Positions 1 to 64,000 of a stretch of DNA of 64,000 nucleotides are shown here, one piece after another. Within the stretch, counting starts at the first letter, position 1. Every line of letters begins with the position of its first letter. The notes under the pieces are model-generated. The model was given only the letters and a program-made list of their open reading frames with translations, did not search any database and was not told where the DNA came from. Position numbers and translations under genes: made by a program. This DNA is from Anaeromyxobacter sp. (GTDB taxonomy: Bacteria; Myxococcota; Myxococcia; Myxococcales; Anaeromyxobacteraceae). The DNA is taken from NCBI GenBank assembly GCA_049840735.1, contig JASGJN010000013.1, positions 128,001-192,000 of the forward strand. The letters run 5' to 3'.

Positions 1-699
1 GGCCTGGACCCGGCGCATGACGGGCTGCGCGTCGCCCAGCTCTCCGACCTGCACGTCGGGAACCGGACCCCCGACGCCATGCTCCGCGACGCCATCGCCC
101 AGGCCAACGCCTTCCAGCCGGACCTGGTGGTCCTGACGGGCGACTACGTCTGCCGCAAGCCCTGGGAGGTGGGCAAGATGCGCGAGGTGCTGGGTGGCCT
201 CGCCGCGCCGACCCTGTGCGTCCTGGGCAACCACGACGTGTGGGTCGATGCGCCCGGCGCCGCCGACTCGCTGCGCGCGCTCGGCTACGAGGTGCTCGAC
301 AACGCCTGGACCACCCTGCGCGTCCGCGGGGAGCCGCTCCACGTGGTCGGGGTGGGCGACTTCCACACCAAGCGAGCGGACGTCCCGCGCGCCATGGCCG
401 GCCTGCCGGACAGCGTCACGCCGCTGGTGCTGGCCCACGGCCCCCGCACCGCCGACGAGCTGCGTGCCCGCAACCGCCCCATGGTCTGCATGTCAGGCCA
501 CACCCACGGCGGCCAGATTAGCATCCCCATCCTGACTCCCCTGTTCCTGGCCAGCATGGCCCATGAGCCCTACGTCCGGGGCCGCTACAAGCTGGGCGAC
601 GTGCAGCTCTACGTGAACCGGGGCATCGGTCTGTCGGGCATCAAGGTCCGGATCAACTCGCCGCCCGAGGTCACGCTGGCCACGCTCCGCCGGGCCTGA
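1..699 (+). CDS. Metallophosphoesterase (calcineurin-like, YkuE-type), 5'-truncated by the window edge
   Basis: Frame 1 is open from base 1 (…LSDLHVG…); motifs DLH, LTGDY, LGNHD, AH, SGHTHGGQ, YVNRGIG. Confidence 0.9.
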   Translation, partial: GLDPAHDGLRVAQLSDLHVGNRTPDAMLRDAIAQANAFQPDLVVLTGDYVCRKPWEVGKMREVLGGLAAPTLCVLGNHDVWVDAPGAADSLRALGYEVLDNAWTTLRVRGEPLHVVGVGDFHTKRADVPRAMAGLPDSVTPLVLAHGPRTADELRARNRPMVCMSGHTHGGQISIPILTPLFLASMAHEPYVRGRYKLGDVQLYVNRGIGLSGIKVRINSPPEVTLATLRRA

Positions 700-791
700 G
701 GGTACGTCCCTGACCGCGACGCGGGCCCCCTCGCAGGCCGGGCCTTCTCGCCGCAGTGCGGCTAACCTTTCCTGTCCCCCAGGGAGGTCGA

Positions 792-2495
792 ATGTCCGCC
801 GCCGCCCCGTCACCCTCCGACACCCGCAGCCTCGACGAGGCGGTCGCCCGCCTGCGCGAGGCCGCGCCGCGCTGGGCCCGCGCGCCCATCGCGGAGCGGA
901 TCCGGCTCGCCCGCGCCATGCTCCGCGGGACCGCACGTACGGCGCAGCGGGCCGTGGCCGCCGCCTGCGCGGCCAAGCGGATCCCGCCCGGCGCCCCGCA
1001 GCAGGGCGAGGAGTGGATGTCCGGTCCCTACGTGGTCGCGCGCTCGCTCCGCCAGCTGATCGGCTCGCTCGAGCAGCTCGACCGGCGCGGCAACACGCCC
1101 ATCGGCCCGCTCGCCGACACCGTGGACGGCCACCTGTCCGTGCGCGTCTTCCCGCACTCGCGGCAGGACGCGCTGCTGTTCATGGGCATCCGCGCCGAGG
1201 TGCACCTCGAGGCGGGCGTGAACCAGGCCGGGCTGGAGGAGACGCGGGGGCGCTTCTACAAGGCGCCCGATCACCAGGGGAAGGTCTGCCTGGTGCTTGG
1301 CGCGGGGAACATCAACGCCATCCCGCCGCTCGACGTCGCGACCAAGCTCTTCAACGAGGGGGAGGTCTGCGTCCTCAAGATGAACCCGGTGAACGCCTAC
1401 CTCGGCCCCATCCTCGAGGAGGCCTTCGCCGAGGCCATCCGGCTGGACCTGCTGGCCGTGGTCTACGGCGGCGGCGACGTGGGCGGGTACCTGGCCCACC
1501 ACCCGGGCGTCGACGAGGTCCACGTCACCGGCTCGGATCGCACCCACGACGCGATCGTGTGGGGCCCGCCCGGCCCCGAGCGCGCCGAGCGCATGGCGCG
1601 CGGCCGCCCGCTGCTCGACAAGGAGATCACCAGCGAGCTGGGCAACATCTCGCCGGTGCTGGTGGTGCCCGGCCCCTGGGACGCCTCCTCGCTGGCGGCG
1701 CAGGCCGAGAGCGTGGCCGGCGCGGTCACGCACAACGCCTCCTTCAACTGCAACGCGGCCAAGCTGCTCGTGACCGCCCGCGACTGGCGCCACCGCGACG
1801 CCTTCCTGGCCGGCGTGGAGCACTTCATGGCGCTGGTCCCGGCCCGCTACGCCTGGTACCCGGGCGCGCAGGACCGGTACCGCTCCCTCACCGAGGGGCG
1901 CAGCGAAGTGCGCCGCGTCGGGCAGGGCGAGGGCGCGCTCCCCTGGACGCTGGTGCCGGGGCTCGAGGCGGAGACGCCCGACCCGGCCTTCACCACCGAG
2001 CCCTTCTGCTCGATCCTCTCCGAGACCTCCACCGGCACCGAGGATCCGCTGGAGTACCTCGACCGCGCGGTCCGCTTCGGCAACGAGCGGCTGTGGGGCA
2101 CGCTGGCCGCGCACGTGGTGGTCCACCCGAAGACCCTGGCCGACCCGACCCTCGGCCCGGCGGTGGAGCGGGCCATCCGCCAGCTGCGCTACGGCTGCGT
2201 GGCGGTGAACACCTGGGCCGGGTACGGCTTCGCGCTGGGCACCACGCCCTGGGGCGCCTTCCCCGGCTCCACCCTCACCGACATCCAGAGCGGCCGCGGG
2301 TTCGCCCACAACACGCTGATGCTGGAGGGCGTGGAGAAGGTGGTGGTGCGCCACCCGGTGAAGACCTTCCCCAAGCCGCCCTACTTCCCCAGCCACCGCA
2401 GCGCCCACCGGCTGGGGCGGAGCCTGCTCAAGCTGGAGGAGAAGGGGAGCTGGCTCAAGGTCCCGGGCGTGATCGCCTCGGGGCTGCGCGGCTAG
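792..2495 (+). CDS. Aldehyde dehydrogenase family protein
   Basis: GGAGG RBS before ATG 792; GAGN, LKMNPVN, HVTGS, TSELGNISP (catalytic Glu), NASFNC (catalytic Cys), EPFC. Confidence 0.85.
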   Translation: MSAAAPSPSDTRSLDEAVARLREAAPRWARAPIAERIRLARAMLRGTARTAQRAVAAACAAKRIPPGAPQQGEEWMSGPYVVARSLRQLIGSLEQLDRRGNTPIGPLADTVDGHLSVRVFPHSRQDALLFMGIRAEVHLEAGVNQAGLEETRGRFYKAPDHQGKVCLVLGAGNINAIPPLDVATKLFNEGEVCVLKMNPVNAYLGPILEEAFAEAIRLDLLAVVYGGGDVGGYLAHHPGVDEVHVTGSDRTHDAIVWGPPGPERAERMARGRPLLDKEITSELGNISPVLVVPGPWDASSLAAQAESVAGAVTHNASFNCNAAKLLVTARDWRHRDAFLAGVEHFMALVPARYAWYPGAQDRYRSLTEGRSEVRRVGQGEGALPWTLVPGLEAETPDPAFTTEPFCSILSETSTGTEDPLEYLDRAVRFGNERLWGTLAAHVVVHPKTLADPTLGPAVERAIRQLRYGCVAVNTWAGYGFALGTTPWGAFPGSTLTDIQSGRGFAHNTLMLEGVEKVVVRHPVKTFPKPPYFPSHRSAHRLGRSLLKLEEKGSWLKVPGVIASGLRG

Positions 2496-2556
2496 AACCT
2501 CGGCCGGGCGACGGCGCGCGCTGGCGTGGCGCGGCGCGACGGCGCCGCCTCCCGCG

Positions 2557-4590
2557 CTACCAGACCTCGCAGCGCGCCGGATCGGGCCGGACCATGGGGC
2601 TGCCGTCGCGGCAGGAGAAGGCGGCGGAGAACTCGGCCAGGTTGGAGAGCGGGCCGTTCACCCGCGTCCGCGCCGGCGCCTGCGCCCGGGCCAGCTCGGC
2701 GGCGGGGTCGCGGCTGGCGGTGCAGATTGACTGCGCGTAGCCCAGGAAGAACTGCTGCTCCGGCGTGAACCCCAGCAGCTTGTACTCCGCCTCGGGCGCG
2801 GAGCCGCGGGCCTCGGCCCAGGCCGCGTAGGCCAGCTTCACGCCGGCCAGGTCCGCCACGTTCTCGCGCCGGGTGCGCGCGCCGTCCAGCGGCACGCCCG
2901 GGGCCGCCTGGTAGGCCGAGAACTGCCGCTCCACGCAGGCGGCCCGCTCGGCGTAGCGCCGCGCGGTCTCCGCCGTCCACCCGTCGCGCGGCATCCCCTC
3001 GCCGTCGCGCTCCCGCCCGCCCTCGTCCACGGCGTGGATCAGGGCGGCCGCGAGCACGGAGCCGAGCGCGCCGTAGTTCACCGCCTCCGGCGCGCCGCGG
3101 TTGAAGAACGGGGGCTGCAGCAGCGCCGGCGGGCAGACCAGCTCGTTGAGGAGCGGGTCGTGGTAGGCCTCCAGCGACGGCGGCGGCGGGCGCAGCGCAG
3201 CCCGGTCCACCGGGCGGCCGACCTGCGCCAGCTCGTGGCGGTGCGCGGCGCGCGCCGCGGTCATCCAGTTCCGCAGCCAGGACTCGCGCTCGATGCGCAG
3301 CCCCCCCGGATCCGGCGCCACCGGGGGCGCCCCCACCGACACGGTGAGCCGCACCAGCTTGTCCTGCGCGCGGCTGCGGCTCGGCCCGTCCATCCAGGCC
3401 AGGTCCTCCATGTCCCGCTGCAGCGCGGCCTCCAGCTCCACCACCAGCCGCGCCGCCCGGTCGCGCGCCTCGTCCACCGGGTAGCGCCGCAGCCAGGCCT
3501 GCCCCAGCGCCGGCCCCAGCGCGGCCCCGGTGGCGAGCACGCAGCGCCGCCAGCGGGGCGGCGGCTCGGCGGCCCGCCCCGGCGCGCTCCGGAAGGCCAG
3601 CCGCTCCTGCAGGAAGGCGGCCGGCAGCGCGCCCGCGTCCGCCGCGGCGGCGGTGATCCGCCAGCGCAGGTAGGCGCGCCAGTCCTCCAGCGCCCCGCGC
3701 GCCACCAGCGTCGCCACCCGCGCCGTGTAGGCCTGGGCCGTCACGCTCACCGCGCGCGGCTGCGGCAGCCCCAGCCGCTCCAGCAGCCGCCCCCAGGCCA
3801 GCCCCGGCGCGAGCCGCTCCAGCCCGGCCCGGTCCAGCCGCTGCGCGGCCCCGGGGGCGCCGGGCGCGGGCAGCGCCTCGGCCAGCGCCGTCTCCAGGCG
3901 CAGCGCGCGCGAGGCCTCCTGGTCGGCCTCGGCGGCGCCCAGCCCGGCCAAAAGGTAGAGCGTGCGCAGGTGGGCGGCGTAGCGGGCCCGCAGCTCGGTG
4001 GGCTGCGGGCTGGCGGAGAGGTACGTGTCGCGCTGGAGCTCCAGCCCGGCCGGCGAGAGGACCAGCGAGAGCTGCGAGGGATCGCGCGGGTCGAGCCCGG
4101 CCGCCGCCGAGAGCGGCCCCGGGACGTCGCTCGACATCAGCCGCCCCAGCTCCTCGGCCAGCGCGTCGCGATCCGGCACCGCGTCCAGCCGCGCCCACTC
4201 CGCCCGGAGATCCACCAGCCCGCGCGCCTCCACCGCCGGCTCGTCCATGCAGGACGCGTAGGCGTCGCCCAGCTTGCGCAGCCCGTGATCCCGCGGGTCC
4301 CCCTTCCCCGCCGCCGCGTCGTCCAGCAGCCGCCGCAGCTGCCGCAGCGATCGCTCCTCCAGCTCGGAGCGCCCGCGGCTCCAGGTGCTCCGGTCCGGCG
4401 GGACGGCGGTGGTGGAGAGCCAGCCGCCGCAGGCGAACTGGTAGAAGTCGTCGCAGGGCTCGATGGAGCGATCGAGCGCCGCCTCGTCCAGGGCCGGGTA
4501 GCTCTCGCCGGCGCGCGGGCGGGTCCGGTGGCAGGCGGCGAGGCCTGCGGCCAGGGCGGCCAGGGTGACGAGGGCGAGGGCGCGGCGCAC
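2557..4590 (-). CDS. M13 (neprilysin/PepO) family peptidase-like lipoprotein, catalytic motif degenerate
   Basis: Lipobox LAAC; PCDDFYQFACGGW, PPRWRRC, LQPPFF, ENVAD, RVNGPLSN, C-terminal CEVW; HExxH reads AALIH. Confidence 0.85.
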   Translation of the reverse strand: MRRALALVTLAALAAGLAACHRTRPRAGESYPALDEAALDRSIEPCDDFYQFACGGWLSTTAVPPDRSTWSRGRSELEERSLRQLRRLLDDAAAGKGDPRDHGLRKLGDAYASCMDEPAVEARGLVDLRAEWARLDAVPDRDALAEELGRLMSSDVPGPLSAAAGLDPRDPSQLSLVLSPAGLELQRDTYLSASPQPTELRARYAAHLRTLYLLAGLGAAEADQEASRALRLETALAEALPAPGAPGAAQRLDRAGLERLAPGLAWGRLLERLGLPQPRAVSVTAQAYTARVATLVARGALEDWRAYLRWRITAAAADAGALPAAFLQERLAFRSAPGRAAEPPPRWRRCVLATGAALGPALGQAWLRRYPVDEARDRAARLVVELEAALQRDMEDLAWMDGPSRSRAQDKLVRLTVSVGAPPVAPDPGGLRIERESWLRNWMTAARAAHRHELAQVGRPVDRAALRPPPPSLEAYHDPLLNELVCPPALLQPPFFNRGAPEAVNYGALGSVLAAALIHAVDEGGRERDGEGMPRDGWTAETARRYAERAACVERQFSAYQAAPGVPLDGARTRRENVADLAGVKLAYAAWAEARGSAPEAEYKLLGFTPEQQFFLGYAQSICTASRDPAAELARAQAPARTRVNGPLSNLAEFSAAFSCRDGSPMVRPDPARCEVW

Positions 4591-4652
4591 GGGCTGGACG
4601 GGTCTCCGGCTCTTGGAGCCAGCGCGACTATGGCCCGCCCGGCTGGGCCCGC

Positions 4653-5144
4653 TCAAGGCGAATCGGCGGCGCCGAGCGTGGCGCGCAGGGCCAGGCGCGC
4701 CTCGCGCCGCACGCGCGCCTCGCGCTCGCGGCGGCGCTCCAGATCGCTCTCGGCCAGGAGCGGCCCCACCCGGGTGGGCCGCCGATCGCGGTCGAGCGCC
4801 ACGAAGGTGAGGTAGGCGTCGCAGCAGCGCTGGCGCGCGCCGGTGAGCGGGTCCTCCGACTCCACCACCACCTCGACCTCCATGGACGTGCCGAAGACCG
4901 CGTTCACGTGCGCCACCAGCACCGCCATCTGGCCCACCTTCACCGGGGCCAGGAAGTTGAGCTGGTCGATGGAGGCGGTGACCACCGGCATGCGGGCGTG
5001 GCGCATGGCCGACATGGCGGCGGCCAGGTCGATCCACTGCATGACCATGCCGCCGAAGGCGCCGCCCATGATGTTGGCGTCGGACGGCATGACCAGGTGG
5101 ATCACCTCGACGCGCGAGGCGGAGGCCGGCTTGGGAGCGCTCAT
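4653..5144 (-). CDS. Acyl-CoA thioesterase (HotDog, YciA-like)
   Basis: VMPSDAN..G.AFGG.VMQWID, VVTASID.LNF.APV, TSMEV, FVALD. Confidence 0.9.
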   Translation of the reverse strand: MSAPKPASASRVEVIHLVMPSDANIMGGAFGGMVMQWIDLAAAMSAMRHARMPVVTASIDQLNFLAPVKVGQMAVLVAHVNAVFGTSMEVEVVVESEDPLTGARQRCCDAYLTFVALDRDRRPTRVGPLLAESDLERRREREARVRREARLALRATLGAADSP

Positions 5145-5280
5145 GGCCCGTGTCTAGCGCATCTCGCGCCGCCGGGCGCGGGCCGCGGGCCCCGGCACCC
5201 AGCGGTGGCCTGACCACCGGTGGTGTCGTGACGGGGGTGAGGCGTAAGATGCGCGCCTTTCCACCCCGGAGTCCCGAACC

Positions 5281-6099
5281 ATGCCGCTCGAGGTCACCCT
5301 CATCGACGTCGCCCGCGATCCGCTCCAGAAGCTCTACGGCGCGTACCGCACCTGCTACACCCCCAAGACGCCGTCGGAGGTCTGGACCGAGATCCGCGAC
5401 GGGCGCATCGCCCCGGACACCATCCGCGAGTTCGTCACCGAGCGGCTCAAGACCGGCCACGCCTCGCCGCTCGAGCAGGTGGTGTTCTGGTTCGGCATCT
5501 CCGGCGTCTCCCGCGCGCTCTCGCACCAGTTCGTGCGCCACCGCATCGGCATCTCCTTCGAGCAGCAGTCGCAGCGCTACGTCCGCTACAAGGAGGAGCG
5601 CCTCGACTACGTCATGCCCAAGACCTGGGAGAAGGCGGGCCTGGCCGACGCCTACGACCAGCTCATGCGGGAGATCACCCGGGTCTACGAGGACGCGCTG
5701 CAGAAGGGCATCCCGGCCGAGGACGCCCGCTTCGTCCTGCCCAACGCCACGCCCACCAACTTCCAGGTGATGGTCAACTTCACCGAGCTGCTCCACATCG
5801 CCGACCTGCGGCTCTGCTGGCGCGCCCAGTGGGAGATCCGCCACATGGTGGCGCTGATGCGGCGCGAGGTGATGCGGGTGGCGCCGGAGCTGGGCACGCA
5901 CCTGCAGCCCAAGTGCGGCGACAAGCGCATGGGCTACTGCGACGAGCCGCGCAAGGAGTGGGAGAAGTGCCCGCTCGGCAAGGTGCGGCCGCACAAGGAG
6001 CAGATCCTCGAGGTCTTCCGCGAGTACCGCGCCGGCAACCTGGTCCCGCTGGGCGAGGAGCACCTGCGCGCGGTGGAGGACGCCGGGAACGAGGAGTAG
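5281..6099 (+). CDS. thyX: FAD-dependent thymidylate synthase
   Basis: GHASPLE, SRALSHQFVRHR..SFEQQSQRY ThyX motif, EDARFVLPNA, AQWEIR. Confidence 0.96.
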   Translation: MPLEVTLIDVARDPLQKLYGAYRTCYTPKTPSEVWTEIRDGRIAPDTIREFVTERLKTGHASPLEQVVFWFGISGVSRALSHQFVRHRIGISFEQQSQRYVRYKEERLDYVMPKTWEKAGLADAYDQLMREITRVYEDALQKGIPAEDARFVLPNATPTNFQVMVNFTELLHIADLRLCWRAQWEIRHMVALMRREVMRVAPELGTHLQPKCGDKRMGYCDEPRKEWEKCPLGKVRPHKEQILEVFREYRAGNLVPLGEEHLRAVEDAGNEE

Positions 6100-6153
6100 C
6101 CCCCCGCGCGCGACGCGCCACCGGGGGCGGGGCGCGGGTACAATCCCGTCCGC

Positions 6154-8673
6154 ATGGAACTCCACGTGAAGGTGGCCCGCGCCGCCGCCGCGCTCGCCGT
6201 CGCGCTCCTCGCCTCGCCCGCAGCCGCCCAGCTCGCCGCCGCCACCGACCGCGCGCAGGGGCTGCCGGCCGGCCTGACCCTGCCGGTGCTGGGCGCCGCC
6301 ACGGCGGAGGAGCCCACCGCCCTGGGCGTGAACCCGGCCGGCGTGGGGTTCGTGCGGGACCTGAACCTCCAGTACTTCCACGAGGAGGGGCCGGCCCAGG
6401 ACGGGCGCGGCGACGGCCTGTACCTGGCCGACCGGTTCGGGCCGCTGGGCGTCGGCTACGGGGTGGAGTGGCTCCACCCCGGCCAGGACCTGGGGCCCAG
6501 GTACGATCGGCAGCGGCTGGCGCTCACGCTGGGAGACGGCCGCACCGGCGCGTTCGGCTTCGGGTGGACCTGGGTGGGCTCGAAGGACGGCGCGCTCGAC
6601 GCCGTGTCCAGCTGGGACATCGGCCTCACCACCCGCCCGGCGCGCTGGCTCTCCATCGGCGCGGCGGCGCTGGGGCAGGACGCGCGGCTGTCCGGCCAGC
6701 GCCTCCCCGTGCGCTTCGACGTGGGCGTGGCCACCCGGCTCTTGCGCGACCGGCTGACGCTCTCCGCCGACCTGCTCGCCGACGACTTCGGCGGCGACAC
6801 CTTCCGCACCACCGCCCTCACCTTCGGCGCCGGCGCCGAGCTCGGCGGCGGCCTCGCCCTGGGGCTGCAGGCGCAGACGCCCATCCGCGACGCCACCGGC
6901 ATCCCGCAGGACACCGCCTGGCTCGTCACCGCCTCCTGGAACGCCCCGCACACCGGGGTCACCGGTGGCGCCACGGCGCTCGGCAAGGACAGCGGCTGGC
7001 TGCTGGGGGCGCGCTCCTCGATCGAGCGCTACCGCGCGCCCGAGCCGGTCCGCGTGGTCCCCACCATCGACGTCGACGACGCGCTCCGCCCGCGCCGCTT
7101 CCTGTTCCTGCAGGTGGGCGATCCAGATCCCTACGGCGCGCTAGTGGCCCGGCTCACGGAGGCGCGCGACGACCCCTCGCTGGCCGGCGTGATCGTGAAG
7201 ATCGACGCGCTCGACCTGGGGGCCGGACGTGTGGAGGAGCTGCGCAGCCTGCTGGCCGCCGTCCGCGCGCGCAAGCCGGTGCTGGCGTACCTGACCGGCG
7301 GCGGCACGCGCGAGTACTGGCTGGCCAGCGCCGCCACCGCCGTCGCGGCGCCCCCGGGCGCGTCGCTGATGGTCAACGGCTTCGCCACCTCCCAGCTCTA
7401 CCTCCGCGACCTCTTGGCGCGCCTGGGCGTCTCGGTCCAGGTGGTGCGCGCCGGTGCCTACAAGAGCGCCACCGAGCCGCTCATCCGCACCGGCCCCTCC
7501 CCCGAGGCGGCGGAGGCCACCCAGGCCCTGCTCGACTCGGTGTACGGCAGCTTCGTGGACGACGTGGCAGCGGCCCGGCGGCTCGCGCCCGAGCAGGTGC
7601 GCGCGCTGGTGGACCAGGGCCTCTTCACCAGCGAGGAGGCCAGCGCGGCCGGGCTGCTCGACGCGGTGCTCTGGCCGGACGAGGTGAAGGACTGGGCCCG
7701 GCGCACCACCCGCCGCGGCCTGGTGACCGGCCGCTACGACCCCACGCCGCACCGGGAGGCCGAGCGCTGGGGTCAGCCCCCGGTCGTCGAGGTGATCCGG
7801 CTGGAAGGGATGATCACCCGCGAGGGCGCGGCCGGGCTGCCCAGCCGCGGCCCGCGCCTGGCCGGCGCCAGCGCGGTCGCCGCCGCGCTGCACCGCGCCG
7901 CCGCCGATCCCGACGTCCGCGCCATCGTGCTCCGGATCGAGAGCCCCGGCGGCGACGGGCTGGCCTCCGACCTGATCTGGCGCGAGGTGCAGCGCGCCCG
8001 GCAGAAGGGCAAGGTGGTGATCGCCTCCATGGGCGACCTGGCCGCGAGCGGCGGGTACCTGGCGGCGGTGGCGGCCGACGCCATCCTGGCCGAGCCCTCC
8101 ACGCTGACCGGGTCCATCGGCGTCTTCGCCGCCAAGCCCGACCTCTCCGGCCTGCTCGAGAAGATCTCCGTCAACCGGACGGCCTGGGCGCGTGGAGACA
8201 AGGCGCAGCTCACCTCCATCGCCCGCCCCTGGAGCGAGGCCGAGCAGGCGGTGCTGCAGAAGCAGATCGACGCCTTCTACCGGCTCTTCCTGGCCCGCGT
8301 GGCGGAGGGGCGGCACCTGCCGGTGGCCGACGTCGAGGCGGTGGCCGGCGGGCGGGTCTGGACCGGCCGGCAGGCGCTGGAGCGGAGGCTGGTGGACAGG
8401 CTCGGCACCCTGGCCGACGCCGTGGCGCTGGCGCGCGAGCGGGCCGGCGTCGATCCCACCGACGTGGTCGAGGTGCGCCGCGCCGGCGCCTCCGAGGGCA
8501 TGCTGTCCCGGATCCAGCAGGTGACGCTGGCGCCGGCCGCCTCGCCGGCCGCCGACGTGCTGGCGCGGCTGGTGGAGGCGTCGCCGGAGGTGTCGAGCCT
8601 CCTCCTGCTCTCCGACCTGGGGCCGGTGCTTGCGCTCCCGGAGGCGTGGGTCCTGCCCGCGGCCGCCCCGTGA
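6154..8673 (+). CDS. sppA: Signal peptide peptidase SppA (tandem S49 domains) with N-terminal signal peptide and beta-strand-rich domain
   Basis: YWLASAA, GAYKSATE, LRIESPGG, SMGDLAASGGY, TLTGSIGV, GGRVWTGRQA. Confidence 0.9.
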   Translation: MELHVKVARAAAALAVALLASPAAAQLAAATDRAQGLPAGLTLPVLGAATAEEPTALGVNPAGVGFVRDLNLQYFHEEGPAQDGRGDGLYLADRFGPLGVGYGVEWLHPGQDLGPRYDRQRLALTLGDGRTGAFGFGWTWVGSKDGALDAVSSWDIGLTTRPARWLSIGAAALGQDARLSGQRLPVRFDVGVATRLLRDRLTLSADLLADDFGGDTFRTTALTFGAGAELGGGLALGLQAQTPIRDATGIPQDTAWLVTASWNAPHTGVTGGATALGKDSGWLLGARSSIERYRAPEPVRVVPTIDVDDALRPRRFLFLQVGDPDPYGALVARLTEARDDPSLAGVIVKIDALDLGAGRVEELRSLLAAVRARKPVLAYLTGGGTREYWLASAATAVAAPPGASLMVNGFATSQLYLRDLLARLGVSVQVVRAGAYKSATEPLIRTGPSPEAAEATQALLDSVYGSFVDDVAAARRLAPEQVRALVDQGLFTSEEASAAGLLDAVLWPDEVKDWARRTTRRGLVTGRYDPTPHREAERWGQPPVVEVIRLEGMITREGAAGLPSRGPRLAGASAVAAALHRAAADPDVRAIVLRIESPGGDGLASDLIWREVQRARQKGKVVIASMGDLAASGGYLAAVAADAILAEPSTLTGSIGVFAAKPDLSGLLEKISVNRTAWARGDKAQLTSIARPWSEAEQAVLQKQIDAFYRLFLARVAEGRHLPVADVEAVAGGRVWTGRQALERRLVDRLGTLADAVALARERAGVDPTDVVEVRRAGASEGMLSRIQQVTLAPAASPAADVLARLVEASPEVSSLLLLSDLGPVLALPEAWVLPAAAP

Positions 8674-9001
8674 GGAAGAGACCTACCCTGCGACGATTCG
8701 ACCCCAAGGGGCCGCATCCGGGCTTTCCTTCCCGGATCTTTCTTGCTAAACATCAGTTGTCCCACCGCGGCGAGCGACGTAGGTTTCAGCGGCGGGGGGA
8801 CCGACCCCTGATCGACCGGGTCCTGGCTCAGAACGAGAGTTGACGCTGCGCGAGACGCGCGCGGCGCGCCAGAGACGGGATCGAGGGCAGGCGTCCGCGG
8901 ATCCTTCACATCAGGCTGTCCGCGGAAGCGCCGTTCCAGACGCGAAACGTAAGTACCGCAGGGGCCGGACCAGTCCGCCCGCGGCCGGAGCAGACGACAG
9001 C

Positions 9002-10399
9002 ATGAGCGAGCACGAGCAGACCCCGAGCCCGGAGGCGGGCGGGGCCCAGCAGACCACCCAGGCGCAGTCCGCCTCGGACGGCGGTGACGCACAGGGCAAC
9101 CAGCCCGGAGGCCCGGGCGGCGCGCCTGGCCAGGGCGGCCGGCGTCGCCGCCGCCGCCGCGGCCGCCGCGGCCGCGGGGGACAGCCGGGTCAGGCCGGTC
9201 CGGGCAACGCCGTCGCCGGCCCTGGTGGCCAGCCCGGAGCCCCGGCCGCCGCCAACGGCCAGCCCGGTCCGCAGGGCCAGCCCGGCCCCGCGCCGCAGGC
9301 CGAGGCGACCGAGGAGGTCGAGGGCGTGCTGCAGTTCGAGGGCAAGGGGAGCGGCTGGCTCCGCGACCCGAAGCGCAGCTACCTGCCCCAGCCCTTCGAC
9401 GTGGAGGTCCCGCGCTGGATGGTCGAGCGCAACCACCTCCAGCCGGGCATGCTGGTGAAGGGGCTCGCCGCCATCCGGAACATGAAGCGGGTGCTCACCC
9501 GCATCGACACGCTCGAGGGGACCGATCCCATCGCCGTGGCGCGGCGGACCCACTTCCACAACCTGACCGCCACCGATCCCACCGAGAAGCTGGTCATGGA
9601 GACCCACTCGGACGAGATGATCGGGCGCGTCCTCGACCTGATCTCGCCCATCGGCCTGGGCGCCCGCGGCCTCATCACCTCGCCGCCCAAGGCCGGCAAG
9701 ACCATCATGCTGCAGCGGATCGCGCAGGCCATCACCGCGAACCGCCCGGACGTGCACCTGACGGTGCTCCTCGTGGACGAGCGTCCCGAGGAGGTCACCG
9801 ACATGAAGCGCAACATCAAGGGCGAGGTGATCGGCTCCTCCAACGACCGTCCCACCGAGGAGCACATCCAGGTGGCCGAGATGGCGCTGGAGCGGGCCAA
9901 GCGGCTGGTCGAGGGCGGCAAGGACGTGGTGATCCTGCTCGACTCGATCACCCGCCTCTCGCGCGCCTACAACAAGGAGGTCGAGTCCTCCGGCCGCACG
10001 CTCACCGGCGGCGTGGACTCGCGCGCCCTGGAGCGCCCCAAGCGGCTCTTCGGCTCGGCCCGCAAGGCCGAGGAGGGCGGCTCGCTGACCATCATCGCCA
10101 CCGCGCTGATCGACACCGGGTCGCGCATGGACGAGGTGATCTTCGAGGAGTTCAAGGGCACCGGCAACATGGAGGTGGTGCTCTCCCGCCAGCTGGCCGA
10201 GCGCCGGATCTTCCCGGCCATCGACATCGGCGCCTCGGGCACGCGCAAGGAGGAGAAGCTCTTCGCGCAGAAGGAGATCGAGAAGGTCCGCCGCCTGCGC
10301 GGCGCGCTCGCCTCCCTCAAGCCGGTCGAGGCCATGGAGCGGCTGCTCAAGAAGCTCACCGAGTTCGACAGCAACGACGAGTTCCTGCAGAGCTTCTAG
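9002..10399 (+). CDS. rho: Transcription termination factor Rho with low-complexity N-terminus
   Basis: PPKAGKT, LLVDERPEEVTD, ILLDSITRL, FEEFKGTGNME, SGTRKEE. Confidence 0.96.
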   Translation: MSEHEQTPSPEAGGAQQTTQAQSASDGGDAQGNQPGGPGGAPGQGGRRRRRRRGRRGRGGQPGQAGPGNAVAGPGGQPGAPAAANGQPGPQGQPGPAPQAEATEEVEGVLQFEGKGSGWLRDPKRSYLPQPFDVEVPRWMVERNHLQPGMLVKGLAAIRNMKRVLTRIDTLEGTDPIAVARRTHFHNLTATDPTEKLVMETHSDEMIGRVLDLISPIGLGARGLITSPPKAGKTIMLQRIAQAITANRPDVHLTVLLVDERPEEVTDMKRNIKGEVIGSSNDRPTEEHIQVAEMALERAKRLVEGGKDVVILLDSITRLSRAYNKEVESSGRTLTGGVDSRALERPKRLFGSARKAEEGGSLTIIATALIDTGSRMDEVIFEEFKGTGNMEVVLSRQLAERRIFPAIDIGASGTRKEEKLFAQKEIEKVRRLRGALASLKPVEAMERLLKKLTEFDSNDEFLQSF

Positions 10400-10483
10400 C
10401 CTCACCCCAGGCGGAGCCCTGGCAATCCCGGGGCTCCGTCTGCCCGCCTTGCGCGCCCGGGCGCCGCCTGTTCTACTCCCCTC

Positions 10484-11620
10484 ATGAGCGGCGACCGCGT
10501 CCTCATCGTCGATGACGACGAGCTGATCCTGAAGGCGCTCGCCCGGATCCTCGAGATCGCCGGCTATCAGGTCCGCTGCTACATCACCCCGGAGGAGGCC
10601 CTCGAGGCGCTGCCGCGCGAGGAGCCGGTGGTGGTCATCTCCGACTACATGATGCCCACCATGGACGGCGTGCAGTTCCTCAAGGCCGCCCGGGTGAAGT
10701 ACCCCTCCGCCGTCCGCATCCTCTGCACCGCCGCCGAGGACTTCCGCATCGCCCTGCAGGCGGTCAACGCCGGCGAGGTCTTCCGGATCATCTCCAAGCC
10801 CTGGCACCAGCAGGAGCTGCTGGGTACGCTGGCCCAGGCCGCCGAGGCCAGCCGGCTGCGCCGCGAGAACGAGCGGCTGACCGCCGAGGTGCAGCGGCAG
10901 AACGGGCAGCTCCGCGAGATCAACCTGCGGCTGGAGGAGATGGTCCGCCACCGCACGCAGGCGCTGCTGGAGGGGCTCATCGCGGCGCTCGACTACCGCG
11001 ACGCGGAGACCCAGTGGCACTCCCGGCGCGTCTCGCTCTACGCCCGGCGCCTGGCCGAGCAGCTGGGGCTCACCGAGCCCGACCTGACCGTGGTCGAGCA
11101 CGGCGCGCTGCTGCACGACATCGGCAAGATCGGCGTGCGCGACCGCGTGCTGCTCAAGCCCGGCCCACTCACCACCGACGAGTGGAGCGAGATGAAGCGC
11201 CACCCGGAGCTGGGCTGGGCGCTCCTGCAGCGGGTGGACTACCTCCGCCCGGCCTCGGCCATCGTGCTGCAGCACCAGGAGAAGTGGGACGGCACCGGGT
11301 ACCCCACCGGCCTGCGCGGCGACGAGATCGTGGTGGGCGCCCGGATCTTCCACGTGGTGGACACGCTCGACGCCATCACCAGCGACCGCCCCTACCGCCG
11401 CGCCCGCCCCTTCGGCGACGCCCGCGAGGAGATCAGCCGCTGCCGCGGCAGCCAGTTCGATCCGCGCATCGTGGACGCCTTCCTGTCGGTGCCGGCGGAG
11501 GACTGGGAGCGGATCCGCCTGGACGTCGAGACCGTGGCGGTCCTCTCCGCCGACCTGGCCGAGGTCCCGCCCGCGCTCTCCGAGCCGGCCACCCTGGCCG
11601 GCGCCCCCGCCGCGCGCTGA
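10484..11620 (+). CDS. Response regulator with HD-GYP phosphodiesterase domain
   Basis: REC domain (LIVDDD, ISDYMMP, SKPW), coiled coil, HSRRV, LHDIGKIG, HQEKWDGTGYP. Confidence 0.92.
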   Translation: MSGDRVLIVDDDELILKALARILEIAGYQVRCYITPEEALEALPREEPVVVISDYMMPTMDGVQFLKAARVKYPSAVRILCTAAEDFRIALQAVNAGEVFRIISKPWHQQELLGTLAQAAEASRLRRENERLTAEVQRQNGQLREINLRLEEMVRHRTQALLEGLIAALDYRDAETQWHSRRVSLYARRLAEQLGLTEPDLTVVEHGALLHDIGKIGVRDRVLLKPGPLTTDEWSEMKRHPELGWALLQRVDYLRPASAIVLQHQEKWDGTGYPTGLRGDEIVVGARIFHVVDTLDAITSDRPYRRARPFGDAREEISRCRGSQFDPRIVDAFLSVPAEDWERIRLDVETVAVLSADLAEVPPALSEPATLAGAPAAR

Positions 11621-11663
11621 GGGCGCCCCGGGCCGGACGCGACCGCCGCCGGGGCGGCCCCGC

Positions 11664-13154
11664 TCACTGCAGCACGATGCCCGACAGCTCGGCCACGCCG
11701 CCGGCCGAGACCTCCACCGTGGCCGCCACCTGCCGGCCGTCGCGCGTCCGCAGCTCCACCCGGTGACCGCCCGGCGCCACCGTCAGCACGCGCCGCTCGC
11801 CCGCCGCCAGCGCCGGGGCGCGCTCCACCCCGTCCACTCGCAGCACCGCCGCGCTCTCCGCCTGGATGACCAGCATGCCCGGCGCCCCCTGCTTGCGCGG
11901 ATCCCCGCGTCCCCCCGCCGCCACCGCCGGCGGCCCGGACCGCGCCGCCGGGCGCTCCGCCGGCTGCCGCGCCGCGCCCAGCACCGCCGAGAGCGCGACC
12001 ACGCCCACGGCGGCCACCAGCGCCAGCAGGGCGGTGCGCCGGCTGGCCTGGCGCGGCGGGGCCCGGAAGGTCTCCCGCACCGCGGCCGGCAGGAGCCCCT
12101 CCAGCCCGGGCAGCAGCGCCTCGCGCGAGAAGGCCACCACCTGCGTCCGCTCCTGCGCCGCCTCCAGGCCCGCCTCGGCGGCGGCGCGGAAGGTCTCGCC
12201 GCCCAGCCGCTCCAGCCGATCCAGCTCGGCGCGGATCTCGGCCGGGAAGGTGCGGGCCATGTGGCGGGCCAGCGCCGGCGGCTCGAGCGGCTCCGGCCCC
12301 ACCGCCGCGAAGGGCGCCAGCGCCTGGGCCAGCTCGCCGGCCCAGGGGAAGCGCCCCTCAGGCTCCCGCGCCAGCGCCCGCAGCACCACCGCGTCCAGCC
12401 CCGCCGGCACCTCCGGGCGGCGCCGCGAGGGCGGCAGCACCTCCACCGAGCGGACCCGCTCCAGCGTGGCCAGCTCGGAGCGGCCGGTGAAGAGCCGCTC
12501 GCCGGTGAGCATCTCGTGCAGCACCACCCCCAGCGCGAACACGTCCGAGCGCCGGTCCACCGGCAGGCCCCGCACCATCTCCGGGCTCATGTAGCCGAAC
12601 TTGCCGCGCAGCGCGGTGTCCTGCTTGTGCGTCCGGAGCGCCGCCTGCGCGATGCCGAAGTCGATCACCCGGACCGAGCCGTCGTAGCCGAGCAGGATGT
12701 TGGCCGGCGAGACGTCGCGGTGGACGATGCGCAGGTCCACGCCGCCGGCGTCGCGCTTGCGGTGCGCGTGGTCGAGCGCGTCCGCCACCCGCAGCGCGAT
12801 GTACGCCGCCAGCGGCACGGGGAGCGGCTCGGCGCGGGCCCGGCTGCGCTCCAGCACCGTGCGCAGGTCGCGCCCGGCCACGTAGTCCATGGCGATGTAG
12901 TAGCCGGTCCCCTGCTTGCCCAGCTCGTGGACGGGCAGGATGGCCGGATGCGACAGCTGGGCCACCAGCCGGGCCTCGTCCAGGAACATGGTGATGAACT
13001 CACCGTCCTCGCCCAGGGTGGGCAGGATCCGCTTGAGCGCGTAGAGCCGCCCCGACGGATCCCCCTGCTCGACCGCCAGGAACACCTCGGCCATGCCGCC
13101 GACGGCAATCCGTTCGAGGAGGAGCCAGCGGCCGTAGGGGATGGGCTTGAGCAT
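11664..13154 (-). CDS. Ser/Thr protein kinase with transmembrane helix and C-terminal PEGA-like domain
   Basis: IAVGGMAEVF, ALKRIL, HRDVSPAN, DFGIA, GKFGYMSPE, DRRSDVF; hydrophobic ALLALVAAVGVVAL. Confidence 0.92.
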   Translation of the reverse strand: MLKPIPYGRWLLLERIAVGGMAEVFLAVEQGDPSGRLYALKRILPTLGEDGEFITMFLDEARLVAQLSHPAILPVHELGKQGTGYYIAMDYVAGRDLRTVLERSRARAEPLPVPLAAYIALRVADALDHAHRKRDAGGVDLRIVHRDVSPANILLGYDGSVRVIDFGIAQAALRTHKQDTALRGKFGYMSPEMVRGLPVDRRSDVFALGVVLHEMLTGERLFTGRSELATLERVRSVEVLPPSRRRPEVPAGLDAVVLRALAREPEGRFPWAGELAQALAPFAAVGPEPLEPPALARHMARTFPAEIRAELDRLERLGGETFRAAAEAGLEAAQERTQVVAFSREALLPGLEGLLPAAVRETFRAPPRQASRRTALLALVAAVGVVALSAVLGAARQPAERPAARSGPPAVAAGGRGDPRKQGAPGMLVIQAESAAVLRVDGVERAPALAAGERRVLTVAPGGHRVELRTRDGRQVAATVEVSAGGVAELSGIVLQ

Positions 13155-13187
13155 CGGCGGGGGCGCGTCGCCGGTTATGATACCGCC

Positions 13188-13532
13188 ATGGCCACCAGCT
13201 GCTACGCGTGCGGGAAGCCCGTCCGGATCGACGGCCCGGTGGGACGCCGGACCACCTGCCCGGAGTGCGACGCCGACCTCCACTCCTGCATCAACTGCCG
13301 CTTCCACGACGAGTCCGCCGCGCATGAGTGCAGGGAGCCCCACGCCGAGCACTACGTGGACAAGCAGGCCTCCAACGCCTGCGACCTGTTCCAGCTCGGG
13401 GACGGCGCCACGCGCCGGCGCGGCAGCTCCCGCGCGGCCCGCGATCAGCTCAGGGCCCTGTTCGGCGAGGCCCCGGCCCCGACCGAGGACGACCCGCGGG
13501 ACGCGCTGGAGGCGCTGTTCCGCAAGAAATGA
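13188..13532 (+). CDS. Small Cys-rich (putative zinc-binding) hypothetical protein
   Basis: CYAC, CPEC, CINC plus further Cys; codon usage fits the genome; TATGAT 6 nt upstream of ATG. Confidence 0.8.
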   Translation: MATSCYACGKPVRIDGPVGRRTTCPECDADLHSCINCRFHDESAAHECREPHAEHYVDKQASNACDLFQLGDGATRRRGSSRAARDQLRALFGEAPAPTEDDPRDALEALFRKK

Positions 13533-13592
13533 CCCTGAAATCAACCCCCTGGTGCTGGGCCCGGGCGCGGCGGCCGTGTAGGCTGGCTGGGC

Positions 13593-15575
13593 ATGCTCCC
13601 AGCGCCGAACGCGCCCGCAGGGGATCCGGCACCGGATCTCCAGCTCGTCACGGGGTACGAGGAGCTCCGGTGGCGCTACCTGCGCGCCGGGGTGCTGATC
13701 AGCGCCGCCGTCAACGCGGTGGGGGTCCTGGACCTGTCCGCCTCCGCCGCCGTGCAGGCGGTGCGCGTGGCCCTGCTCTCCTTCTGCCTGGCGTCCGCGT
13801 GGCGGCTGCGCCGGCCCGGCGCGTTCCTGCGCGGCGGGCGGGTGGTCCCCACCGTGCTCACCGCCGGCCTGCTGGTGATCGTGCTGCTGCGGCTGGACGA
13901 GGGCTGGCCGGTCAACCTGGGCTTCCTGCCGGCCCTGGTCGCCTTCTCCACGCTGGTGGCCAGCGCGCGGGTGGCCATGGGGCTCATCGCCCTCTGCCTC
14001 GGCAGCGTGGGCGCCGCGCTGCTGCTGGGGCTGGCGCCGCCCCCGGCCCACCTCTCCGCGCAGGCGCTGCACTGGGTGCTCAGCCTGGTGCTGCTGAACG
14101 TGTTCCTGCGCTGGCTGGCGGCGCTGCTGGCCCGCGGCGCCTCGCAGCTGGCCGCCTCGGCCGAGGCGCTGGCCGGGGCGCAGCTGGCCGTGGCCGAGGT
14201 CTCGGAGGCGCTCTCCGGGCGGGTCAGCGCGGCGCTGGCCGCCTTGCGCGAGGCGCTGCAGGGCGGCGCGGACCAGGCGCTGCCCAGCGCGCGCCGCCTG
14301 GCGGAGGTGCTGGCGGAGACGCGGCGGGCCGTCCCTCCCGAGCCCGAGCTGGACAGCCACCCGCTGGCGCTCGAGCTGCGGGCCCTGCGGCTGCGCGCCC
14401 AGGACTGGGCCTTCGCCCTGCTGCCCCTCTTCCTCGTCCTCACCACGGCCCGCGCCGTCCTGCACGGCCCGCGCGACCTGATGCCCTACAGCGCCGCCGC
14501 GCTCGCCCTGTCGATCGGGCTCGGGCTGGCGCGCTGGCTCCGGCCGCGCTGGGCCCCGCGCCTGGCGCTGGCGCTCTGGCTCGGCACCTATGCGCTCATG
14601 CTGGTGGCGACCTGGGGCTGGCTGGCCCGGGCGCCCATCCCGCCGCCGCCGCTGGTCAGCGCGCTCACCGGGACGCTGCTGCTGGGCGTGATGTTCGGCC
14701 CCTGGCTGGCGTGGGGGATCATGGCGCTGGTGATGGCCACCTGCCTGCTGGGCCTGCGGCTCCACCCCGGCATGCCCTGGACCGCCCCCGTCAACCTGAC
14801 GCTGGCCTACGGCCTCATGGCCTGGGCGATGTGGCGGTGGCCGCGCGAGCTCTTGGCGCGCCTCAGGGCGCGGCGCGACGCTGCCGCGGCCCACATCCGG
14901 CAGCGCCGGCGGCTGGTGGCCACCCTCTTCCACGACCTGGCCAACCCGCTGATGGTGATCCAGGACGCGCTGGAGCGGACCGCGGCCGGCGATCCGCCGG
15001 CCGAGGGGGCGGAGGTGGCCCAGGCCATGGTGGCGCGCATGGAGCAGACGCTGGCGGCCGCGGTGGAGGGCCGGGTGGCCCCGCGCGCCCTGCAGGCCGG
15101 GCGGCTGTGCGACGGGCTGGAGCTGCTCTTCCGGCAGCGGCTCCGCGCCAAGCAGCTGTCCCTGCGCATCGCCGGGCCCCGCGAGGCGCGGCTGCTGGGC
15201 GACGAGGCGCTGCTGCGCGACTCGGTGCTGGCCAACCTGGCCTCCAACGCGCTCAAGTTCTCCCCGCCCGGCGCCGGCCTGGAGCTGACGATCCGGACCG
15301 AGGGCCGGGAGGTGGCGCTGGAGCTGGCCGACCGCGGCCCGGGGCTGCCGCGCGAGGTGCTCGCCGCCTGGGCGCGCGGCCGGGCGGCGCCCTCCCGCCC
15401 CGGCACCGCCGGGGAGGAGGGCTCGGGCTACGGCCTGCTCCTGGCCCGCGAGTACGTGGCGGCCATGGGCGGGCGGCTGGAGCTCCGGCCCCGCGACGGC
15501 GGTGGCCTGCGCGCGCGGGTGGTCCTGCCGGCCGCTCCGCCCGAGCCGATGGTGGAGGCGCAGCACGCCGGGTGA
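13593..15575 (+). CDS. Membrane-bound sensor histidine kinase
   Basis: Multiple TM segments; H-box FHDLANPL, N-box NLASNALKFS, DRGPG, GSGYGL. Confidence 0.88.
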   Translation: MLPAPNAPAGDPAPDLQLVTGYEELRWRYLRAGVLISAAVNAVGVLDLSASAAVQAVRVALLSFCLASAWRLRRPGAFLRGGRVVPTVLTAGLLVIVLLRLDEGWPVNLGFLPALVAFSTLVASARVAMGLIALCLGSVGAALLLGLAPPPAHLSAQALHWVLSLVLLNVFLRWLAALLARGASQLAASAEALAGAQLAVAEVSEALSGRVSAALAALREALQGGADQALPSARRLAEVLAETRRAVPPEPELDSHPLALELRALRLRAQDWAFALLPLFLVLTTARAVLHGPRDLMPYSAAALALSIGLGLARWLRPRWAPRLALALWLGTYALMLVATWGWLARAPIPPPPLVSALTGTLLLGVMFGPWLAWGIMALVMATCLLGLRLHPGMPWTAPVNLTLAYGLMAWAMWRWPRELLARLRARRDAAAAHIRQRRRLVATLFHDLANPLMVIQDALERTAAGDPPAEGAEVAQAMVARMEQTLAAAVEGRVAPRALQAGRLCDGLELLFRQRLRAKQLSLRIAGPREARLLGDEALLRDSVLANLASNALKFSPPGAGLELTIRTEGREVALELADRGPGLPREVLAAWARGRAAPSRPGTAGEEGSGYGLLLAREYVAAMGGRLELRPRDGGGLRARVVLPAAPPEPMVEAQHAG

Positions 15576-15589
15576 ACGGCGCCCAGCGA

Positions 15590-15925
15590 TCAGCCCTCGA
15601 CCGCCCCCGCCAGCCAGGCCAGGTAGGCCGCGCTCCCGCCAGCCACCGGCAGCGCCAGCACCTCCGGCACCTGGTACGGGTGGAGCGCCCGCACGCGCTC
15701 CTCCAGCGCCGGCAGGCGCGCCAGGGTGGTCTTGAGCAGGAGCAGCGCCTCCGCGTCCTCCTGCACCCGCCCCTCCCAGCGGTAGACGGAGGTGAGGCCG
15801 GGGAGCACGTTCCCGCAGGCCGCCAGCCGCTCCTCCACCAGCGCGCGGGCCAGGCCCAGCGCCCGCTCCCGGTCCGGCGCCGTCACCAGCACCACCAGCG
15901 CCTGGCCCGGTTCACCCTTCGTCAC
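15590..15925 (-). CDS. cutA: Divalent-cation tolerance protein CutA
   Basis: LVEERLAACGN, SVYRWEG, HPYQVPE; GTG start overlaps the upstream stop (GTGA). Confidence 0.92.
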   Translation of the reverse strand: MTKGEPGQALVVLVTAPDRERALGLARALVEERLAACGNVLPGLTSVYRWEGRVQEDAEALLLLKTTLARLPALEERVRALHPYQVPEVLALPVAGGSAAYLAWLAGAVEG

Positions 15926-17082
15926 ATCCCCTCCCCGCGCGAGATGATCTCCCGCATGATCTCCGAGGTCCCGCCGGCGATGGTCATGACCCGGACGTCG
16001 CGCCAGGCGCGGGCCACGTCGGTGTCCAGCACGTAGCCCATCCCTCCGTGCAGCTGCATGCAGTCGTAGGCCACCCGCTGCGCCAGCTCGCAGGCGTGCA
16101 GCTTGGCCATGGAGATCTCTCGCACGGCGGGCTGGCCGCGGTTCCACAGGTCCGCGGCCCGGTAGGTGAGCCAGCGGGCCGCCTCCACCGCGGCGAAGTG
16201 ATCGGCCAGCCGGTGGCGCCAGGCCTGCAGCCGGGCCAGCGGCTTGCCGAACGCGGTGCGCTCGCCGGCGTAGCGCACCGCGTCCTCCAGCATGAGCTGC
16301 ATGGCGGCCACCGCCTGCACGGCGGCCACCAGCCGCTCGCCCTGGAAGTTCTCCATCAGGTGGTAGAAGCCGGCGCCCTCCTCGCCCAGCAGCCAGCGCG
16401 CCGGGACGCGGCAGCCGTCGAAGGCCAGGATGGCGGTGTCGGAGGAGGGGTTGCCCACCTTCTCGAGCGTGGAGGTGACCTGGAACCCCTCCACGTCGGT
16501 GGGGAAGAGGAGCAGCGACAGCCCCTCGTGCCCGGGGCCGCCGGTGCGGACCACCAGCGTCAGGAAGTCGGCCCGCGCGCCGTTGGTGATCCACATCTTC
16601 GCGCCGTCCACCACCCACTCGTCCCCCTCGCGGCGGGCGGTGGTGCGCAGCGCGGCCACGTCCGAGCCGGCGTCGGGCTCGGAGACCGCCAGCGCCGCGA
16701 TCCGCTCGCCGCGGATGGCGGGGGCCAGGAACTCGCGCTTCTGCTCGTCGGTGCCCAGCGCCTCGATCACCGGGATGGCGATCTCGCCGTGCACCAGCAT
16801 GGCCATGTTGAGCCCGGCGTTGCGGGAGCGGACCAGCTCCTCGGCGTAGGCCACCACGTACCAGGCGTCGAGCCCGGAGCCGCCCCAGGCCGGGTCGCGC
16901 CGGATGCCGAAGAGCCCCAGCTCGGCGAAGCGGGGGAACAGCTCGCGCGGGAAGGCGGCGGCCTGGTCCCAGGCGCGGGCGTGCGGGGCCAGCTCCTGCT
17001 CGCAGAAGCTCCGGACCAGGCGCCGGAACGCCTGGTGGTCCTCGGTGAAGGGCTCGAAGGCGACGGGCCGGGGCTCGGTCAT
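15922..17082 (-). CDS. Acyl-CoA dehydrogenase
   Basis: ALAVSEPDAGSDVA, GAKMWITNG, R.AFGKPL, QLHGGMGY, IAGGTSEIM. Confidence 0.94.
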   Translation of the reverse strand: MTEPRPVAFEPFTEDHQAFRRLVRSFCEQELAPHARAWDQAAAFPRELFPRFAELGLFGIRRDPAWGGSGLDAWYVVAYAEELVRSRNAGLNMAMLVHGEIAIPVIEALGTDEQKREFLAPAIRGERIAALAVSEPDAGSDVAALRTTARREGDEWVVDGAKMWITNGARADFLTLVVRTGGPGHEGLSLLLFPTDVEGFQVTSTLEKVGNPSSDTAILAFDGCRVPARWLLGEEGAGFYHLMENFQGERLVAAVQAVAAMQLMLEDAVRYAGERTAFGKPLARLQAWRHRLADHFAAVEAARWLTYRAADLWNRGQPAVREISMAKLHACELAQRVAYDCMQLHGGMGYVLDTDVARAWRDVRVMTIAGGTSEIMREIISRGEGM

Positions 17083-17149
17083 GGCGGGAGGATGCTCACA
17101 GGGGCGGCCGCAGTCCCCGCCCCGGAGCGGCGCGCTGGAGGGCCGACCG

Positions 17150-17722
17150 CTAGCCGCCCAGCAGCTTCTTCTTGAGGTCCTTGAGCTCGCCGTCGGTGGG
17201 GTGCGGGCCGATCCAGTTGCGGAGCAGCCCGTCGGCGAAGCCCTTCCCCTCGACGCGGGCCTCGCCGCCGGGCCCCTTGATGGTGGTGCCGGCGCCGGGC
17301 GCGTAGGTGACCAGCAGCTCCTGCCCCTTCTTCACGTCGCCGATGGCCTGCTTGGCGCCGTCGAGCTGCTTGGCCAGCGCCGCCGCCTGGTCCTTGGAGT
17401 TGGCCTCGAACCCCTCGTGGAAGGCGTTCACGATGGCCTTCTGGTCGACGTCGCGCAGGAAGACCATCCGCACCACCCACGGCGCGTCGGCGGCCACCAG
17501 CGCCGCCGGGTCCTTCGACGGCGCCTCGACGTAGAGGCCGGCCACGTAGACGTCCACGCCCACGAAGAGCACCTTCTTCTTGCGGAGGCCGGCGCCGTTG
17601 AGCGTGAGCGACTTGCCCTCCACGACCGTGCTCTCCGGGAACTCGACCCCGTTCACCTGCTTGGCGAGGGAGGGGGTGGGGAGGGCGGCGAGGAGGCCAG
17701 CGAGGACCAGCGCGGTGCGCAT
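17150..17722 (-). CDS. Chalcone isomerase-like secreted protein
   Basis: Signal peptide; LTLNGAGLRKK, DVYVAGLY, W.G..P motifs. Confidence 0.85.
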   Translation of the reverse strand: MRTALVLAGLLAALPTPSLAKQVNGVEFPESTVVEGKSLTLNGAGLRKKKVLFVGVDVYVAGLYVEAPSKDPAALVAADAPWVVRMVFLRDVDQKAIVNAFHEGFEANSKDQAAALAKQLDGAKQAIGDVKKGQELLVTYAPGAGTTIKGPGGEARVEGKGFADGLLRNWIGPHPTDGELKDLKKKLLGG

Positions 17723-17852
17723 GCGTTGACTCCTGGTTCAGGGGAGCAGCGGCCCCCAGGATTACCAGAGCGCGCCCGGCCGTGCAGCGGAGCACCGCAG
17801 CCCCGGAGGGGCGCCCGGCCGCGAACGCTCCGGCCGGGACGCGGCGCGCGGT

Positions 17853-18863
17853 CTACGGCTCCTCGGCGGGCAACCCGGCCGCCAGCCGCGCCTCCGGGGC
17901 GCCGGCCTCGCGGGGGCGGTGGCCCAGCAGGCTGCCGTAGACCACCCCGGCCACGCCCAGCAGCACGCCCACCGCGGTGCTCCGGGAGATTGCTTCACCG
18001 AGCGTGAGCGCCCAGAGGTAGCTGGCGATGGGCGTGAGCTGCTGCCAGAGCGCCGCCTCGGCGATGGAGAGCGCGCCGTAGGCCTCGGTCATGAAGAGCT
18101 GGGCCAGGAAGGCGGTCGCGCCCACCCCCGCCGCCGCCATCCAGGCGGCCGTGGTGGCCGGCCAGGGCCCCAGCCCGAAGGGCGCCGCCACGGTGAAGCC
18201 GCCCACGGCGAAGGCGAAGAAGATGGTGGGCGCGTTGTCGGTGGCGCGCAGCGCGCGGATGGAGGTCACCGCCATGCCGCCGAAGACCGCCGACACCAGC
18301 CCCAGCACCTCGCCCCACCCCAGGCCGAAGCGGACGCTGCCGCCGCCCAGCACCAGCCACACGCCGGCGCTGGCCAGCGCCAGCGCGATGGCCAGGTGGA
18401 GCGTGGGGCGCTCGCCCAGGAAGACGAAGGAGATGAGGACCGCGAAGATGGGGAACAGGTTGTTGAGGAGCGTGGCCTCGCCGGCCGGGATGCGCGCGAT
18501 GGCCAGGTAGTAGAGGAAGGCCGAGAGGCCGCCGAACAGGCCGCGGGTGACGAGCAGCCCCTTGCGCACCGGGCGGAAGGTGCCGGGGCGGGCGCGGAAC
18601 AGCGCCAGGATGAACCCCAGCCCCAGCGCGAAGCGGACCACCGTGACCTGGGCGCCGGCCATGCCGCCCAGCGTGGCCAGCTTGGCCAGGAGCGCCGCCA
18701 GGCCGAACAGCACGCCGGCCGCGAAGAGCAGCAGGCGGGCCCGGGCGCGGGCCGGGTGCGCCTGACCCCTGCCCCCGGCCGCCTCGGGGGCCACCCCCGC
18801 GCCGGAGGCCGGAGGGGCGAGCGGGCGGGCGCCCGGGCGCAGGCGGGACCAGGGGAGCGGCAT
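17853..18863 (-). CDS. DMT/EamA family transporter
   Basis: About 10 TM segments; VRF, RGLFG, FLGER; start uncertain. Confidence 0.85.
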   Translation of the reverse strand: MPLPWSRLRPGARPLAPPASGAGVAPEAAGGRGQAHPARARARLLLFAAGVLFGLAALLAKLATLGGMAGAQVTVVRFALGLGFILALFRARPGTFRPVRKGLLVTRGLFGGLSAFLYYLAIARIPAGEATLLNNLFPIFAVLISFVFLGERPTLHLAIALALASAGVWLVLGGGSVRFGLGWGEVLGLVSAVFGGMAVTSIRALRATDNAPTIFFAFAVGGFTVAAPFGLGPWPATTAAWMAAAGVGATAFLAQLFMTEAYGALSIAEAALWQQLTPIASYLWALTLGEAISRSTAVGVLLGVAGVVYGSLLGHRPREAGAPEARLAAGLPAEEP

Positions 18864-18955
18864 CAGGCGGGAAGTACCACCTTCCCGTCCGGGGCGGAAT
18901 GGCGCGGCGCCCGCCGCTGGCCAACGTCGGACCCTGGCGTTAATAAACGCCCCTC

Positions 18956-21847
<2,892 letters not shown>

Positions 21848-21961
21848 CCGGAGATCAGCCCGTGGTGACCCCTCCGCAGGCGCAGGGGAACCACGAGCGG
21901 GGCGGCCCGGGCACCGCCTGAAGCGACGCGGGCGGCGCCCTCTCGCGAGGGGCCGCCCGTT

Positions 21962-22012
21962 CCGTTCGGGCTGAGCATGGGGCCTGCGCGAGCAGGCCCG
22001 GAGTCGAAGCCC
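21962..22012. repeat. REP-like palindromic repeat, copy 1 (CTGAGC…hairpin…GGAGTCGAAG family)
   Basis: ccgttcgggctgagcatg-gggcctgc-gcga-gcaggccc-ggagtcgaagccc; matches copies at 37243 and 42033. Confidence 0.7.
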
Positions 22013-22028
22013 GGGACTCGAGCCCGGA

Positions 22029-22268
22029 CTAGCTCTCCTTCTTGCCCTCGTCCTTCTTCTCCTCCGGCTGCCCGTGCTTGTGGCCGCCGCAGGTGCACTT
22101 GTCGCCGCACTTGCACTCCTTCGAAGGCTCCTTGCCGCAGTTGCAGACGGCGTCCTTCTTGTCCACCTGGGCGTGCATCGGGCAGTTCTTGCAGCCCTCG
22201 CAGGCGGAGGCGGGGGCGGCGGAGACGAGCAGGGCGAAGGCGGCGACGGCGGCCAGCAGGGTCTTCAT
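22029..22268 (-). CDS. Small secreted Cys-rich, metallothionein-like protein (79 aa)
   Basis: AGGAG RBS; signal peptide ending APASA; 9 Cys as CxxCxxC, CxC, CxC…CxC; His/Lys/Glu tail. Confidence 0.75.
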   Translation of the reverse strand: MKTLLAAVAAFALLVSAAPASACEGCKNCPMHAQVDKKDAVCNCGKEPSKECKCGDKCTCGGHKHGQPEEKKDEGKKES

Positions 22269-22439
22269 CTTTCGGCTCCTCGAAGATGGAGCGGGCCGCG
22301 GACGGCCCGGTGGATGGAGCACCGTAGGAGCCCCGTTCCAGGCTGTCAAGCTGGCCCCCCGCAACTGGGTAGCATCCGCGACCACCCGCGGCACTTCTCG
22401 CTGTTCAGCGCGAACGATCGCCCGCTAGATTGCGGATAC

Positions 22440-23636
22440 ATGCCTGCTGCCTTCGATCCGGACCGGCTGCTCCAGCTGCTGCGCGACCCGCACGTGGAGA
22501 GCCAGTCCATCGCCACCGAGTTCGGCGTCCCGCGCGAGGAGGCCGGGCGCGCCTCGCGGCTCGTCATGGGCCTCGCCAGGGCCAAGCCGGAGGACCTCCT
22601 CACGCTGCCGGGGCCGCTGGCGGCGGCGCTGGCCCGCGCCGCGCAGAACGCCTCCCGCGCCGACCTGCTGGTGGCGCTGGGCGGCCACGCCTCCAAGGAC
22701 GTGGCCAAGGAGGCCAAGCGCGCCCTGCACGTGCTGAAGACCCGCGGCGTGGCCATCCCGGAGTCGCCCCGGGCTGCCCCGCCGCCCCCGCCGCCGCCGG
22801 CGGCGGACCCGGCGCTGGCGGCCTACGCCTCGGTGGTGGACGGCACCGGCGAGCGCGCGGTGTGGCTGCCGCGCGGCGTGCCCGGGCGCGGCGTGGAGAT
22901 CGCGCAGACAGTGCTCGCCGACGAGCGCGGGCTGGTGACGCTGCAGCTCGGGTTCCTGGGGCGCAAGGACTGGCGCGCCTTCGCGAAGGAGATCGTCGAG
23001 CGCGGCGCGGCCATGGGGGTGTGCGAGGTCCCGCGCGAGCTGGCCCACGCCTGGATCGCCGCCGCGCGCCGGCAGAACGAGGAGACCGGGCAGCGCGTGC
23101 CGGACGGCGCCGACCTGTGGCTGGCGCAGCTGGGGCCGGCGCCGGCGGTCCCGGATCCGGCGGCGGCGTTCCCGGCGCTGTCGCCCGAGGAGGCGGGCGA
23201 GGCGCTGGCCCGCTCCGGCACGCTGCACGACCTGGCCATGCTGGCGGGCTGGCTCGCCGACCCGGGCTACCTGCGCGAGGTGGCCGCGAAGCTGGACGAG
23301 GTGGCGGTCTCGCCGCTCTACCTGGACGAGCAGCAGCGCGCCGATCAGATGGCGCGGGTGGTGGGCGACGCCGCCGACGCCTACCTCACGCCGGCCCGCC
23401 GGGCGGCGCTCTCGCGCCGGCTCTTCGGCGTGGCCGAGCACCTCCGGCTCCGCGGCGACGCGGCCCACGCCGGCGTGGCGGCGGCCACCGCCCGCGCGCT
23501 GGGCGAGGGGGCCCCGGCGCGCGACCTGCCCTTCGCGCGGCTGCTGGTGGAGCGGGCCTTCCCGCGCCAGCCCTCGGTGCCGCCGCGCCCCGCCGCGGGC
23601 ACCTCCCAGGCCAGCCCCCTCATCCTGCCGCGGTGA
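22440..23636 (+). CDS. Hypothetical protein
   Basis: 398-aa ORF with typical GC3 codon bias and a Pro-rich linker; no family recognised. Confidence 0.75.
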
Positions 23637-23718
23637 GGGCAGGCCGGGGCCTGGCCGGCCCGGCCCCCCATGGCCGCTCCACATTGACCCCGGACAGCCC
23701 CTGCGCTACCTCTCCGCC

Positions 23719-24141
23719 GTGCCGCCGCCCAAGGGTCCCTCCCCCACCGTCGACGTGATCATCCAGCTGCCCGGCGACCGCGTGGTGCTGGTCCGCCGCA
23801 AGTACCCGCCGCCCGGCTGGGCCCTGCCGGGCGGGTTCGTGGACGTGGGCGAGACGCTGGAGGCCGCCGCGGTGCGCGAGGCGCGCGAGGAGACCGGGCT
23901 GGAGGTGGAGCTGACCGACCTCCTCTACGTCTACTCCGACCCGCGCCGCGACCCTCGCCAGCACACCGTCTCGACGGTGTTCCTGGGGCGGGCCGCCGGC
24001 GAGCCGGCCGGGGCCGACGACGCCGCCGAGGCCACCGCCTTCGCCTGGAGCGCGCTCCCCTCCCCCATCGCCTTCGACCACGGCGACATCCTGGCCGACG
24101 CCCGCCGCTTCCTGCTGACCGGCGCGCGGCGGCGCCCGTGA
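23719..24141 (+). CDS. NUDIX hydrolase
   Basis: Nudix box [36 protein letters not shown]. Confidence 0.93.
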
Positions 24142-24719
24142 GGCCGGACCTGCCGGCGCCCGCCATGCCCCTCTCCCCCACCGACCGCGCCGCCCTGCTC
24201 GGCCTCGCCCGCGAGGCCATCCGCGCCCACCTGGCCGGCGCCCCGGCCCCGGCGCTGCCGGGCGATGGGCCGCTGGCTGCGCCCTCGGGCGCCTTCGTCA
24301 CGCTGCGCCAGGCCAGCGAGGTGCGCGGGGCCATGGGCACCTTCACGCCGGAGGGCTCGCTGGCGGCCACCGTGACCGCGCAGGCGGTGCGGGCGGCCGC
24401 GGACGATCCGCGCTTCCCGCCGCTCGCGGCGGAGGAGCTGCCCGGGCTGCGCATCGAGGTGGCGGTGGTCGGCCCGCCGCGCGCGCTGGCCGACCGCCGC
24501 GCCGTGCGCGTCGAGGTCGAGGGGCTGCGCGTCACCAGCGGCTGGCACCGCGGGCTGCTCCTGCCCGCCGCCGCCCGCGCCGGCGGCTGGGACGCGGCCG
24601 CCTACCTCAAGCATGTCTGCCTGCAGGCCGGCCTGCACGCCCGCGCCTGGCAGGAGCCGGCCACGGTGATCGAGGCGTTCGAGGCCGAGGAGTTCGGGGA
24701 GGAGCCCACGACGTGCTGA
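24138..24719 (+). CDS. AMMECR1-domain protein (AmmeMemoRadiSam protein A-like)
   Basis: GAFVTL, RG(A)[28 protein letters not shown]; start may be 24165. Confidence 0.85.
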
Positions 24720-25771
24720 TCAACGTGCTGTCCATCCTGGCCGCGGTCCTGGGAGTCTCGGCCCTCATCGTCCTCCACGAGGCCGGCCACTTCCTGGTGG
24801 CCCGGGCCTGCGGCATGCGGGTGGAGCGGTTCAGCGTCGGCTTCGGCAAGGTGCTGTTCCGGTTCCAGCGTGGCGAGACCGAGTTCGCCATCTCGGCGCT
24901 GCCGCTGGGCGGCTACGTGAGCATCAGCGGCATGGGCGTGGGCGAGGAGATCTCGCCGGACGACCGCACCGCCTACTGCAACCAGGCGCCCTGGCGCCGC
25001 TTCGCGGTGATCCTGGCCGGGCCCTTCGCGAACTACGCGCTGGCCGTCGTCATGGCCGCGGTGCTGCTGCTGGGGGTGGGGCTCTCCGCGGCGGACCCGA
25101 CGGCGCGGGTGGGCGAGGTCACGCCCGGCATGCCCGCCGAGCAGGCCGGGCTCCAGCGTGGCGATCGCATCACCTCCGCCGCAGGCGTGAAGGTGGCGAC
25201 CTTCGCCGAGCTGGTGACCGAGCTCCAGCGGCATCCCGGCCAGACCATCACACTGGAGGTGGTCCGTGGCGACGGCCCCGACGCGCAGGGGCTGGCGGTG
25301 CCCATCACGCCCAGGGACCAGGGCGGCAAGGGGCGCGTCGGCTTCGGCCAGGCCACCCTCCTCACCCACGCCGATGGTCCGGCCGACGCGGTGGCCCAGT
25401 CGTTCGACCGCACGCACACGGTGCTCGCGGCGCAGGTGGGCGCCTTCAGCCAGCTCTTCTCCAACGCGGCCAACGTCGAGGGGCCGGTGGGGATCGGCAA
25501 GCGGCTCTTCCACGCCGCCAAGGAAGGGGCCGGCCCGTTCTTCACGCTCCTCTGGCTCATCTCGGCGGTGCTGGCGCTCTTCAACCTGTTCCCCATTCCC
25601 GGCCTGGACGGCGCGCGGCTGGCCTTCCTCGGCTACGAGCTCATCACCCGCCGCAAGGTGAACGCCCGGGTGGAGACGGTGATCCACACCGTGGGCGTGC
25701 TGGCGCTGCTGGGGCTCTTGGCGCTGGTGTCGCTCAAGGACATCGCGAACCTGCTGCATGTCGGGAGGTAG
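24713..25771 (+). CDS. rseP: RIP metalloprotease RseP (M50, PDZ)
   Basis: HEAGH, FSVGFG, PLGGYV, AGPFAN, PDZ, GPVGI, NLFPIPGLDG. Confidence 0.92.
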   Translation: MLINVLSILAAVLGVSALIVLHEAGHFLVARACGMRVERFSVGFGKVLFRFQRGETEFAISALPLGGYVSISGMGVGEEISPDDRTAYCNQAPWRRFAVILAGPFANYALAVVMAAVLLLGVGLSAADPTARVGEVTPGMPAEQAGLQRGDRITSAAGVKVATFAELVTELQRHPGQTITLEVVRGDGPDAQGLAVPITPRDQGGKGRVGFGQATLLTHADGPADAVAQSFDRTHTVLAAQVGAFSQLFSNAANVEGPVGIGKRLFHAAKEGAGPFFTLLWLISAVLALFNLFPIPGLDGARLAFLGYELITRRKVNARVETVIHTVGVLALLGLLALVSLKDIANLLHVGR

Positions 25772-26058
25772 GGCCGCCCCTGGGCGTCCGCCTGCGGGGC
25801 GCCGGCGAGGGCGTCCCCGACGGCCGAGGGTGCAGGCGGACCTGCGCCCGCCTGGCCTCCCCGCGAACGGCGCCGGGTGGGCATGTGACAGCCCCAGCGT
25901 TCCGCATCTCCACGGCCACCCCGGTGACCCGCTGGGCGTACCCTGGAGTCGGGTAACCACCCGTGTTCCGGCCGCTTCACCACGCCCCGGTGACCCGGTC
26001 CCCTGGGACGCGAGGCCCGGCAGTTGGTGGTATCCTCCCCGCCTCGAAGGAGCCCCTG

Positions 26059-26415
26059 GTGAAGGTGCTGATCGCCGACGACGACCGCCTGGTTCGGGCC
26101 ATGCTGGGAGACCTCCTGGCCGAGCTCGGGCACCAGGCCGTGCCGGCCGAGAACGGGGCCGAGGCGGTGGCGCTCTGCGCCCGCGAGACCTTCGACGTGC
26201 TGGTGCTCGACCTGCTCATGCCGCGGCTCTCCGGCCTGGATGCGCTCCGCCAGCTGCGGGAGGCCGGGGTGCGGGCGCCCGCCATCCTGCTCACCGCCAT
26301 CAGCGACCGGAGCTTCCGCGAGCTGGAGGGCGCCGACATCGTCCAGGTCCGGCTGGAGAAGCCGGTGACCCGGCGGGCGCTGGAGAAGGCCCTGGCGCGG
26401 GTGACGGCGCCATGA
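26059..26415 (+). CDS. Single-domain response regulator
   Basis: AAGGAG RBS; VLIADDD, VLDLLMP, LTA, EKP. Confidence 0.88.
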   Translation: MKVLIADDDRLVRAMLGDLLAELGHQAVPAENGAEAVALCARETFDVLVLDLLMPRLSGLDALRQLREAGVRAPAILLTAISDRSFRELEGADIVQVRLEKPVTRRALEKALARVTAP

Positions 26416-27392
26416 GGCTCTCGCGCGCGCTGGTCCTGGTGGTGGTCGCGGCCGGCGCGGTGCCGGTGGCGCTGCTCGGGCCGCTGCTGGTGCGGGCCCG
26501 CGGCGGCCTCGACGCGCCGGTGATCCTCGCGCTGGTGCTCTCGCTCTCGGCGGCCGCGGCCTGCGGCGCGCTGGTGGCGCGCAGCGTGACCCGGCCCATC
26601 GCCGAGTGCGTGCGCGGGGCGCTGGAGATCGCCCGCGGGCGGTTCGGGCGCGAGGTGCACGTCCACGCGCGCAACGAGATCGGCGACCTGGCCTACACCT
26701 TCAACCACATGTCCCGCGAGCTGGCGAGCTACGACGCCGAGAACCAGCGGCTCATCGCGGCCATGGAGCGGGGCTACCTCGAGACCATCCGCAGCCTGGC
26801 CTCCGCCATCGACGCCAAGGACCCGTACACGCGCGGCCACTCGCAGCGGGTGGCGGCGCTGGCGGTCGAGATCGGCAGGGAGCTGGGGCTCGGGCCGGAG
26901 GAGCTGCAGGCGCTGGAGTACGGCGGCGTGCTGCACGACATCGGCAAGATCGGCCAGCCGGACGCCATCCTGGGCAAGGCCTCGACGCTGACCGACGCCG
27001 AGCGGCTGCACATGCGCGACCACCCGCGCGTCGGCGCCGAGATCGTGGAGGGCGTCTCCTTCCTGGCGCGCGCGGCCCCGGCCATCCGCAACCACCACGA
27101 GCGCTGGGACGGCAAGGGCTACCCGGACGGCCTGGCCGGTGAGGCCATCCCGCTGGTGGCCCGCATCGTCAACGCCGCCGACACCTGGGACGCCTGCACC
27201 TCCACGCGCCCCTACCAGAAGGCCTTCGCGCTGGAGGAGGTGGTGCAGATCATGGCCAACCTCCGCGGCACCCAGCTCGACCCCACCGTGCATGACGCGC
27301 TCCTGGCGCTGGTGCGCAAGCGCGACGGCAAGCCGACCGCGGCCCGCCGCGATGAGCGCTCCGGGGCGGGGCCCGCCGCGGCGGCGGTCTAG
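26412..27392 (+). CDS. Membrane HAMP + HD-GYP protein
   Basis: Two TM helices, HAMP (NEIGDLAYTFN), AKDPYTRGHS, LHDIGK, HHERWDGKGYP; ATGA overlap with the upstream regulator. Confidence 0.9.
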   Translation: MRLSRALVLVVVAAGAVPVALLGPLLVRARGGLDAPVILALVLSLSAAAACGALVARSVTRPIAECVRGALEIARGRFGREVHVHARNEIGDLAYTFNHMSRELASYDAENQRLIAAMERGYLETIRSLASAIDAKDPYTRGHSQRVAALAVEIGRELGLGPEELQALEYGGVLHDIGKIGQPDAILGKASTLTDAERLHMRDHPRVGAEIVEGVSFLARAAPAIRNHHERWDGKGYPDGLAGEAIPLVARIVNAADTWDACTSTRPYQKAFALEEVVQIMANLRGTQLDPTVHDALLALVRKRDGKPTAARRDERSGAGPAAAAV

Positions 27393-27469
27393 GCCGACCG
27401 GCCCCCGCGGCGCGGCACGCCCGTCCATTTCGCGCGCGCCCGGCCGTCCGGCATTACACTGCCGCTCCC

Positions 27470-28102
27470 ATGCCCACCCGCCTCGCCCTGCTCGATCTCG
27501 ACGGCACCCTGGTCGACTCGGTCGACGACCTGGCCGCCTCCGTCAACCACGCCCTGGCCACGCTCGGCCTCCCCGCCCGCTCCACCGCCGAGGTGCGCGG
27601 GTTCATCGGCGACGGGGCGCGGGTGCTGCTGGAGCGCGCCGTGGCCCCGCGCGGCGAGCTGGTCGAGCCGGCCCTGGCCGCCTGGCGCGCGCACTACCAG
27701 GGGCACCTGCTCGATCGCACGCGCGCCTACGCCGGGATCCCCGAGGTGCTGGCCGGCGCCGGCCGCCCGCTGGCGGTGCTCACCAACAAGCCCGGCGACA
27801 TGGCCCGGCGCATCCTCGAGGGACTGGGGCTCCTGCCCCGCTTCGCGGCGGTGGTGGGCGGCGACGAGGGGCCGCGCAAGCCGGATCCGGCCGGCGCGCT
27901 CGGGCTCATCGCGCGGCTGGGCGGGCGCCCGGAGGACGCGGTGCTGATCGGCGACAGCGCCGTGGACGCCGCCACCGCCCGCGCCGCCGGCCTCCGCTTC
28001 GTGGCCGTGACCTGGGGGCTCACCTCGCGCGAGGCGCTGGTCCGCGCCGGCGCCACCACCTTCGCCGCGCGGCCCGGGGAGCTGGCGCCATGGCTCGCGT
28101 GA
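27470..28102 (+). CDS. gph: HAD hydrolase, phosphoglycolate phosphatase-like
   Basis: DLDGTLVDS, LTNKP, RKPDP, IGDS..D. Confidence 0.82.
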   Translation: MPTRLALLDLDGTLVDSVDDLAASVNHALATLGLPARSTAEVRGFIGDGARVLLERAVAPRGELVEPALAAWRAHYQGHLLDRTRAYAGIPEVLAGAGRPLAVLTNKPGDMARRILEGLGLLPRFAAVVGGDEGPRKPDPAGALGLIARLGGRPEDAVLIGDSAVDAATARAAGLRFVAVTWGLTSREALVRAGATTFAARPGELAPWLA

Positions 28103-28192
28103 AGGGCGGGGGTGCCTCCCGCGGGGCCCGCAGGCCCGCCGGGGGGAAGGCGAAAACTCGCCCGGGCGGATTCGGGCGTGGTACCGGGGGGC

Positions 28193-28534
28193 ATGTTCCG
28201 GGTGGCGCTCAAGCTGGCCCTGGCTGCAGCGGTGCTGGCCGCGGTGTGGGCCTTCGTCCCCATCGGCGGGCGCACGCTCTCCGACCGCTGGAAGCGCGCC
28301 CGCACCCCGGTGGACTTCGTGGAGCGCGGCTGGGCCGAGCTGCGCGGCCCGTCCGCCCCGCCCGCGGCCGACGAGCAGGCGCCGCCCCGCCGCCCGCCGG
28401 CCGGGAAGCCGGCGCAGCGCCAGGCCGCCGCCCCGCCGCCCGCGCGCAAGCCGCCGGTCGAGACCCACTCCGAGGCCGACCGCAAGGCGCTCGACCGCCT
28501 GCTGTCGCAGGAGCTCCAGCAGCACGACCGCTGA
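28193..28534 (+). CDS. Small membrane-anchored hypothetical protein
   Basis: N-terminal TM (…FVPIGGRTL), Pro/Ala linker, C-terminal E.HSEADRKALDRL. Confidence 0.7.
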   Translation: MFRVALKLALAAAVLAAVWAFVPIGGRTLSDRWKRARTPVDFVERGWAELRGPSAPPAADEQAPPRRPPAGKPAQRQAAAPPPARKPPVETHSEADRKALDRLLSQELQQHDR

Positions 28535-28687
28535 GGCGGCACCCCGCTGCCTTCGCCCTCGCCGCACCGGGTGCGTCCGGGCCGTTGCGCGCGATCGCAC
28601 GCCCTCCCCACCTTGCACGAGGGGGGTAGGCACGGCGCCGGGGCCATGGAGCCCCGCGGCGAGGCCCGCGGTCCCGGGGGGAACATC

Positions 28688-29924
28688 ATGGCGGCGGCGT
28701 GGGCAGCGCTCCTTGTGGCCGTGCAGCTCGGGGCCGCGCCGGAGGCGCCCCTCTACTCCGAGGGGGCGCGCATCGCCAACCTCCCGGCCGCGCCGGGCGG
28801 GCAGCTCCCGGACCTGACGCGGCTCGCGCAGGCCGCCATGCCCGCGGTGGTGGGCGTGCTGACGACGCAGCGCACGCCGCCCACCATGGCCGACGACTCG
28901 CTGCGCGACCTCTTCGACAAGCTGCACGACGGGCCGCGCAAGGGCGTGGGCTCGGGCTTCGTGATCCGACCGGGACGGCTGGATCCTCACCAACGCCCAC
29001 GTGGTTGAGGGCGCCGAACAGGTGGAGGTGGACCGCGGCGAGGGCCAGGCCCGCCTGCCGGCGCGCGTGGTGGGCCTCGACTCCGAGTCGGACGTGGCGC
29101 TCCTCAAGGTGGACGCCGGCGCGCCGCTGCCGGTGCTGCCGCTGGGCGACTCGGAGCAGCTGGGCGTCGCCGAGTGGGTGATGGTGATCGGGAACCCGTT
29201 CGGCCTCGACCATTCGGTGACGCTGGGGATCGTGAGCCACACCGGCCGCGCCGACATCTCGCCGGTGGGCCGCCCCGGCACCTACGACTTCGTCCAGACC
29301 GACGCCTCCATCAACCCCGGCAACTCCGGCGGCCCGGTGCTCAACCTGCACGGTGAGGTGGTGGCCATCGCCACCGCCGTCAACGCCACGGGCCAGGGGA
29401 TTGGCTTCGCCATCCCCATCAACATGGCCAAGGAGATCGTCGGCCAGCTCAAGACGCGAGGGAAGGTTATCCGCAGCTGGCTGGGCGTCTCGGTCCGCGA
29501 GCCGGAGCCCGGCCCGGCGGCGACCGCCGCCGGCGTGGAGGTGGTGGAGGTGGCCGACGGCAGCCCGGCCGCGCGTGCCGGCGTCCGGGTGGGTGACATC
29601 ATCACCACCGTCCAGGGCCACGCCATCCACACCCCCTCCCGGCTGCGCTGGTACGTCTCCACCGCCGGCGTGGGGCAGGAGATTGAGCTGCGGCTGCGGC
29701 CCCGGCTCGGCGCCCGGGCTGCGCCCGGCGCGGTGGCGCGGAGGACCTCGGCCCCCTCGCCGGCCTCGACCGGCGCCGGGGCCGGCGGGGTGACCGCGGT
29801 GGGCGCCGCGGGCGCCGCCGAGGAGGCCGCGGCGGCCGGGGAGCGCACCTTGCGGGCGGTGCTGGTGGAGGTGCCCAGCGCCGAGCAGGCCCGCGAGGCG
29901 ACGCGGCCGCTGGTCGGGGAGTGA
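28688..29924 (+). CDS. HtrA/DegP-like serine protease with PDZ; one frameshift at 28963-28967
   Basis: GSGFVI then, one frame over, DGWILTNAHV, SDVALLK, IGNPFGL, QTDASINPGNSGGP; extra C after GATC. Confidence 0.88.
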
Positions 29925-30034
29925 CGGCCGGGGCGTGGCAGCCCCTCCGCCCTCCCGCGCTGGCGGGAAAACCGGCCTGGGCCCGCGCGCTTGGGGTTGC
30001 TTCCGGCCTCCGGGTCTGGTATCGAGCGCCCTCC

Positions 30035-30320
30035 ATGGCCGAGACCAAGACCAACAAGAAGAAGGCCCCCGCGCCCAAGGGCAACGGGAAGAAGGCCTGC
30101 TCCATCCAGGGCTGCAAGCGCGCGTACCGTGCGAAGGGGCTCTGCTTCTTCCACTACAAGAAGTGGCGCCGCGACGAGATTCGAGGCCAAGCCGGGCCGC
30201 TACGACACGTGCAGCAAGGCCGACTGCAAGAAGAAGGTGGTCGGGCACGGCCTCTGCCAGGAGCACTTCGACGCCTGGAAGAAGTCGCGCAAGAAGAACC
30301 AGGCCGCCGCCGCGGCCTAG
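30035..30320 (+). CDS. Small Lys-rich protein with two C-x4-C-x9-C-x2-H repeats (myxobacterial 'vegetative protein'-like); one frameshift at 30178-30182
   Basis: CSIQGC…CFFH in one frame and CSKADC…CQEH in the next; joined by reading GATTC as GATC. Confidence 0.8.
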
Positions 30321-30472
30321 GACCTCCCAGGCTCCGCCAGCCCGGATTTCATCCGGGTGAAACGGTGCGGAGCGGCCGCTCCGGCCGGTGAGGCGCTCGC
30401 GCGCCGGCCGGCCGGATCGGACGGTCCAGGCCCAGCGGCCCCTCCGGAACTCCATCCGGGCGGAATACCCCG

Positions 30473-30500
30473 AGCCTCCCGGTGCTGCCGGGGGGCTTTT
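30473..30500 (+). terminator. Putative intrinsic terminator
   Basis: AGCCTCCCGG-TGCTG-CCGGGGGGCT hairpin followed by a short T tract. Confidence 0.5.
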
Positions 30501-30630
30501 GGCGTCTCACTCGGCTTGCGTTCACCGTCGAGTGGCTGCGCCCGGAGCTTCGCCTGGCCCGGAGTGGTTTCGTTCACTTCGGCCGGCCGAAGCTGGAGCG
30601 CCAGCCGGTTGCACGCGCCCGGGGGCTCGT

Positions 30631-30783
30631 GACTGGCTCGTGCCCGGCTGGCCCGTGCCCGGCTGGCCCGTGCCCGGCTGGCTCGTGCCTGGCTGGCTCG
30701 TTCCCGGCTGGCTCGTGCCCGGTGGCTCGTGCCCGGTGGCTCGTGCCCGGTGGCTCGTGCCCGGCTGGCTCGCGCCTGGCTGG
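30631..30783. repeat. Tandem repeat, about 10 units of 14-15 bp, consensus GG(C)TGGCTCGTGCCC
   Basis: Units start at 30631, 30646, 30661, 30676, 30691, 30706, 30721, 30735, 30749, 30763. Confidence 0.92.
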
Positions 30784-30816
30784 GTGGGGCTTGGGGAACG
30801 CCGCGGGTCCCGGTCC

Positions 30817-31614
30817 CTAGCCAGCCTGGCCCAGCTGGCGCTCCAGCGCGCGCAGCGCGGCGAGCAACAGCTCCACCTCGCGCTGCGTGGGATCGGCGCG
30901 GGAGAGCAGCCGCCGGAAGTCGGCCAGGATGTGCTCAGGGTTCTGCGGGTTCAGGTACCCGGCGCGCGCCAGCACCGCCTGGGCCCGCGTCCAGAGCGCC
31001 TCCACCGTCGCGTGGCGCGCCGGCTCCGCGGGAGGAGCGCCGGACGGCGCGGCCGCGAGCGGGGCCGCCGCCGGCGCCGGGACGCCCCGGGCCGTCATGG
31101 CCAGCTCGTACGCGACCACCGCCACCGCCTGGGCCAGGTTCATCGAGTCGTAGGCCTGGCCGGTGGGGATGGTGCAGACCGCCTGGCAGAGCTCCAGCTC
31201 CGCGTCGGAGAGGCCCCGGCGCTCCTCCCCGAAGACCACCGCCACCTCCCCCGCCTCGCTGCGGCGGGCCAGCTCGGCGGCCAGCTGACGGGGGTCGAGC
31301 TGGGGCCGCCCCTCCACGGCCCGAGACGTGGTGCCGCAGGTCCAGGTGGCCGTCCCCAGCGCCGCCCGCAGGTCGGGATGGACCTCCAGCTGGTCCAGCA
31401 GGTCGGCGGCCTTCCGCGCCATGCGGCGCGCCCGGGCCAGGACGTCCTCGCGAGCCGTCCCCGGGCCACCGCCGCGCGGCGGACCCGCCCAGGCCTCCGG
31501 CGCCACCACCACCAGCCGCTGGAGGTCGAAGTTCTTCATGACCCGCGCCGCCGCCCCGAGGTTCTCGGCGCTCTGCGGCCGGTGCAGCACCAGCCTGATC
31601 CGACCTGCGTTCAT
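30817..31614 (-). CDS. SPOUT RNA methyltransferase, TrmJ/LasT family
   Basis: ENLGAAARVMKNF, VVFGEERRGLS, SMNLAQAV. Confidence 0.9.
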   Translation of the reverse strand: MNAGRIRLVLHRPQSAENLGAAARVMKNFDLQRLVVVAPEAWAGPPRGGGPGTAREDVLARARRMARKAADLLDQLEVHPDLRAALGTATWTCGTTSRAVEGRPQLDPRQLAAELARRSEAGEVAVVFGEERRGLSDAELELCQAVCTIPTGQAYDSMNLAQAVAVVAYELAMTARGVPAPAAAPLAAAPSGAPPAEPARHATVEALWTRAQAVLARAGYLNPQNPEHILADFRRLLSRADPTQREVELLLAALRALERQLGQAG

Positions 31615-31710
31615 CGACCCTCGCCCGGGGCGGCCCCGCTCCCGCAGGGACGCGCCCCTGCGCTCATCGCGCTGCCCCGTCCTGGCCCCGACCGTATAAC
31701 ATCGCGCGCC

Positions 31711-32670
31711 ATGATCACCGACGACCTGCTCCGCGCCCAGCTCCCCCACACGCTCCGCCAGCTCGACCTCCCCGGCCTGGGCGAGCTGTACCGGGGGAAG
31801 GTGCGCGACAACTACACCCGGGGTGACCGGATCGTGATGGTCACGACCGACCGCGTGTCCGCCTTCGACCACGTCCTGGGGACCATCCCGTTCAAGGGCG
31901 GGATCCTCTCCCGGCTCACCACCTTCTGGTTCGAGAAGGTGAAGGACATCGCCCCCACGCACCTGGTGGCGGTCCCCGACCCCAGCGTCATGGTGGTCAA
32001 GAAGGCCCGGGCGCTGCCGGTGGAGATCATCATCCGCGGCTACATCACCGGCTCGCTCTGGCGCGACTACCAGGCCGGCAAGGCCGGCGCCTACGGCATC
32101 ACCTGGCCGGCCGGGCTCAGGAAGGACCAGCGCTTCGAGACGCCGGTCATCACGCCGTCCACCAAGGCCGAGTACGGCAAGCACGACGAGCCCATCAGCG
32201 AGGCGGAGATCCTGAAGCAGGGGCTGGTGGCGCCGGACGTCTGGCGCGAGGCCGTGGCCGTCGCGCAGCGGCTGTTCCAGCGCGGGCAGGAGTGGGCCCG
32301 CACCCGCGGCCTGATCCTGGTGGACACCAAGTACGAGATGGGGATCGCCGACGGCAAGCTGGTGGTCATCGACGAGATCCACACGCCCGACTCCTCGCGC
32401 TACTGGGTGGCCGAGGGGAGCGAGGAGCGGTTCGCGCGCGGCGAGGAGCAGCGGATGCTCGACAAGGAGAACATCCGCCAGTGGCTCATCACCGAGCGCG
32501 GGTTCTCCGGCCAGGGCACGCCGCCGCCCATCCCGGACGACGTGCGGGTGATGCTGGCCCGCAAGTACGTGGACCTCTACGAGCAGCTGACCGGCGAGAC
32601 CTTCCGCTCGCAGGTGGGCTCGGTGGAGTCCCGCATCGCCGCCAACCTGAAGGCGGCCGGCCTGTACTAG
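31711..32670 (+). CDS. purC: Phosphoribosylaminoimidazole-succinocarboxamide synthase
   Basis: YRGKVRD, TDRVSAFD, RGYITGS, TPSTKA, LVDTKYE, DEIHTPDSSRYW, DKE. Confidence 0.96.
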   Translation: MITDDLLRAQLPHTLRQLDLPGLGELYRGKVRDNYTRGDRIVMVTTDRVSAFDHVLGTIPFKGGILSRLTTFWFEKVKDIAPTHLVAVPDPSVMVVKKARALPVEIIIRGYITGSLWRDYQAGKAGAYGITWPAGLRKDQRFETPVITPSTKAEYGKHDEPISEAEILKQGLVAPDVWREAVAVAQRLFQRGQEWARTRGLILVDTKYEMGIADGKLVVIDEIHTPDSSRYWVAEGSEERFARGEEQRMLDKENIRQWLITERGFSGQGTPPPIPDDVRVMLARKYVDLYEQLTGETFRSQVGSVESRIAANLKAAGLY

Positions 32671-32678
32671 CGGCGCGC

Positions 32679-33494
32679 GTGGCCGCCCGGGCGCCCCCAG
32701 CCGAGGCTTCCCCGGGCGGCGCGCCGCGCGGGCCAGGGGCCGCGCCGCGGGGGGGCGGCGCAGGGGCGCGCGCGCAGCCGCCGTCCCCGCCGCTGCCGCT
32801 GGTGCTGCTGCCCGGGATCGACGGCAGCGGCCGGCTCTACGCGCCGCTGCTGGCCGCCGCGCCGCGGGGGCTGGCGCCGGTCAGCGTCGCCTACCCGGCG
32901 GACCGGCCGCTGGGCTACCCGGCGCTGGTCGAGCTGGCCCGGGCGGCGCTGCCGCGCGCCGGCCGCTTCCTCCTGCTGGCGGAGTCCTTCTCCGGCCCGA
33001 TCGCGGTCCGCCTGGCCGCCGAGCGGCCGCCCGGGCTGGCCGGGCTGGTGCTGGCCGCGAGCTTCCTCCACGCGCCGCTCCACCCGCTGCTCCACCCGCT
33101 GCGCGCGCTGGTGGGCGCGCGGCTCTTCGGCCTGCCCATGCCGCCGGCGGTGATCCGCCACTTCATGGCCGGGCCGGACGCGCCGGCACCGCTGGTGGAG
33201 GAGGTGCGGGCCGCGGTGACCGCGGTCCGCCCCGAGGTGCTGGCCCACCGCTCGCTGGAGGCGCTGCGCGAGGACGTCCGGCCGCTGCTGGCCGAGGTGC
33301 AGGCGCCCATCCTCTGGCTCGCGCCGAAGCGCGATCGGCTGCTCCACGCCGGGGCTTCCGCCGAGCTGCAGGCGCTGCGGCCGGACGCCGAGGTGGTCCA
33401 CCTGGACGCGCCGCACATGATCCTGCAGCGCGCCCCGCACGCCTGCCTGGCGGCGATCGAGCGGTTCGCGGCGGCGCTGGAGGCCGGGGGCTGA
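32679..33494 (+). CDS. Alpha/beta fold hydrolase
   Basis: LLPGIDGSG, nucleophile elbow AESFSG, D (RDRL), H (APH); start uncertain. Confidence 0.8.
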   Translation: MAARAPPAEASPGGAPRGPGAAPRGGGAGARAQPPSPPLPLVLLPGIDGSGRLYAPLLAAAPRGLAPVSVAYPADRPLGYPALVELARAALPRAGRFLLLAESFSGPIAVRLAAERPPGLAGLVLAASFLHAPLHPLLHPLRALVGARLFGLPMPPAVIRHFMAGPDAPAPLVEEVRAAVTAVRPEVLAHRSLEALREDVRPLLAEVQAPILWLAPKRDRLLHAGASAELQALRPDAEVVHLDAPHMILQRAPHACLAAIERFAAALEAGG

Positions 33495-33551
33495 GGAGCG
33501 GCGAGGTTCCGGTTCCGGCCCCGGTTCCAGTCCCAGTCCGGTCCCTCCCCC

Positions 33552-35228
33552 TCAGCGCAGGTCGTACGCGTAGAAGACCCGGAGCACCGTCGCCGCATCC
33601 GTGGCGACCGGCCCGCCCGGATCCTGCGACCAGCGCAGCATCCGGGTGACGTCCACGCCGGCGCCGTGCTCGCGGCCGAGCCGCGCCATCACGTGGGCGG
33701 CCAGGTCGAGCCGCGCCTCCGTCCCCTCCCCCTCGCCCACGCCGTACAGGTAGAAGGGCCGCACGGTCCCGCCGACGCGCCAGTGGCGCGAGAGCAGCTC
33801 GGCCTCGAGCAGCCCCTCGGCGCCCGGGCCGAAGCGGTAGTCGCGCCCGGCGCCGCCCACGCTGGGGATCTGGCCCGCGGCGCCCAGCAGCACGGCGGTG
33901 CCCACGGCGGAGCCCTCCAGCGCCAGCCCGTCCTGGAGCTGCCAGTGCAGCGAGGTGCCCACCGCCAGGCCGCTGCCGGAGGTGCGGAACGGGCCAGGCG
34001 AGTCGATGGAGAAGGTCAGGTAGAGGCCCCACAGCCCGCGCAGGTCCGGGGCCGGCGCCAGCGGCTCGCCGGCGATCAGGCCGCGGATCCGCATGGTGGA
34101 GACCGGATCGGCGGTGAGGCCGTAGGAGGCGTCGAAGACGAAGTGGTCGAAGGGGCCGTCGAGCCGCAGGTCCGGGTCCGCCGGCACGCCGTAGACCACC
34201 TGCAAGCCGCCGAAGGGAACGCCCTTGCCCGGCTCGAGCCACTGGTCCTTGCCCGGGTCCCCGCCCAGCCCGCCCGCCGTGGCCAGCAGGCGCATCGACG
34301 GCAGCGGGCGCGCCGGCCGCGGCCCCACCCAGCCGCGGTTGATGGCGCTCATGGGCGCGAGCACCACCGAGAAGACCCGGCTCCCCAGGTCGCCGCGGGC
34401 CCAGAGGCCGTCGGAGGTGCGGAGCAGCACCTCGCCCAGCGAGATGCCGGCCACGGTGGTGGTGATCTGGTCGTTGATGGCGGGCGGGAGCGTCTCGCCG
34501 CTGTACTCCCAGGCCAGGCTGGAGAAGAACGGGTAGAGCGACGACGTCCAGAAGCCGAGCCCGGCCGAGCGCGCCGCGGTGTAGGACCAGGTCCCCTGGT
34601 ACGGGTGGCCGAACTGGTTCACCCAGAACTGATCGTCGTCGAGCACCCAGGCGCTCTGGAGGTTGGCGCCCACGCTGTCCCAGGTGATCTCGGCCCACTC
34701 GGCCTCGCCGACCCACTTGTTCCACTTCATGATGATGAAGTGGATGGCCACCGACTCGGTGACGGACACGGTCACCGGGTCTCGCCAGAAGGGCGGGCGG
34801 GCCGGGGCCAGCGCGAGCGGCTCGCTCGCGCCCGGGAGCGAGGAGGCCGCCGCGGGCTGCGCCAGCCCCTCGCCCGGCGGCGGCGCCGGCACGGTGGACG
34901 GCGGGCCCGCGGTGGCCTGCACCACCGCGTCCGGGTCGGCGGCGCCGACCGCGGGGACGGGCGCGATGGCATCGACCGCTGCGGCCGCAGGGACCGGCGC
35001 TGCCGCGGGGACGTCAGCGGCTGCAGGAACGGACGCGGTCGCTGGGTCAGGCGCGCCGGCCGGGTCGGCAGCAGGCTGCGGCTGCGGCGCCGCGGCGTCC
35101 CCCGGCTGCGAAGCGGCCGGGCGCTCCCCGGCTGGGGCGGCGGCGGGCAGCACGATCCCCTCGGCAGCGGCGCCGCGCGCGGCCCACGCCAGGAACAGCC
35201 CGAAGACGATCGAATGCGCCCGCTTCAC
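33552..35228 (-). CDS. DUF3943-domain secreted/outer-membrane protein
   Basis: Signal-like N-terminus, Ala/Pro linker, [14 protein letters not shown]…ARSAG…WEY.GE…PAIND; beta-rich C-terminus; start uncertain. Confidence 0.75.
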
Positions 35229-35421
35229 GAAAAGACCAACCTGCCCGGCTCTCCCTCGCCGCCGAGTATACGCCGAGAGCGGAGGGCGCATTCCCCCTCG
35301 CCCGCGTGACGCGGGGACGGGGCACGCGCGGCAGCCTGCCGCGCTGCAGGGCGCCCGAGGGCCCGCGCCGCGCCCGGCGCGAGCGCCGCGTCCCCCCGGC
35401 GCCCCGCCTTCACGCTGCGTC

Positions 35422-36741
35422 TCAGCCCTGGCCGAACACGCGCGCGAAGATCGTGTCCACGTGCTTCAGGTGGTACTCGAGCGCGAAGCAGGCGTCGATC
35501 TCCGCCTCGCCCAGCACGCGGCGCACGTCGGCGTCGCCCTTGAGCGCGGTGCGGAAGTCGACCTTGTCCTCCCAGACCTTCATGGCGTTGCGCTGGACGA
35601 AGACGTAGCCCTGCTGCCGCGCCACGCCCTTCTCCACCAGCGCCAGCAGCACCCGCTGCGCCTCGTAGAGGCCGCCGGTGAGGTCGAGGTTCTCCTGCAT
35701 GCGCTCCGGGTAGACGCGCAGGTTGTCGATCATGTTCGCGAAGCGGTGCAGCGCGAAGTCGAGCGCGATGGTGGCGTCCGGGCCGATCACGCGCTCCACC
35801 GAGGAGTGCGAGATGTCCCGCTCGTGCCAGAGCGCCACGTCCTCCAGGGCCGCCAGCGCGTAGCCGCGCAGCAGGCGGGCCAGGCCGGTCAGGTTCTCGG
35901 AGAGGATGGGGTTGCGCTTGTGCGGCATGGCCGACGAGCCCTTCTGCCCGGCGGTGAACGGCTCCTCCGCCTCGCGCACCTCGGTCCGCTGCAGGTGGCG
36001 CACCTCGGTGGCCTGCTGCTCCAGCACCGCGCCGCAGAGGGCCAGCGCGGAGAAGAACTCGGCGTGCCGGTCGCGGTTCACCACCTGGGTGGCCGCCGGC
36101 TCGGCGCCGCCCAGCCCCAGCTTCTGCATCACGAAGGCCTCGACGCGCGGGTCCACGTTCGCGAACGTGCCCACGGCGCCGGAGATCTTGCCCACCGCCA
36201 CGCCGTGCGACGCGGCCACCAGGGCGTCGCGGCGCCGGATCCAGGCGGCGTACCAGCCCGCCAGCTTGAGGCCGAAGGTGACCGGCTCGGCGTGGATGCC
36301 GTGGCTGCGCCCCATCATCGGGGTGCGGCGGTGCTCGAAGGCCCGCTTGCGCACCGCCGCCATCACCCTGTCCAGGCCGGACAGGATCAGGCCGGCCGCG
36401 TCACGCAGCTGGACCGCCAGGCAGGTGTCGAGCACGTCGGAGGAGGTCATCCCCTTGTGCAGGTGGCGCGCAGCCGGGCCGCCCTTCTCCTCCACGAAGG
36501 TGAGGAAGGCGATCACGTCGTGCTTGACCGTCTTCTCGATCTCCTCGATGCGGGCCACGTCGGCGGCGGTGAAGGCGTAGCCGTCGAAGGCCTTCCTCAG
36601 CGCCGCCAGGTCCTCGGCCGGCACGTCGCCGAGCTGGACCATGGCCTCGCAGGCGAAGAGCTCGATGTCGAGCCAGATGCGGTAGCGGTGCTCCGACGTC
36701 CACAGCTGGCCCATCTCGGGCCGGGTGTAGCGGGGGATCAT
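35422..36741 (-). CDS. purB: Adenylosuccinate lyase
   Basis: [47 protein letters not shown]. Confidence 0.97.
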
Positions 36742-36778
36742 GTCTGGCCTCCTGCCGGCGCGCGCGCCGGGGAAATGA

Positions 36779-37225
36779 CTAGCTGTGTCCGGTGGAGCCG
36801 AACCCGCCGCCGCCGCGGGCGGTCTCGCCCAGGGCCTCGGCCAGCTCCAGCGTGGCCTGGACCACCGGCGCGATCACCAGCTGCGCGATGCGGTCGCCGC
36901 GGGCGAAGGTGACCGGCGCCTGCCCGTGGTTCACGAGCAGCACGCCCACCTCGCCCCGGTAGTCGGCGTCGATGGTGCCGGGGGCGTTGACCATGCCCAC
37001 CCCGTGGCGCGCGGCCAGCCCGGAGCGCGGGCGCACCTGCCCCTCGTGGCCGGGCGGGATCTCCAGCGCCAGGCCGGTCGGGACCAGGCGGCGCTCGCCC
37101 GGCGCCAGCGTGAACGGCTCGTCGGCGCGCAGGTCCAGGCCGGCGGCGTGCGCCGTCTCGTAGCGGGGGAGCTCCAGCGGCTCGCCGCGGCTCCCCACGC
37201 GGCGGACTCGGACGGTGACGGGCAT
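36779..37225 (-). CDS. dut: dUTP diphosphatase
   Basis: [42 protein letters not shown]. Confidence 0.96.
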
Positions 37226-37242
37226 GCTCTGATCTTCCGGAC

Positions 37243-37294
37243 GCCCTGAGCGTAGGACCGGGGCGCCTGGCGCCCCGGTCCGGAGTCGAAGGGC
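37243..37294. repeat. REP-like palindromic repeat, copy 2
   Basis: gccctgagcgta-ggaccggggcgcc-t-ggcgccccggtcc-ggagtcgaagggc. Confidence 0.75.
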
Positions 37295-37329
37295 AGGGGC
37301 CCAGAGGCCCCGCCACTCACGCCATTGAC

Positions 37330-39500
<2,171 letters not shown>

Positions 39501-39581
39501 GTGCACCTTCCGGGACCGGACGGCGCGCCTGGCGCGCCGAGGCCCCTCAGGCCCGCGCGACCGGCGGCGGAGGCGGCGCTG

Positions 39582-39657
39582 AAGGTGCTTCTGTTCCTGA
39601 TTCCAACGGCGCTCGGGAGCTGCGGAGCGCCGGCCGAATCGGAAACGGAAGCGCCTT
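39582..39657 (-). promoter_or_regulatory. Long imperfect stem-loop in the rpsO-pnp intergenic/pnp leader region
   Basis: aaggtgcttctgttcctgattc versus gaatcggaaacggaagcgcctt (18/22 complementary), with an inner cggcgctc/gagcgccg stem. Confidence 0.55.
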
Positions 39658-39768
39658 CCCCCGTCTCTCGCGCGACCCGGCCTGCGGGCGCGTTCACTGC
39701 AGCGCCTCCGAACCCCGGAAGCGCGAGCGCCCCGGCCGCGAGCGGCCGAGGCGCCGTTCCCGGCTCCG

Positions 39769-40038
39769 CTACTTGCGGATGCCGAGCTGATCGATGAGCG
39801 TCTTGTAGCGGGCGCCGTCGATCGTCTTCAGGTAGTCGAGCAGCCGGCGCCGCTGGCCGACCATCTTGAGGAGGCCGCGGCGGCTGTGGTGGTCCTTCTT
39901 GTGCGTCTTGAAGTGCTCGGTGAGGTAGGTGATCCGCTCGCTGAGGAGGGCCACCTGGACCTCGGGAGACCCGGTGTCCTTCTCGTGCCGCTTGTACTTC
40001 GCGACCAGCTCGGTCTTCTTGTCCTGCTCGAGCGCCAT
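39769..40038 (-). CDS. rpsO: 30S ribosomal protein S15
   Basis: [31 protein letters not shown]. Confidence 0.98.
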
Positions 40039-40147
40039 AGGAGCTTCCTTTCGTTCTGGGAGGTCCCCGCCGCTGGGGCGAAGGCGCGCGCCGCGAGCCG
40101 CAGGGCCTCTCGTGAATGCGGGGTCTTAAGCCATCGCGCGGGGCGAG

Positions 40148-41092
40148 TCAACCGTCCTGGCCGGCGGGGGATGGGGCCCCCGATAGCACCTCGCCCGGGG
40201 TGAGCAGCACCCGGACGGGCCTGAGGCGGTCGCCGGTCGCATCGCACACCGCCACCAGCCGTCCGCGCGCGTCCAGCGCACGGGTGAGACCGTGGAGCCC
40301 CTCGGGACAGGGCGCGGCGCGCCCCTGGACCAGCCCCAGCGCCTCGCGCTCGGTGAGCTGCGCCGCCGGCAGGAACCCCAGCGCCTCGGCCAGCGGGACG
40401 AGCCGCCCCTCCAGCGCGGCCGGCCCCCCCTCGGCGGCCAGCCGCTCGGCCTCCTCCAGCGGCACCGCCTGCGCCAGCGTGAAGCCGCTGGCCATGGTGC
40501 GGCGCAGCGCGGCCAGGTGTGCCGGCACGCCCAGCGCGCGCCCCAGGTCGGCCGCCAGCGTCCTCACGTAGGTGCCCTTGCCGCAGCGCACCGCCAGGCG
40601 GACCTGCAGCCGGCCGGGCGAAGCCGGCCCGAAGGCGAGCAGCTCCACGGCGTGGACCACCACCTGGCGCGGCGTCCGCTCCACCTGCTCGCCGGCCCGG
40701 GCCGCCTCGTGCAGCCGGCGGCCGCCGACCCGCACGGCCGAGTACATGGGCGGCACCTGCGCCAGGGTCCCCACGAAGCGAGGGAGCGCCGCCGCCACCG
40801 CCGCCTGGTCCAGGCCGGCGGGATCGCCCTCCTCGATCACCCGCCCCTCGGCGTCCTCGGTGTCGGTTGCCGCGCCGAACGCGACCGTGGCCTCGTAGGC
40901 CTTGTCGCCGTCGGAGAGGTACTGCTGCAGCCGGACCGCGCCCCCCACGCAGACCGCGAGCACGCCGGTGGCCGCCGGGTCGAGCGTGCCGGCGTGGCCC
41001 GCCTTCTCCGCGCGCAGCGCGCGGCGCACCCGCGCCACCACCTCGTGCGAGGTGGGGCCGGCCGGCTTGTCGATGACCAGGACGCCGGCCAC
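40148..41092 (-). CDS. truB: tRNA pseudouridine(55) synthase
   Basis: DKPAGPTSH, GHAGTLDPAATGVL, QVPPMYSA, CGKGTYVR. Confidence 0.96.
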   Translation of the reverse strand: MAGVLVIDKPAGPTSHEVVARVRRALRAEKAGHAGTLDPAATGVLAVCVGGAVRLQQYLSDGDKAYEATVAFGAATDTEDAEGRVIEEGDPAGLDQAAVAAALPRFVGTLAQVPPMYSAVRVGGRRLHEAARAGEQVERTPRQVVVHAVELLAFGPASPGRLQVRLAVRCGKGTYVRTLAADLGRALGVPAHLAALRRTMASGFTLAQAVPLEEAERLAAEGGPAALEGRLVPLAEALGFLPAAQLTEREALGLVQGRAAPCPEGLHGLTRALDARGRLVAVCDATGDRLRPVRVLLTPGEVLSGAPSPAGQDG

Positions 41093-41097
41093 GCCGC

Positions 41098-41523
41098 TCA
41101 GGGCCCGGACTCCGGCTCGCCCTCGCCGGCCTTGGCCGGCGGCGCCTCGGCGCCGGCCGCGGCGGAGGCGGCGTCCATCGCCTTGGCCTCCTTGAGCAGC
41201 CGCTCGATCCGGTCGCCGCGCTCGATCGACTCGTCGTAGACCAGCCGCAGGTGCGGCGTGTGGCGCAGCTTGAGGGCGCGGGCCACCTCCGCCTGGAGAT
41301 ACGTCGCCGCGGCGCGGAGCCCCTCCAGCGTCTGGGTCCGCACCTTCTCGTCGCCGTGGATGGACAGGTAGACCGTGATCTCCTTGAGGTCGGGGGCCAT
41401 CTTGGCCCCGGTCACGGTGACGAACCCGGTGATGCGCGGGTCCTTGAGGCCGCGGGCGATCCGGGCCGAGAGCTCCTGGCGGAACTCCTCGGCGACGCGC
41501 GCGGGGCGGTTGTGCGTGGCCAT
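41098..41523 (-). CDS. rbfA: Ribosome-binding factor A
   Basis: R.ARV, KDPRI, PDL, LRHTPHL.LVYD.SIE; canonical position after infB. Confidence 0.94.
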   Translation of the reverse strand: MATHNRPARVAEEFRQELSARIARGLKDPRITGFVTVTGAKMAPDLKEITVYLSIHGDEKVRTQTLEGLRAAATYLQAEVARALKLRHTPHLRLVYDESIERGDRIERLLKEAKAMDAASAAAGAEAPPAKAGEGEPESGP

Positions 41524-41528
41524 CTGGT

Positions 41529-41975
41529 CTACCCTTCCTCGTCCTCGCCGCCCTCGCGCGGCCGGGGCCGCGGGCGGGGGAACCGCGGCGCCGGGGCCGG
41601 GGGCTCCTCGTCGCCGGCCTCCCAGGCCGGCGCGCCCTCCGCCTCGGCCAGGGTCCGCATGGAGCCCTCGCCGACGCCGTCGCCGTAGGGGACGATCTCG
41701 ATGTCTCGCGCGGTGACCAGCAGCTGGCCCCCGTGCATGCTGCCGATGAAGTCGGCGACCTTGTCGAGCTGCTCGTTCACGAAGCCGTGGTCGTTGCCGA
41801 CCGCCGCCACGCCCAGCACGCTCCGCTGCCAGAGGTCGTTCTCGGCCACCTCGCTGATGGCCACGTTGAAGCGGGCCCGCACCCGGTCGATGGCCGAGCG
41901 CACCAGGTGGCGCTTGGACTTGAGCGACCCGGGCTCGGGCAGGTGCAGGGTGAGTCTCAGGACGCCTACGAACAT
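41529..41975 (-). CDS. DUF503 (YlxP-like) protein
   Basis: SLKSKR, RFNVAISEV…DLWQR. Confidence 0.9.
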   Translation of the reverse strand: MFVGVLRLTLHLPEPGSLKSKRHLVRSAIDRVRARFNVAISEVAENDLWQRSVLGVAAVGNDHGFVNEQLDKVADFIGSMHGGQLLVTARDIEIVPYGDGVGEGSMRTLAEAEGAPAWEAGDEEPPAPAPRFPRPRPRPREGGEDEEG

Positions 41976-42032
41976 TTGTTACGGGGACTGCGTCCCCGCC
42001 CCTCCTGCGCCGGGGACCCGGGCAGAACGCGG

Positions 42033-42080
42033 CCGTTCGCCCTGAGCGTAGCGGCGCGCAGCGCCGCGGAGTCGAAGGGC
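42033..42080. repeat. REP-like palindromic repeat, copy 3
   Basis: ccgttcgccctgagcgta-gcggcgc-gca-gcgccgc-ggagtcgaagggc. Confidence 0.75.
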
Positions 42081-42142
42081 GCCCCCTCCCCCGGCCACAT
42101 GCCGGGGCCCCCACCCCGGCTTTGCGCCTGCCCGGTCCATCC

Positions 42143-44968
42143 CTAGTCCAGCGACGGCCGGATCTCCTCCAGCTCGAACACCTCGAGCACGTCGCCGGCC
42201 TTCACGTCGGTGTAGCCGTCGATCCCGATGCCGCACTCCAGGCCGGCCGCCACCTCGCGGACGTCGTCCTTGAGTCGCTTGAGCGAGCTGATCTTGCCGG
42301 AGTGGACCACCTTCCGGTCGCGCAGCACGCGGGCCAGGCTGGCGCGCTTGATGACGCCGTCGGTGACCGCCGAGCCGGCGATGGCGCCGATCTTCGGGAT
42401 GTTGAAGAGCTGGCGGACCTCGGCCTTGCCCAGCGGCTTCTCCCGGATGATCGGGTCGAGCAGGCTGACCATCTCCTCGCGGACCGTGTCCACCGCCTCG
42501 TAGATGATTCGAGAAGAGCAGGATCTTCACGCCCTGCTGGCTGGCGATCTGCTCGACCTTCGTCTCCGGCTTGGTGTTGAAGCCCACGATGACGCCCTTG
42601 CCGGCCGCGGCCGTGAGGACGTCGGACTCGGTGATGGCGCCCACGCCGGAGTCGAGGATCTTGACCCCGACCTTCTTGGTGGCGGCCTTCTGCAGCGCCT
42701 GCGTGACGGCCTCGGAAGAGCCCTGCACGTCGGCCTTCACCACCACGTTGAGCACCTTGGCGCCGGAGGTCTTGGCCTTGGCGAACAGGTCCTCGAGGGT
42801 GGCCTTCTTGACCGAGGAGAGCTCCTTGGTCCGGGCCTTCTCGGCGCGGTGCTCGGCGACCTCCTTGGCCGACTTCTCGTCCTCGACGACGTTGAACTCG
42901 TCGCCGGCCGTGGGGACGCCGGAGAGGCCCAGCACCTCGACCGGATAGCCGGGCGGGACCTCCTTCACCTGCTCGCCGCGCTCGTTCATCATGGCGCGGA
43001 CGCGGCCGTGGTGCGTGCCGGTGACCAGCGCGTCGCCGACGCGGAGGGTGCCCTCCTCGACCAGGACGGTGGCGACGGCGCCGCGGCCCTTCTCCAGCTT
43101 GGCCTCGATGACGTGGCCGTAGGCCAGCGCCTCGGGGTTGGACTTGAGCTCGAGCACCTCGGACTGCAGGGCGATGTACTCCAGCAGCTCCTTCACGCCC
43201 TGCTTGGTGCGGGCCGACACGGGCAGCATGATGGTGGTGCCGCCCCACTGCTCGGCCACCAGCTCGTACTCGGTGAGCTGCTGCATCACGCGCTCGGGCG
43301 CGGCGTCCGGCTTGTCGATTCTTGTTGATGGCGACGAGGATGGTCACCCCGGCCGCCTTGGCCTGCTTGATCGACTCGATGGTCTGGGGCATCACGCCGT
43401 CGTCCGCCGCCACCACCAGCACCACCAGGTCGGTCACCTGGGCGCCGCGCTGGCGCATCGCGGTGAAGGCCTCGTGGCCGGGGGTGTCGAGGAAGGTGAT
43501 GGGGCCCTGCGGCGTCTGCACCGAGTAGGCGCCGATGTGCTGGGTGATGCCGCCGGCCTCGCCCGCGGCCACGTCGGCCTGGCGGATGGCGTCGAGCAGC
43601 GAGGTCTTGCCGTGGTCGACGTGACCCATCACGGTCACGACCGGCGGCCGGATGACGAGCTTGGACTCGTCCACCTCGACCTCGGGGATGAACTCCTCGA
43701 CCTCGAAGCCCTTCTTCTCGACGGTGTAGCCGTTCTCGACGGCCAGCAGCGCGGCCGTGTCGGCGTCGATCTGGGCGTTGATGGTGACCATCTTCCCGCC
43801 CTGCATCAGCTTGCGGAGGAGGTCGGCCGCCTTGACGCCCATGGCCTGCGAGAGCTCCGAGACCGAGATGGACTCCTCGATCCGGATGACCTTCTTGTGC
43901 TCGGCGCGCTCGGTGATTCTGGGTCTTCGCACCCTTCTTCGTAGGCTTCTTCTTCTTTCCGCGAACCGGGACGTAGGACCGGTCGCTGATGGCGGCCTGG
44001 AGCAGCTCCTTGCCGCTGAGGTTCTTCGCGGCCTCTTCCGAGACCGGGCGGCCGGCCCCGCGGCCGCGCTTGTTCTTGTCGCGCGAGACGTCGATGAACT
44101 CGCGCTCGCGACCCAGCGAGCCCGGGACGACCTTCAGCTCACGGATGTCGCCCAGCGCCCGGGGCCCGGGGGCCGCGGGGAAGGACTGCCGCGAGCTGGT
44201 GGGCGGCGTGACGCGGCGGACCGGCACCAGGGGCCGAGAGATGACCACGGCCTGGGTGGAGGTCGGGCGCAGGGTGCGCGGATCGACCGGCGGCTGGCCC
44301 GGCGCGCCCGCGTGGGCAGCGTTGGGCGCGGTGGGCCGCGTGTGGGTGGTGGAGACGGACGGGCCGTGGCCGTGCGTTGCGGGCGCGTGGGCGGCGGGCG
44401 CGTGCGCGGCCGGCGCGTGCGCGGCCGGCGCCGGGGCGGCGGGCGCGTGGGCAGGGGCCTGCACCGCGGCGACCGGCGCGGGCGCCGCGACGGCCGCGGG
44501 GGCCGGCGCCTGGACCTGCGCGGCCACGGCGGGCGCGGCGGCCTCGGCGGCGAGCGCCGGGGCCTCCGGCGCAGGGGCGGCCGGCTCGGCGACGGCAGGC
44601 TCGGCCGGCTCGACGGGCGGCGCGGCCTCGACCTCGGGCTCCGGCTCGTACTCGGCGACCGGCGCCTCGACGACAGGCGCGGCGACCTCGTGCGCGGCCG
44701 GCGCGGCGTGGACCGGGCCGTCGGTGTGGGCCTTGCGACGCACCACGAAGCCAGGGCCGGTGGGACGGACGGGCGCCGGCTTCGGCTTCCGCTCACCCAT
44801 GATCTTCTCGAACGCCGACGCGGCCTGGTCGTCCTCGAGGGAGGACGAGTGGCTCTTCACCTCGTGGAACCCGAGGGCGTGGAGCTTCTCGACCAGCTCC
44901 TGATTGGAGAGCTCGATGCCGTTCTCCTTCAGCTGCTTGCCGAGCTCGTGGACCCGCTTCTTCGTCAT
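42143..44968 (-). CDS. infB: Translation initiation factor IF-2; three frameshifts (43915, 43317, 42506)
   Basis: [30 protein letters not shown](I)D, KADVQGS, ECGI; each break is repaired by reading GAATC as GATC. Confidence 0.96.
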
Positions 44969-44979
44969 TGCGTGGACTC

Positions 44980-45257
44980 CTAATCCTTACGGGCATTTCC
45001 CGTCAACCCGTCCCGGAGCGAGGCTGCGTCCACCTGGACGCCCTCCGCCCGGAGGGCGCGCCCGAAGGCGCGGCGCCGGACGGCCCGGTCGAGGCACGCC
45101 GGAGCCGGGTGAAGCCAGGCCCCTCGCCCGCCCCGCCCGCCTGCGCCGACGACCACCCGCGCGTCCTGCGCCACGAAGCGCACCAGCGCAGGCTGCTCGG
45201 CCTTCTGGCCGCAGCCCACGCAGGTGCGCACGGGGCGCCGGTGGCGGGTGACGTTGC

Positions 45258-45261
<4 letters not shown>
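44980..45261 (-). CDS. ylxR: YlxR/DUF448 RNA-binding protein
   Basis: [14 protein letters not shown]…C, AFGRALR; TTG start overlaps the nusA stop. Confidence 0.88.
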
Positions 45262-46927
<1,666 letters not shown>

Positions 46928-46929
46928 GG

Positions 46930-47446
46930 TCAGTCCTTCCTCCGGAGGTCCGCCTCGACGTCGTACTCGAGGTGGGCCTTGGCGATTTCGATCGTGCGGG
47001 ATGCGGTGCAGGACGCCGTCGACGTCCACCTCCACCGCGCCGTCCCTGAAACCCTTCAGCACGCCGGTCCAGCCCTTGCGCGGCGGCTGGCCGGGGGCCG
47101 TGCCCGGCACCGGGCCGTAGCTCTTCACCTGGACGCGCTGCCCGGCGTAGCGGTCGAAGTCGGCCGGCTTGCGCAGCGGGCGGTCCAGGCCGGGCGAGGA
47201 GACCTCCAGGTCGTACGCCGGCTCGATGAAGTCCTCGACGTCGAGGATCGGCTCGATGGTCCGGCTGGCGCCCTGGCAGTCGTCGACGCCGATGCCGCCG
47301 GCCTTGTCGATGAAGACACGGAGCGTCCAGCGGCCCGCCTGGCGGAGCCACTCGACCTCGACCAGCTCGTAGCCGTCGCGGGCCAGCACGGGCTCGAGGA
47401 CCCGGCGTGCCTGCTCAGCGATCGATTCCTGCCCGATGCCCGTCAT
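46930..47446 (-). CDS. rimP: Ribosome maturation factor RimP; one frameshift near 46984-46993
   Basis: [24 protein letters not shown]; corrected end IAKAHLEY…RKD*. Confidence 0.94.
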
Positions 47447-47453
47447 GAACCCC

Positions 47454-47486
47454 AAAAAAGAAAAAGTGGGCGAAGCCGCCCACTTT
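47454..47486 (-). terminator. Terminator-like hairpin (attenuator) in the rimP leader
   Basis: Perfect 10-bp stem AAAGTGGGCG/CGCCCACTTT with a T-rich tail on the - strand, ending a few nt before the rimP ATG. Confidence 0.75.
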
Positions 47487-47525
47487 CGTAACCCGGCGTG
47501 ATCCGGGGCCGAAAATGTGGGCGTG

Positions 47526-47554
47526 TAGGTAACAAATGGCGCGTGGTGCGTCAA
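47526..47554 (-). promoter_or_regulatory. Putative sigma70-type promoter of the rimP-nusA-infB operon
   Basis: TTGACG-17 bp-TACCTA, with TG at the extended -10 position. Confidence 0.4.
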
Positions 47555-47686
47555 GGAAGACCTGGCTCCGCCTTCCCCCGGCGAGGGGACGGGCCGCCGC
47601 CGGGCCTGCCGTTGAGCGAGGGGCTACCCAGCCTTTCGCCGTCCGTGTATTCCCTATGGAGCAGCCGCCCTGCGGCGGACGACCGC

Positions 47687-48537
47687 ATGCCTCCCGCTTT
47701 CCACCGCCCCTACCGGACCTTGGCCGCCGCCTGCATCCTGCTGGCGCTCATCCCGGTGGCGCTCGCCCAGACCGTCCCCAGCCCGGCCCAGCTCGCCGGC
47801 GCGTACGCCGGCTGGGCGCTGGCCTGCTACATGGCCGCGGCCATCAGCGCCGCCCAGGTGGCCGTCACCTTCGACGGCGGCGACCTGCAGCGGGCCGGGT
47901 GGGGGCTCCTGGCCGGGGCCTTCCTGGTGCTGTTCCTGGCCCGCCTGTCCGCGCCCCCGAACCCCTTCAAGCTCTACGACGGGCCGGCGCCCGCGCCCGC
48001 GCTGGTCAGCATCGCCAGCATCATCTCCTCGTCCCTGGCGGCCGCCGGGTACCTGGTGCTGGCCCTGGCCTGGCACCGCTCCGGCCTGGACGACGCCAGC
48101 CCGCGCCGGCGGTGGGTGAGCGCGCTGGGCGGCCTGGGGGTGGCGGCCGCGCTGGCCGGGCCCGACCTCGTGCAGCAGCTCCCCGCCGCCCTGCGCGGCG
48201 ATCCTCCGCCGCCGCCGACGTGATCACCGACCTCATGGACGCGGCCATCTTCGTGGTGGCGGTGCCGGTGCTGCGCGCCGCGCGCTCGCTGGGCGGCGGC
48301 GTGGTGCAGTGGCCCTGGCTGCTGCTCACCCTGAGCGTCGCCGGCTGGCTGGGGTACGACGCGCTGGCGGCCTACGGCAGCGCGCTGGGGGTCTCCAACT
48401 GGACCGTCCGCGTGGGAGACGAGGCGTTCCGCACCCTCGCCTGCCTGGGCGCCTTCGGCGCCGGCACGGCCCAGCGCTGGGTGATGAACCAGGCGCCTGG
48501 GGCGGAGCTGGACGCCCGGACCAGGAGCGCGGCGTGA
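47687..48537 (+). CDS. Multi-TM membrane protein, paralog 1; one frameshift at about 48200
   Basis: Two ORF halves align end to end with the intact paralog 48860-49699; one base is missing right after GATC. Confidence 0.82.
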
Positions 48538-48623
48538 GCGCACCGACCTCGCCCCACAGGCAGTTCCACCAACCTCGACCGCGGGCTATCCAGCCGCGCG
48601 GCCGCGCGCTATAGGCGCTGCGA

Positions 48624-48863
48624 ATGGCTCCCGGGGGCGTCGCAGAGCGGATCGAGGCCAGGCTGGCCCTGCTGCTGGGCCCGAACAACGCGCGCAACGC
48701 GGTGCGGACCTTCGCGCGGCGCTCGCTCGAGATCGAGCCGGAGCAGCTGCGCCCCGGCGACGCCGCGCGCCTGATGGAGGCGCTCCGCCCCATGCTGAGG
48801 ACGCTCCTGGGCGCCACCACCGCCGAGCGCGTCATCCGCGAGATCACGGAGGACGTCGGATGA
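48624..48863 (+). CDS. 79-aa soluble helical hypothetical protein
   Basis: Typical codon usage; its stop overlaps the next start (ATGA). Confidence 0.8.
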   Translation: MAPGGVAERIEARLALLLGPNNARNAVRTFARRSLEIEPEQLRPGDAARLMEALRPMLRTLLGATTAERVIREITEDVG

Positions 48864-49699
48864 GCTGGCGCGCGCACCGTCCGTACGCGCTGCTGGGCCT
48901 GCTCTGCGCGGCGCTCGCCGCCGTGCCGGTGATCATGGCCCGCACCGTGCCCGACCCCATGGCGCTGGCCGGCTCGTACATGGGCTGGACGCTGGGCCTC
49001 TACCTGGCCGCCTTCACCGGCGCGGCGCTGGCCGCCGCCACCTTCGGCGCCGACGACGCGCAGCGGCCCGGCTGGCTGCTGATGGGGCTGTCCTACCTGG
49101 CGCTGCTGCCGGCGCGGCTCCTGGTGGGCCCCAACCCGAGCGGCCTGTTCCAGGCCGACGAGCCGCTGCTCTGGCTGCGCGTGGTGTCGAGCGTCGCCAA
49201 CTCGTCGCTGATGCTGGCCGCGATGCTGGCCCTGGCCCGCGCCTGGCGGCAGAGCGGCCTGGACGACCCGCGCCCCTGGCTGCGCTGGGTCACGCAGCTG
49301 GCGGGCGTGGCGCTGGCGGTGGCGCTGATGGGGCCGGACCTGATCCGCACCCAGCTCCCCGCCGTGCTGGACGGCGACGCGGCCGCGTGGGGCAACGTCA
49401 TCACCGACGTGCTGGACGGCCTGGTGCTGGCGGTGGCGGTGCCGGTGCTGCGGGCCGCGGTGGCGCTGGGCGGCGGCCTGGTGGCCTGGCCCTGGCTCTT
49501 CCTCACCACCGGCCTGCTGGGCTGGATCTGCTTCGACGCCATCGCCGCCTCCGACGGCCTGGGCCTCACGCCCTTCGACGCCCGCACCGCCACCGAGGTG
49601 GCCCGCACCTGGGCCTGCCTCTTCACCATGGCGGCGGGCGCGGCGCAGCGCTGGATCATGTCCGCGCCGCCGGGCGCGCCGGACGAGGATGCGGTCTAG
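48860..49699 (+). CDS. Multi-TM membrane protein, paralog 2
   Basis: About 8 hydrophobic segments; motifs shared with paralog 1. Confidence 0.85.
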   Translation: MSWRAHRPYALLGLLCAALAAVPVIMARTVPDPMALAGSYMGWTLGLYLAAFTGAALAAATFGADDAQRPGWLLMGLSYLALLPARLLVGPNPSGLFQADEPLLWLRVVSSVANSSLMLAAMLALARAWRQSGLDDPRPWLRWVTQLAGVALAVALMGPDLIRTQLPAVLDGDAAAWGNVITDVLDGLVLAVAVPVLRAAVALGGGLVAWPWLFLTTGLLGWICFDAIAASDGLGLTPFDARTATEVARTWACLFTMAAGAAQRWIMSAPPGAPDEDAV

Positions 49700-49956
49700 G
49701 GCAGCAGCCGCAGCCCCAGCAGCCACTCGCGGTTGCCGGCGGGCCCGATGATCACACGGGGGCTGCGCCCCCGCCCCGCCGGCACAGCCGTCGGGGCCCC
49801 ACCCCGGCTCCGCGGGGCCCTGCGCCGTGCTCGCCGCTTCGCGGCTCCGCGCGGCTGCCCCGCGAGGAGGGGCTACGCCCCTCCCCCCTGCTTCGCAGGG
49901 GCCCCCCGCCCCTCGAGCCGCAGCCCCAGCAGCCACTCGCGGTTGCCAGCGGGCCC
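49696..49956. repeat. 41-bp direct repeat (49706-49746 / 49916-49956) duplicating the tlyA 3' end around a hairpin-rich spacer
   Basis: agccgcagccccagcagccactcgcggttgcc(g/a)gcgggccc, one mismatch, 210-bp period. Confidence 0.85.
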
Positions 49957-50697
49957 TTCGATGGGCGACTCGGCGTGCCCCAGCACCTCGAAGCCGAGCC
50001 CGCGCGCGGCCTCGGCGACGCCCTCCAGCGCGGCGCGCCGCTTGGCCTCCTCGCGGACCACGCCGCCCTTCCCCACCTCGCCCTTCCCCACCTCGAACTG
50101 CGGCTTGACCAGCAGCGCCGCCAGGCCGCCCGGGCGCAGGATGGCCTTCACCGCCGGCAGGATCAGCCGGAGCGAGATGAAGGAGAGGTCACCCACCACC
50201 AGGTCCACCGGGCCGCCCAGCGCCTCCGCGGTGAGGGCGCGGGCGTTCTCGCGCTCGCGCACCACCACCCGCGGGTCGGCCCGCAGCCGCGGATGGAGCT
50301 GGCCGTAGCCGACGTCGATGGCCAGGACCTGGGCCGCGCCGCGCTGGAGCAGCAGGTCGGTGAAGCCGCCGGTGGAGGCGCCCAGGTCGGCGCAGCGCAG
50401 CCCGCGCGGCTCGATGGGGAAGACCTCCAGCGCGCGCTCCAGCTTGAGCGCGCCGCGCGAGACGTACTTCTGCGGGGCGGCGTCGGCCTTGAGCCGCAGC
50501 GGCAGCGCCGGGTCCACCAGCGCGCCGGGCTTGTCCACCCGCGCCTCGCCCGCCACCACCGCGCCGGCCATCACCAGCGCCTGGGCGCGGGTGCGCGACT
50601 CCGCCAGGCCGCGCTCCACGAGCAGGAGGTCGATGCGCTGCCGGCGGGGCGGCCGCGGGGGCCGCTCGCCGGGCGGGGCTGGCGGGCCGCCGCTCAC
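49873..50697 (-). CDS. tlyA: TlyA family rRNA 2'-O-methyltransferase
   Basis: S4 domain, YVSRGALKL, DLGASTGGFTD, DLSFISL, LVKPQFE, SPIEGPAGNRE. Confidence 0.95.
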   Translation of the reverse strand: MSGGPPAPPGERPPRPPRRQRIDLLLVERGLAESRTRAQALVMAGAVVAGEARVDKPGALVDPALPLRLKADAAPQKYVSRGALKLERALEVFPIEPRGLRCADLGASTGGFTDLLLQRGAAQVLAIDVGYGQLHPRLRADPRVVVRERENARALTAEALGGPVDLVVGDLSFISLRLILPAVKAILRPGGLAALLVKPQFEVGKGEVGKGGVVREEAKRRAALEGVAEAARGLGFEVLGHAESPIEGPAGNREWLLGLRLEGRGAPAKQGGGA

Positions 50698-52602
50698 GCC
50701 GCGCCGCGCGCCTTGCGGTCGCCCACCAGGGCCCGGGCCGCGGCCGCGATCCCCTCCGCGTCCAGCCCGAAGGCGGCCCGCTGGCGGCCGGCGTCTCCGT
50801 GGGTGACGAACTCGTCCGGCAGCCCCAACCGCTTCACGGCCAGGCCGCGCTCCAGCAGGCCGCGCCGCTCGAAGGCCTCCAGGCAGCCGGCCCCGAAGCC
50901 GCCCGGCAGGCAGCCCTCCTCCACCGTCACCACCCGCCCGGCGCGCTGCGCCTCGCCGGCGATCAGCTCCTCGTCGAGCGGCTTCACGAAGCGCGCGTCG
51001 ATCACCGTGGCGGCGATCCCCTCGGCGCCGAGCTTCTCCGCGGCGGCCAGCGCCGGCTTGAGCGTGGTGCCGACCGAGACCAGGCAGACGTCCGGCTTGC
51101 CCGGCACGTTCCGCAGGAGCCGGCCCTTGCCCACCTCCAGCGCGCGCGGCGGCTCCACCGCCACGCCCTCGCCGGCGCCGCGCGGGAAGCGGAAGGCGGC
51201 CGGCCCGTCCAGCGCCAGCGCGGTGTGGAGCGCGTGGCGCAGCTCGTTCTCGTCCGACGGGGCCATCACCACCAGGTTGGGCACGCAGCGCAGATAGGCC
51301 AGGTCGTAGGCGCCCTGGTGCGTCTTGCCGTCCGCGCCCACCAGGCCGCCGCGGTCGAGCGCGAACGTGACCGGGAGCTTCTGCAGCGCCACGTCATGGA
51401 TGATCTGGTCGTAGGCGCGCTGCAGGAAGGTGGAGTAGATGGCGACCACCGGCCGGATCCCGTCGCAGGCCAGGCCGGCGGCGAAGGTGACGGCGTGCTG
51501 CTCGGCGATGCCGACGTCGTAGGTGCGGTCCGGGAAGCGCTGCTTGGCCTGGATGAGGCCGGTCCCCTCCAGCATTGCGGCGGTGATGGCCACCACCCGC
51601 GGGTCGGCGGCCATCTCGTCGCAGAGCGCGCCGGCGAAGTGGTCGGTGTAGGCCTTGGCCCCGGCCTTCTTGACCGGCTTGCCGGTCTCGACGTCGAAGA
51701 AGGACAGGCCGTGGCCGCGGGTGGCCTTGTCCGACTCGGCCGGCTGGTACCCCTTGCCCTTGGTGGTGATGACGTGCAGCAGCACCGGGCCGTCGAAGGT
51801 GGCCAGCTTGCGGAAGGTCTCGACCAGCTTCACCACGTCGTGCCCGTCCACCGGCCCCACGTAGTGGAAGCCCAGCCCCTCGAAGAGGATGCCGGGGGTC
51901 ACCAGCGCCTTGGTGGCGTTGATGCCGTGGCGGATCATCTCGATGGCCTGCGGCCCCTTGGGCACCTGGGCCAGGAACTCCTTCACCGACTTGCGCCAGC
52001 GGTTGTAGGTCCGCGAGGCGAACTTCTTCGAGAACCACTCCGACATCGCCCCGACGTTGGGCGAGATCGACATCTCGTTGTCGTTCAGCACCACCAGCAG
52101 CGAGCGCCCCAGGTAGCCGGCCTGGTTCAGCCCCTCGAAGGCCATCCCGCCGGTCATGGCGCCGTCGCCCACCACCGCCACCACCTTGCCCGGCTCGCCG
52201 GTCAGCCGCTTGGCCTCCATCATGCCCAGCGCGGCGCTGATGGCGGTGGAGGCGTGGCCCACGCCGAAGGCGTCGTGCACCGACTCGTGCCGCTCCGGGA
52301 AGCCGGCCAGCCCGCCCTCGGTGCGGATGGTGTGGAAGGCCTCGCGCCGCCCGGTGAGGAGCTTGTGGGCGTAGGCCTGGTGGCCGACGTCCCAGACCAG
52401 CTTGTCCTCCGGGGTGGAGAACACGTGGTGCAGCGCCACGTTGATCTCTACCGCGCCCAGCGACGAGCCGAGGTGGCCGCCGGTGCGGGCGCAGGTCTCG
52501 ATGATCTCGCGGCGGAGCTCCTCGCAGAGCGCGGGGAGCTCCTCGGGCGGGAGGCGCTTGAGATTCGGCGGGGCTGTCGATGCCGTCGAGCAGTCGGGCC
52601 AT
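50694..52602 (-). CDS. dxs: 1-deoxy-D-xylulose-5-phosphate synthase; one frameshift at 52562-52566
   Basis: GGHLGSSLG, WDVGHQAY, GDGAMTGG, LNDNEMSI, DVGIAEQHAV, YSTFLQRAYDQ, DRGGLVGADG. Confidence 0.96.
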
Positions 52603-52620
52603 GTCACGCTCCTTCGTTCC

Positions 52621-53521
52621 CTACTTCTGTCGCGACAGCACGAACCGCGCCAGCGCCCGGAGGGCTGCGGCCGGCTCCCCCAGGGGAGCGAGGCCGTCGA
52701 GCGCCTCCTCGAGCAGCACCGCCGCCCGCCTGCGCGCCTCCTCCGCCCCCAGCACCGCCGGCAGCGTGGCCTTGCCCGCCGCCGCGTCCTTGCCGGCGCG
52801 CTTGCCCAGGGTGGTGGTGTCGGCGGTGAGGTCGAGCAGGTCGTCGGCGATTCTGGAAGGCCAGCCCGAGCTTGAGGCCGATGGCGTGGGCCCGGGCCTG
52901 GTCGGCCCCGGCGCAGACCGCGCCGCCCGCCACCGCCGCCGCCAGCAGCGCGCCGGTCTTGGTGGACATGAGCTGCAGGATCTCCGCCTCGCCCAGGGGG
53001 CGGTGCTCGCCCTCGATGTCGCGGGCCTGCCCGTCCACCATCAGCAGCGCGTCGTCTGCCAGCAGCCGCCCCAGCTGCGCGGCGCGCGCGTCCTCCGCGG
53101 CCAGCAGGTGGGCGAAGGCCAGCGACTGCAGCCCGTCGCCCACCAGGATGGCGGTGGCCTCGTCGAAGGCGCGGTGCACCGTGGGCCGGCCCCGGCGCAG
53201 GTCGTCGTCGTCCATGGCGGGCAGGTCGTCGTGGACGAGCGAGTAGGTGTGGATGGCCTCGAGCGCGACCGCGAAGCGGAAGGCCAGCCCGTCGTCGGAT
53301 GCGTCGCCGCCGTGCGCGGTGCAGGAGGCCAGCACCAGCGCCGGGCGGAGGCGCTTGCCGCCGCCCAGCAGGGCGTGGCGCATGGCCTCGACCAGCCGGG
53401 CCGGGGCCACCTTGGCCCGCGCGTCCAGCAGCGCCGAGAGGCGCGCCTCGACGCGCGCGGCGACGGCGCGGAGGTAGGTGTCGATGTCGTGATCGGGCGG
53501 CAAGCGGGAGGGTTCTAGCAC
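52621..53521 (-). CDS. ispA: Farnesyl/geranyl diphosphate synthase; one frameshift at 52849-52853
   Basis: GGKRLRP, SLVHDDLPAMDDDDLRRG, GQ..D, KTGAL, AFQ(I)ADDLLD, GK.AGKD; start uncertain. Confidence 0.92.
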
Positions 53522-53623
53522 AGCGTCTGGCCCGCCGATTGTGGAAGGCCGGACGCAGGCCGGAGGTGGACGGCCGGACACGCGCGTCCCTGCCGGGTGC
53601 CTCCGGACCTCGGGCGCCGCGCC

Positions 53624-54037
53624 TCAGGCCGGCGTCGGCAGCGCCCCGGCGCGCTGGCCCAGGATCTCCCGGATGCGCGCCACCAGGCGGTCCATGTCGA
53701 GCGGCTTGGGGAAGTAGTCCACCGCGCCGGCCTCGAGCCCGGCGCGCTCGTCCTCGGCGCTCTTGCGCGCCGAGATGAAGATGACCGGGATGTCGCCGAA
53801 GGTGGGGTTCTTCTTGATGGCCCGGCACAGCTCGAAGCCGTCGATCCAGCTCATCATGACGTCGAGCAGGATCACGTCGGGCCGGTCCACGTGCATGGCG
53901 GAGATGAGCCGCAGGCCGTTCGCGGCCTGGCCCACGTCGAAGCCCTCCAGCTCCAGCGCCAGCGTGAGCATCTCGCGGGTGTCGCGGTCGTCGTCGACGA
54001 TGATGATGCGGGGGCGGGCGGGACGCGTCTCGGGCAT
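53624..54037 (-). CDS. Single-domain response regulator
   Basis: IIVDDD, LLDVMM, ISA, DYFPKP. Confidence 0.9.
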
Positions 54038-54045
54038 GGGCGGGC

Positions 54046-54325
54046 TCACGGCGCGCGGCCGGCCTCCACGTCGAGCGGGACCGCCGCCTCGTCGCCGTCC
54101 GCGGTGCGCACCAGCTGCTCCACGCGGCGCTCCGCCTCGTCGAGCTTGCGCGACGCCTCGCGCGCCAGCCGCACGCCCTCGGCGAACCGCTCGATTCGAC
54201 TGCTCCAGCGAGAGCTGGCCGCCCTCGAGTTCGCCGACCACGCGCTCCAGCCGCGCGACGATGGCGTCGTACGGATCCTCGGTGCCTGCAGGTGCGGCGG
54301 GACGTTCGCTGCTCGGCTCGCTCAA
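54046..54325 (-). CDS. xseB: Exodeoxyribonuclease VII small subunit; one frameshift at 54193-54197
   Basis: GGAGGT RBS + TTG; LE.VV.ELE.G.LSLEQS(I)ERFAEG…LDEAERRV. Confidence 0.9.
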
Positions 54326-54387
54326 CGCGACCTCCGACCTGCGGCTCCGGGCCCTGCTGCGGCCCTGCCCAGGCTGATCGAAATTCA

Positions 54388-55869
54388 TTAACGGGTCCGA
54401 AAAAGGGGGTCAACGGCCGACCCGCCGAGGCGCCCACCCTCACCGCCCTGGCGGGGATCCGGGCGACCCGGCAACGGGTCTGCCCCCTCGTCGCACCCCG
54501 TCACCGTGGCGTCCAGCCACCCCTCCGCCAGCGCGATCCGGACCGCGTCCCCGGGCGACGCCGCGGCGCTGCGCGACACGAGGTGCCCTTGGCGGAGCAC
54601 CAGCGCGAAGCCGCGCGAGAGCAGCTTGGCCACGTTGGCCGGCTCGAGCCGCGCCGCCAGCCGCTCCACCCGCAGCCCCTCGCGGCGGAAGTACGCGGCC
54701 TGCCAGCCGCCCAGCCGGCGGGTGGCGGCCTCCATGCGCCCCTGCAGCGCCCGCAGCCGGGCGCGCGGCTCGCGCCGGGCCAGCCGCACGCGCAGCCCCT
54801 CCAGCGCCGCCCGCCGCGCCCGCGCGGCGGCGCGGGCCTCGCCCTCGGCCCGGTGCAGCAGATCGTCCAGGCGGTGGCGCTCGCGCGAGAGGAGGTGGTC
54901 CGGACCGGCCAGCCCGGCCCGCAGCGCGCGCAGGTCGCGCCGGCGCCCCTCCAGCTCGCCCTCCAGCGCCCGCTCCAGCCGCGCCCGCAGGCCCGCCACG
55001 CGCGCCACCAGCTCGTCGCGCACCGGCGCTACCAGCTGCGCCGCGTGGGTGGGGGTGGCGGCGCGGACGTCGGCCACCAGGTCGGCCACCGAGACGTCCA
55101 CCTCGTGCCCCACGGCCGAGACCACCGGCACCGGGCAGGCGGCGAGCGCCCGGGCCAGCCGCTCGTCGTCGAAGGCCGCCAGCTCCTCCTGCGAGCCGCC
55201 GCCGCGGGTCACCACGATCACGTCCACGCGGGCCCGGCACAGCGCCCGCACCGCCGAGATCACCGTGGCCGCCGCCCCCTCGCCCTGCACGCGGCAGGGG
55301 GCCACCAGCACCGGCAGCGTGGGGAAGCGGCCGTGCAGCACGCGCAGGAAGTCGCGCAGCGCCGCGCCGGTGGGGCTGGTGGCCACCCCCACGCGCCGCG
55401 GCAGGAAGGGCAGCGGCCGCTTGCGGGCGGGGTCCAGCAGCCCGTCCGCCTGGAGCCGCTCCTTCACCTGCTGCAGCAGCAGCGCGTGGGCGCCGGCGCC
55501 GCGCGGCTCCACCTCCTGCACGATCAGCTGGTACTTGCCGTGCGGCGGGTAGAGCTCGACGAAGCCGCGGGCCAGGAGCTCCTGCCCCTCCGCCAGCGCG
55601 AAGCGCACCTTGCGCGCCTGCGAGGCCCAGAGCACGGCGTTGATGACCGCCTCGTCGTCCTTGAGCGTGAAGTAGACGTGCCCGCTGGCCTGGCGCCGGA
55701 GGTTGGCCACCTCGCCGGCCACCCACACGTCGCGGAACTTCGGCTCCACCGCGTTGCGGAGCGCGCGGGTCAGCTCGCCGACGGAGTAGGGCTTCGGCGC
55801 GACGGGCGCGCGCGCGAACAGGTCGCCGGTGGTGCCGGGGGGCGGCGGGGGCGGCTTGGGGCGGCTCAC
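54388..55869 (-). CDS. xseA: Exodeoxyribonuclease VII large subunit
   Basis: [46 protein letters not shown]. Confidence 0.96.
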
Positions 55870-56615
55870 GCGCGCAGCTCCAGGATCCGGCGCAGCAGGA
55901 CGTCCACGTCCTCCTGGCGGCGCAGGCGCCAGGGGGCCAGCGAGGGGCCCTGGCCCACGTGGACGCCGAAGACCAGCGGCGGCCCGACCACGAACGCGTC
56001 CTCGTCGGTGACGTCGTCGCCCAGGAAGAGCGCGGCCCGGCACCCGAGCCGCTTCACCAGGGTCCGCACCGCGTCGCCCTTGGTCGGGAAGTCGTGCGGC
56101 AGGACGTTGAGCACCCGCTTGCCCGGGATGAGCCGGACGCCGTCCAGGTCGGCGGCGGCGCGGAACACCTGCTCCTCGGCCCGGCGCATGGGCCGCGCCT
56201 GGCCGTAGTGGACGGCGAAGGTGGCCCCCTTGTCCTCGAACCGCACCCCCTCGATGCCGGCCAGCGCCTCCCCCAGCTGGCGCTGCCAGCCGCGGACGCG
56301 GCGGAGCACCGCCGCGGGTGGGCGGACGGGGCGCAGGAGCTCGTACCCGTGGTTGCCCACCAGGTGAGGCACGGTCCCATCGACCATGGCCGCGAGGTTC
56401 TCCAGGCTGCGGCCGGAGATGACCGCCACCGGCTCCCGCTCCGCCAGGCGGGTCAGCAGGGCCCTGGTCCGGGGCCGCATCCGGGCCCCGCCGGGCTTGT
56501 GGACGATGGGGGCCAGGACGCCGTCGAAGTCGAAGGCCAGCAGCACGCGCCCGGCCGCGGGGGCCAGGAACGCGGCGAGCGCCGCCCGGTGGCGGGGCTG
56601 GAGCAGGTCCCTCAT
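55866..56615 (-). CDS. otsB: Trehalose-6-phosphate phosphatase
   Basis: DFDGVLAPI, VISGR, GNHG.E, EDK…AVHY, KGDAV, GDDVTDEDAF. Confidence 0.9.
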   Translation of the reverse strand: MRDLLQPRHRAALAAFLAPAAGRVLLAFDFDGVLAPIVHKPGGARMRPRTRALLTRLAEREPVAVISGRSLENLAAMVDGTVPHLVGNHGYELLRPVRPPAAVLRRVRGWQRQLGEALAGIEGVRFEDKGATFAVHYGQARPMRRAEEQVFRAAADLDGVRLIPGKRVLNVLPHDFPTKGDAVRTLVKRLGCRAALFLGDDVTDEDAFVVGPPLVFGVHVGQGPSLAPWRLRRQEDVDVLLRRILELRA

Positions 56616-56714
56616 GAGATCACAGGTCGCTTCGGTGTGGGACAGGAGTGTAGCAGGGGTTTCCTCGGCCCGGACTTTCGTGTTTCCGCCCGGCGAACGT
56701 ACAATCGGGGCCCC

Positions 56715-58577
56715 GTGGCGCGCATCCTCCTGGCCGAGGGCCACTCCGAGACCCGTGAGCTCCTGGCCGGCCGCCTCGCCGAGGCCGGGCTCGACGTGGT
56801 CCAGGCTGCGGACGTGGCGCGGGCCTGGGAGGCCGCGCAGGCGGGCCGCCCGGACCTGGTGGTCCTCTCGGCCGACCTCGACGACTGCGTCGGCCTCGCC
56901 ACCCGGCTGCGCGCGGCGGACCCGCGCGTGCTGGTGGTGGCGGTGGACCGCCAGCACCTGGGCGAGGCGCGCGGGGTCCACGCCCTCCTGCCGCTGCGGG
57001 CCGGGGCCTACGTGGCCGACCCCACCAGCCCGGAGCTGGTGGAGAAGGTCCGCCAGCTCCTGGCCCAGCGCGCGGCGGGCGGGAAGTCGCCGCTCCGCGG
57101 CGCGGCCCTGGTGCTGTCGCGCGAGCCGGCGGCGCGCGGCGAGGTGAAGACCGGCGTGGTGGCGCGGCTGCTCCACCAGCTCTGGCGCAACCGCTCGAAC
57201 GGCATCCTGGTGCTGGAGGAGCCGGGGCGCACCCGGCGGCTGCTGGTGCTGCTGGGCGCGCCGGTGGCGGTCGTGTCGGACGATCCCGGCGAGGCCATGC
57301 TCCGGTGGCTGCGCGACCAGGGGCGGCTCAACGCGGCGGCCCACGACGCGGTGCTGGAGGCCATGGCCAGCGGCCAGCCGGCGGTCGAGGCGCTGGTGGC
57401 GGCCGGGGTGCTGGACCAGGGCGAGCCGCTGCAGGCCACGCTGCGCGCCCACCAGAAGGCGCTGGCGGTCCGGGCGGTGGCGGTGCGCCAGGGGCAGTGG
57501 CGGTTCCACGCCGGCGCGGAGCACGCCGCCGAGGTGCAGCCGCTGGAGCTCCTGCCGCTGCAAATCATCCTCGAGGGGGCCCGGGGCGGGATCCCGGCCC
57601 GGCACTTCGCCGAGGCGCTGCGCGCGGTCACCGACGCCTACCCGGCCCGCACCGCCGAGTTCGACGCCCTGCTGCCGGCCGCCGGCCTGGGCGGCGCCGA
57701 CCTGCGGCTGGCGCTGGCCATCGACGGGAGCCTCTCCACCCGCGCCTTCGTGGAGTCGCGCGGGGCGGCGGACATGAAGGACGCGCTGCTCCTGCTCTGG
57801 TTCCTCTCCATGGTGGGCGCGGTGGCCTTCCACCAGGCGCCCGCCGGCGAGGCGCCCGCCGAGGCGCCGGCCGCGCCGCGCCGCCCGCCGCTGCCGGCGG
57901 AGCGGGCCGAGGCGCTGCGCCAGGCCGCGCTGCGGATCGTCCCCGGCTCCTACTACCACGCGCTGGGCGTGGACATCGCCGCCGACGCCGCCGAGGTGGA
58001 GCGCGCCTTCCGCGAGGTGGGCAGCCGCTGGCACGCCGACCAGTTCGCGGCCTACGACACCGGCGACCTCTCCGACCTGCTGGCCGCGGTGCAGGACAAG
58101 GTCAACGCCGCCTACCGCGTCCTCTCCAGCGACGAGAAGCGGCGCGGCTACCTCTCCTTCCTGCTGCTCCGCTTCGAGCTCTCCGGCGTGCGCCGCCCCG
58201 GCATCGACGTGGACGCCGAGGTGGCCTTCAAGCGCGGCGAGCGGGCCCTGCGCGAGCGCAAGCCGGCCGCGGCCCTGGGCGCGCTGCGCGAGGCGGCGAG
58301 GCGCAACCCGCGGGAGCCGGAGTACGCGGCGCTGCTCGCCTTCGCCACGCTGCACGACCCGACGCTGGGGCCGGCGGAGCGCGCCGAGGAGGCGCGCCGG
58401 GCGGCCCGGCAGGCGCTGGAGCTGGCCCCCGAGCACGCCCGCACGCGGGCGGTGGCGGCGCTGGCCGAGGCCGCCGCCGGCGACCGCGCCGCGGCCCGCA
58501 AGCACGTGGCCGAGGGGCTCCGCAGCCACCCGGACTCCGAGCTGCTGAAGAAGGTCGCGGAGCGGGTGCGGGCTTGA
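56715..58577 (+). CDS. Multidomain protein: degenerate REC, DUF4388-like region, DnaJ-like domain, TPR
   Basis: ARILLAE…PDLVVL; YYHALGV…WHADQF…VNAAYRVLS…RRGY J-domain pattern; C-terminal TPR-like helices. Confidence 0.78.
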   Translation: MARILLAEGHSETRELLAGRLAEAGLDVVQAADVARAWEAAQAGRPDLVVLSADLDDCVGLATRLRAADPRVLVVAVDRQHLGEARGVHALLPLRAGAYVADPTSPELVEKVRQLLAQRAAGGKSPLRGAALVLSREPAARGEVKTGVVARLLHQLWRNRSNGILVLEEPGRTRRLLVLLGAPVAVVSDDPGEAMLRWLRDQGRLNAAAHDAVLEAMASGQPAVEALVAAGVLDQGEPLQATLRAHQKALAVRAVAVRQGQWRFHAGAEHAAEVQPLELLPLQIILEGARGGIPARHFAEALRAVTDAYPARTAEFDALLPAAGLGGADLRLALAIDGSLSTRAFVESRGAADMKDALLLLWFLSMVGAVAFHQAPAGEAPAEAPAAPRRPPLPAERAEALRQAALRIVPGSYYHALGVDIAADAAEVERAFREVGSRWHADQFAAYDTGDLSDLLAAVQDKVNAAYRVLSSDEKRRGYLSFLLLRFELSGVRRPGIDVDAEVAFKRGERALRERKPAAALGALREAARRNPREPEYAALLAFATLHDPTLGPAERAEEARRAARQALELAPEHARTRAVAALAEAAAGDRAAARKHVAEGLRSHPDSELLKKVAERVRA

Positions 58578-58605
58578 GCCCGCGGTCCACCGGCGGGGCC
58601 GCGGC

Positions 58606-59574
58606 TCAGGCCGCCGAGCCGACCTGGCCCTGCGCCGCCTGGCCCTGGCGCACCACGTCCGCCAGCGCGGCGATGAAGTCCGGGCGCACGCCCAGCGCCG
58701 GCACGCGGCGGTAGGCGGTGGCGCCGCCCTTCTCCGCCGCCTCCCTCGCCAGGATGTCCATGTCGTAGAGCGTCTCGAGGTGCTCGGAGACGAAGGCGAT
58801 GGGCACCGTGACGATGGCGCGGCCGCGCGCGCTCGCGGCCAGGTACTCGGTGGTGTCGGGGCCCAGCCACCTCGCCGGACCCACCTTGCTCTGGTAGGTG
58901 ACCTGGAAGTCGGTCACGCTGGCGCGGCGCGCCGTCTCGGCCGAGGAGTGCTCGACGTAGCCGGGGTACGGGTCGCCCTTGCGCACCTGGCTCATGGGCA
59001 GCCCGTGGGCGGAGAAGATCACCTTCACCCGCCCCTGCTCCTCCGCCGGCAGCCGCGCGATGGTCTCGCGCAGCGCCGCCGCCGAGGCGTCCAGGTAGCC
59101 GGCGTGGTCGTGCCAGGTGCAGATCTCGGCCAGCGGCCGGTCCTGGGGCCACAGCCGGCGCAGCTCCAGCAGCGAGCTGCGGGTGGTGGCGTTGGCGTAC
59201 TGCGGGTAGAGCGGCAGCGCCACGGCCTGCGTGGCTCCGGCGGCCAGCGCGTCGCGCACGCCCTCGGCGGTGCTGGGGTGGCCGCAGCGCATGGCCAGGT
59301 GGCAGGACCAGCCCGGCCCCAGGGCTGCCTGCAGCGCCCGGGCCTGCGCCTCCGTCCCCTCCACCAGCGGCGACTTCCCGCCGATGAGCGCGTACTTCCC
59401 GGCCGAGGACGGCGCGCGGAAGTGGCTCACCAGCTTCGCGAAGAGCGGGCGGAGCGGGCCGAAGGGCGCCGAGACCACCAGCGGATCCGAGAACAGCTCG
59501 TAGAGGTAGGGCTCCACCTCCTCGAGGTTCCGCGGACCGCCCAGGTTCATCAGGAAGACGGCGGTGTGGGCCAT
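58606..59574 (-). CDS. hemH: Ferrochelatase
   Basis: LMNLGGP, IGGKSPL, LPLYPQY, FSAHGLP, GDPY, YQSKVG…WLGP, FVSEHLETL. Confidence 0.95.
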   Translation of the reverse strand: MAHTAVFLMNLGGPRNLEEVEPYLYELFSDPLVVSAPFGPLRPLFAKLVSHFRAPSSAGKYALIGGKSPLVEGTEAQARALQAALGPGWSCHLAMRCGHPSTAEGVRDALAAGATQAVALPLYPQYANATTRSSLLELRRLWPQDRPLAEICTWHDHAGYLDASAAALRETIARLPAEEQGRVKVIFSAHGLPMSQVRKGDPYPGYVEHSSAETARRASVTDFQVTYQSKVGPARWLGPDTTEYLAASARGRAIVTVPIAFVSEHLETLYDMDILAREAAEKGGATAYRRVPALGVRPDFIAALADVVRQGQAAQGQVGSAA

Positions 59575-59579
59575 GCCGG

Positions 59580-60956
59580 CTAGACCGTCCGCGAGAACTG
59601 CTTCTTGCCCCCGGCCTTGCGCAGGTAGGCGTCGAAGAGCATGGCCACGTTGCGCACCAGCAGCTGCCCCAGCGGCGTCACGCGCAGCAGGGTGCCGTCG
59701 AAGGTGACCAGCCCGTCCTCCTGCAGCTCCTTCACGCCGCCGGCCAGGTCGGCCTCCAGCGCGGCGCGGGCCTCGGGGCCGAACCGGGTGGCGATCTCGG
59801 CCAGGTCGAGCTTGAGCAGGCACATCACCCGGTTGATGGCGAAGCGGCGCATCACGTCGTCGGCGCTCATGGAGCTGCCGCGCTCGACCGGCACCACGCC
59901 GGCCTCCACCTGGGCGGCCCAGTCCTTCAGCTTGTGCGCGTTCTGGGCGTAGGCGCCGCCGATGTCCGAGATGGAGGTCATGCCGAAGGCGACGGTGTCG
60001 TCGGCCGGGCGGACCGTGTAGCCCTGGAAGTTGCGGTACAGGAACCCGCCGTCCTGGGCGTGCGCCAGCTCGTCCGACTCCAGCGCAAAGTGGTCCAGGC
60101 CGATCAGCCGGTAGCCGCTGCGGGTGAAGGCCTCCACCGAGGAGAGGAACAGCTCCACGCGCTGCTCGGTCTTGGGCAGCGCCTCCTGCGGGAGCAGCCG
60201 CTGGTGCGGCTTCGACCAGGGGACGTAGGCGAAGCCGAACACCGCCATGCGGTCCGGGTGGATGGCCAGGATCCGCTCCAGCGTGCGGGTCCAGGTCTCC
60301 GGGGTCTGGTAGGGCAGGCCGTAGATCAGGTCGAGGTTCACGCCCTTGAAGCCGTTGGCGCGCGCGGCGGCCACCAGGTCGGCGGTCTCCTTCTCGCCCT
60401 GGATGCGCCCGACCACCTGCTGCACCTTGTCGTCGAAGTCCTGCACGCCCATGGAGATCCGGTTGAACCCCAGCCGGGCCAGCGTCTCGATCTGCGCGCG
60501 GGTGGTGATGGCCGGGTCGATCTCGATGGCCTTCTCCACGTCCTTCGTGAAGGTGAAGTGGCGGCCCAGGATCTCGTGGCAGCGGACCAGCTGCCGCTCG
60601 TCGAGGAAGGTGGGGGTGCCGCCGCCCCAGTGGAGCTGCGAGACCTCGCGCCGGTCGGGCAGCCGGGCCGCCACCAGCGCGACCTCCTTCTCCAGCACGT
60701 CCAGGTAGCCGTCGGCGCGCGAGCGGTCGTGGGTGGCGATGACGTTGCACCCGCAGAACCGGCACATCTCGCGGCAGAACGGGAGGTGCACGTAGAGCGA
60801 GAGCGGCCCCTGGGCGGCGTTGGCGCGCGCCAGGTGGTCCTGGTACTGGGCCGGGCCGAACGCCTCCGACCACTCGGGCGCGGTGGGGTAGCTGGTGTAC
60901 CGGGGCCCGGGCCGGTCGTACTTCCTGATGAGCTCCCAGGACGGGATCTGGAGCAT
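59580..60956 (-). CDS. hemN: Oxygen-independent coproporphyrinogen III oxidase
   Basis: GPRYTSYPTA, HLPFCREMCRFCGC, WGGGTP, SMGVQDF, DLIYGLP, RNFQGY. Confidence 0.95.
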   Translation of the reverse strand: MLQIPSWELIRKYDRPGPRYTSYPTAPEWSEAFGPAQYQDHLARANAAQGPLSLYVHLPFCREMCRFCGCNVIATHDRSRADGYLDVLEKEVALVAARLPDRREVSQLHWGGGTPTFLDERQLVRCHEILGRHFTFTKDVEKAIEIDPAITTRAQIETLARLGFNRISMGVQDFDDKVQQVVGRIQGEKETADLVAAARANGFKGVNLDLIYGLPYQTPETWTRTLERILAIHPDRMAVFGFAYVPWSKPHQRLLPQEALPKTEQRVELFLSSVEAFTRSGYRLIGLDHFALESDELAHAQDGGFLYRNFQGYTVRPADDTVAFGMTSISDIGGAYAQNAHKLKDWAAQVEAGVVPVERGSSMSADDVMRRFAINRVMCLLKLDLAEIATRFGPEARAALEADLAGGVKELQEDGLVTFDGTLLRVTPLGQLLVRNVAMLFDAYLRKAGGKKQFSRTV

Positions 60957-60970
60957 GGTGCGGTGCCTTC

Positions 60971-62017
60971 CTAGAGGGCCAGCGCGTGCACGGCGTCCAC
61001 CACGGCCTTCACCGTGGCGGGGGGCGTGCCGACCTGGATGCCGTGGCCCAGGTTGAAGATGTAACCCGGCGCCGGACCGGCCGCCCGGGCCAGCGCCACC
61101 GCGCGGGCCACGGCGTTCCCGGCGGGGCCCAGGAGCAGCGTGGAGTCGTAGTTGCCTTGCACGGCCAGGCCGGGCACGCGGGCCCGCGCCTCGTCGATAG
61201 GGATGCGCCAGTCCACCGAGAGGACGTCGTAGCCCAGCGTGGCCAGCCGCTCGAGGTGGGCGGTGGTGCCGGTGGAGAAGAAGATGGCCGGGACGCCCGC
61301 CTTGCGGACCGCCTCGGCGATGCGGGCCAGGTACGGGAAGGCGAACTCCTCCAGGTCCTCGCGCGCCAGCTCGCCCAGCCAGCTCTCGAAGATCTGCGCC
61401 GCCTCGGCGCCGGCCGCGATCTGCGCCTCGATCTGCACGATGGCGGCGCGGGTGAGCTTGTCGAAGAGCGCGTGGGCCGCGGCCGGATCGCTCCAGAGCA
61501 GCGTCTTCAGCCGGGTGAAGCCCTGGCTGCCGCCCTCGACCGCGTAGCTGGCCACGGTGAACGGGCCGCCCACGAAGCCGATCAGCGGCACGCGGCCGGC
61601 CAGGCCGCGCTTGATGGCGGCCACGCCGTCCAGCACGTAGCGCAGGTCGCGCTCCGGGTCGGGGACCGTGAGCGCGTCCACGTCGGCGCGGGTCCGGACC
61701 GGGTTGGCGATCTTCGGCCCGCCGTCGCCCTTCCCCTTCTCGCCCTTCTCGAAGGACAGCTCCAACCCCATGGCCGGCAGGTGGACCAGGATGTCGGAGA
61801 ACAGGATGGCGGCGTCGAACCCGAACTCGTCGATGGGCGAGAGGGTGACCTGGGCGATCAGCTCCGGGGAGCGGCACAGCTCCAGGAACCCGACCTTCTC
61901 GCGGACGGCGCGGTAGGAGGGCTGGTACCGCCCGGCCTGGCGCATCATCCAGACGGGGAGGCGGTCGACGGGCTGGCGGCGGCAGGCGGCGAGGAAGCGG
62001 TGGGGCGTGGGGGCCAT
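60971..62017 (-). CDS. hemE: Uroporphyrinogen decarboxylase
   Basis: PVWMMRQAGRY, AAILFSDIL, LIGF.GGPFT, QIFESW, FNLGHGI. Confidence 0.96.
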   Translation of the reverse strand: MAPTPHRFLAACRRQPVDRLPVWMMRQAGRYQPSYRAVREKVGFLELCRSPELIAQVTLSPIDEFGFDAAILFSDILVHLPAMGLELSFEKGEKGKGDGGPKIANPVRTRADVDALTVPDPERDLRYVLDGVAAIKRGLAGRVPLIGFVGGPFTVASYAVEGGSQGFTRLKTLLWSDPAAAHALFDKLTRAAIVQIEAQIAAGAEAAQIFESWLGELAREDLEEFAFPYLARIAEAVRKAGVPAIFFSTGTTAHLERLATLGYDVLSVDWRIPIDEARARVPGLAVQGNYDSTLLLGPAGNAVARAVALARAAGPAPGYIFNLGHGIQVGTPPATVKAVVDAVHALAL

Positions 62018-62166
62018 GGGGGGCGACAATATAGACCAGGGCCCGGGGGAAAACACGGACTTACCCCACTGACGCGGCCTGCCTGCAGGCCGCGTCCTGC
62101 ACGGGTGGCAAACGGTTGCCTGCGCGCCGCTCGCGCGGCGGTGGGCAGGTTTCGGTACGTGCCGGC

Positions 62167-62454
62167 CTACACGCCCAGCGCCGCCAGCACCTGGGCTGCG
62201 GTTACCCCGGCCGTCCGCACCGTCTTCCGCCGCCCGGTCTCGCCGCGCTGGATCTCCACCGCTGCCTTGCGCACCGAGAGGGCGCCGGCCAGGAACGCGA
62301 TCAGCGCGGCGTTGGCCTCGCCGTCCACGGGCGGGGCCGCCAGCGCGACCTTGAGCCGGCCGTCGTGCTCGCCCACCACCGCGGTGCGCGAGGCACGGGG
62401 CTGGACCAGCACCTCCAGCACCGCGCCGCCGGGCGCGTCGCGGACCCAGGCCAT
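62167..62454 (-). CDS. DUF167 (YggU-like) protein
   Basis: [23 protein letters not shown]. Confidence 0.9.
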
Positions 62455-63260
62455 CAGCGCATCCCGAGCAGGGCGATGCGGGCCTTGTCGGCCTTCTCGA
62501 CCATGCGGTCGAGGTCCATCACCAGCGTGGCGCCCGCCTCGACGGCCAGCACCCGGCCGCCGGCCTCGCGCAGCGAGTCCACCGTGTCCGGCCCCACGGC
62601 CGGCAGGTCGAAGCGCCGGTCCTGGCCCGGCTTCACCGCCTTCACGACCACGAAGCCGCCGGACCTGGCCAGCTCGCCGCCGCGCCGGATGCAGGCGTCG
62701 GTCCCCTCCAGCGCCTCCACCGCCAGCCCGACCCGATCCTTCACCACCACCGTCTGGCCCAGGTCGAGCTTGCCGATGCCGCGCGCCAGCTCGAGGCCGT
62801 AGCGGGCGTCGGCCAGCTCGTCCTCGCTCGGCTGGTGCCTGCCCATGACCCCCTCGCGCGCCAGCCGGTCGGCCAGGTAGGGCGTGGGGTCGGTGATGGG
62901 CAGGCCCTCCTCCTCGAGGAAGCGGGCCATGGCGCGGAGCAGGTTGTCGTCGGAGCGGATGGCCACGCGGGCCAGCACCCGCAGGCCGGTCGCGTCCAGC
63001 ATGGCGTCGTGGAAGAAGCGGCGCTTGGTGATGGCGCCCAGCATGACCGCCTGCGTGGCGCCGCCGGACTTGAGCGCCTCCAGCAGGTGGCCGATCTGGC
63101 CCAGCTTGATCCAGGTGAGCCCGTCCACCGCCTGCTCCAGCGCCGGGTCGGTCTCGCTGCGGTGGGCCACCGCGACGACGCGGTGGCCGGCCTTGCGGGC
63201 GCTCTCGGCGAACAGCAGGGGGAAGCGGCCGCCGCCGGCGATCAGGCCGATGGTGGCCAT
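62454..63260 (-). CDS. lpxI: UDP-2,3-diacylglucosamine diphosphatase LpxI
   Basis: [37 protein letters not shown]. Confidence 0.92.
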
Positions 63261-64000
63261 CTACCGGGTGATGCCCCGCTGCGAGGCCTTGAGGAAGGCG
63301 GTCAGGTGGGCGACCTCGGGGGCCGCCCCCAGCTCCGCCTCCAGCTGCGCGATGGCCTCGGCCAGGCCCAGGTTGGAGCGGAAGACGATCTTGTAGGCCT
63401 GCTTCACGCGCCCGACCTGCTCCTCGGTGAAGCCGGCCCGCTGCAGGCCGATCACGTTGAGGGCGGCCAGCTCGGCGCGGGCCCCGGCCACCGTGGTGTA
63501 GGGCGCCACGTCCATCACCACGCCCGTCAGCCCGGAGACGAAGGAGAGCCGGCCGATGCGGCAGAACTGGTGCACGGCGGCCAGGCCGCCCAGGTGCACG
63601 TGGTCCTCGACGGTGACGTGGCCGGCCAGGGCCACGCCGTTCGCGATGATGGCGCCGTCGGCGATGACGCAGTCGTGGCCGACGTGGCTGTAGGCCATGA
63701 ACAGGCAGCCGTTCGCGATTGACGTCACGCCGCCGCCCTGGGCGGTGCCCAGGTTGATGGTGGTGAACTCGCGGAAGGTGTTCCGGTCGCCGATCTCGAG
63801 CCGGGTGGGCTCGCCGCGGTACTTCAGATCCTGCGGCACGCCGCCGATGGCCGCGTGCGGGAAGATCCGGTTCTCCGCGCCCAGCGTGGTCCGGCCGCCC
63901 ACGGTGGCGTGGGCGCCCACCGAGGTGCGCGGGCCGATCACCACGTCCGGCCCGATCACGGCGTAGGGACCGATCTCCGCGCTGGGGTCGACCCGGGCCC
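63261..64000 (-). CDS. lpxA: UDP-N-acetylglucosamine O-acyltransferase, 5'-truncated by the window edge
   Basis: Hexapeptide repeats, [34 protein letters not shown]. Confidence 0.95.

Follow-up and report, generated by a model that had tools for sequence, protein, structure and literature searches.

The frameshifts that break genes throughout the Anaeromyxobacter sp. assembly GCA_049840735.1 (G000) are, almost beyond doubt, artefacts of the assembly and not changes in the organism, with DNA modification very probably being their cause. The reading that we consider likely as a whole is that of consensus errors from native long reads at two ordinarily methylated motifs, GATC and GAGACCG, with N6-methyladenine (6mA) as the most likely mark. 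Motif-linked modification errors are already in print, and the phenomenon is almost certainly a known artefact rather than new biology.

Frameshift sites in the 64-kb window

The original prediction placed fourteen frameshifts, all at GATC, in the window, i.e. the whole 64-kb stretch of DNA analysed. The predicted words were found at all fourteen coordinates, nine sites reading GATTC or GAATC and five touching an intact GATC, as had been proposed. The sites are listed below with the support for each.

28963..28967, + strand: degP-like protease gene, +1 frameshift directly after GATC (3 relatives)
30178..30182, + strand: small cysteine/histidine protein gene, +1 frameshift at GATTC (3 relatives)
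37417..37421, - strand: pnp, +1 frameshift at GAATC (6 relatives)
37577..37582, - strand: pnp, +1 frameshift beside GATC (5 relatives)
42506..42510, - strand: infB, +1 frameshift at GATTC (6 relatives)
43317..43321, - strand: infB, +1 frameshift at GATTC (6 relatives)
43915..43919, - strand: infB, +1 frameshift at GATTC (6 relatives)
46245..46249, - strand: nusA, +1 frameshift at GAATC (5 relatives)
46842..46847, - strand: nusA, +1 frameshift beside GATC, a G run preceding the motif on the + strand (5 relatives)
46984..46993, - strand: rimP, +1 frameshift at GATTTC adjoining an intact GATC (5 relatives)
48200..48205, + strand: membrane-protein gene, frame change (-1 or +2) directly after GATC (frame translations only)
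52562..52566, - strand: dxs, +1 frameshift at GATTC (3 relatives)
52849..52853, - strand: ispA, +1 frameshift at GATTC (3 relatives)
54193..54197, - strand: xseB, +1 frameshift at GATTC (3 relatives)

Frameshift-aware alignment to the orthologous proteins of six relatives (G005, G006, G008, G009, G012, and G014) placed a +1 shift at all sites but one (13/14), with the backing of three to six relatives at each. No orthologue aligned at 48200, where inspection of the frame translations called for -1 or +2 after GATC; the site is therefore counted as an indel and not as a +1. Orthologues covered 52,704 bases of the window, within which no further shift was backed by more than one relative. Events seen with a single relative at 31707, 31960, 41155, and 44305-44564 were excluded from the count. 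A reference-free caller recovered nine of the fourteen sites, which were its only +1 calls in the window; its six -1 calls all lay within 12 nt of a stop, at gene junctions. Against a background in which 103 of 1230 windows hold a GATC-type word, fourteen out of fourteen corresponds to p ~1e-15. An in-frame GATTC at 19619 was considered as an error of the same type and rejected, G006 reading GACTC there.

That the frameshifts might be real, as pseudogenes, programmed recoding, or the work of a mutator acting at GATC, is barely credible. The only copy of infB would carry three shifts and the only copies of nusA and pnp two each, and their pieces are still 77-96% identical to G006 with no decay around them, which bears out the earlier claim that these are not pseudogenes. 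Slippery runs are absent at the sites, hundreds of such sites exist genome-wide, and G>A substitutions accompany the shifts at the same motifs. In favour of real frameshifts, no same-strain reads or contigs were found among the public runs, the best word share being 0.11 (20 rows had shares of 0.08-0.11 and one had 0.04). Four of these 21 rows, all from relatives and not from the strain, were compared at the sites: the extra base was absent from the relatives' contigs in 4/4 runs at 37582 (pnp), 43319 (infB), 46246 (nusA), and 46989 (rimP), and in 1/4 at 54197 (xseB).

GATC errors across the genome

The enrichment foreseen by the original prediction extends to the whole genome. The reference-free caller made 615 +1 calls in 2.84 Mb of strongly coding G000 DNA, spread over all 26 contigs, as against a single call in 150,567 nt of G006. 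GATC-type words were present at 379 of the 615 calls (background 103/1230), and the words GAATC or GATTC alone at 264, compared with 2 of the 1230 background windows. In a site test, the frame switched by +1 at 162/258 GAATC and 104/166 GATTC in G000 but at 0/5 and 0/2, respectively, in G006. Of the four lower-GC regions, three gave frameshift calls with too much noise for a judgement.

Substitutions tell of the same motif. The isoleucine codon ATT occurs 268 times in 13,087 after G and 36 times in 22,180 after C, and CAA 59 times in 1083 before ATC compared with 10 in 2982 before GTC or CTC. Among the substitutions, C>T/G>A at the base pair of the TC step in GATC predominates, and the errors centre on the G-A step. 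Frameshifts affect about 3% of coding GATC sites and G>A/C>T changes also about 3%, such that insertions of one base and substitutions are equally common and the total error rate reaches ~6% of GATC sites. Shifts were found in all 16 flanking contexts, in line with the proposal that the target is the 4-mer.

Several other routes to this footprint were abandoned. Markov observed/expected counts are blind to the effect (GATTC 2904 versus 2868 expected, GATC 0.96) because the error words raise their own expectation. Lists of blastn gaps against G006 contained too much noise to be counted without bias, and a first protein-level pass, with 135 events including shadow ORFs and start extensions, served as a lead only. 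Placement of the extra base by best codon score was discarded as biased, having taken out the T of GAATC and thereby created a false enrichment of GAAC.

A second motif, GAGACCG

The claim that no frameshift lies away from GATC holds in the window but not genome-wide: 195 of the 615 +1 calls have no GATC-type word, and these calls uncovered a second motif, GAGACCG, elsewhere in the genome. Hence, the footprint cannot be described as GATC-only. The frame switched by +1 at 22 of 89 GAGAACC when the next base was G and at 0 of 262 when it was any other base; for the reverse complement GGTTCTC, the switch was seen at 20/40 with a preceding C and at 1/54 with another base. In the substitution test, GAA-ACC-G gave 15/703 against 5/961, and the error spectrum of GAGACCG is that of GATC. 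This dependence on the seventh base looks like enzyme specificity, and it is difficult to account for a strain-type 7-mer unless a methyltransferase is involved; no enzyme in the genome could be assigned to GAGACCG. Further words, namely GANTC (CcrM type), CTCGAG, CTGCAG, CTGGAG, and CTGAAG, were all near baseline in the site test, as were GAGTC/GACTC, GAACTC, and GAAGTC. Slightly raised values were seen for CTCGAAG (5/192) and CTGAAG (14/746).

A sequence-context error made in basecalling, assembly, or polishing independently of modification would be consistent with rates that vary with the flanks (any shift from 0.5% to 8.4% over the 16 contexts), with the baseline bias towards A2G and G2A that exists even in amplified DNA, and with the wealth of +1 shifts in other few-contig relatives. 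We hold it to be highly improbable, since GAGACCG requires its seventh base, the near-identical words GANTC, GTAC, CATG, AGCT, and GGCC show any shift only at the baseline of 0.8-1.1%, and the insertions of those relatives follow no motif. Enzymes used for Hi-C cut GATC and GANTC; ligation junctions were nevertheless rejected as a source, as they would add four bases and cannot yield a 7-base motif. Modification misread by a native long-read method, as originally proposed, stands as the best cause, the modification itself being inferred.

Comparison with published long-read errors

In R10.4.1 data, C2T/G2A assembly errors at modified motifs, including G6mATC, vanish when amplified DNA is used, according to the sections of PMC11610603 drawn on here, and a six-species test recorded nine GATC-linked false SNP calls (10.64898/2026.01.14.699587). 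The errors in G000 resemble those that the consulted parts of these two sources describe in falling on short motifs that include GATC, in the dominance of C>T/G>A, in their even spread over the genome, and in the presence of several motifs per genome. They differ in that the motif-linked errors reported in those parts are substitutions and not +1 insertions, whereas insertions match substitutions in G000. The share of wrong GATC sites (~6%) is also far above the isolate data of 10.64898/2026.01.14.699587, which speaks against our preferred reading; platform and modification are moreover inferred for G000. Isolates with dnd and dpd systems likewise show high consensus error with some basecalling models, at one 4-base palindrome (GGCC in their case; 10.64898/2026.03.20.713089), but no dnd or dpdA was found in G000, which has the same errors at a second, asymmetric 7-base motif.

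On the preferred reading, the genome would stem from long-read sequencing of native DNA, probably on a nanopore platform and at modest depth. Methylation at the GA/TC step of GATC and in GAGACCG would shift the signal and cause reads of one strand to miscall that step; the consensus would then retain an incorrect base (AATC, GATT), the two calls together (GAATC, GATTC), or a lengthened neighbouring base. Since both motifs are strand-ambiguous, the mark could sit on A, G, C, or the backbone. Ordinary methylation with 6mA is nonetheless the probable chemistry.

Methyltransferases and other modification genes

Five adenine-type methyltransferases were found in G000, a genome that is 94% complete and full of frameshifts. 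Among them, the best candidate for the GATC writer, by similarity, is an orphan enzyme on contig C16.

G000:C16:48974-49828: orphan beta-class DpnA/M2.LlaDCHI-like methyltransferase

This 285-residue protein of the N6/N4 methyltransferase family has the beta-class order, with its DPPY motif first and the SAM-binding motif last. Among its best matches in a plasmid collection (45-49% identity, 248 bits) is the middle gene of the LlaDCHI operon of pSRQ700, a GATC system related to DpnII, and its closest relatives there, judged without a tree, are the second methyltransferases of DpnII-type operons. It is 46.7% identical to M2.LlaDCHI over 89% of its length and shares with that enzyme a similar size and the same DPPY-x-LSNGG stretch. 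Unlike DpnII-type systems, it is an orphan: no Dam-like partner or DpnII nuclease was found beside the gene or elsewhere in the 13 genus genomes searched, and no DpnI family member was found in 13 genomes, with a search that had no positive-control match. It also departs from M2.LlaDCHI and DpnA in its conservation at the genus level (orthologues in 12/12 same-genus genomes, with the arrangement beside a queG-like gene also kept) and in the replacement of the last glycine of the SAM-binding motif by alanine, which is shared by G011 while 11 other orthologues keep glycine, and for which reason the enzyme may be weak. Conserved orphans are represented by Dam, CcrM, and the families treated in the part of PMC4752239 drawn on here, which the C16 enzyme resembles in being both orphan and conserved across the genus. 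It differs from CcrM itself in its score against that family (233 bits, cut-off 830), in the missing C-terminal part, and in the absence of a GANTC footprint.

The methyltransferases of DpnII-type operons and CcrM make 6mA. That the same artefact arises from N4-methylcytosine (4mC) on the C of the TC step (GAT4mC and CGGT4mCTC) is improbable, since the characterised enzymes to which the C16 enzyme is most closely related are these 6mA makers, and it matches solved 4mC enzymes much more weakly (E 1e-12 versus 1e-58). N4-methylcytosine would, in its favour, place the dominant C>T/G>A exactly on the marked base pair, the N6/N4 family and those weak matches allow for it, and at GATC it would account for an error rate higher than in Dam-positive isolates. 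In one study, G2A enrichment in R10.4.1 data was likewise strongest at a 4mC motif, but G2A has been found at 6mA motifs too.

Whether the C16 enzyme is the GATC writer we regard, from its similarities, as about evenly balanced. Three few-contig relatives (G003, G008, and G011) carry its orthologue and many +1 shifts without a GATC footprint, which counts against the preferred reading; GAATC/GATTC make up 1/95, 0/15, and 3/102 of their +1 calls, respectively, in a comparison that is blind to platform. Pooled, the three show a weak excess of ATT after G (11/1165 versus 3/1329, p 0.03), which fits a genus-wide mark. The writer could instead be a strain-specific enzyme such as the prophage-borne PD-lambda-5B (Dam/D12 family), an alternative that concerns the enzyme only, overlaps with the preferred reading, and is rather unlikely. 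A PD-lambda-5A/B match lies at G000:C13 about 277,944-280,340, and a D12 match in only 2 of 12 same-genus genomes would fit the footprint-free relatives. However, a frameshift in the assembly, whether genuine or not, cuts the B gene in two, Dam models match it weakly (E 5e-5), the portion of PMC9519451 drawn on here gives no target motif, and the pooled excess fits a genus-wide mark. The GAGACCG writer would most likely be a gamma-class enzyme on C14 or C22.

The original prediction also named phosphorothioate, a 7-deazaguanine-type change, and a modified cytosine as candidates beside Dam-like 6mA, and proposed a search for the responsible genes. The search turned up the DpnA-like methyltransferase, in keeping with Dam-like 6mA, and no Dnd, Ssp, or DpdA genes. 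DndB, DndC, and DndD were not found in G000, the DndC search being positive in G014 (E 3.6e-117); DpdA was not found with two models, one of which had no positive-control match, nor was the DUF4007 nickase, with a search that had none. Among 331 ORFs from lower-GC islands, there was no match to Dnd, Ssp, or DpdA models. Ssp or BREX-4 phosphorothioation would call for a PAPS-reductase gene (sspD/brxP) together with DUF4007; the only PAPS-reductase matches in G000 are two lying side by side on C26, which we tentatively take to be sulphate-assimilation genes. A C5-methyltransferase (5mC, Sau3AI type) was found in 4/20 relatives and not in G000. With DndB, DndC, DndD, DpdA, and C5-methyltransferase families not found in a 94%-complete genome, phosphorothioate, 7-deazaguanine, and 5mC become less likely marks. 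On C14, a DpdE-like helicase adjoins a DrmMI-like methyltransferase and not dpdA, and QatABCD was rejected as a source of DNA 7-deazaguanine, its QueC-like protein being reported to target protein in the part of PMC13279940 drawn on here. The ten GATC-densest 400-base windows, examined as a possible origin mark, comprised a tandem repeat, a CRISPR-like array, coding stretches, and an unassigned stretch, and the origin was not located.

An unusual mark of this kind, with its genes unassembled or its system unrecognised, is accordingly very unlikely, the more so as several methyltransferases fit two or three separate motifs better. Its attractions are the high consensus error of dnd/dpd systems (10.64898/2026.03.20.713089), the unusually high error rate here, the incomplete and frameshift-rich genome, and the centring of errors on the G-A step. 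Just as slim is the chance that the G-A step of GATC and GAGACCG bears something beyond plain 6mA and 4mC, such as an adenine with a further modification, with writers outside Dnd, Ssp, and Dpd. If true, this would account for errors being far more frequent than in Dam-positive isolates, and error footprints in public long-read genomes could be mined for new DNA chemistry.

Significance for the assembly and the genus

As a species representative, G000 is estimated by extrapolation to carry ~1000 false frameshifts and about as many false G>A/C>T changes, and claims of gene loss, pseudogenes, or catalytic residues drawn from it are therefore unsafe. The assembly by itself, with no need of raw signal, reveals two and perhaps three methylation-type motifs, which makes such a reading an indirect hint at the methylome. 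The understanding of DNA modification is unchanged unless the mark proves unusual. For the genus, a conserved orphan GATC-type methyltransferase is indicated, and it might, as a tentative suggestion from sequence, be a genus-wide Dam-like regulator in these myxobacteria.

Frameshifts in the window and across the genome

The assembly (6.67 Mb in 26 contigs, 94% complete, ~74% G+C) is collinear over the window with the complete genome of a same-genus relative, G006, by alignment. The original prediction had placed 14 frameshifts here, all at GATC, and a sequence check found the words it had read at all 14 positions. Frameshift-aware alignment to orthologous proteins of six relatives, covering 52,704 of the 64,000 window bases, upheld 13 of the 14 as +1 shifts, each in three to six relatives; site 48200, with no aligned orthologue, was followed by reading frames only and is a change of -1 or +2 directly 3' of GATC. 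The 13 shifted sites lie among 283 intact and 9 converted GATC sites in the covered DNA, where no further shift was backed by more than one relative, so that the claim of no frameshift away from GATC stood within the window. The split genes had been held not to be pseudogenes, and this is borne out by infB, nusA and pnp, each present as one copy, each split, and with pieces 77-96% identical to G006; the sole other copy of dxs is a distant paralogue (34%). A search of public sequencing runs for reads of the strain found none (best share 0.11), and among the matches listed the relatives' contigs from four of 21 runs had one base fewer at 37582, 43319, 46246 and 46989 in 4/4 runs and at 54197 in 1/4.

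Genome-wide, a reference-free frame-switch caller, using a codon-pair model trained on 2380 long ORFs of this genome, gave 1231 raw calls, of which 454 within 30 nt of an upstream-frame stop were removed as likely gene junctions, leaving 615 +1 and 162 -1 calls across the 2.84 Mb that scored as strongly coding; the same caller returned one of each in 150,567 nt of G006. The expected word enrichment was recovered, with GATC, GAATC or GATTC within 9 nt of 379/615 +1 calls against 103/1230 background windows, and GAATC or GATTC alone at 264/615 against 2/1230. All 26 contigs carried +1 calls and 25 of them GATC-type calls. The footprint is shared (8/13 +1 calls) by a 148-kb contig end (G000:C22:825001-972777, L120-L127; 61% G+C), which holds genes for chemotaxis and metabolism and is either one large island or the product of a misjoin.

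When sites in coding context were tested individually, a +1 switch was found at 162/258 GAATC and 104/166 GATTC, compared with 0/5 and 0/2 in G006. Intact GATC showed any switch at 267/14,018 sites, and GTAC, CATG, AGCT and GGCC at 0.8-0.9%; overall, about 3% of coding GATC sites were frameshifted. The rate ranged from 0.5% to 8.4% over the 16 flanking contexts, being highest with A before or T after, and since all 16 were affected the target is the 4-mer itself, as had been proposed. Extrapolated over the 31,902 GATC sites of the genome, false frameshifts would number roughly a thousand.

Substitutions and further motifs

The isoleucine codon ATT occurred at 268/13,087 positions after G and 36/22,180 after C (1/980 and 1/1378 in G006), and CAA at 59/1083 before ATC and 10/2982 before GTC or CTC; besides the insertions, GATC is thus misread at some 3% of its sites, appearing as GATT or AATC. 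A pairwise substitution count against G006 ran in the same direction but was small (15/1202 against 4/1152). The aspartate codon GAT stands mostly before C (2508 GAT-C and 371 GAT-G, with GAC at 13,487 and 21,353), with the same trend in G006 over L009-L028, and GATC is thus favoured at silent sites in the genus. CTAG is depleted (0.22), and a CRISPR-like repeat array near G000:C13 474025, outside the window, has one GATC in each repeat.

Beyond the window the claim of no frameshift away from GATC failed, as 195 +1 calls had no GATC-type word. AGAACC occurred 37 times among these, against 5 in 1230 background windows. GAGAACC lay at a +1 switch in 22/89 cases when the next base was G and in 0/262 when it was not; the mirror word GGTTCTC lay at a switch in 20/40 cases after C and 1/54 otherwise. 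The underlying word is GAGACCG (CGGTCTC on the other strand), and its error spectrum is that of GATC: A doubled after G, a flanking base doubled, and G>A, the last seen as GAA-ACC-G at 15/703 against 5/961 (p 0.005). None of the window's 18 GAGACCG sites, for example those at 11528 and 43859, is shifted, and this explains why the original prediction named GATC alone.

The +1 rate per scored position fell from 0.0075 to 0.0036 on masking GATC-type words and to 0.0029 on masking both motifs; the best word then left was AGGCCCAT (+1 switch at 7/42), from which AGGCCAT is tentatively put forward as a third motif.

Proposed cause and published precedents

The insertions and the G>A/C>T changes are tied to two motifs and occur in genes not all of which can be non-functional; the pattern almost certainly belongs to the assembly, not to the organism. 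The genome was probably sequenced as native DNA with long reads. A mark at the GA/TC step would then lead reads of one strand to miscall that step, and the consensus would retain either the miscalled base or both. Since this step reads GA on one strand and TC on the other, 6mA, 4mC and a mark on the backbone look alike in the assembly.

In R10.4.1 assemblies (PMC11610603), errors are reported to be mainly C2T and G2A, strand-specific, clustered at motifs such as G6mATC, and gone with amplified DNA; R10 data have G2A as the most raised class within 6mA and 4mC motifs (10.64898/2026.01.14.699587). The present pattern resembles such modification-induced long-read consensus errors and is a member of that class on the features testable here, an artefact of an already known kind. 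Its error rate, however, is far higher than in the isolate data of the latter source, where a six-species test gave 9 GATC-linked false calls, which could come from low depth or an older basecalling model. Among the literature matches listed, none dealt with +1 insertions at GATC.

Candidate modification genes

All methyltransferases found in the genome are of the amino-methyltransferase kind.

Candidate modification genes and the C14 defence island
G000:C16:48974-49828 (L055:1501-2355): beta-class methyltransferase, 285 aa
G000:C13:277944-280336 (L035:12944-15336): PD-lambda-5A/B of a phage-like element; a frameshift splits B
G000:C14, helicase cluster: DrmMI/type IIG-like enzyme
G000:C22: two gamma-class methyltransferases
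G000:C14 81-115 kb (L069:1132-17838, L070:6295-14471): defence island with many transposases; DruE/DpdJ-like and DpdE/DrmD-like helicases, DrmMI-like methyltransferase, PLD, HNH, Gabija A piece, Uzume, complete Menshen

A complete QatABCD lies at G000:C20:808468-813083 (L136:4468-9083), with an AbiEii gene nearby. The phage-like element holding PD-lambda-5 has capsid, head protease and integrase remnants; the frameshift splitting the B gene may itself be an assembly error, and the available text of PMC9519451 gives no target motif for the system.

There is a small chance that an unusual DNA chemistry lies behind the high error rate; dnd and dpd systems are described as likewise yielding error-prone assemblies (10.64898/2026.03.20.713089). 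Family searches of the genome did not find DndB or DndD, nor DndC (the same search was positive in G014, of another family, at E 3.6e-117), nor DpdA with two models (the positive control being silent for one), DUF4007 (control silent) or a C5 methyltransferase. PADLOC, run on 331 of 336 ORFs picked from the larger lower-GC islands, matched none of them to Dnd, Ssp or DpdA; the other five were scanned separately, and the smaller islands and high-GC bulk were covered by family searches only. The dndC of G014 lies at G014:C3:720006-721052, and the 160 kb sampled from that genome are nearly frameshift-free. In G000, tgt is present twice at full length, with nearly equal scores, at C13:8924-10051 (L030) and C17:448265-449320 (L031); the open frame of the second extends into a methyltransferase domain of MnmC type. 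The errors most likely stem from ordinary methylation of the two motifs, GATC and GAGACCG.

On account of the gene inventory, the favoured, sequence-based assignment is 6mA, with the C16 beta-class enzyme as candidate writer at GATC. Orthologues of this enzyme occur in 12/12 same-genus genomes, ten of them whole (82-85% identity) and two in pieces, and in 2/8 genomes of other families (60-65% identity). The gene is divergent from a queG-like gene, and neither a nuclease nor a second methyltransferase was seen in its flanks. Among the best plasmid matches (45-49% identity, 248 bits) is the central gene of operons that also encode a Dam-like methyltransferase and a type II nuclease. One such plasmid, pSRQ700, is described as carrying LlaDCHI, a DpnII-related GATC system (PMC6458302, PMC4190342); CcrM-type matches were weaker (up to 211 bits; 233 of 830 bits). 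In the C16 enzyme Ala stands for the last Gly of the SAM motif, as in G011. The gene resembles DpnA-type GATC enzymes but does not stand within a DpnII-type system; neither DpnII nor DpnI nuclease was found in the genome, the control for the latter being silent. It is a candidate Dam/CcrM-like regulator.

Relatives carrying the enzyme

The insertion footprint was not seen in the few-contig relatives carrying a C16 orthologue: GAATC or GATTC accounted for 1/95 +1 calls in G003 (180 kb), 0/15 in G008 (180 kb; 6/15 near intact GATC) and 3/102 in G011 (200 kb). Pooled, the three had a weak ATT-after-G excess (11/1165 against 3/1329, p 0.03). These counts are neutral on the enzyme. G009 and G014 were nearly clean (3 and 2 calls).

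No methylome of the genus was found among the literature matches listed, and the main text of PMC4752239 has no mention of it; methylated GATC is reported among wastewater contigs, some later placed in another class of the phylum (PMC12772301).

Motif-free +1 frameshifts reached 105 and 164 for every 100 kb of coding DNA scored in two species representatives, G003 and G011, at the following loci:
G003: L038-L039, L077-L083
G011: L044-L045, L091-L096, L115-L116

The gene calls of both representatives are unreliable.
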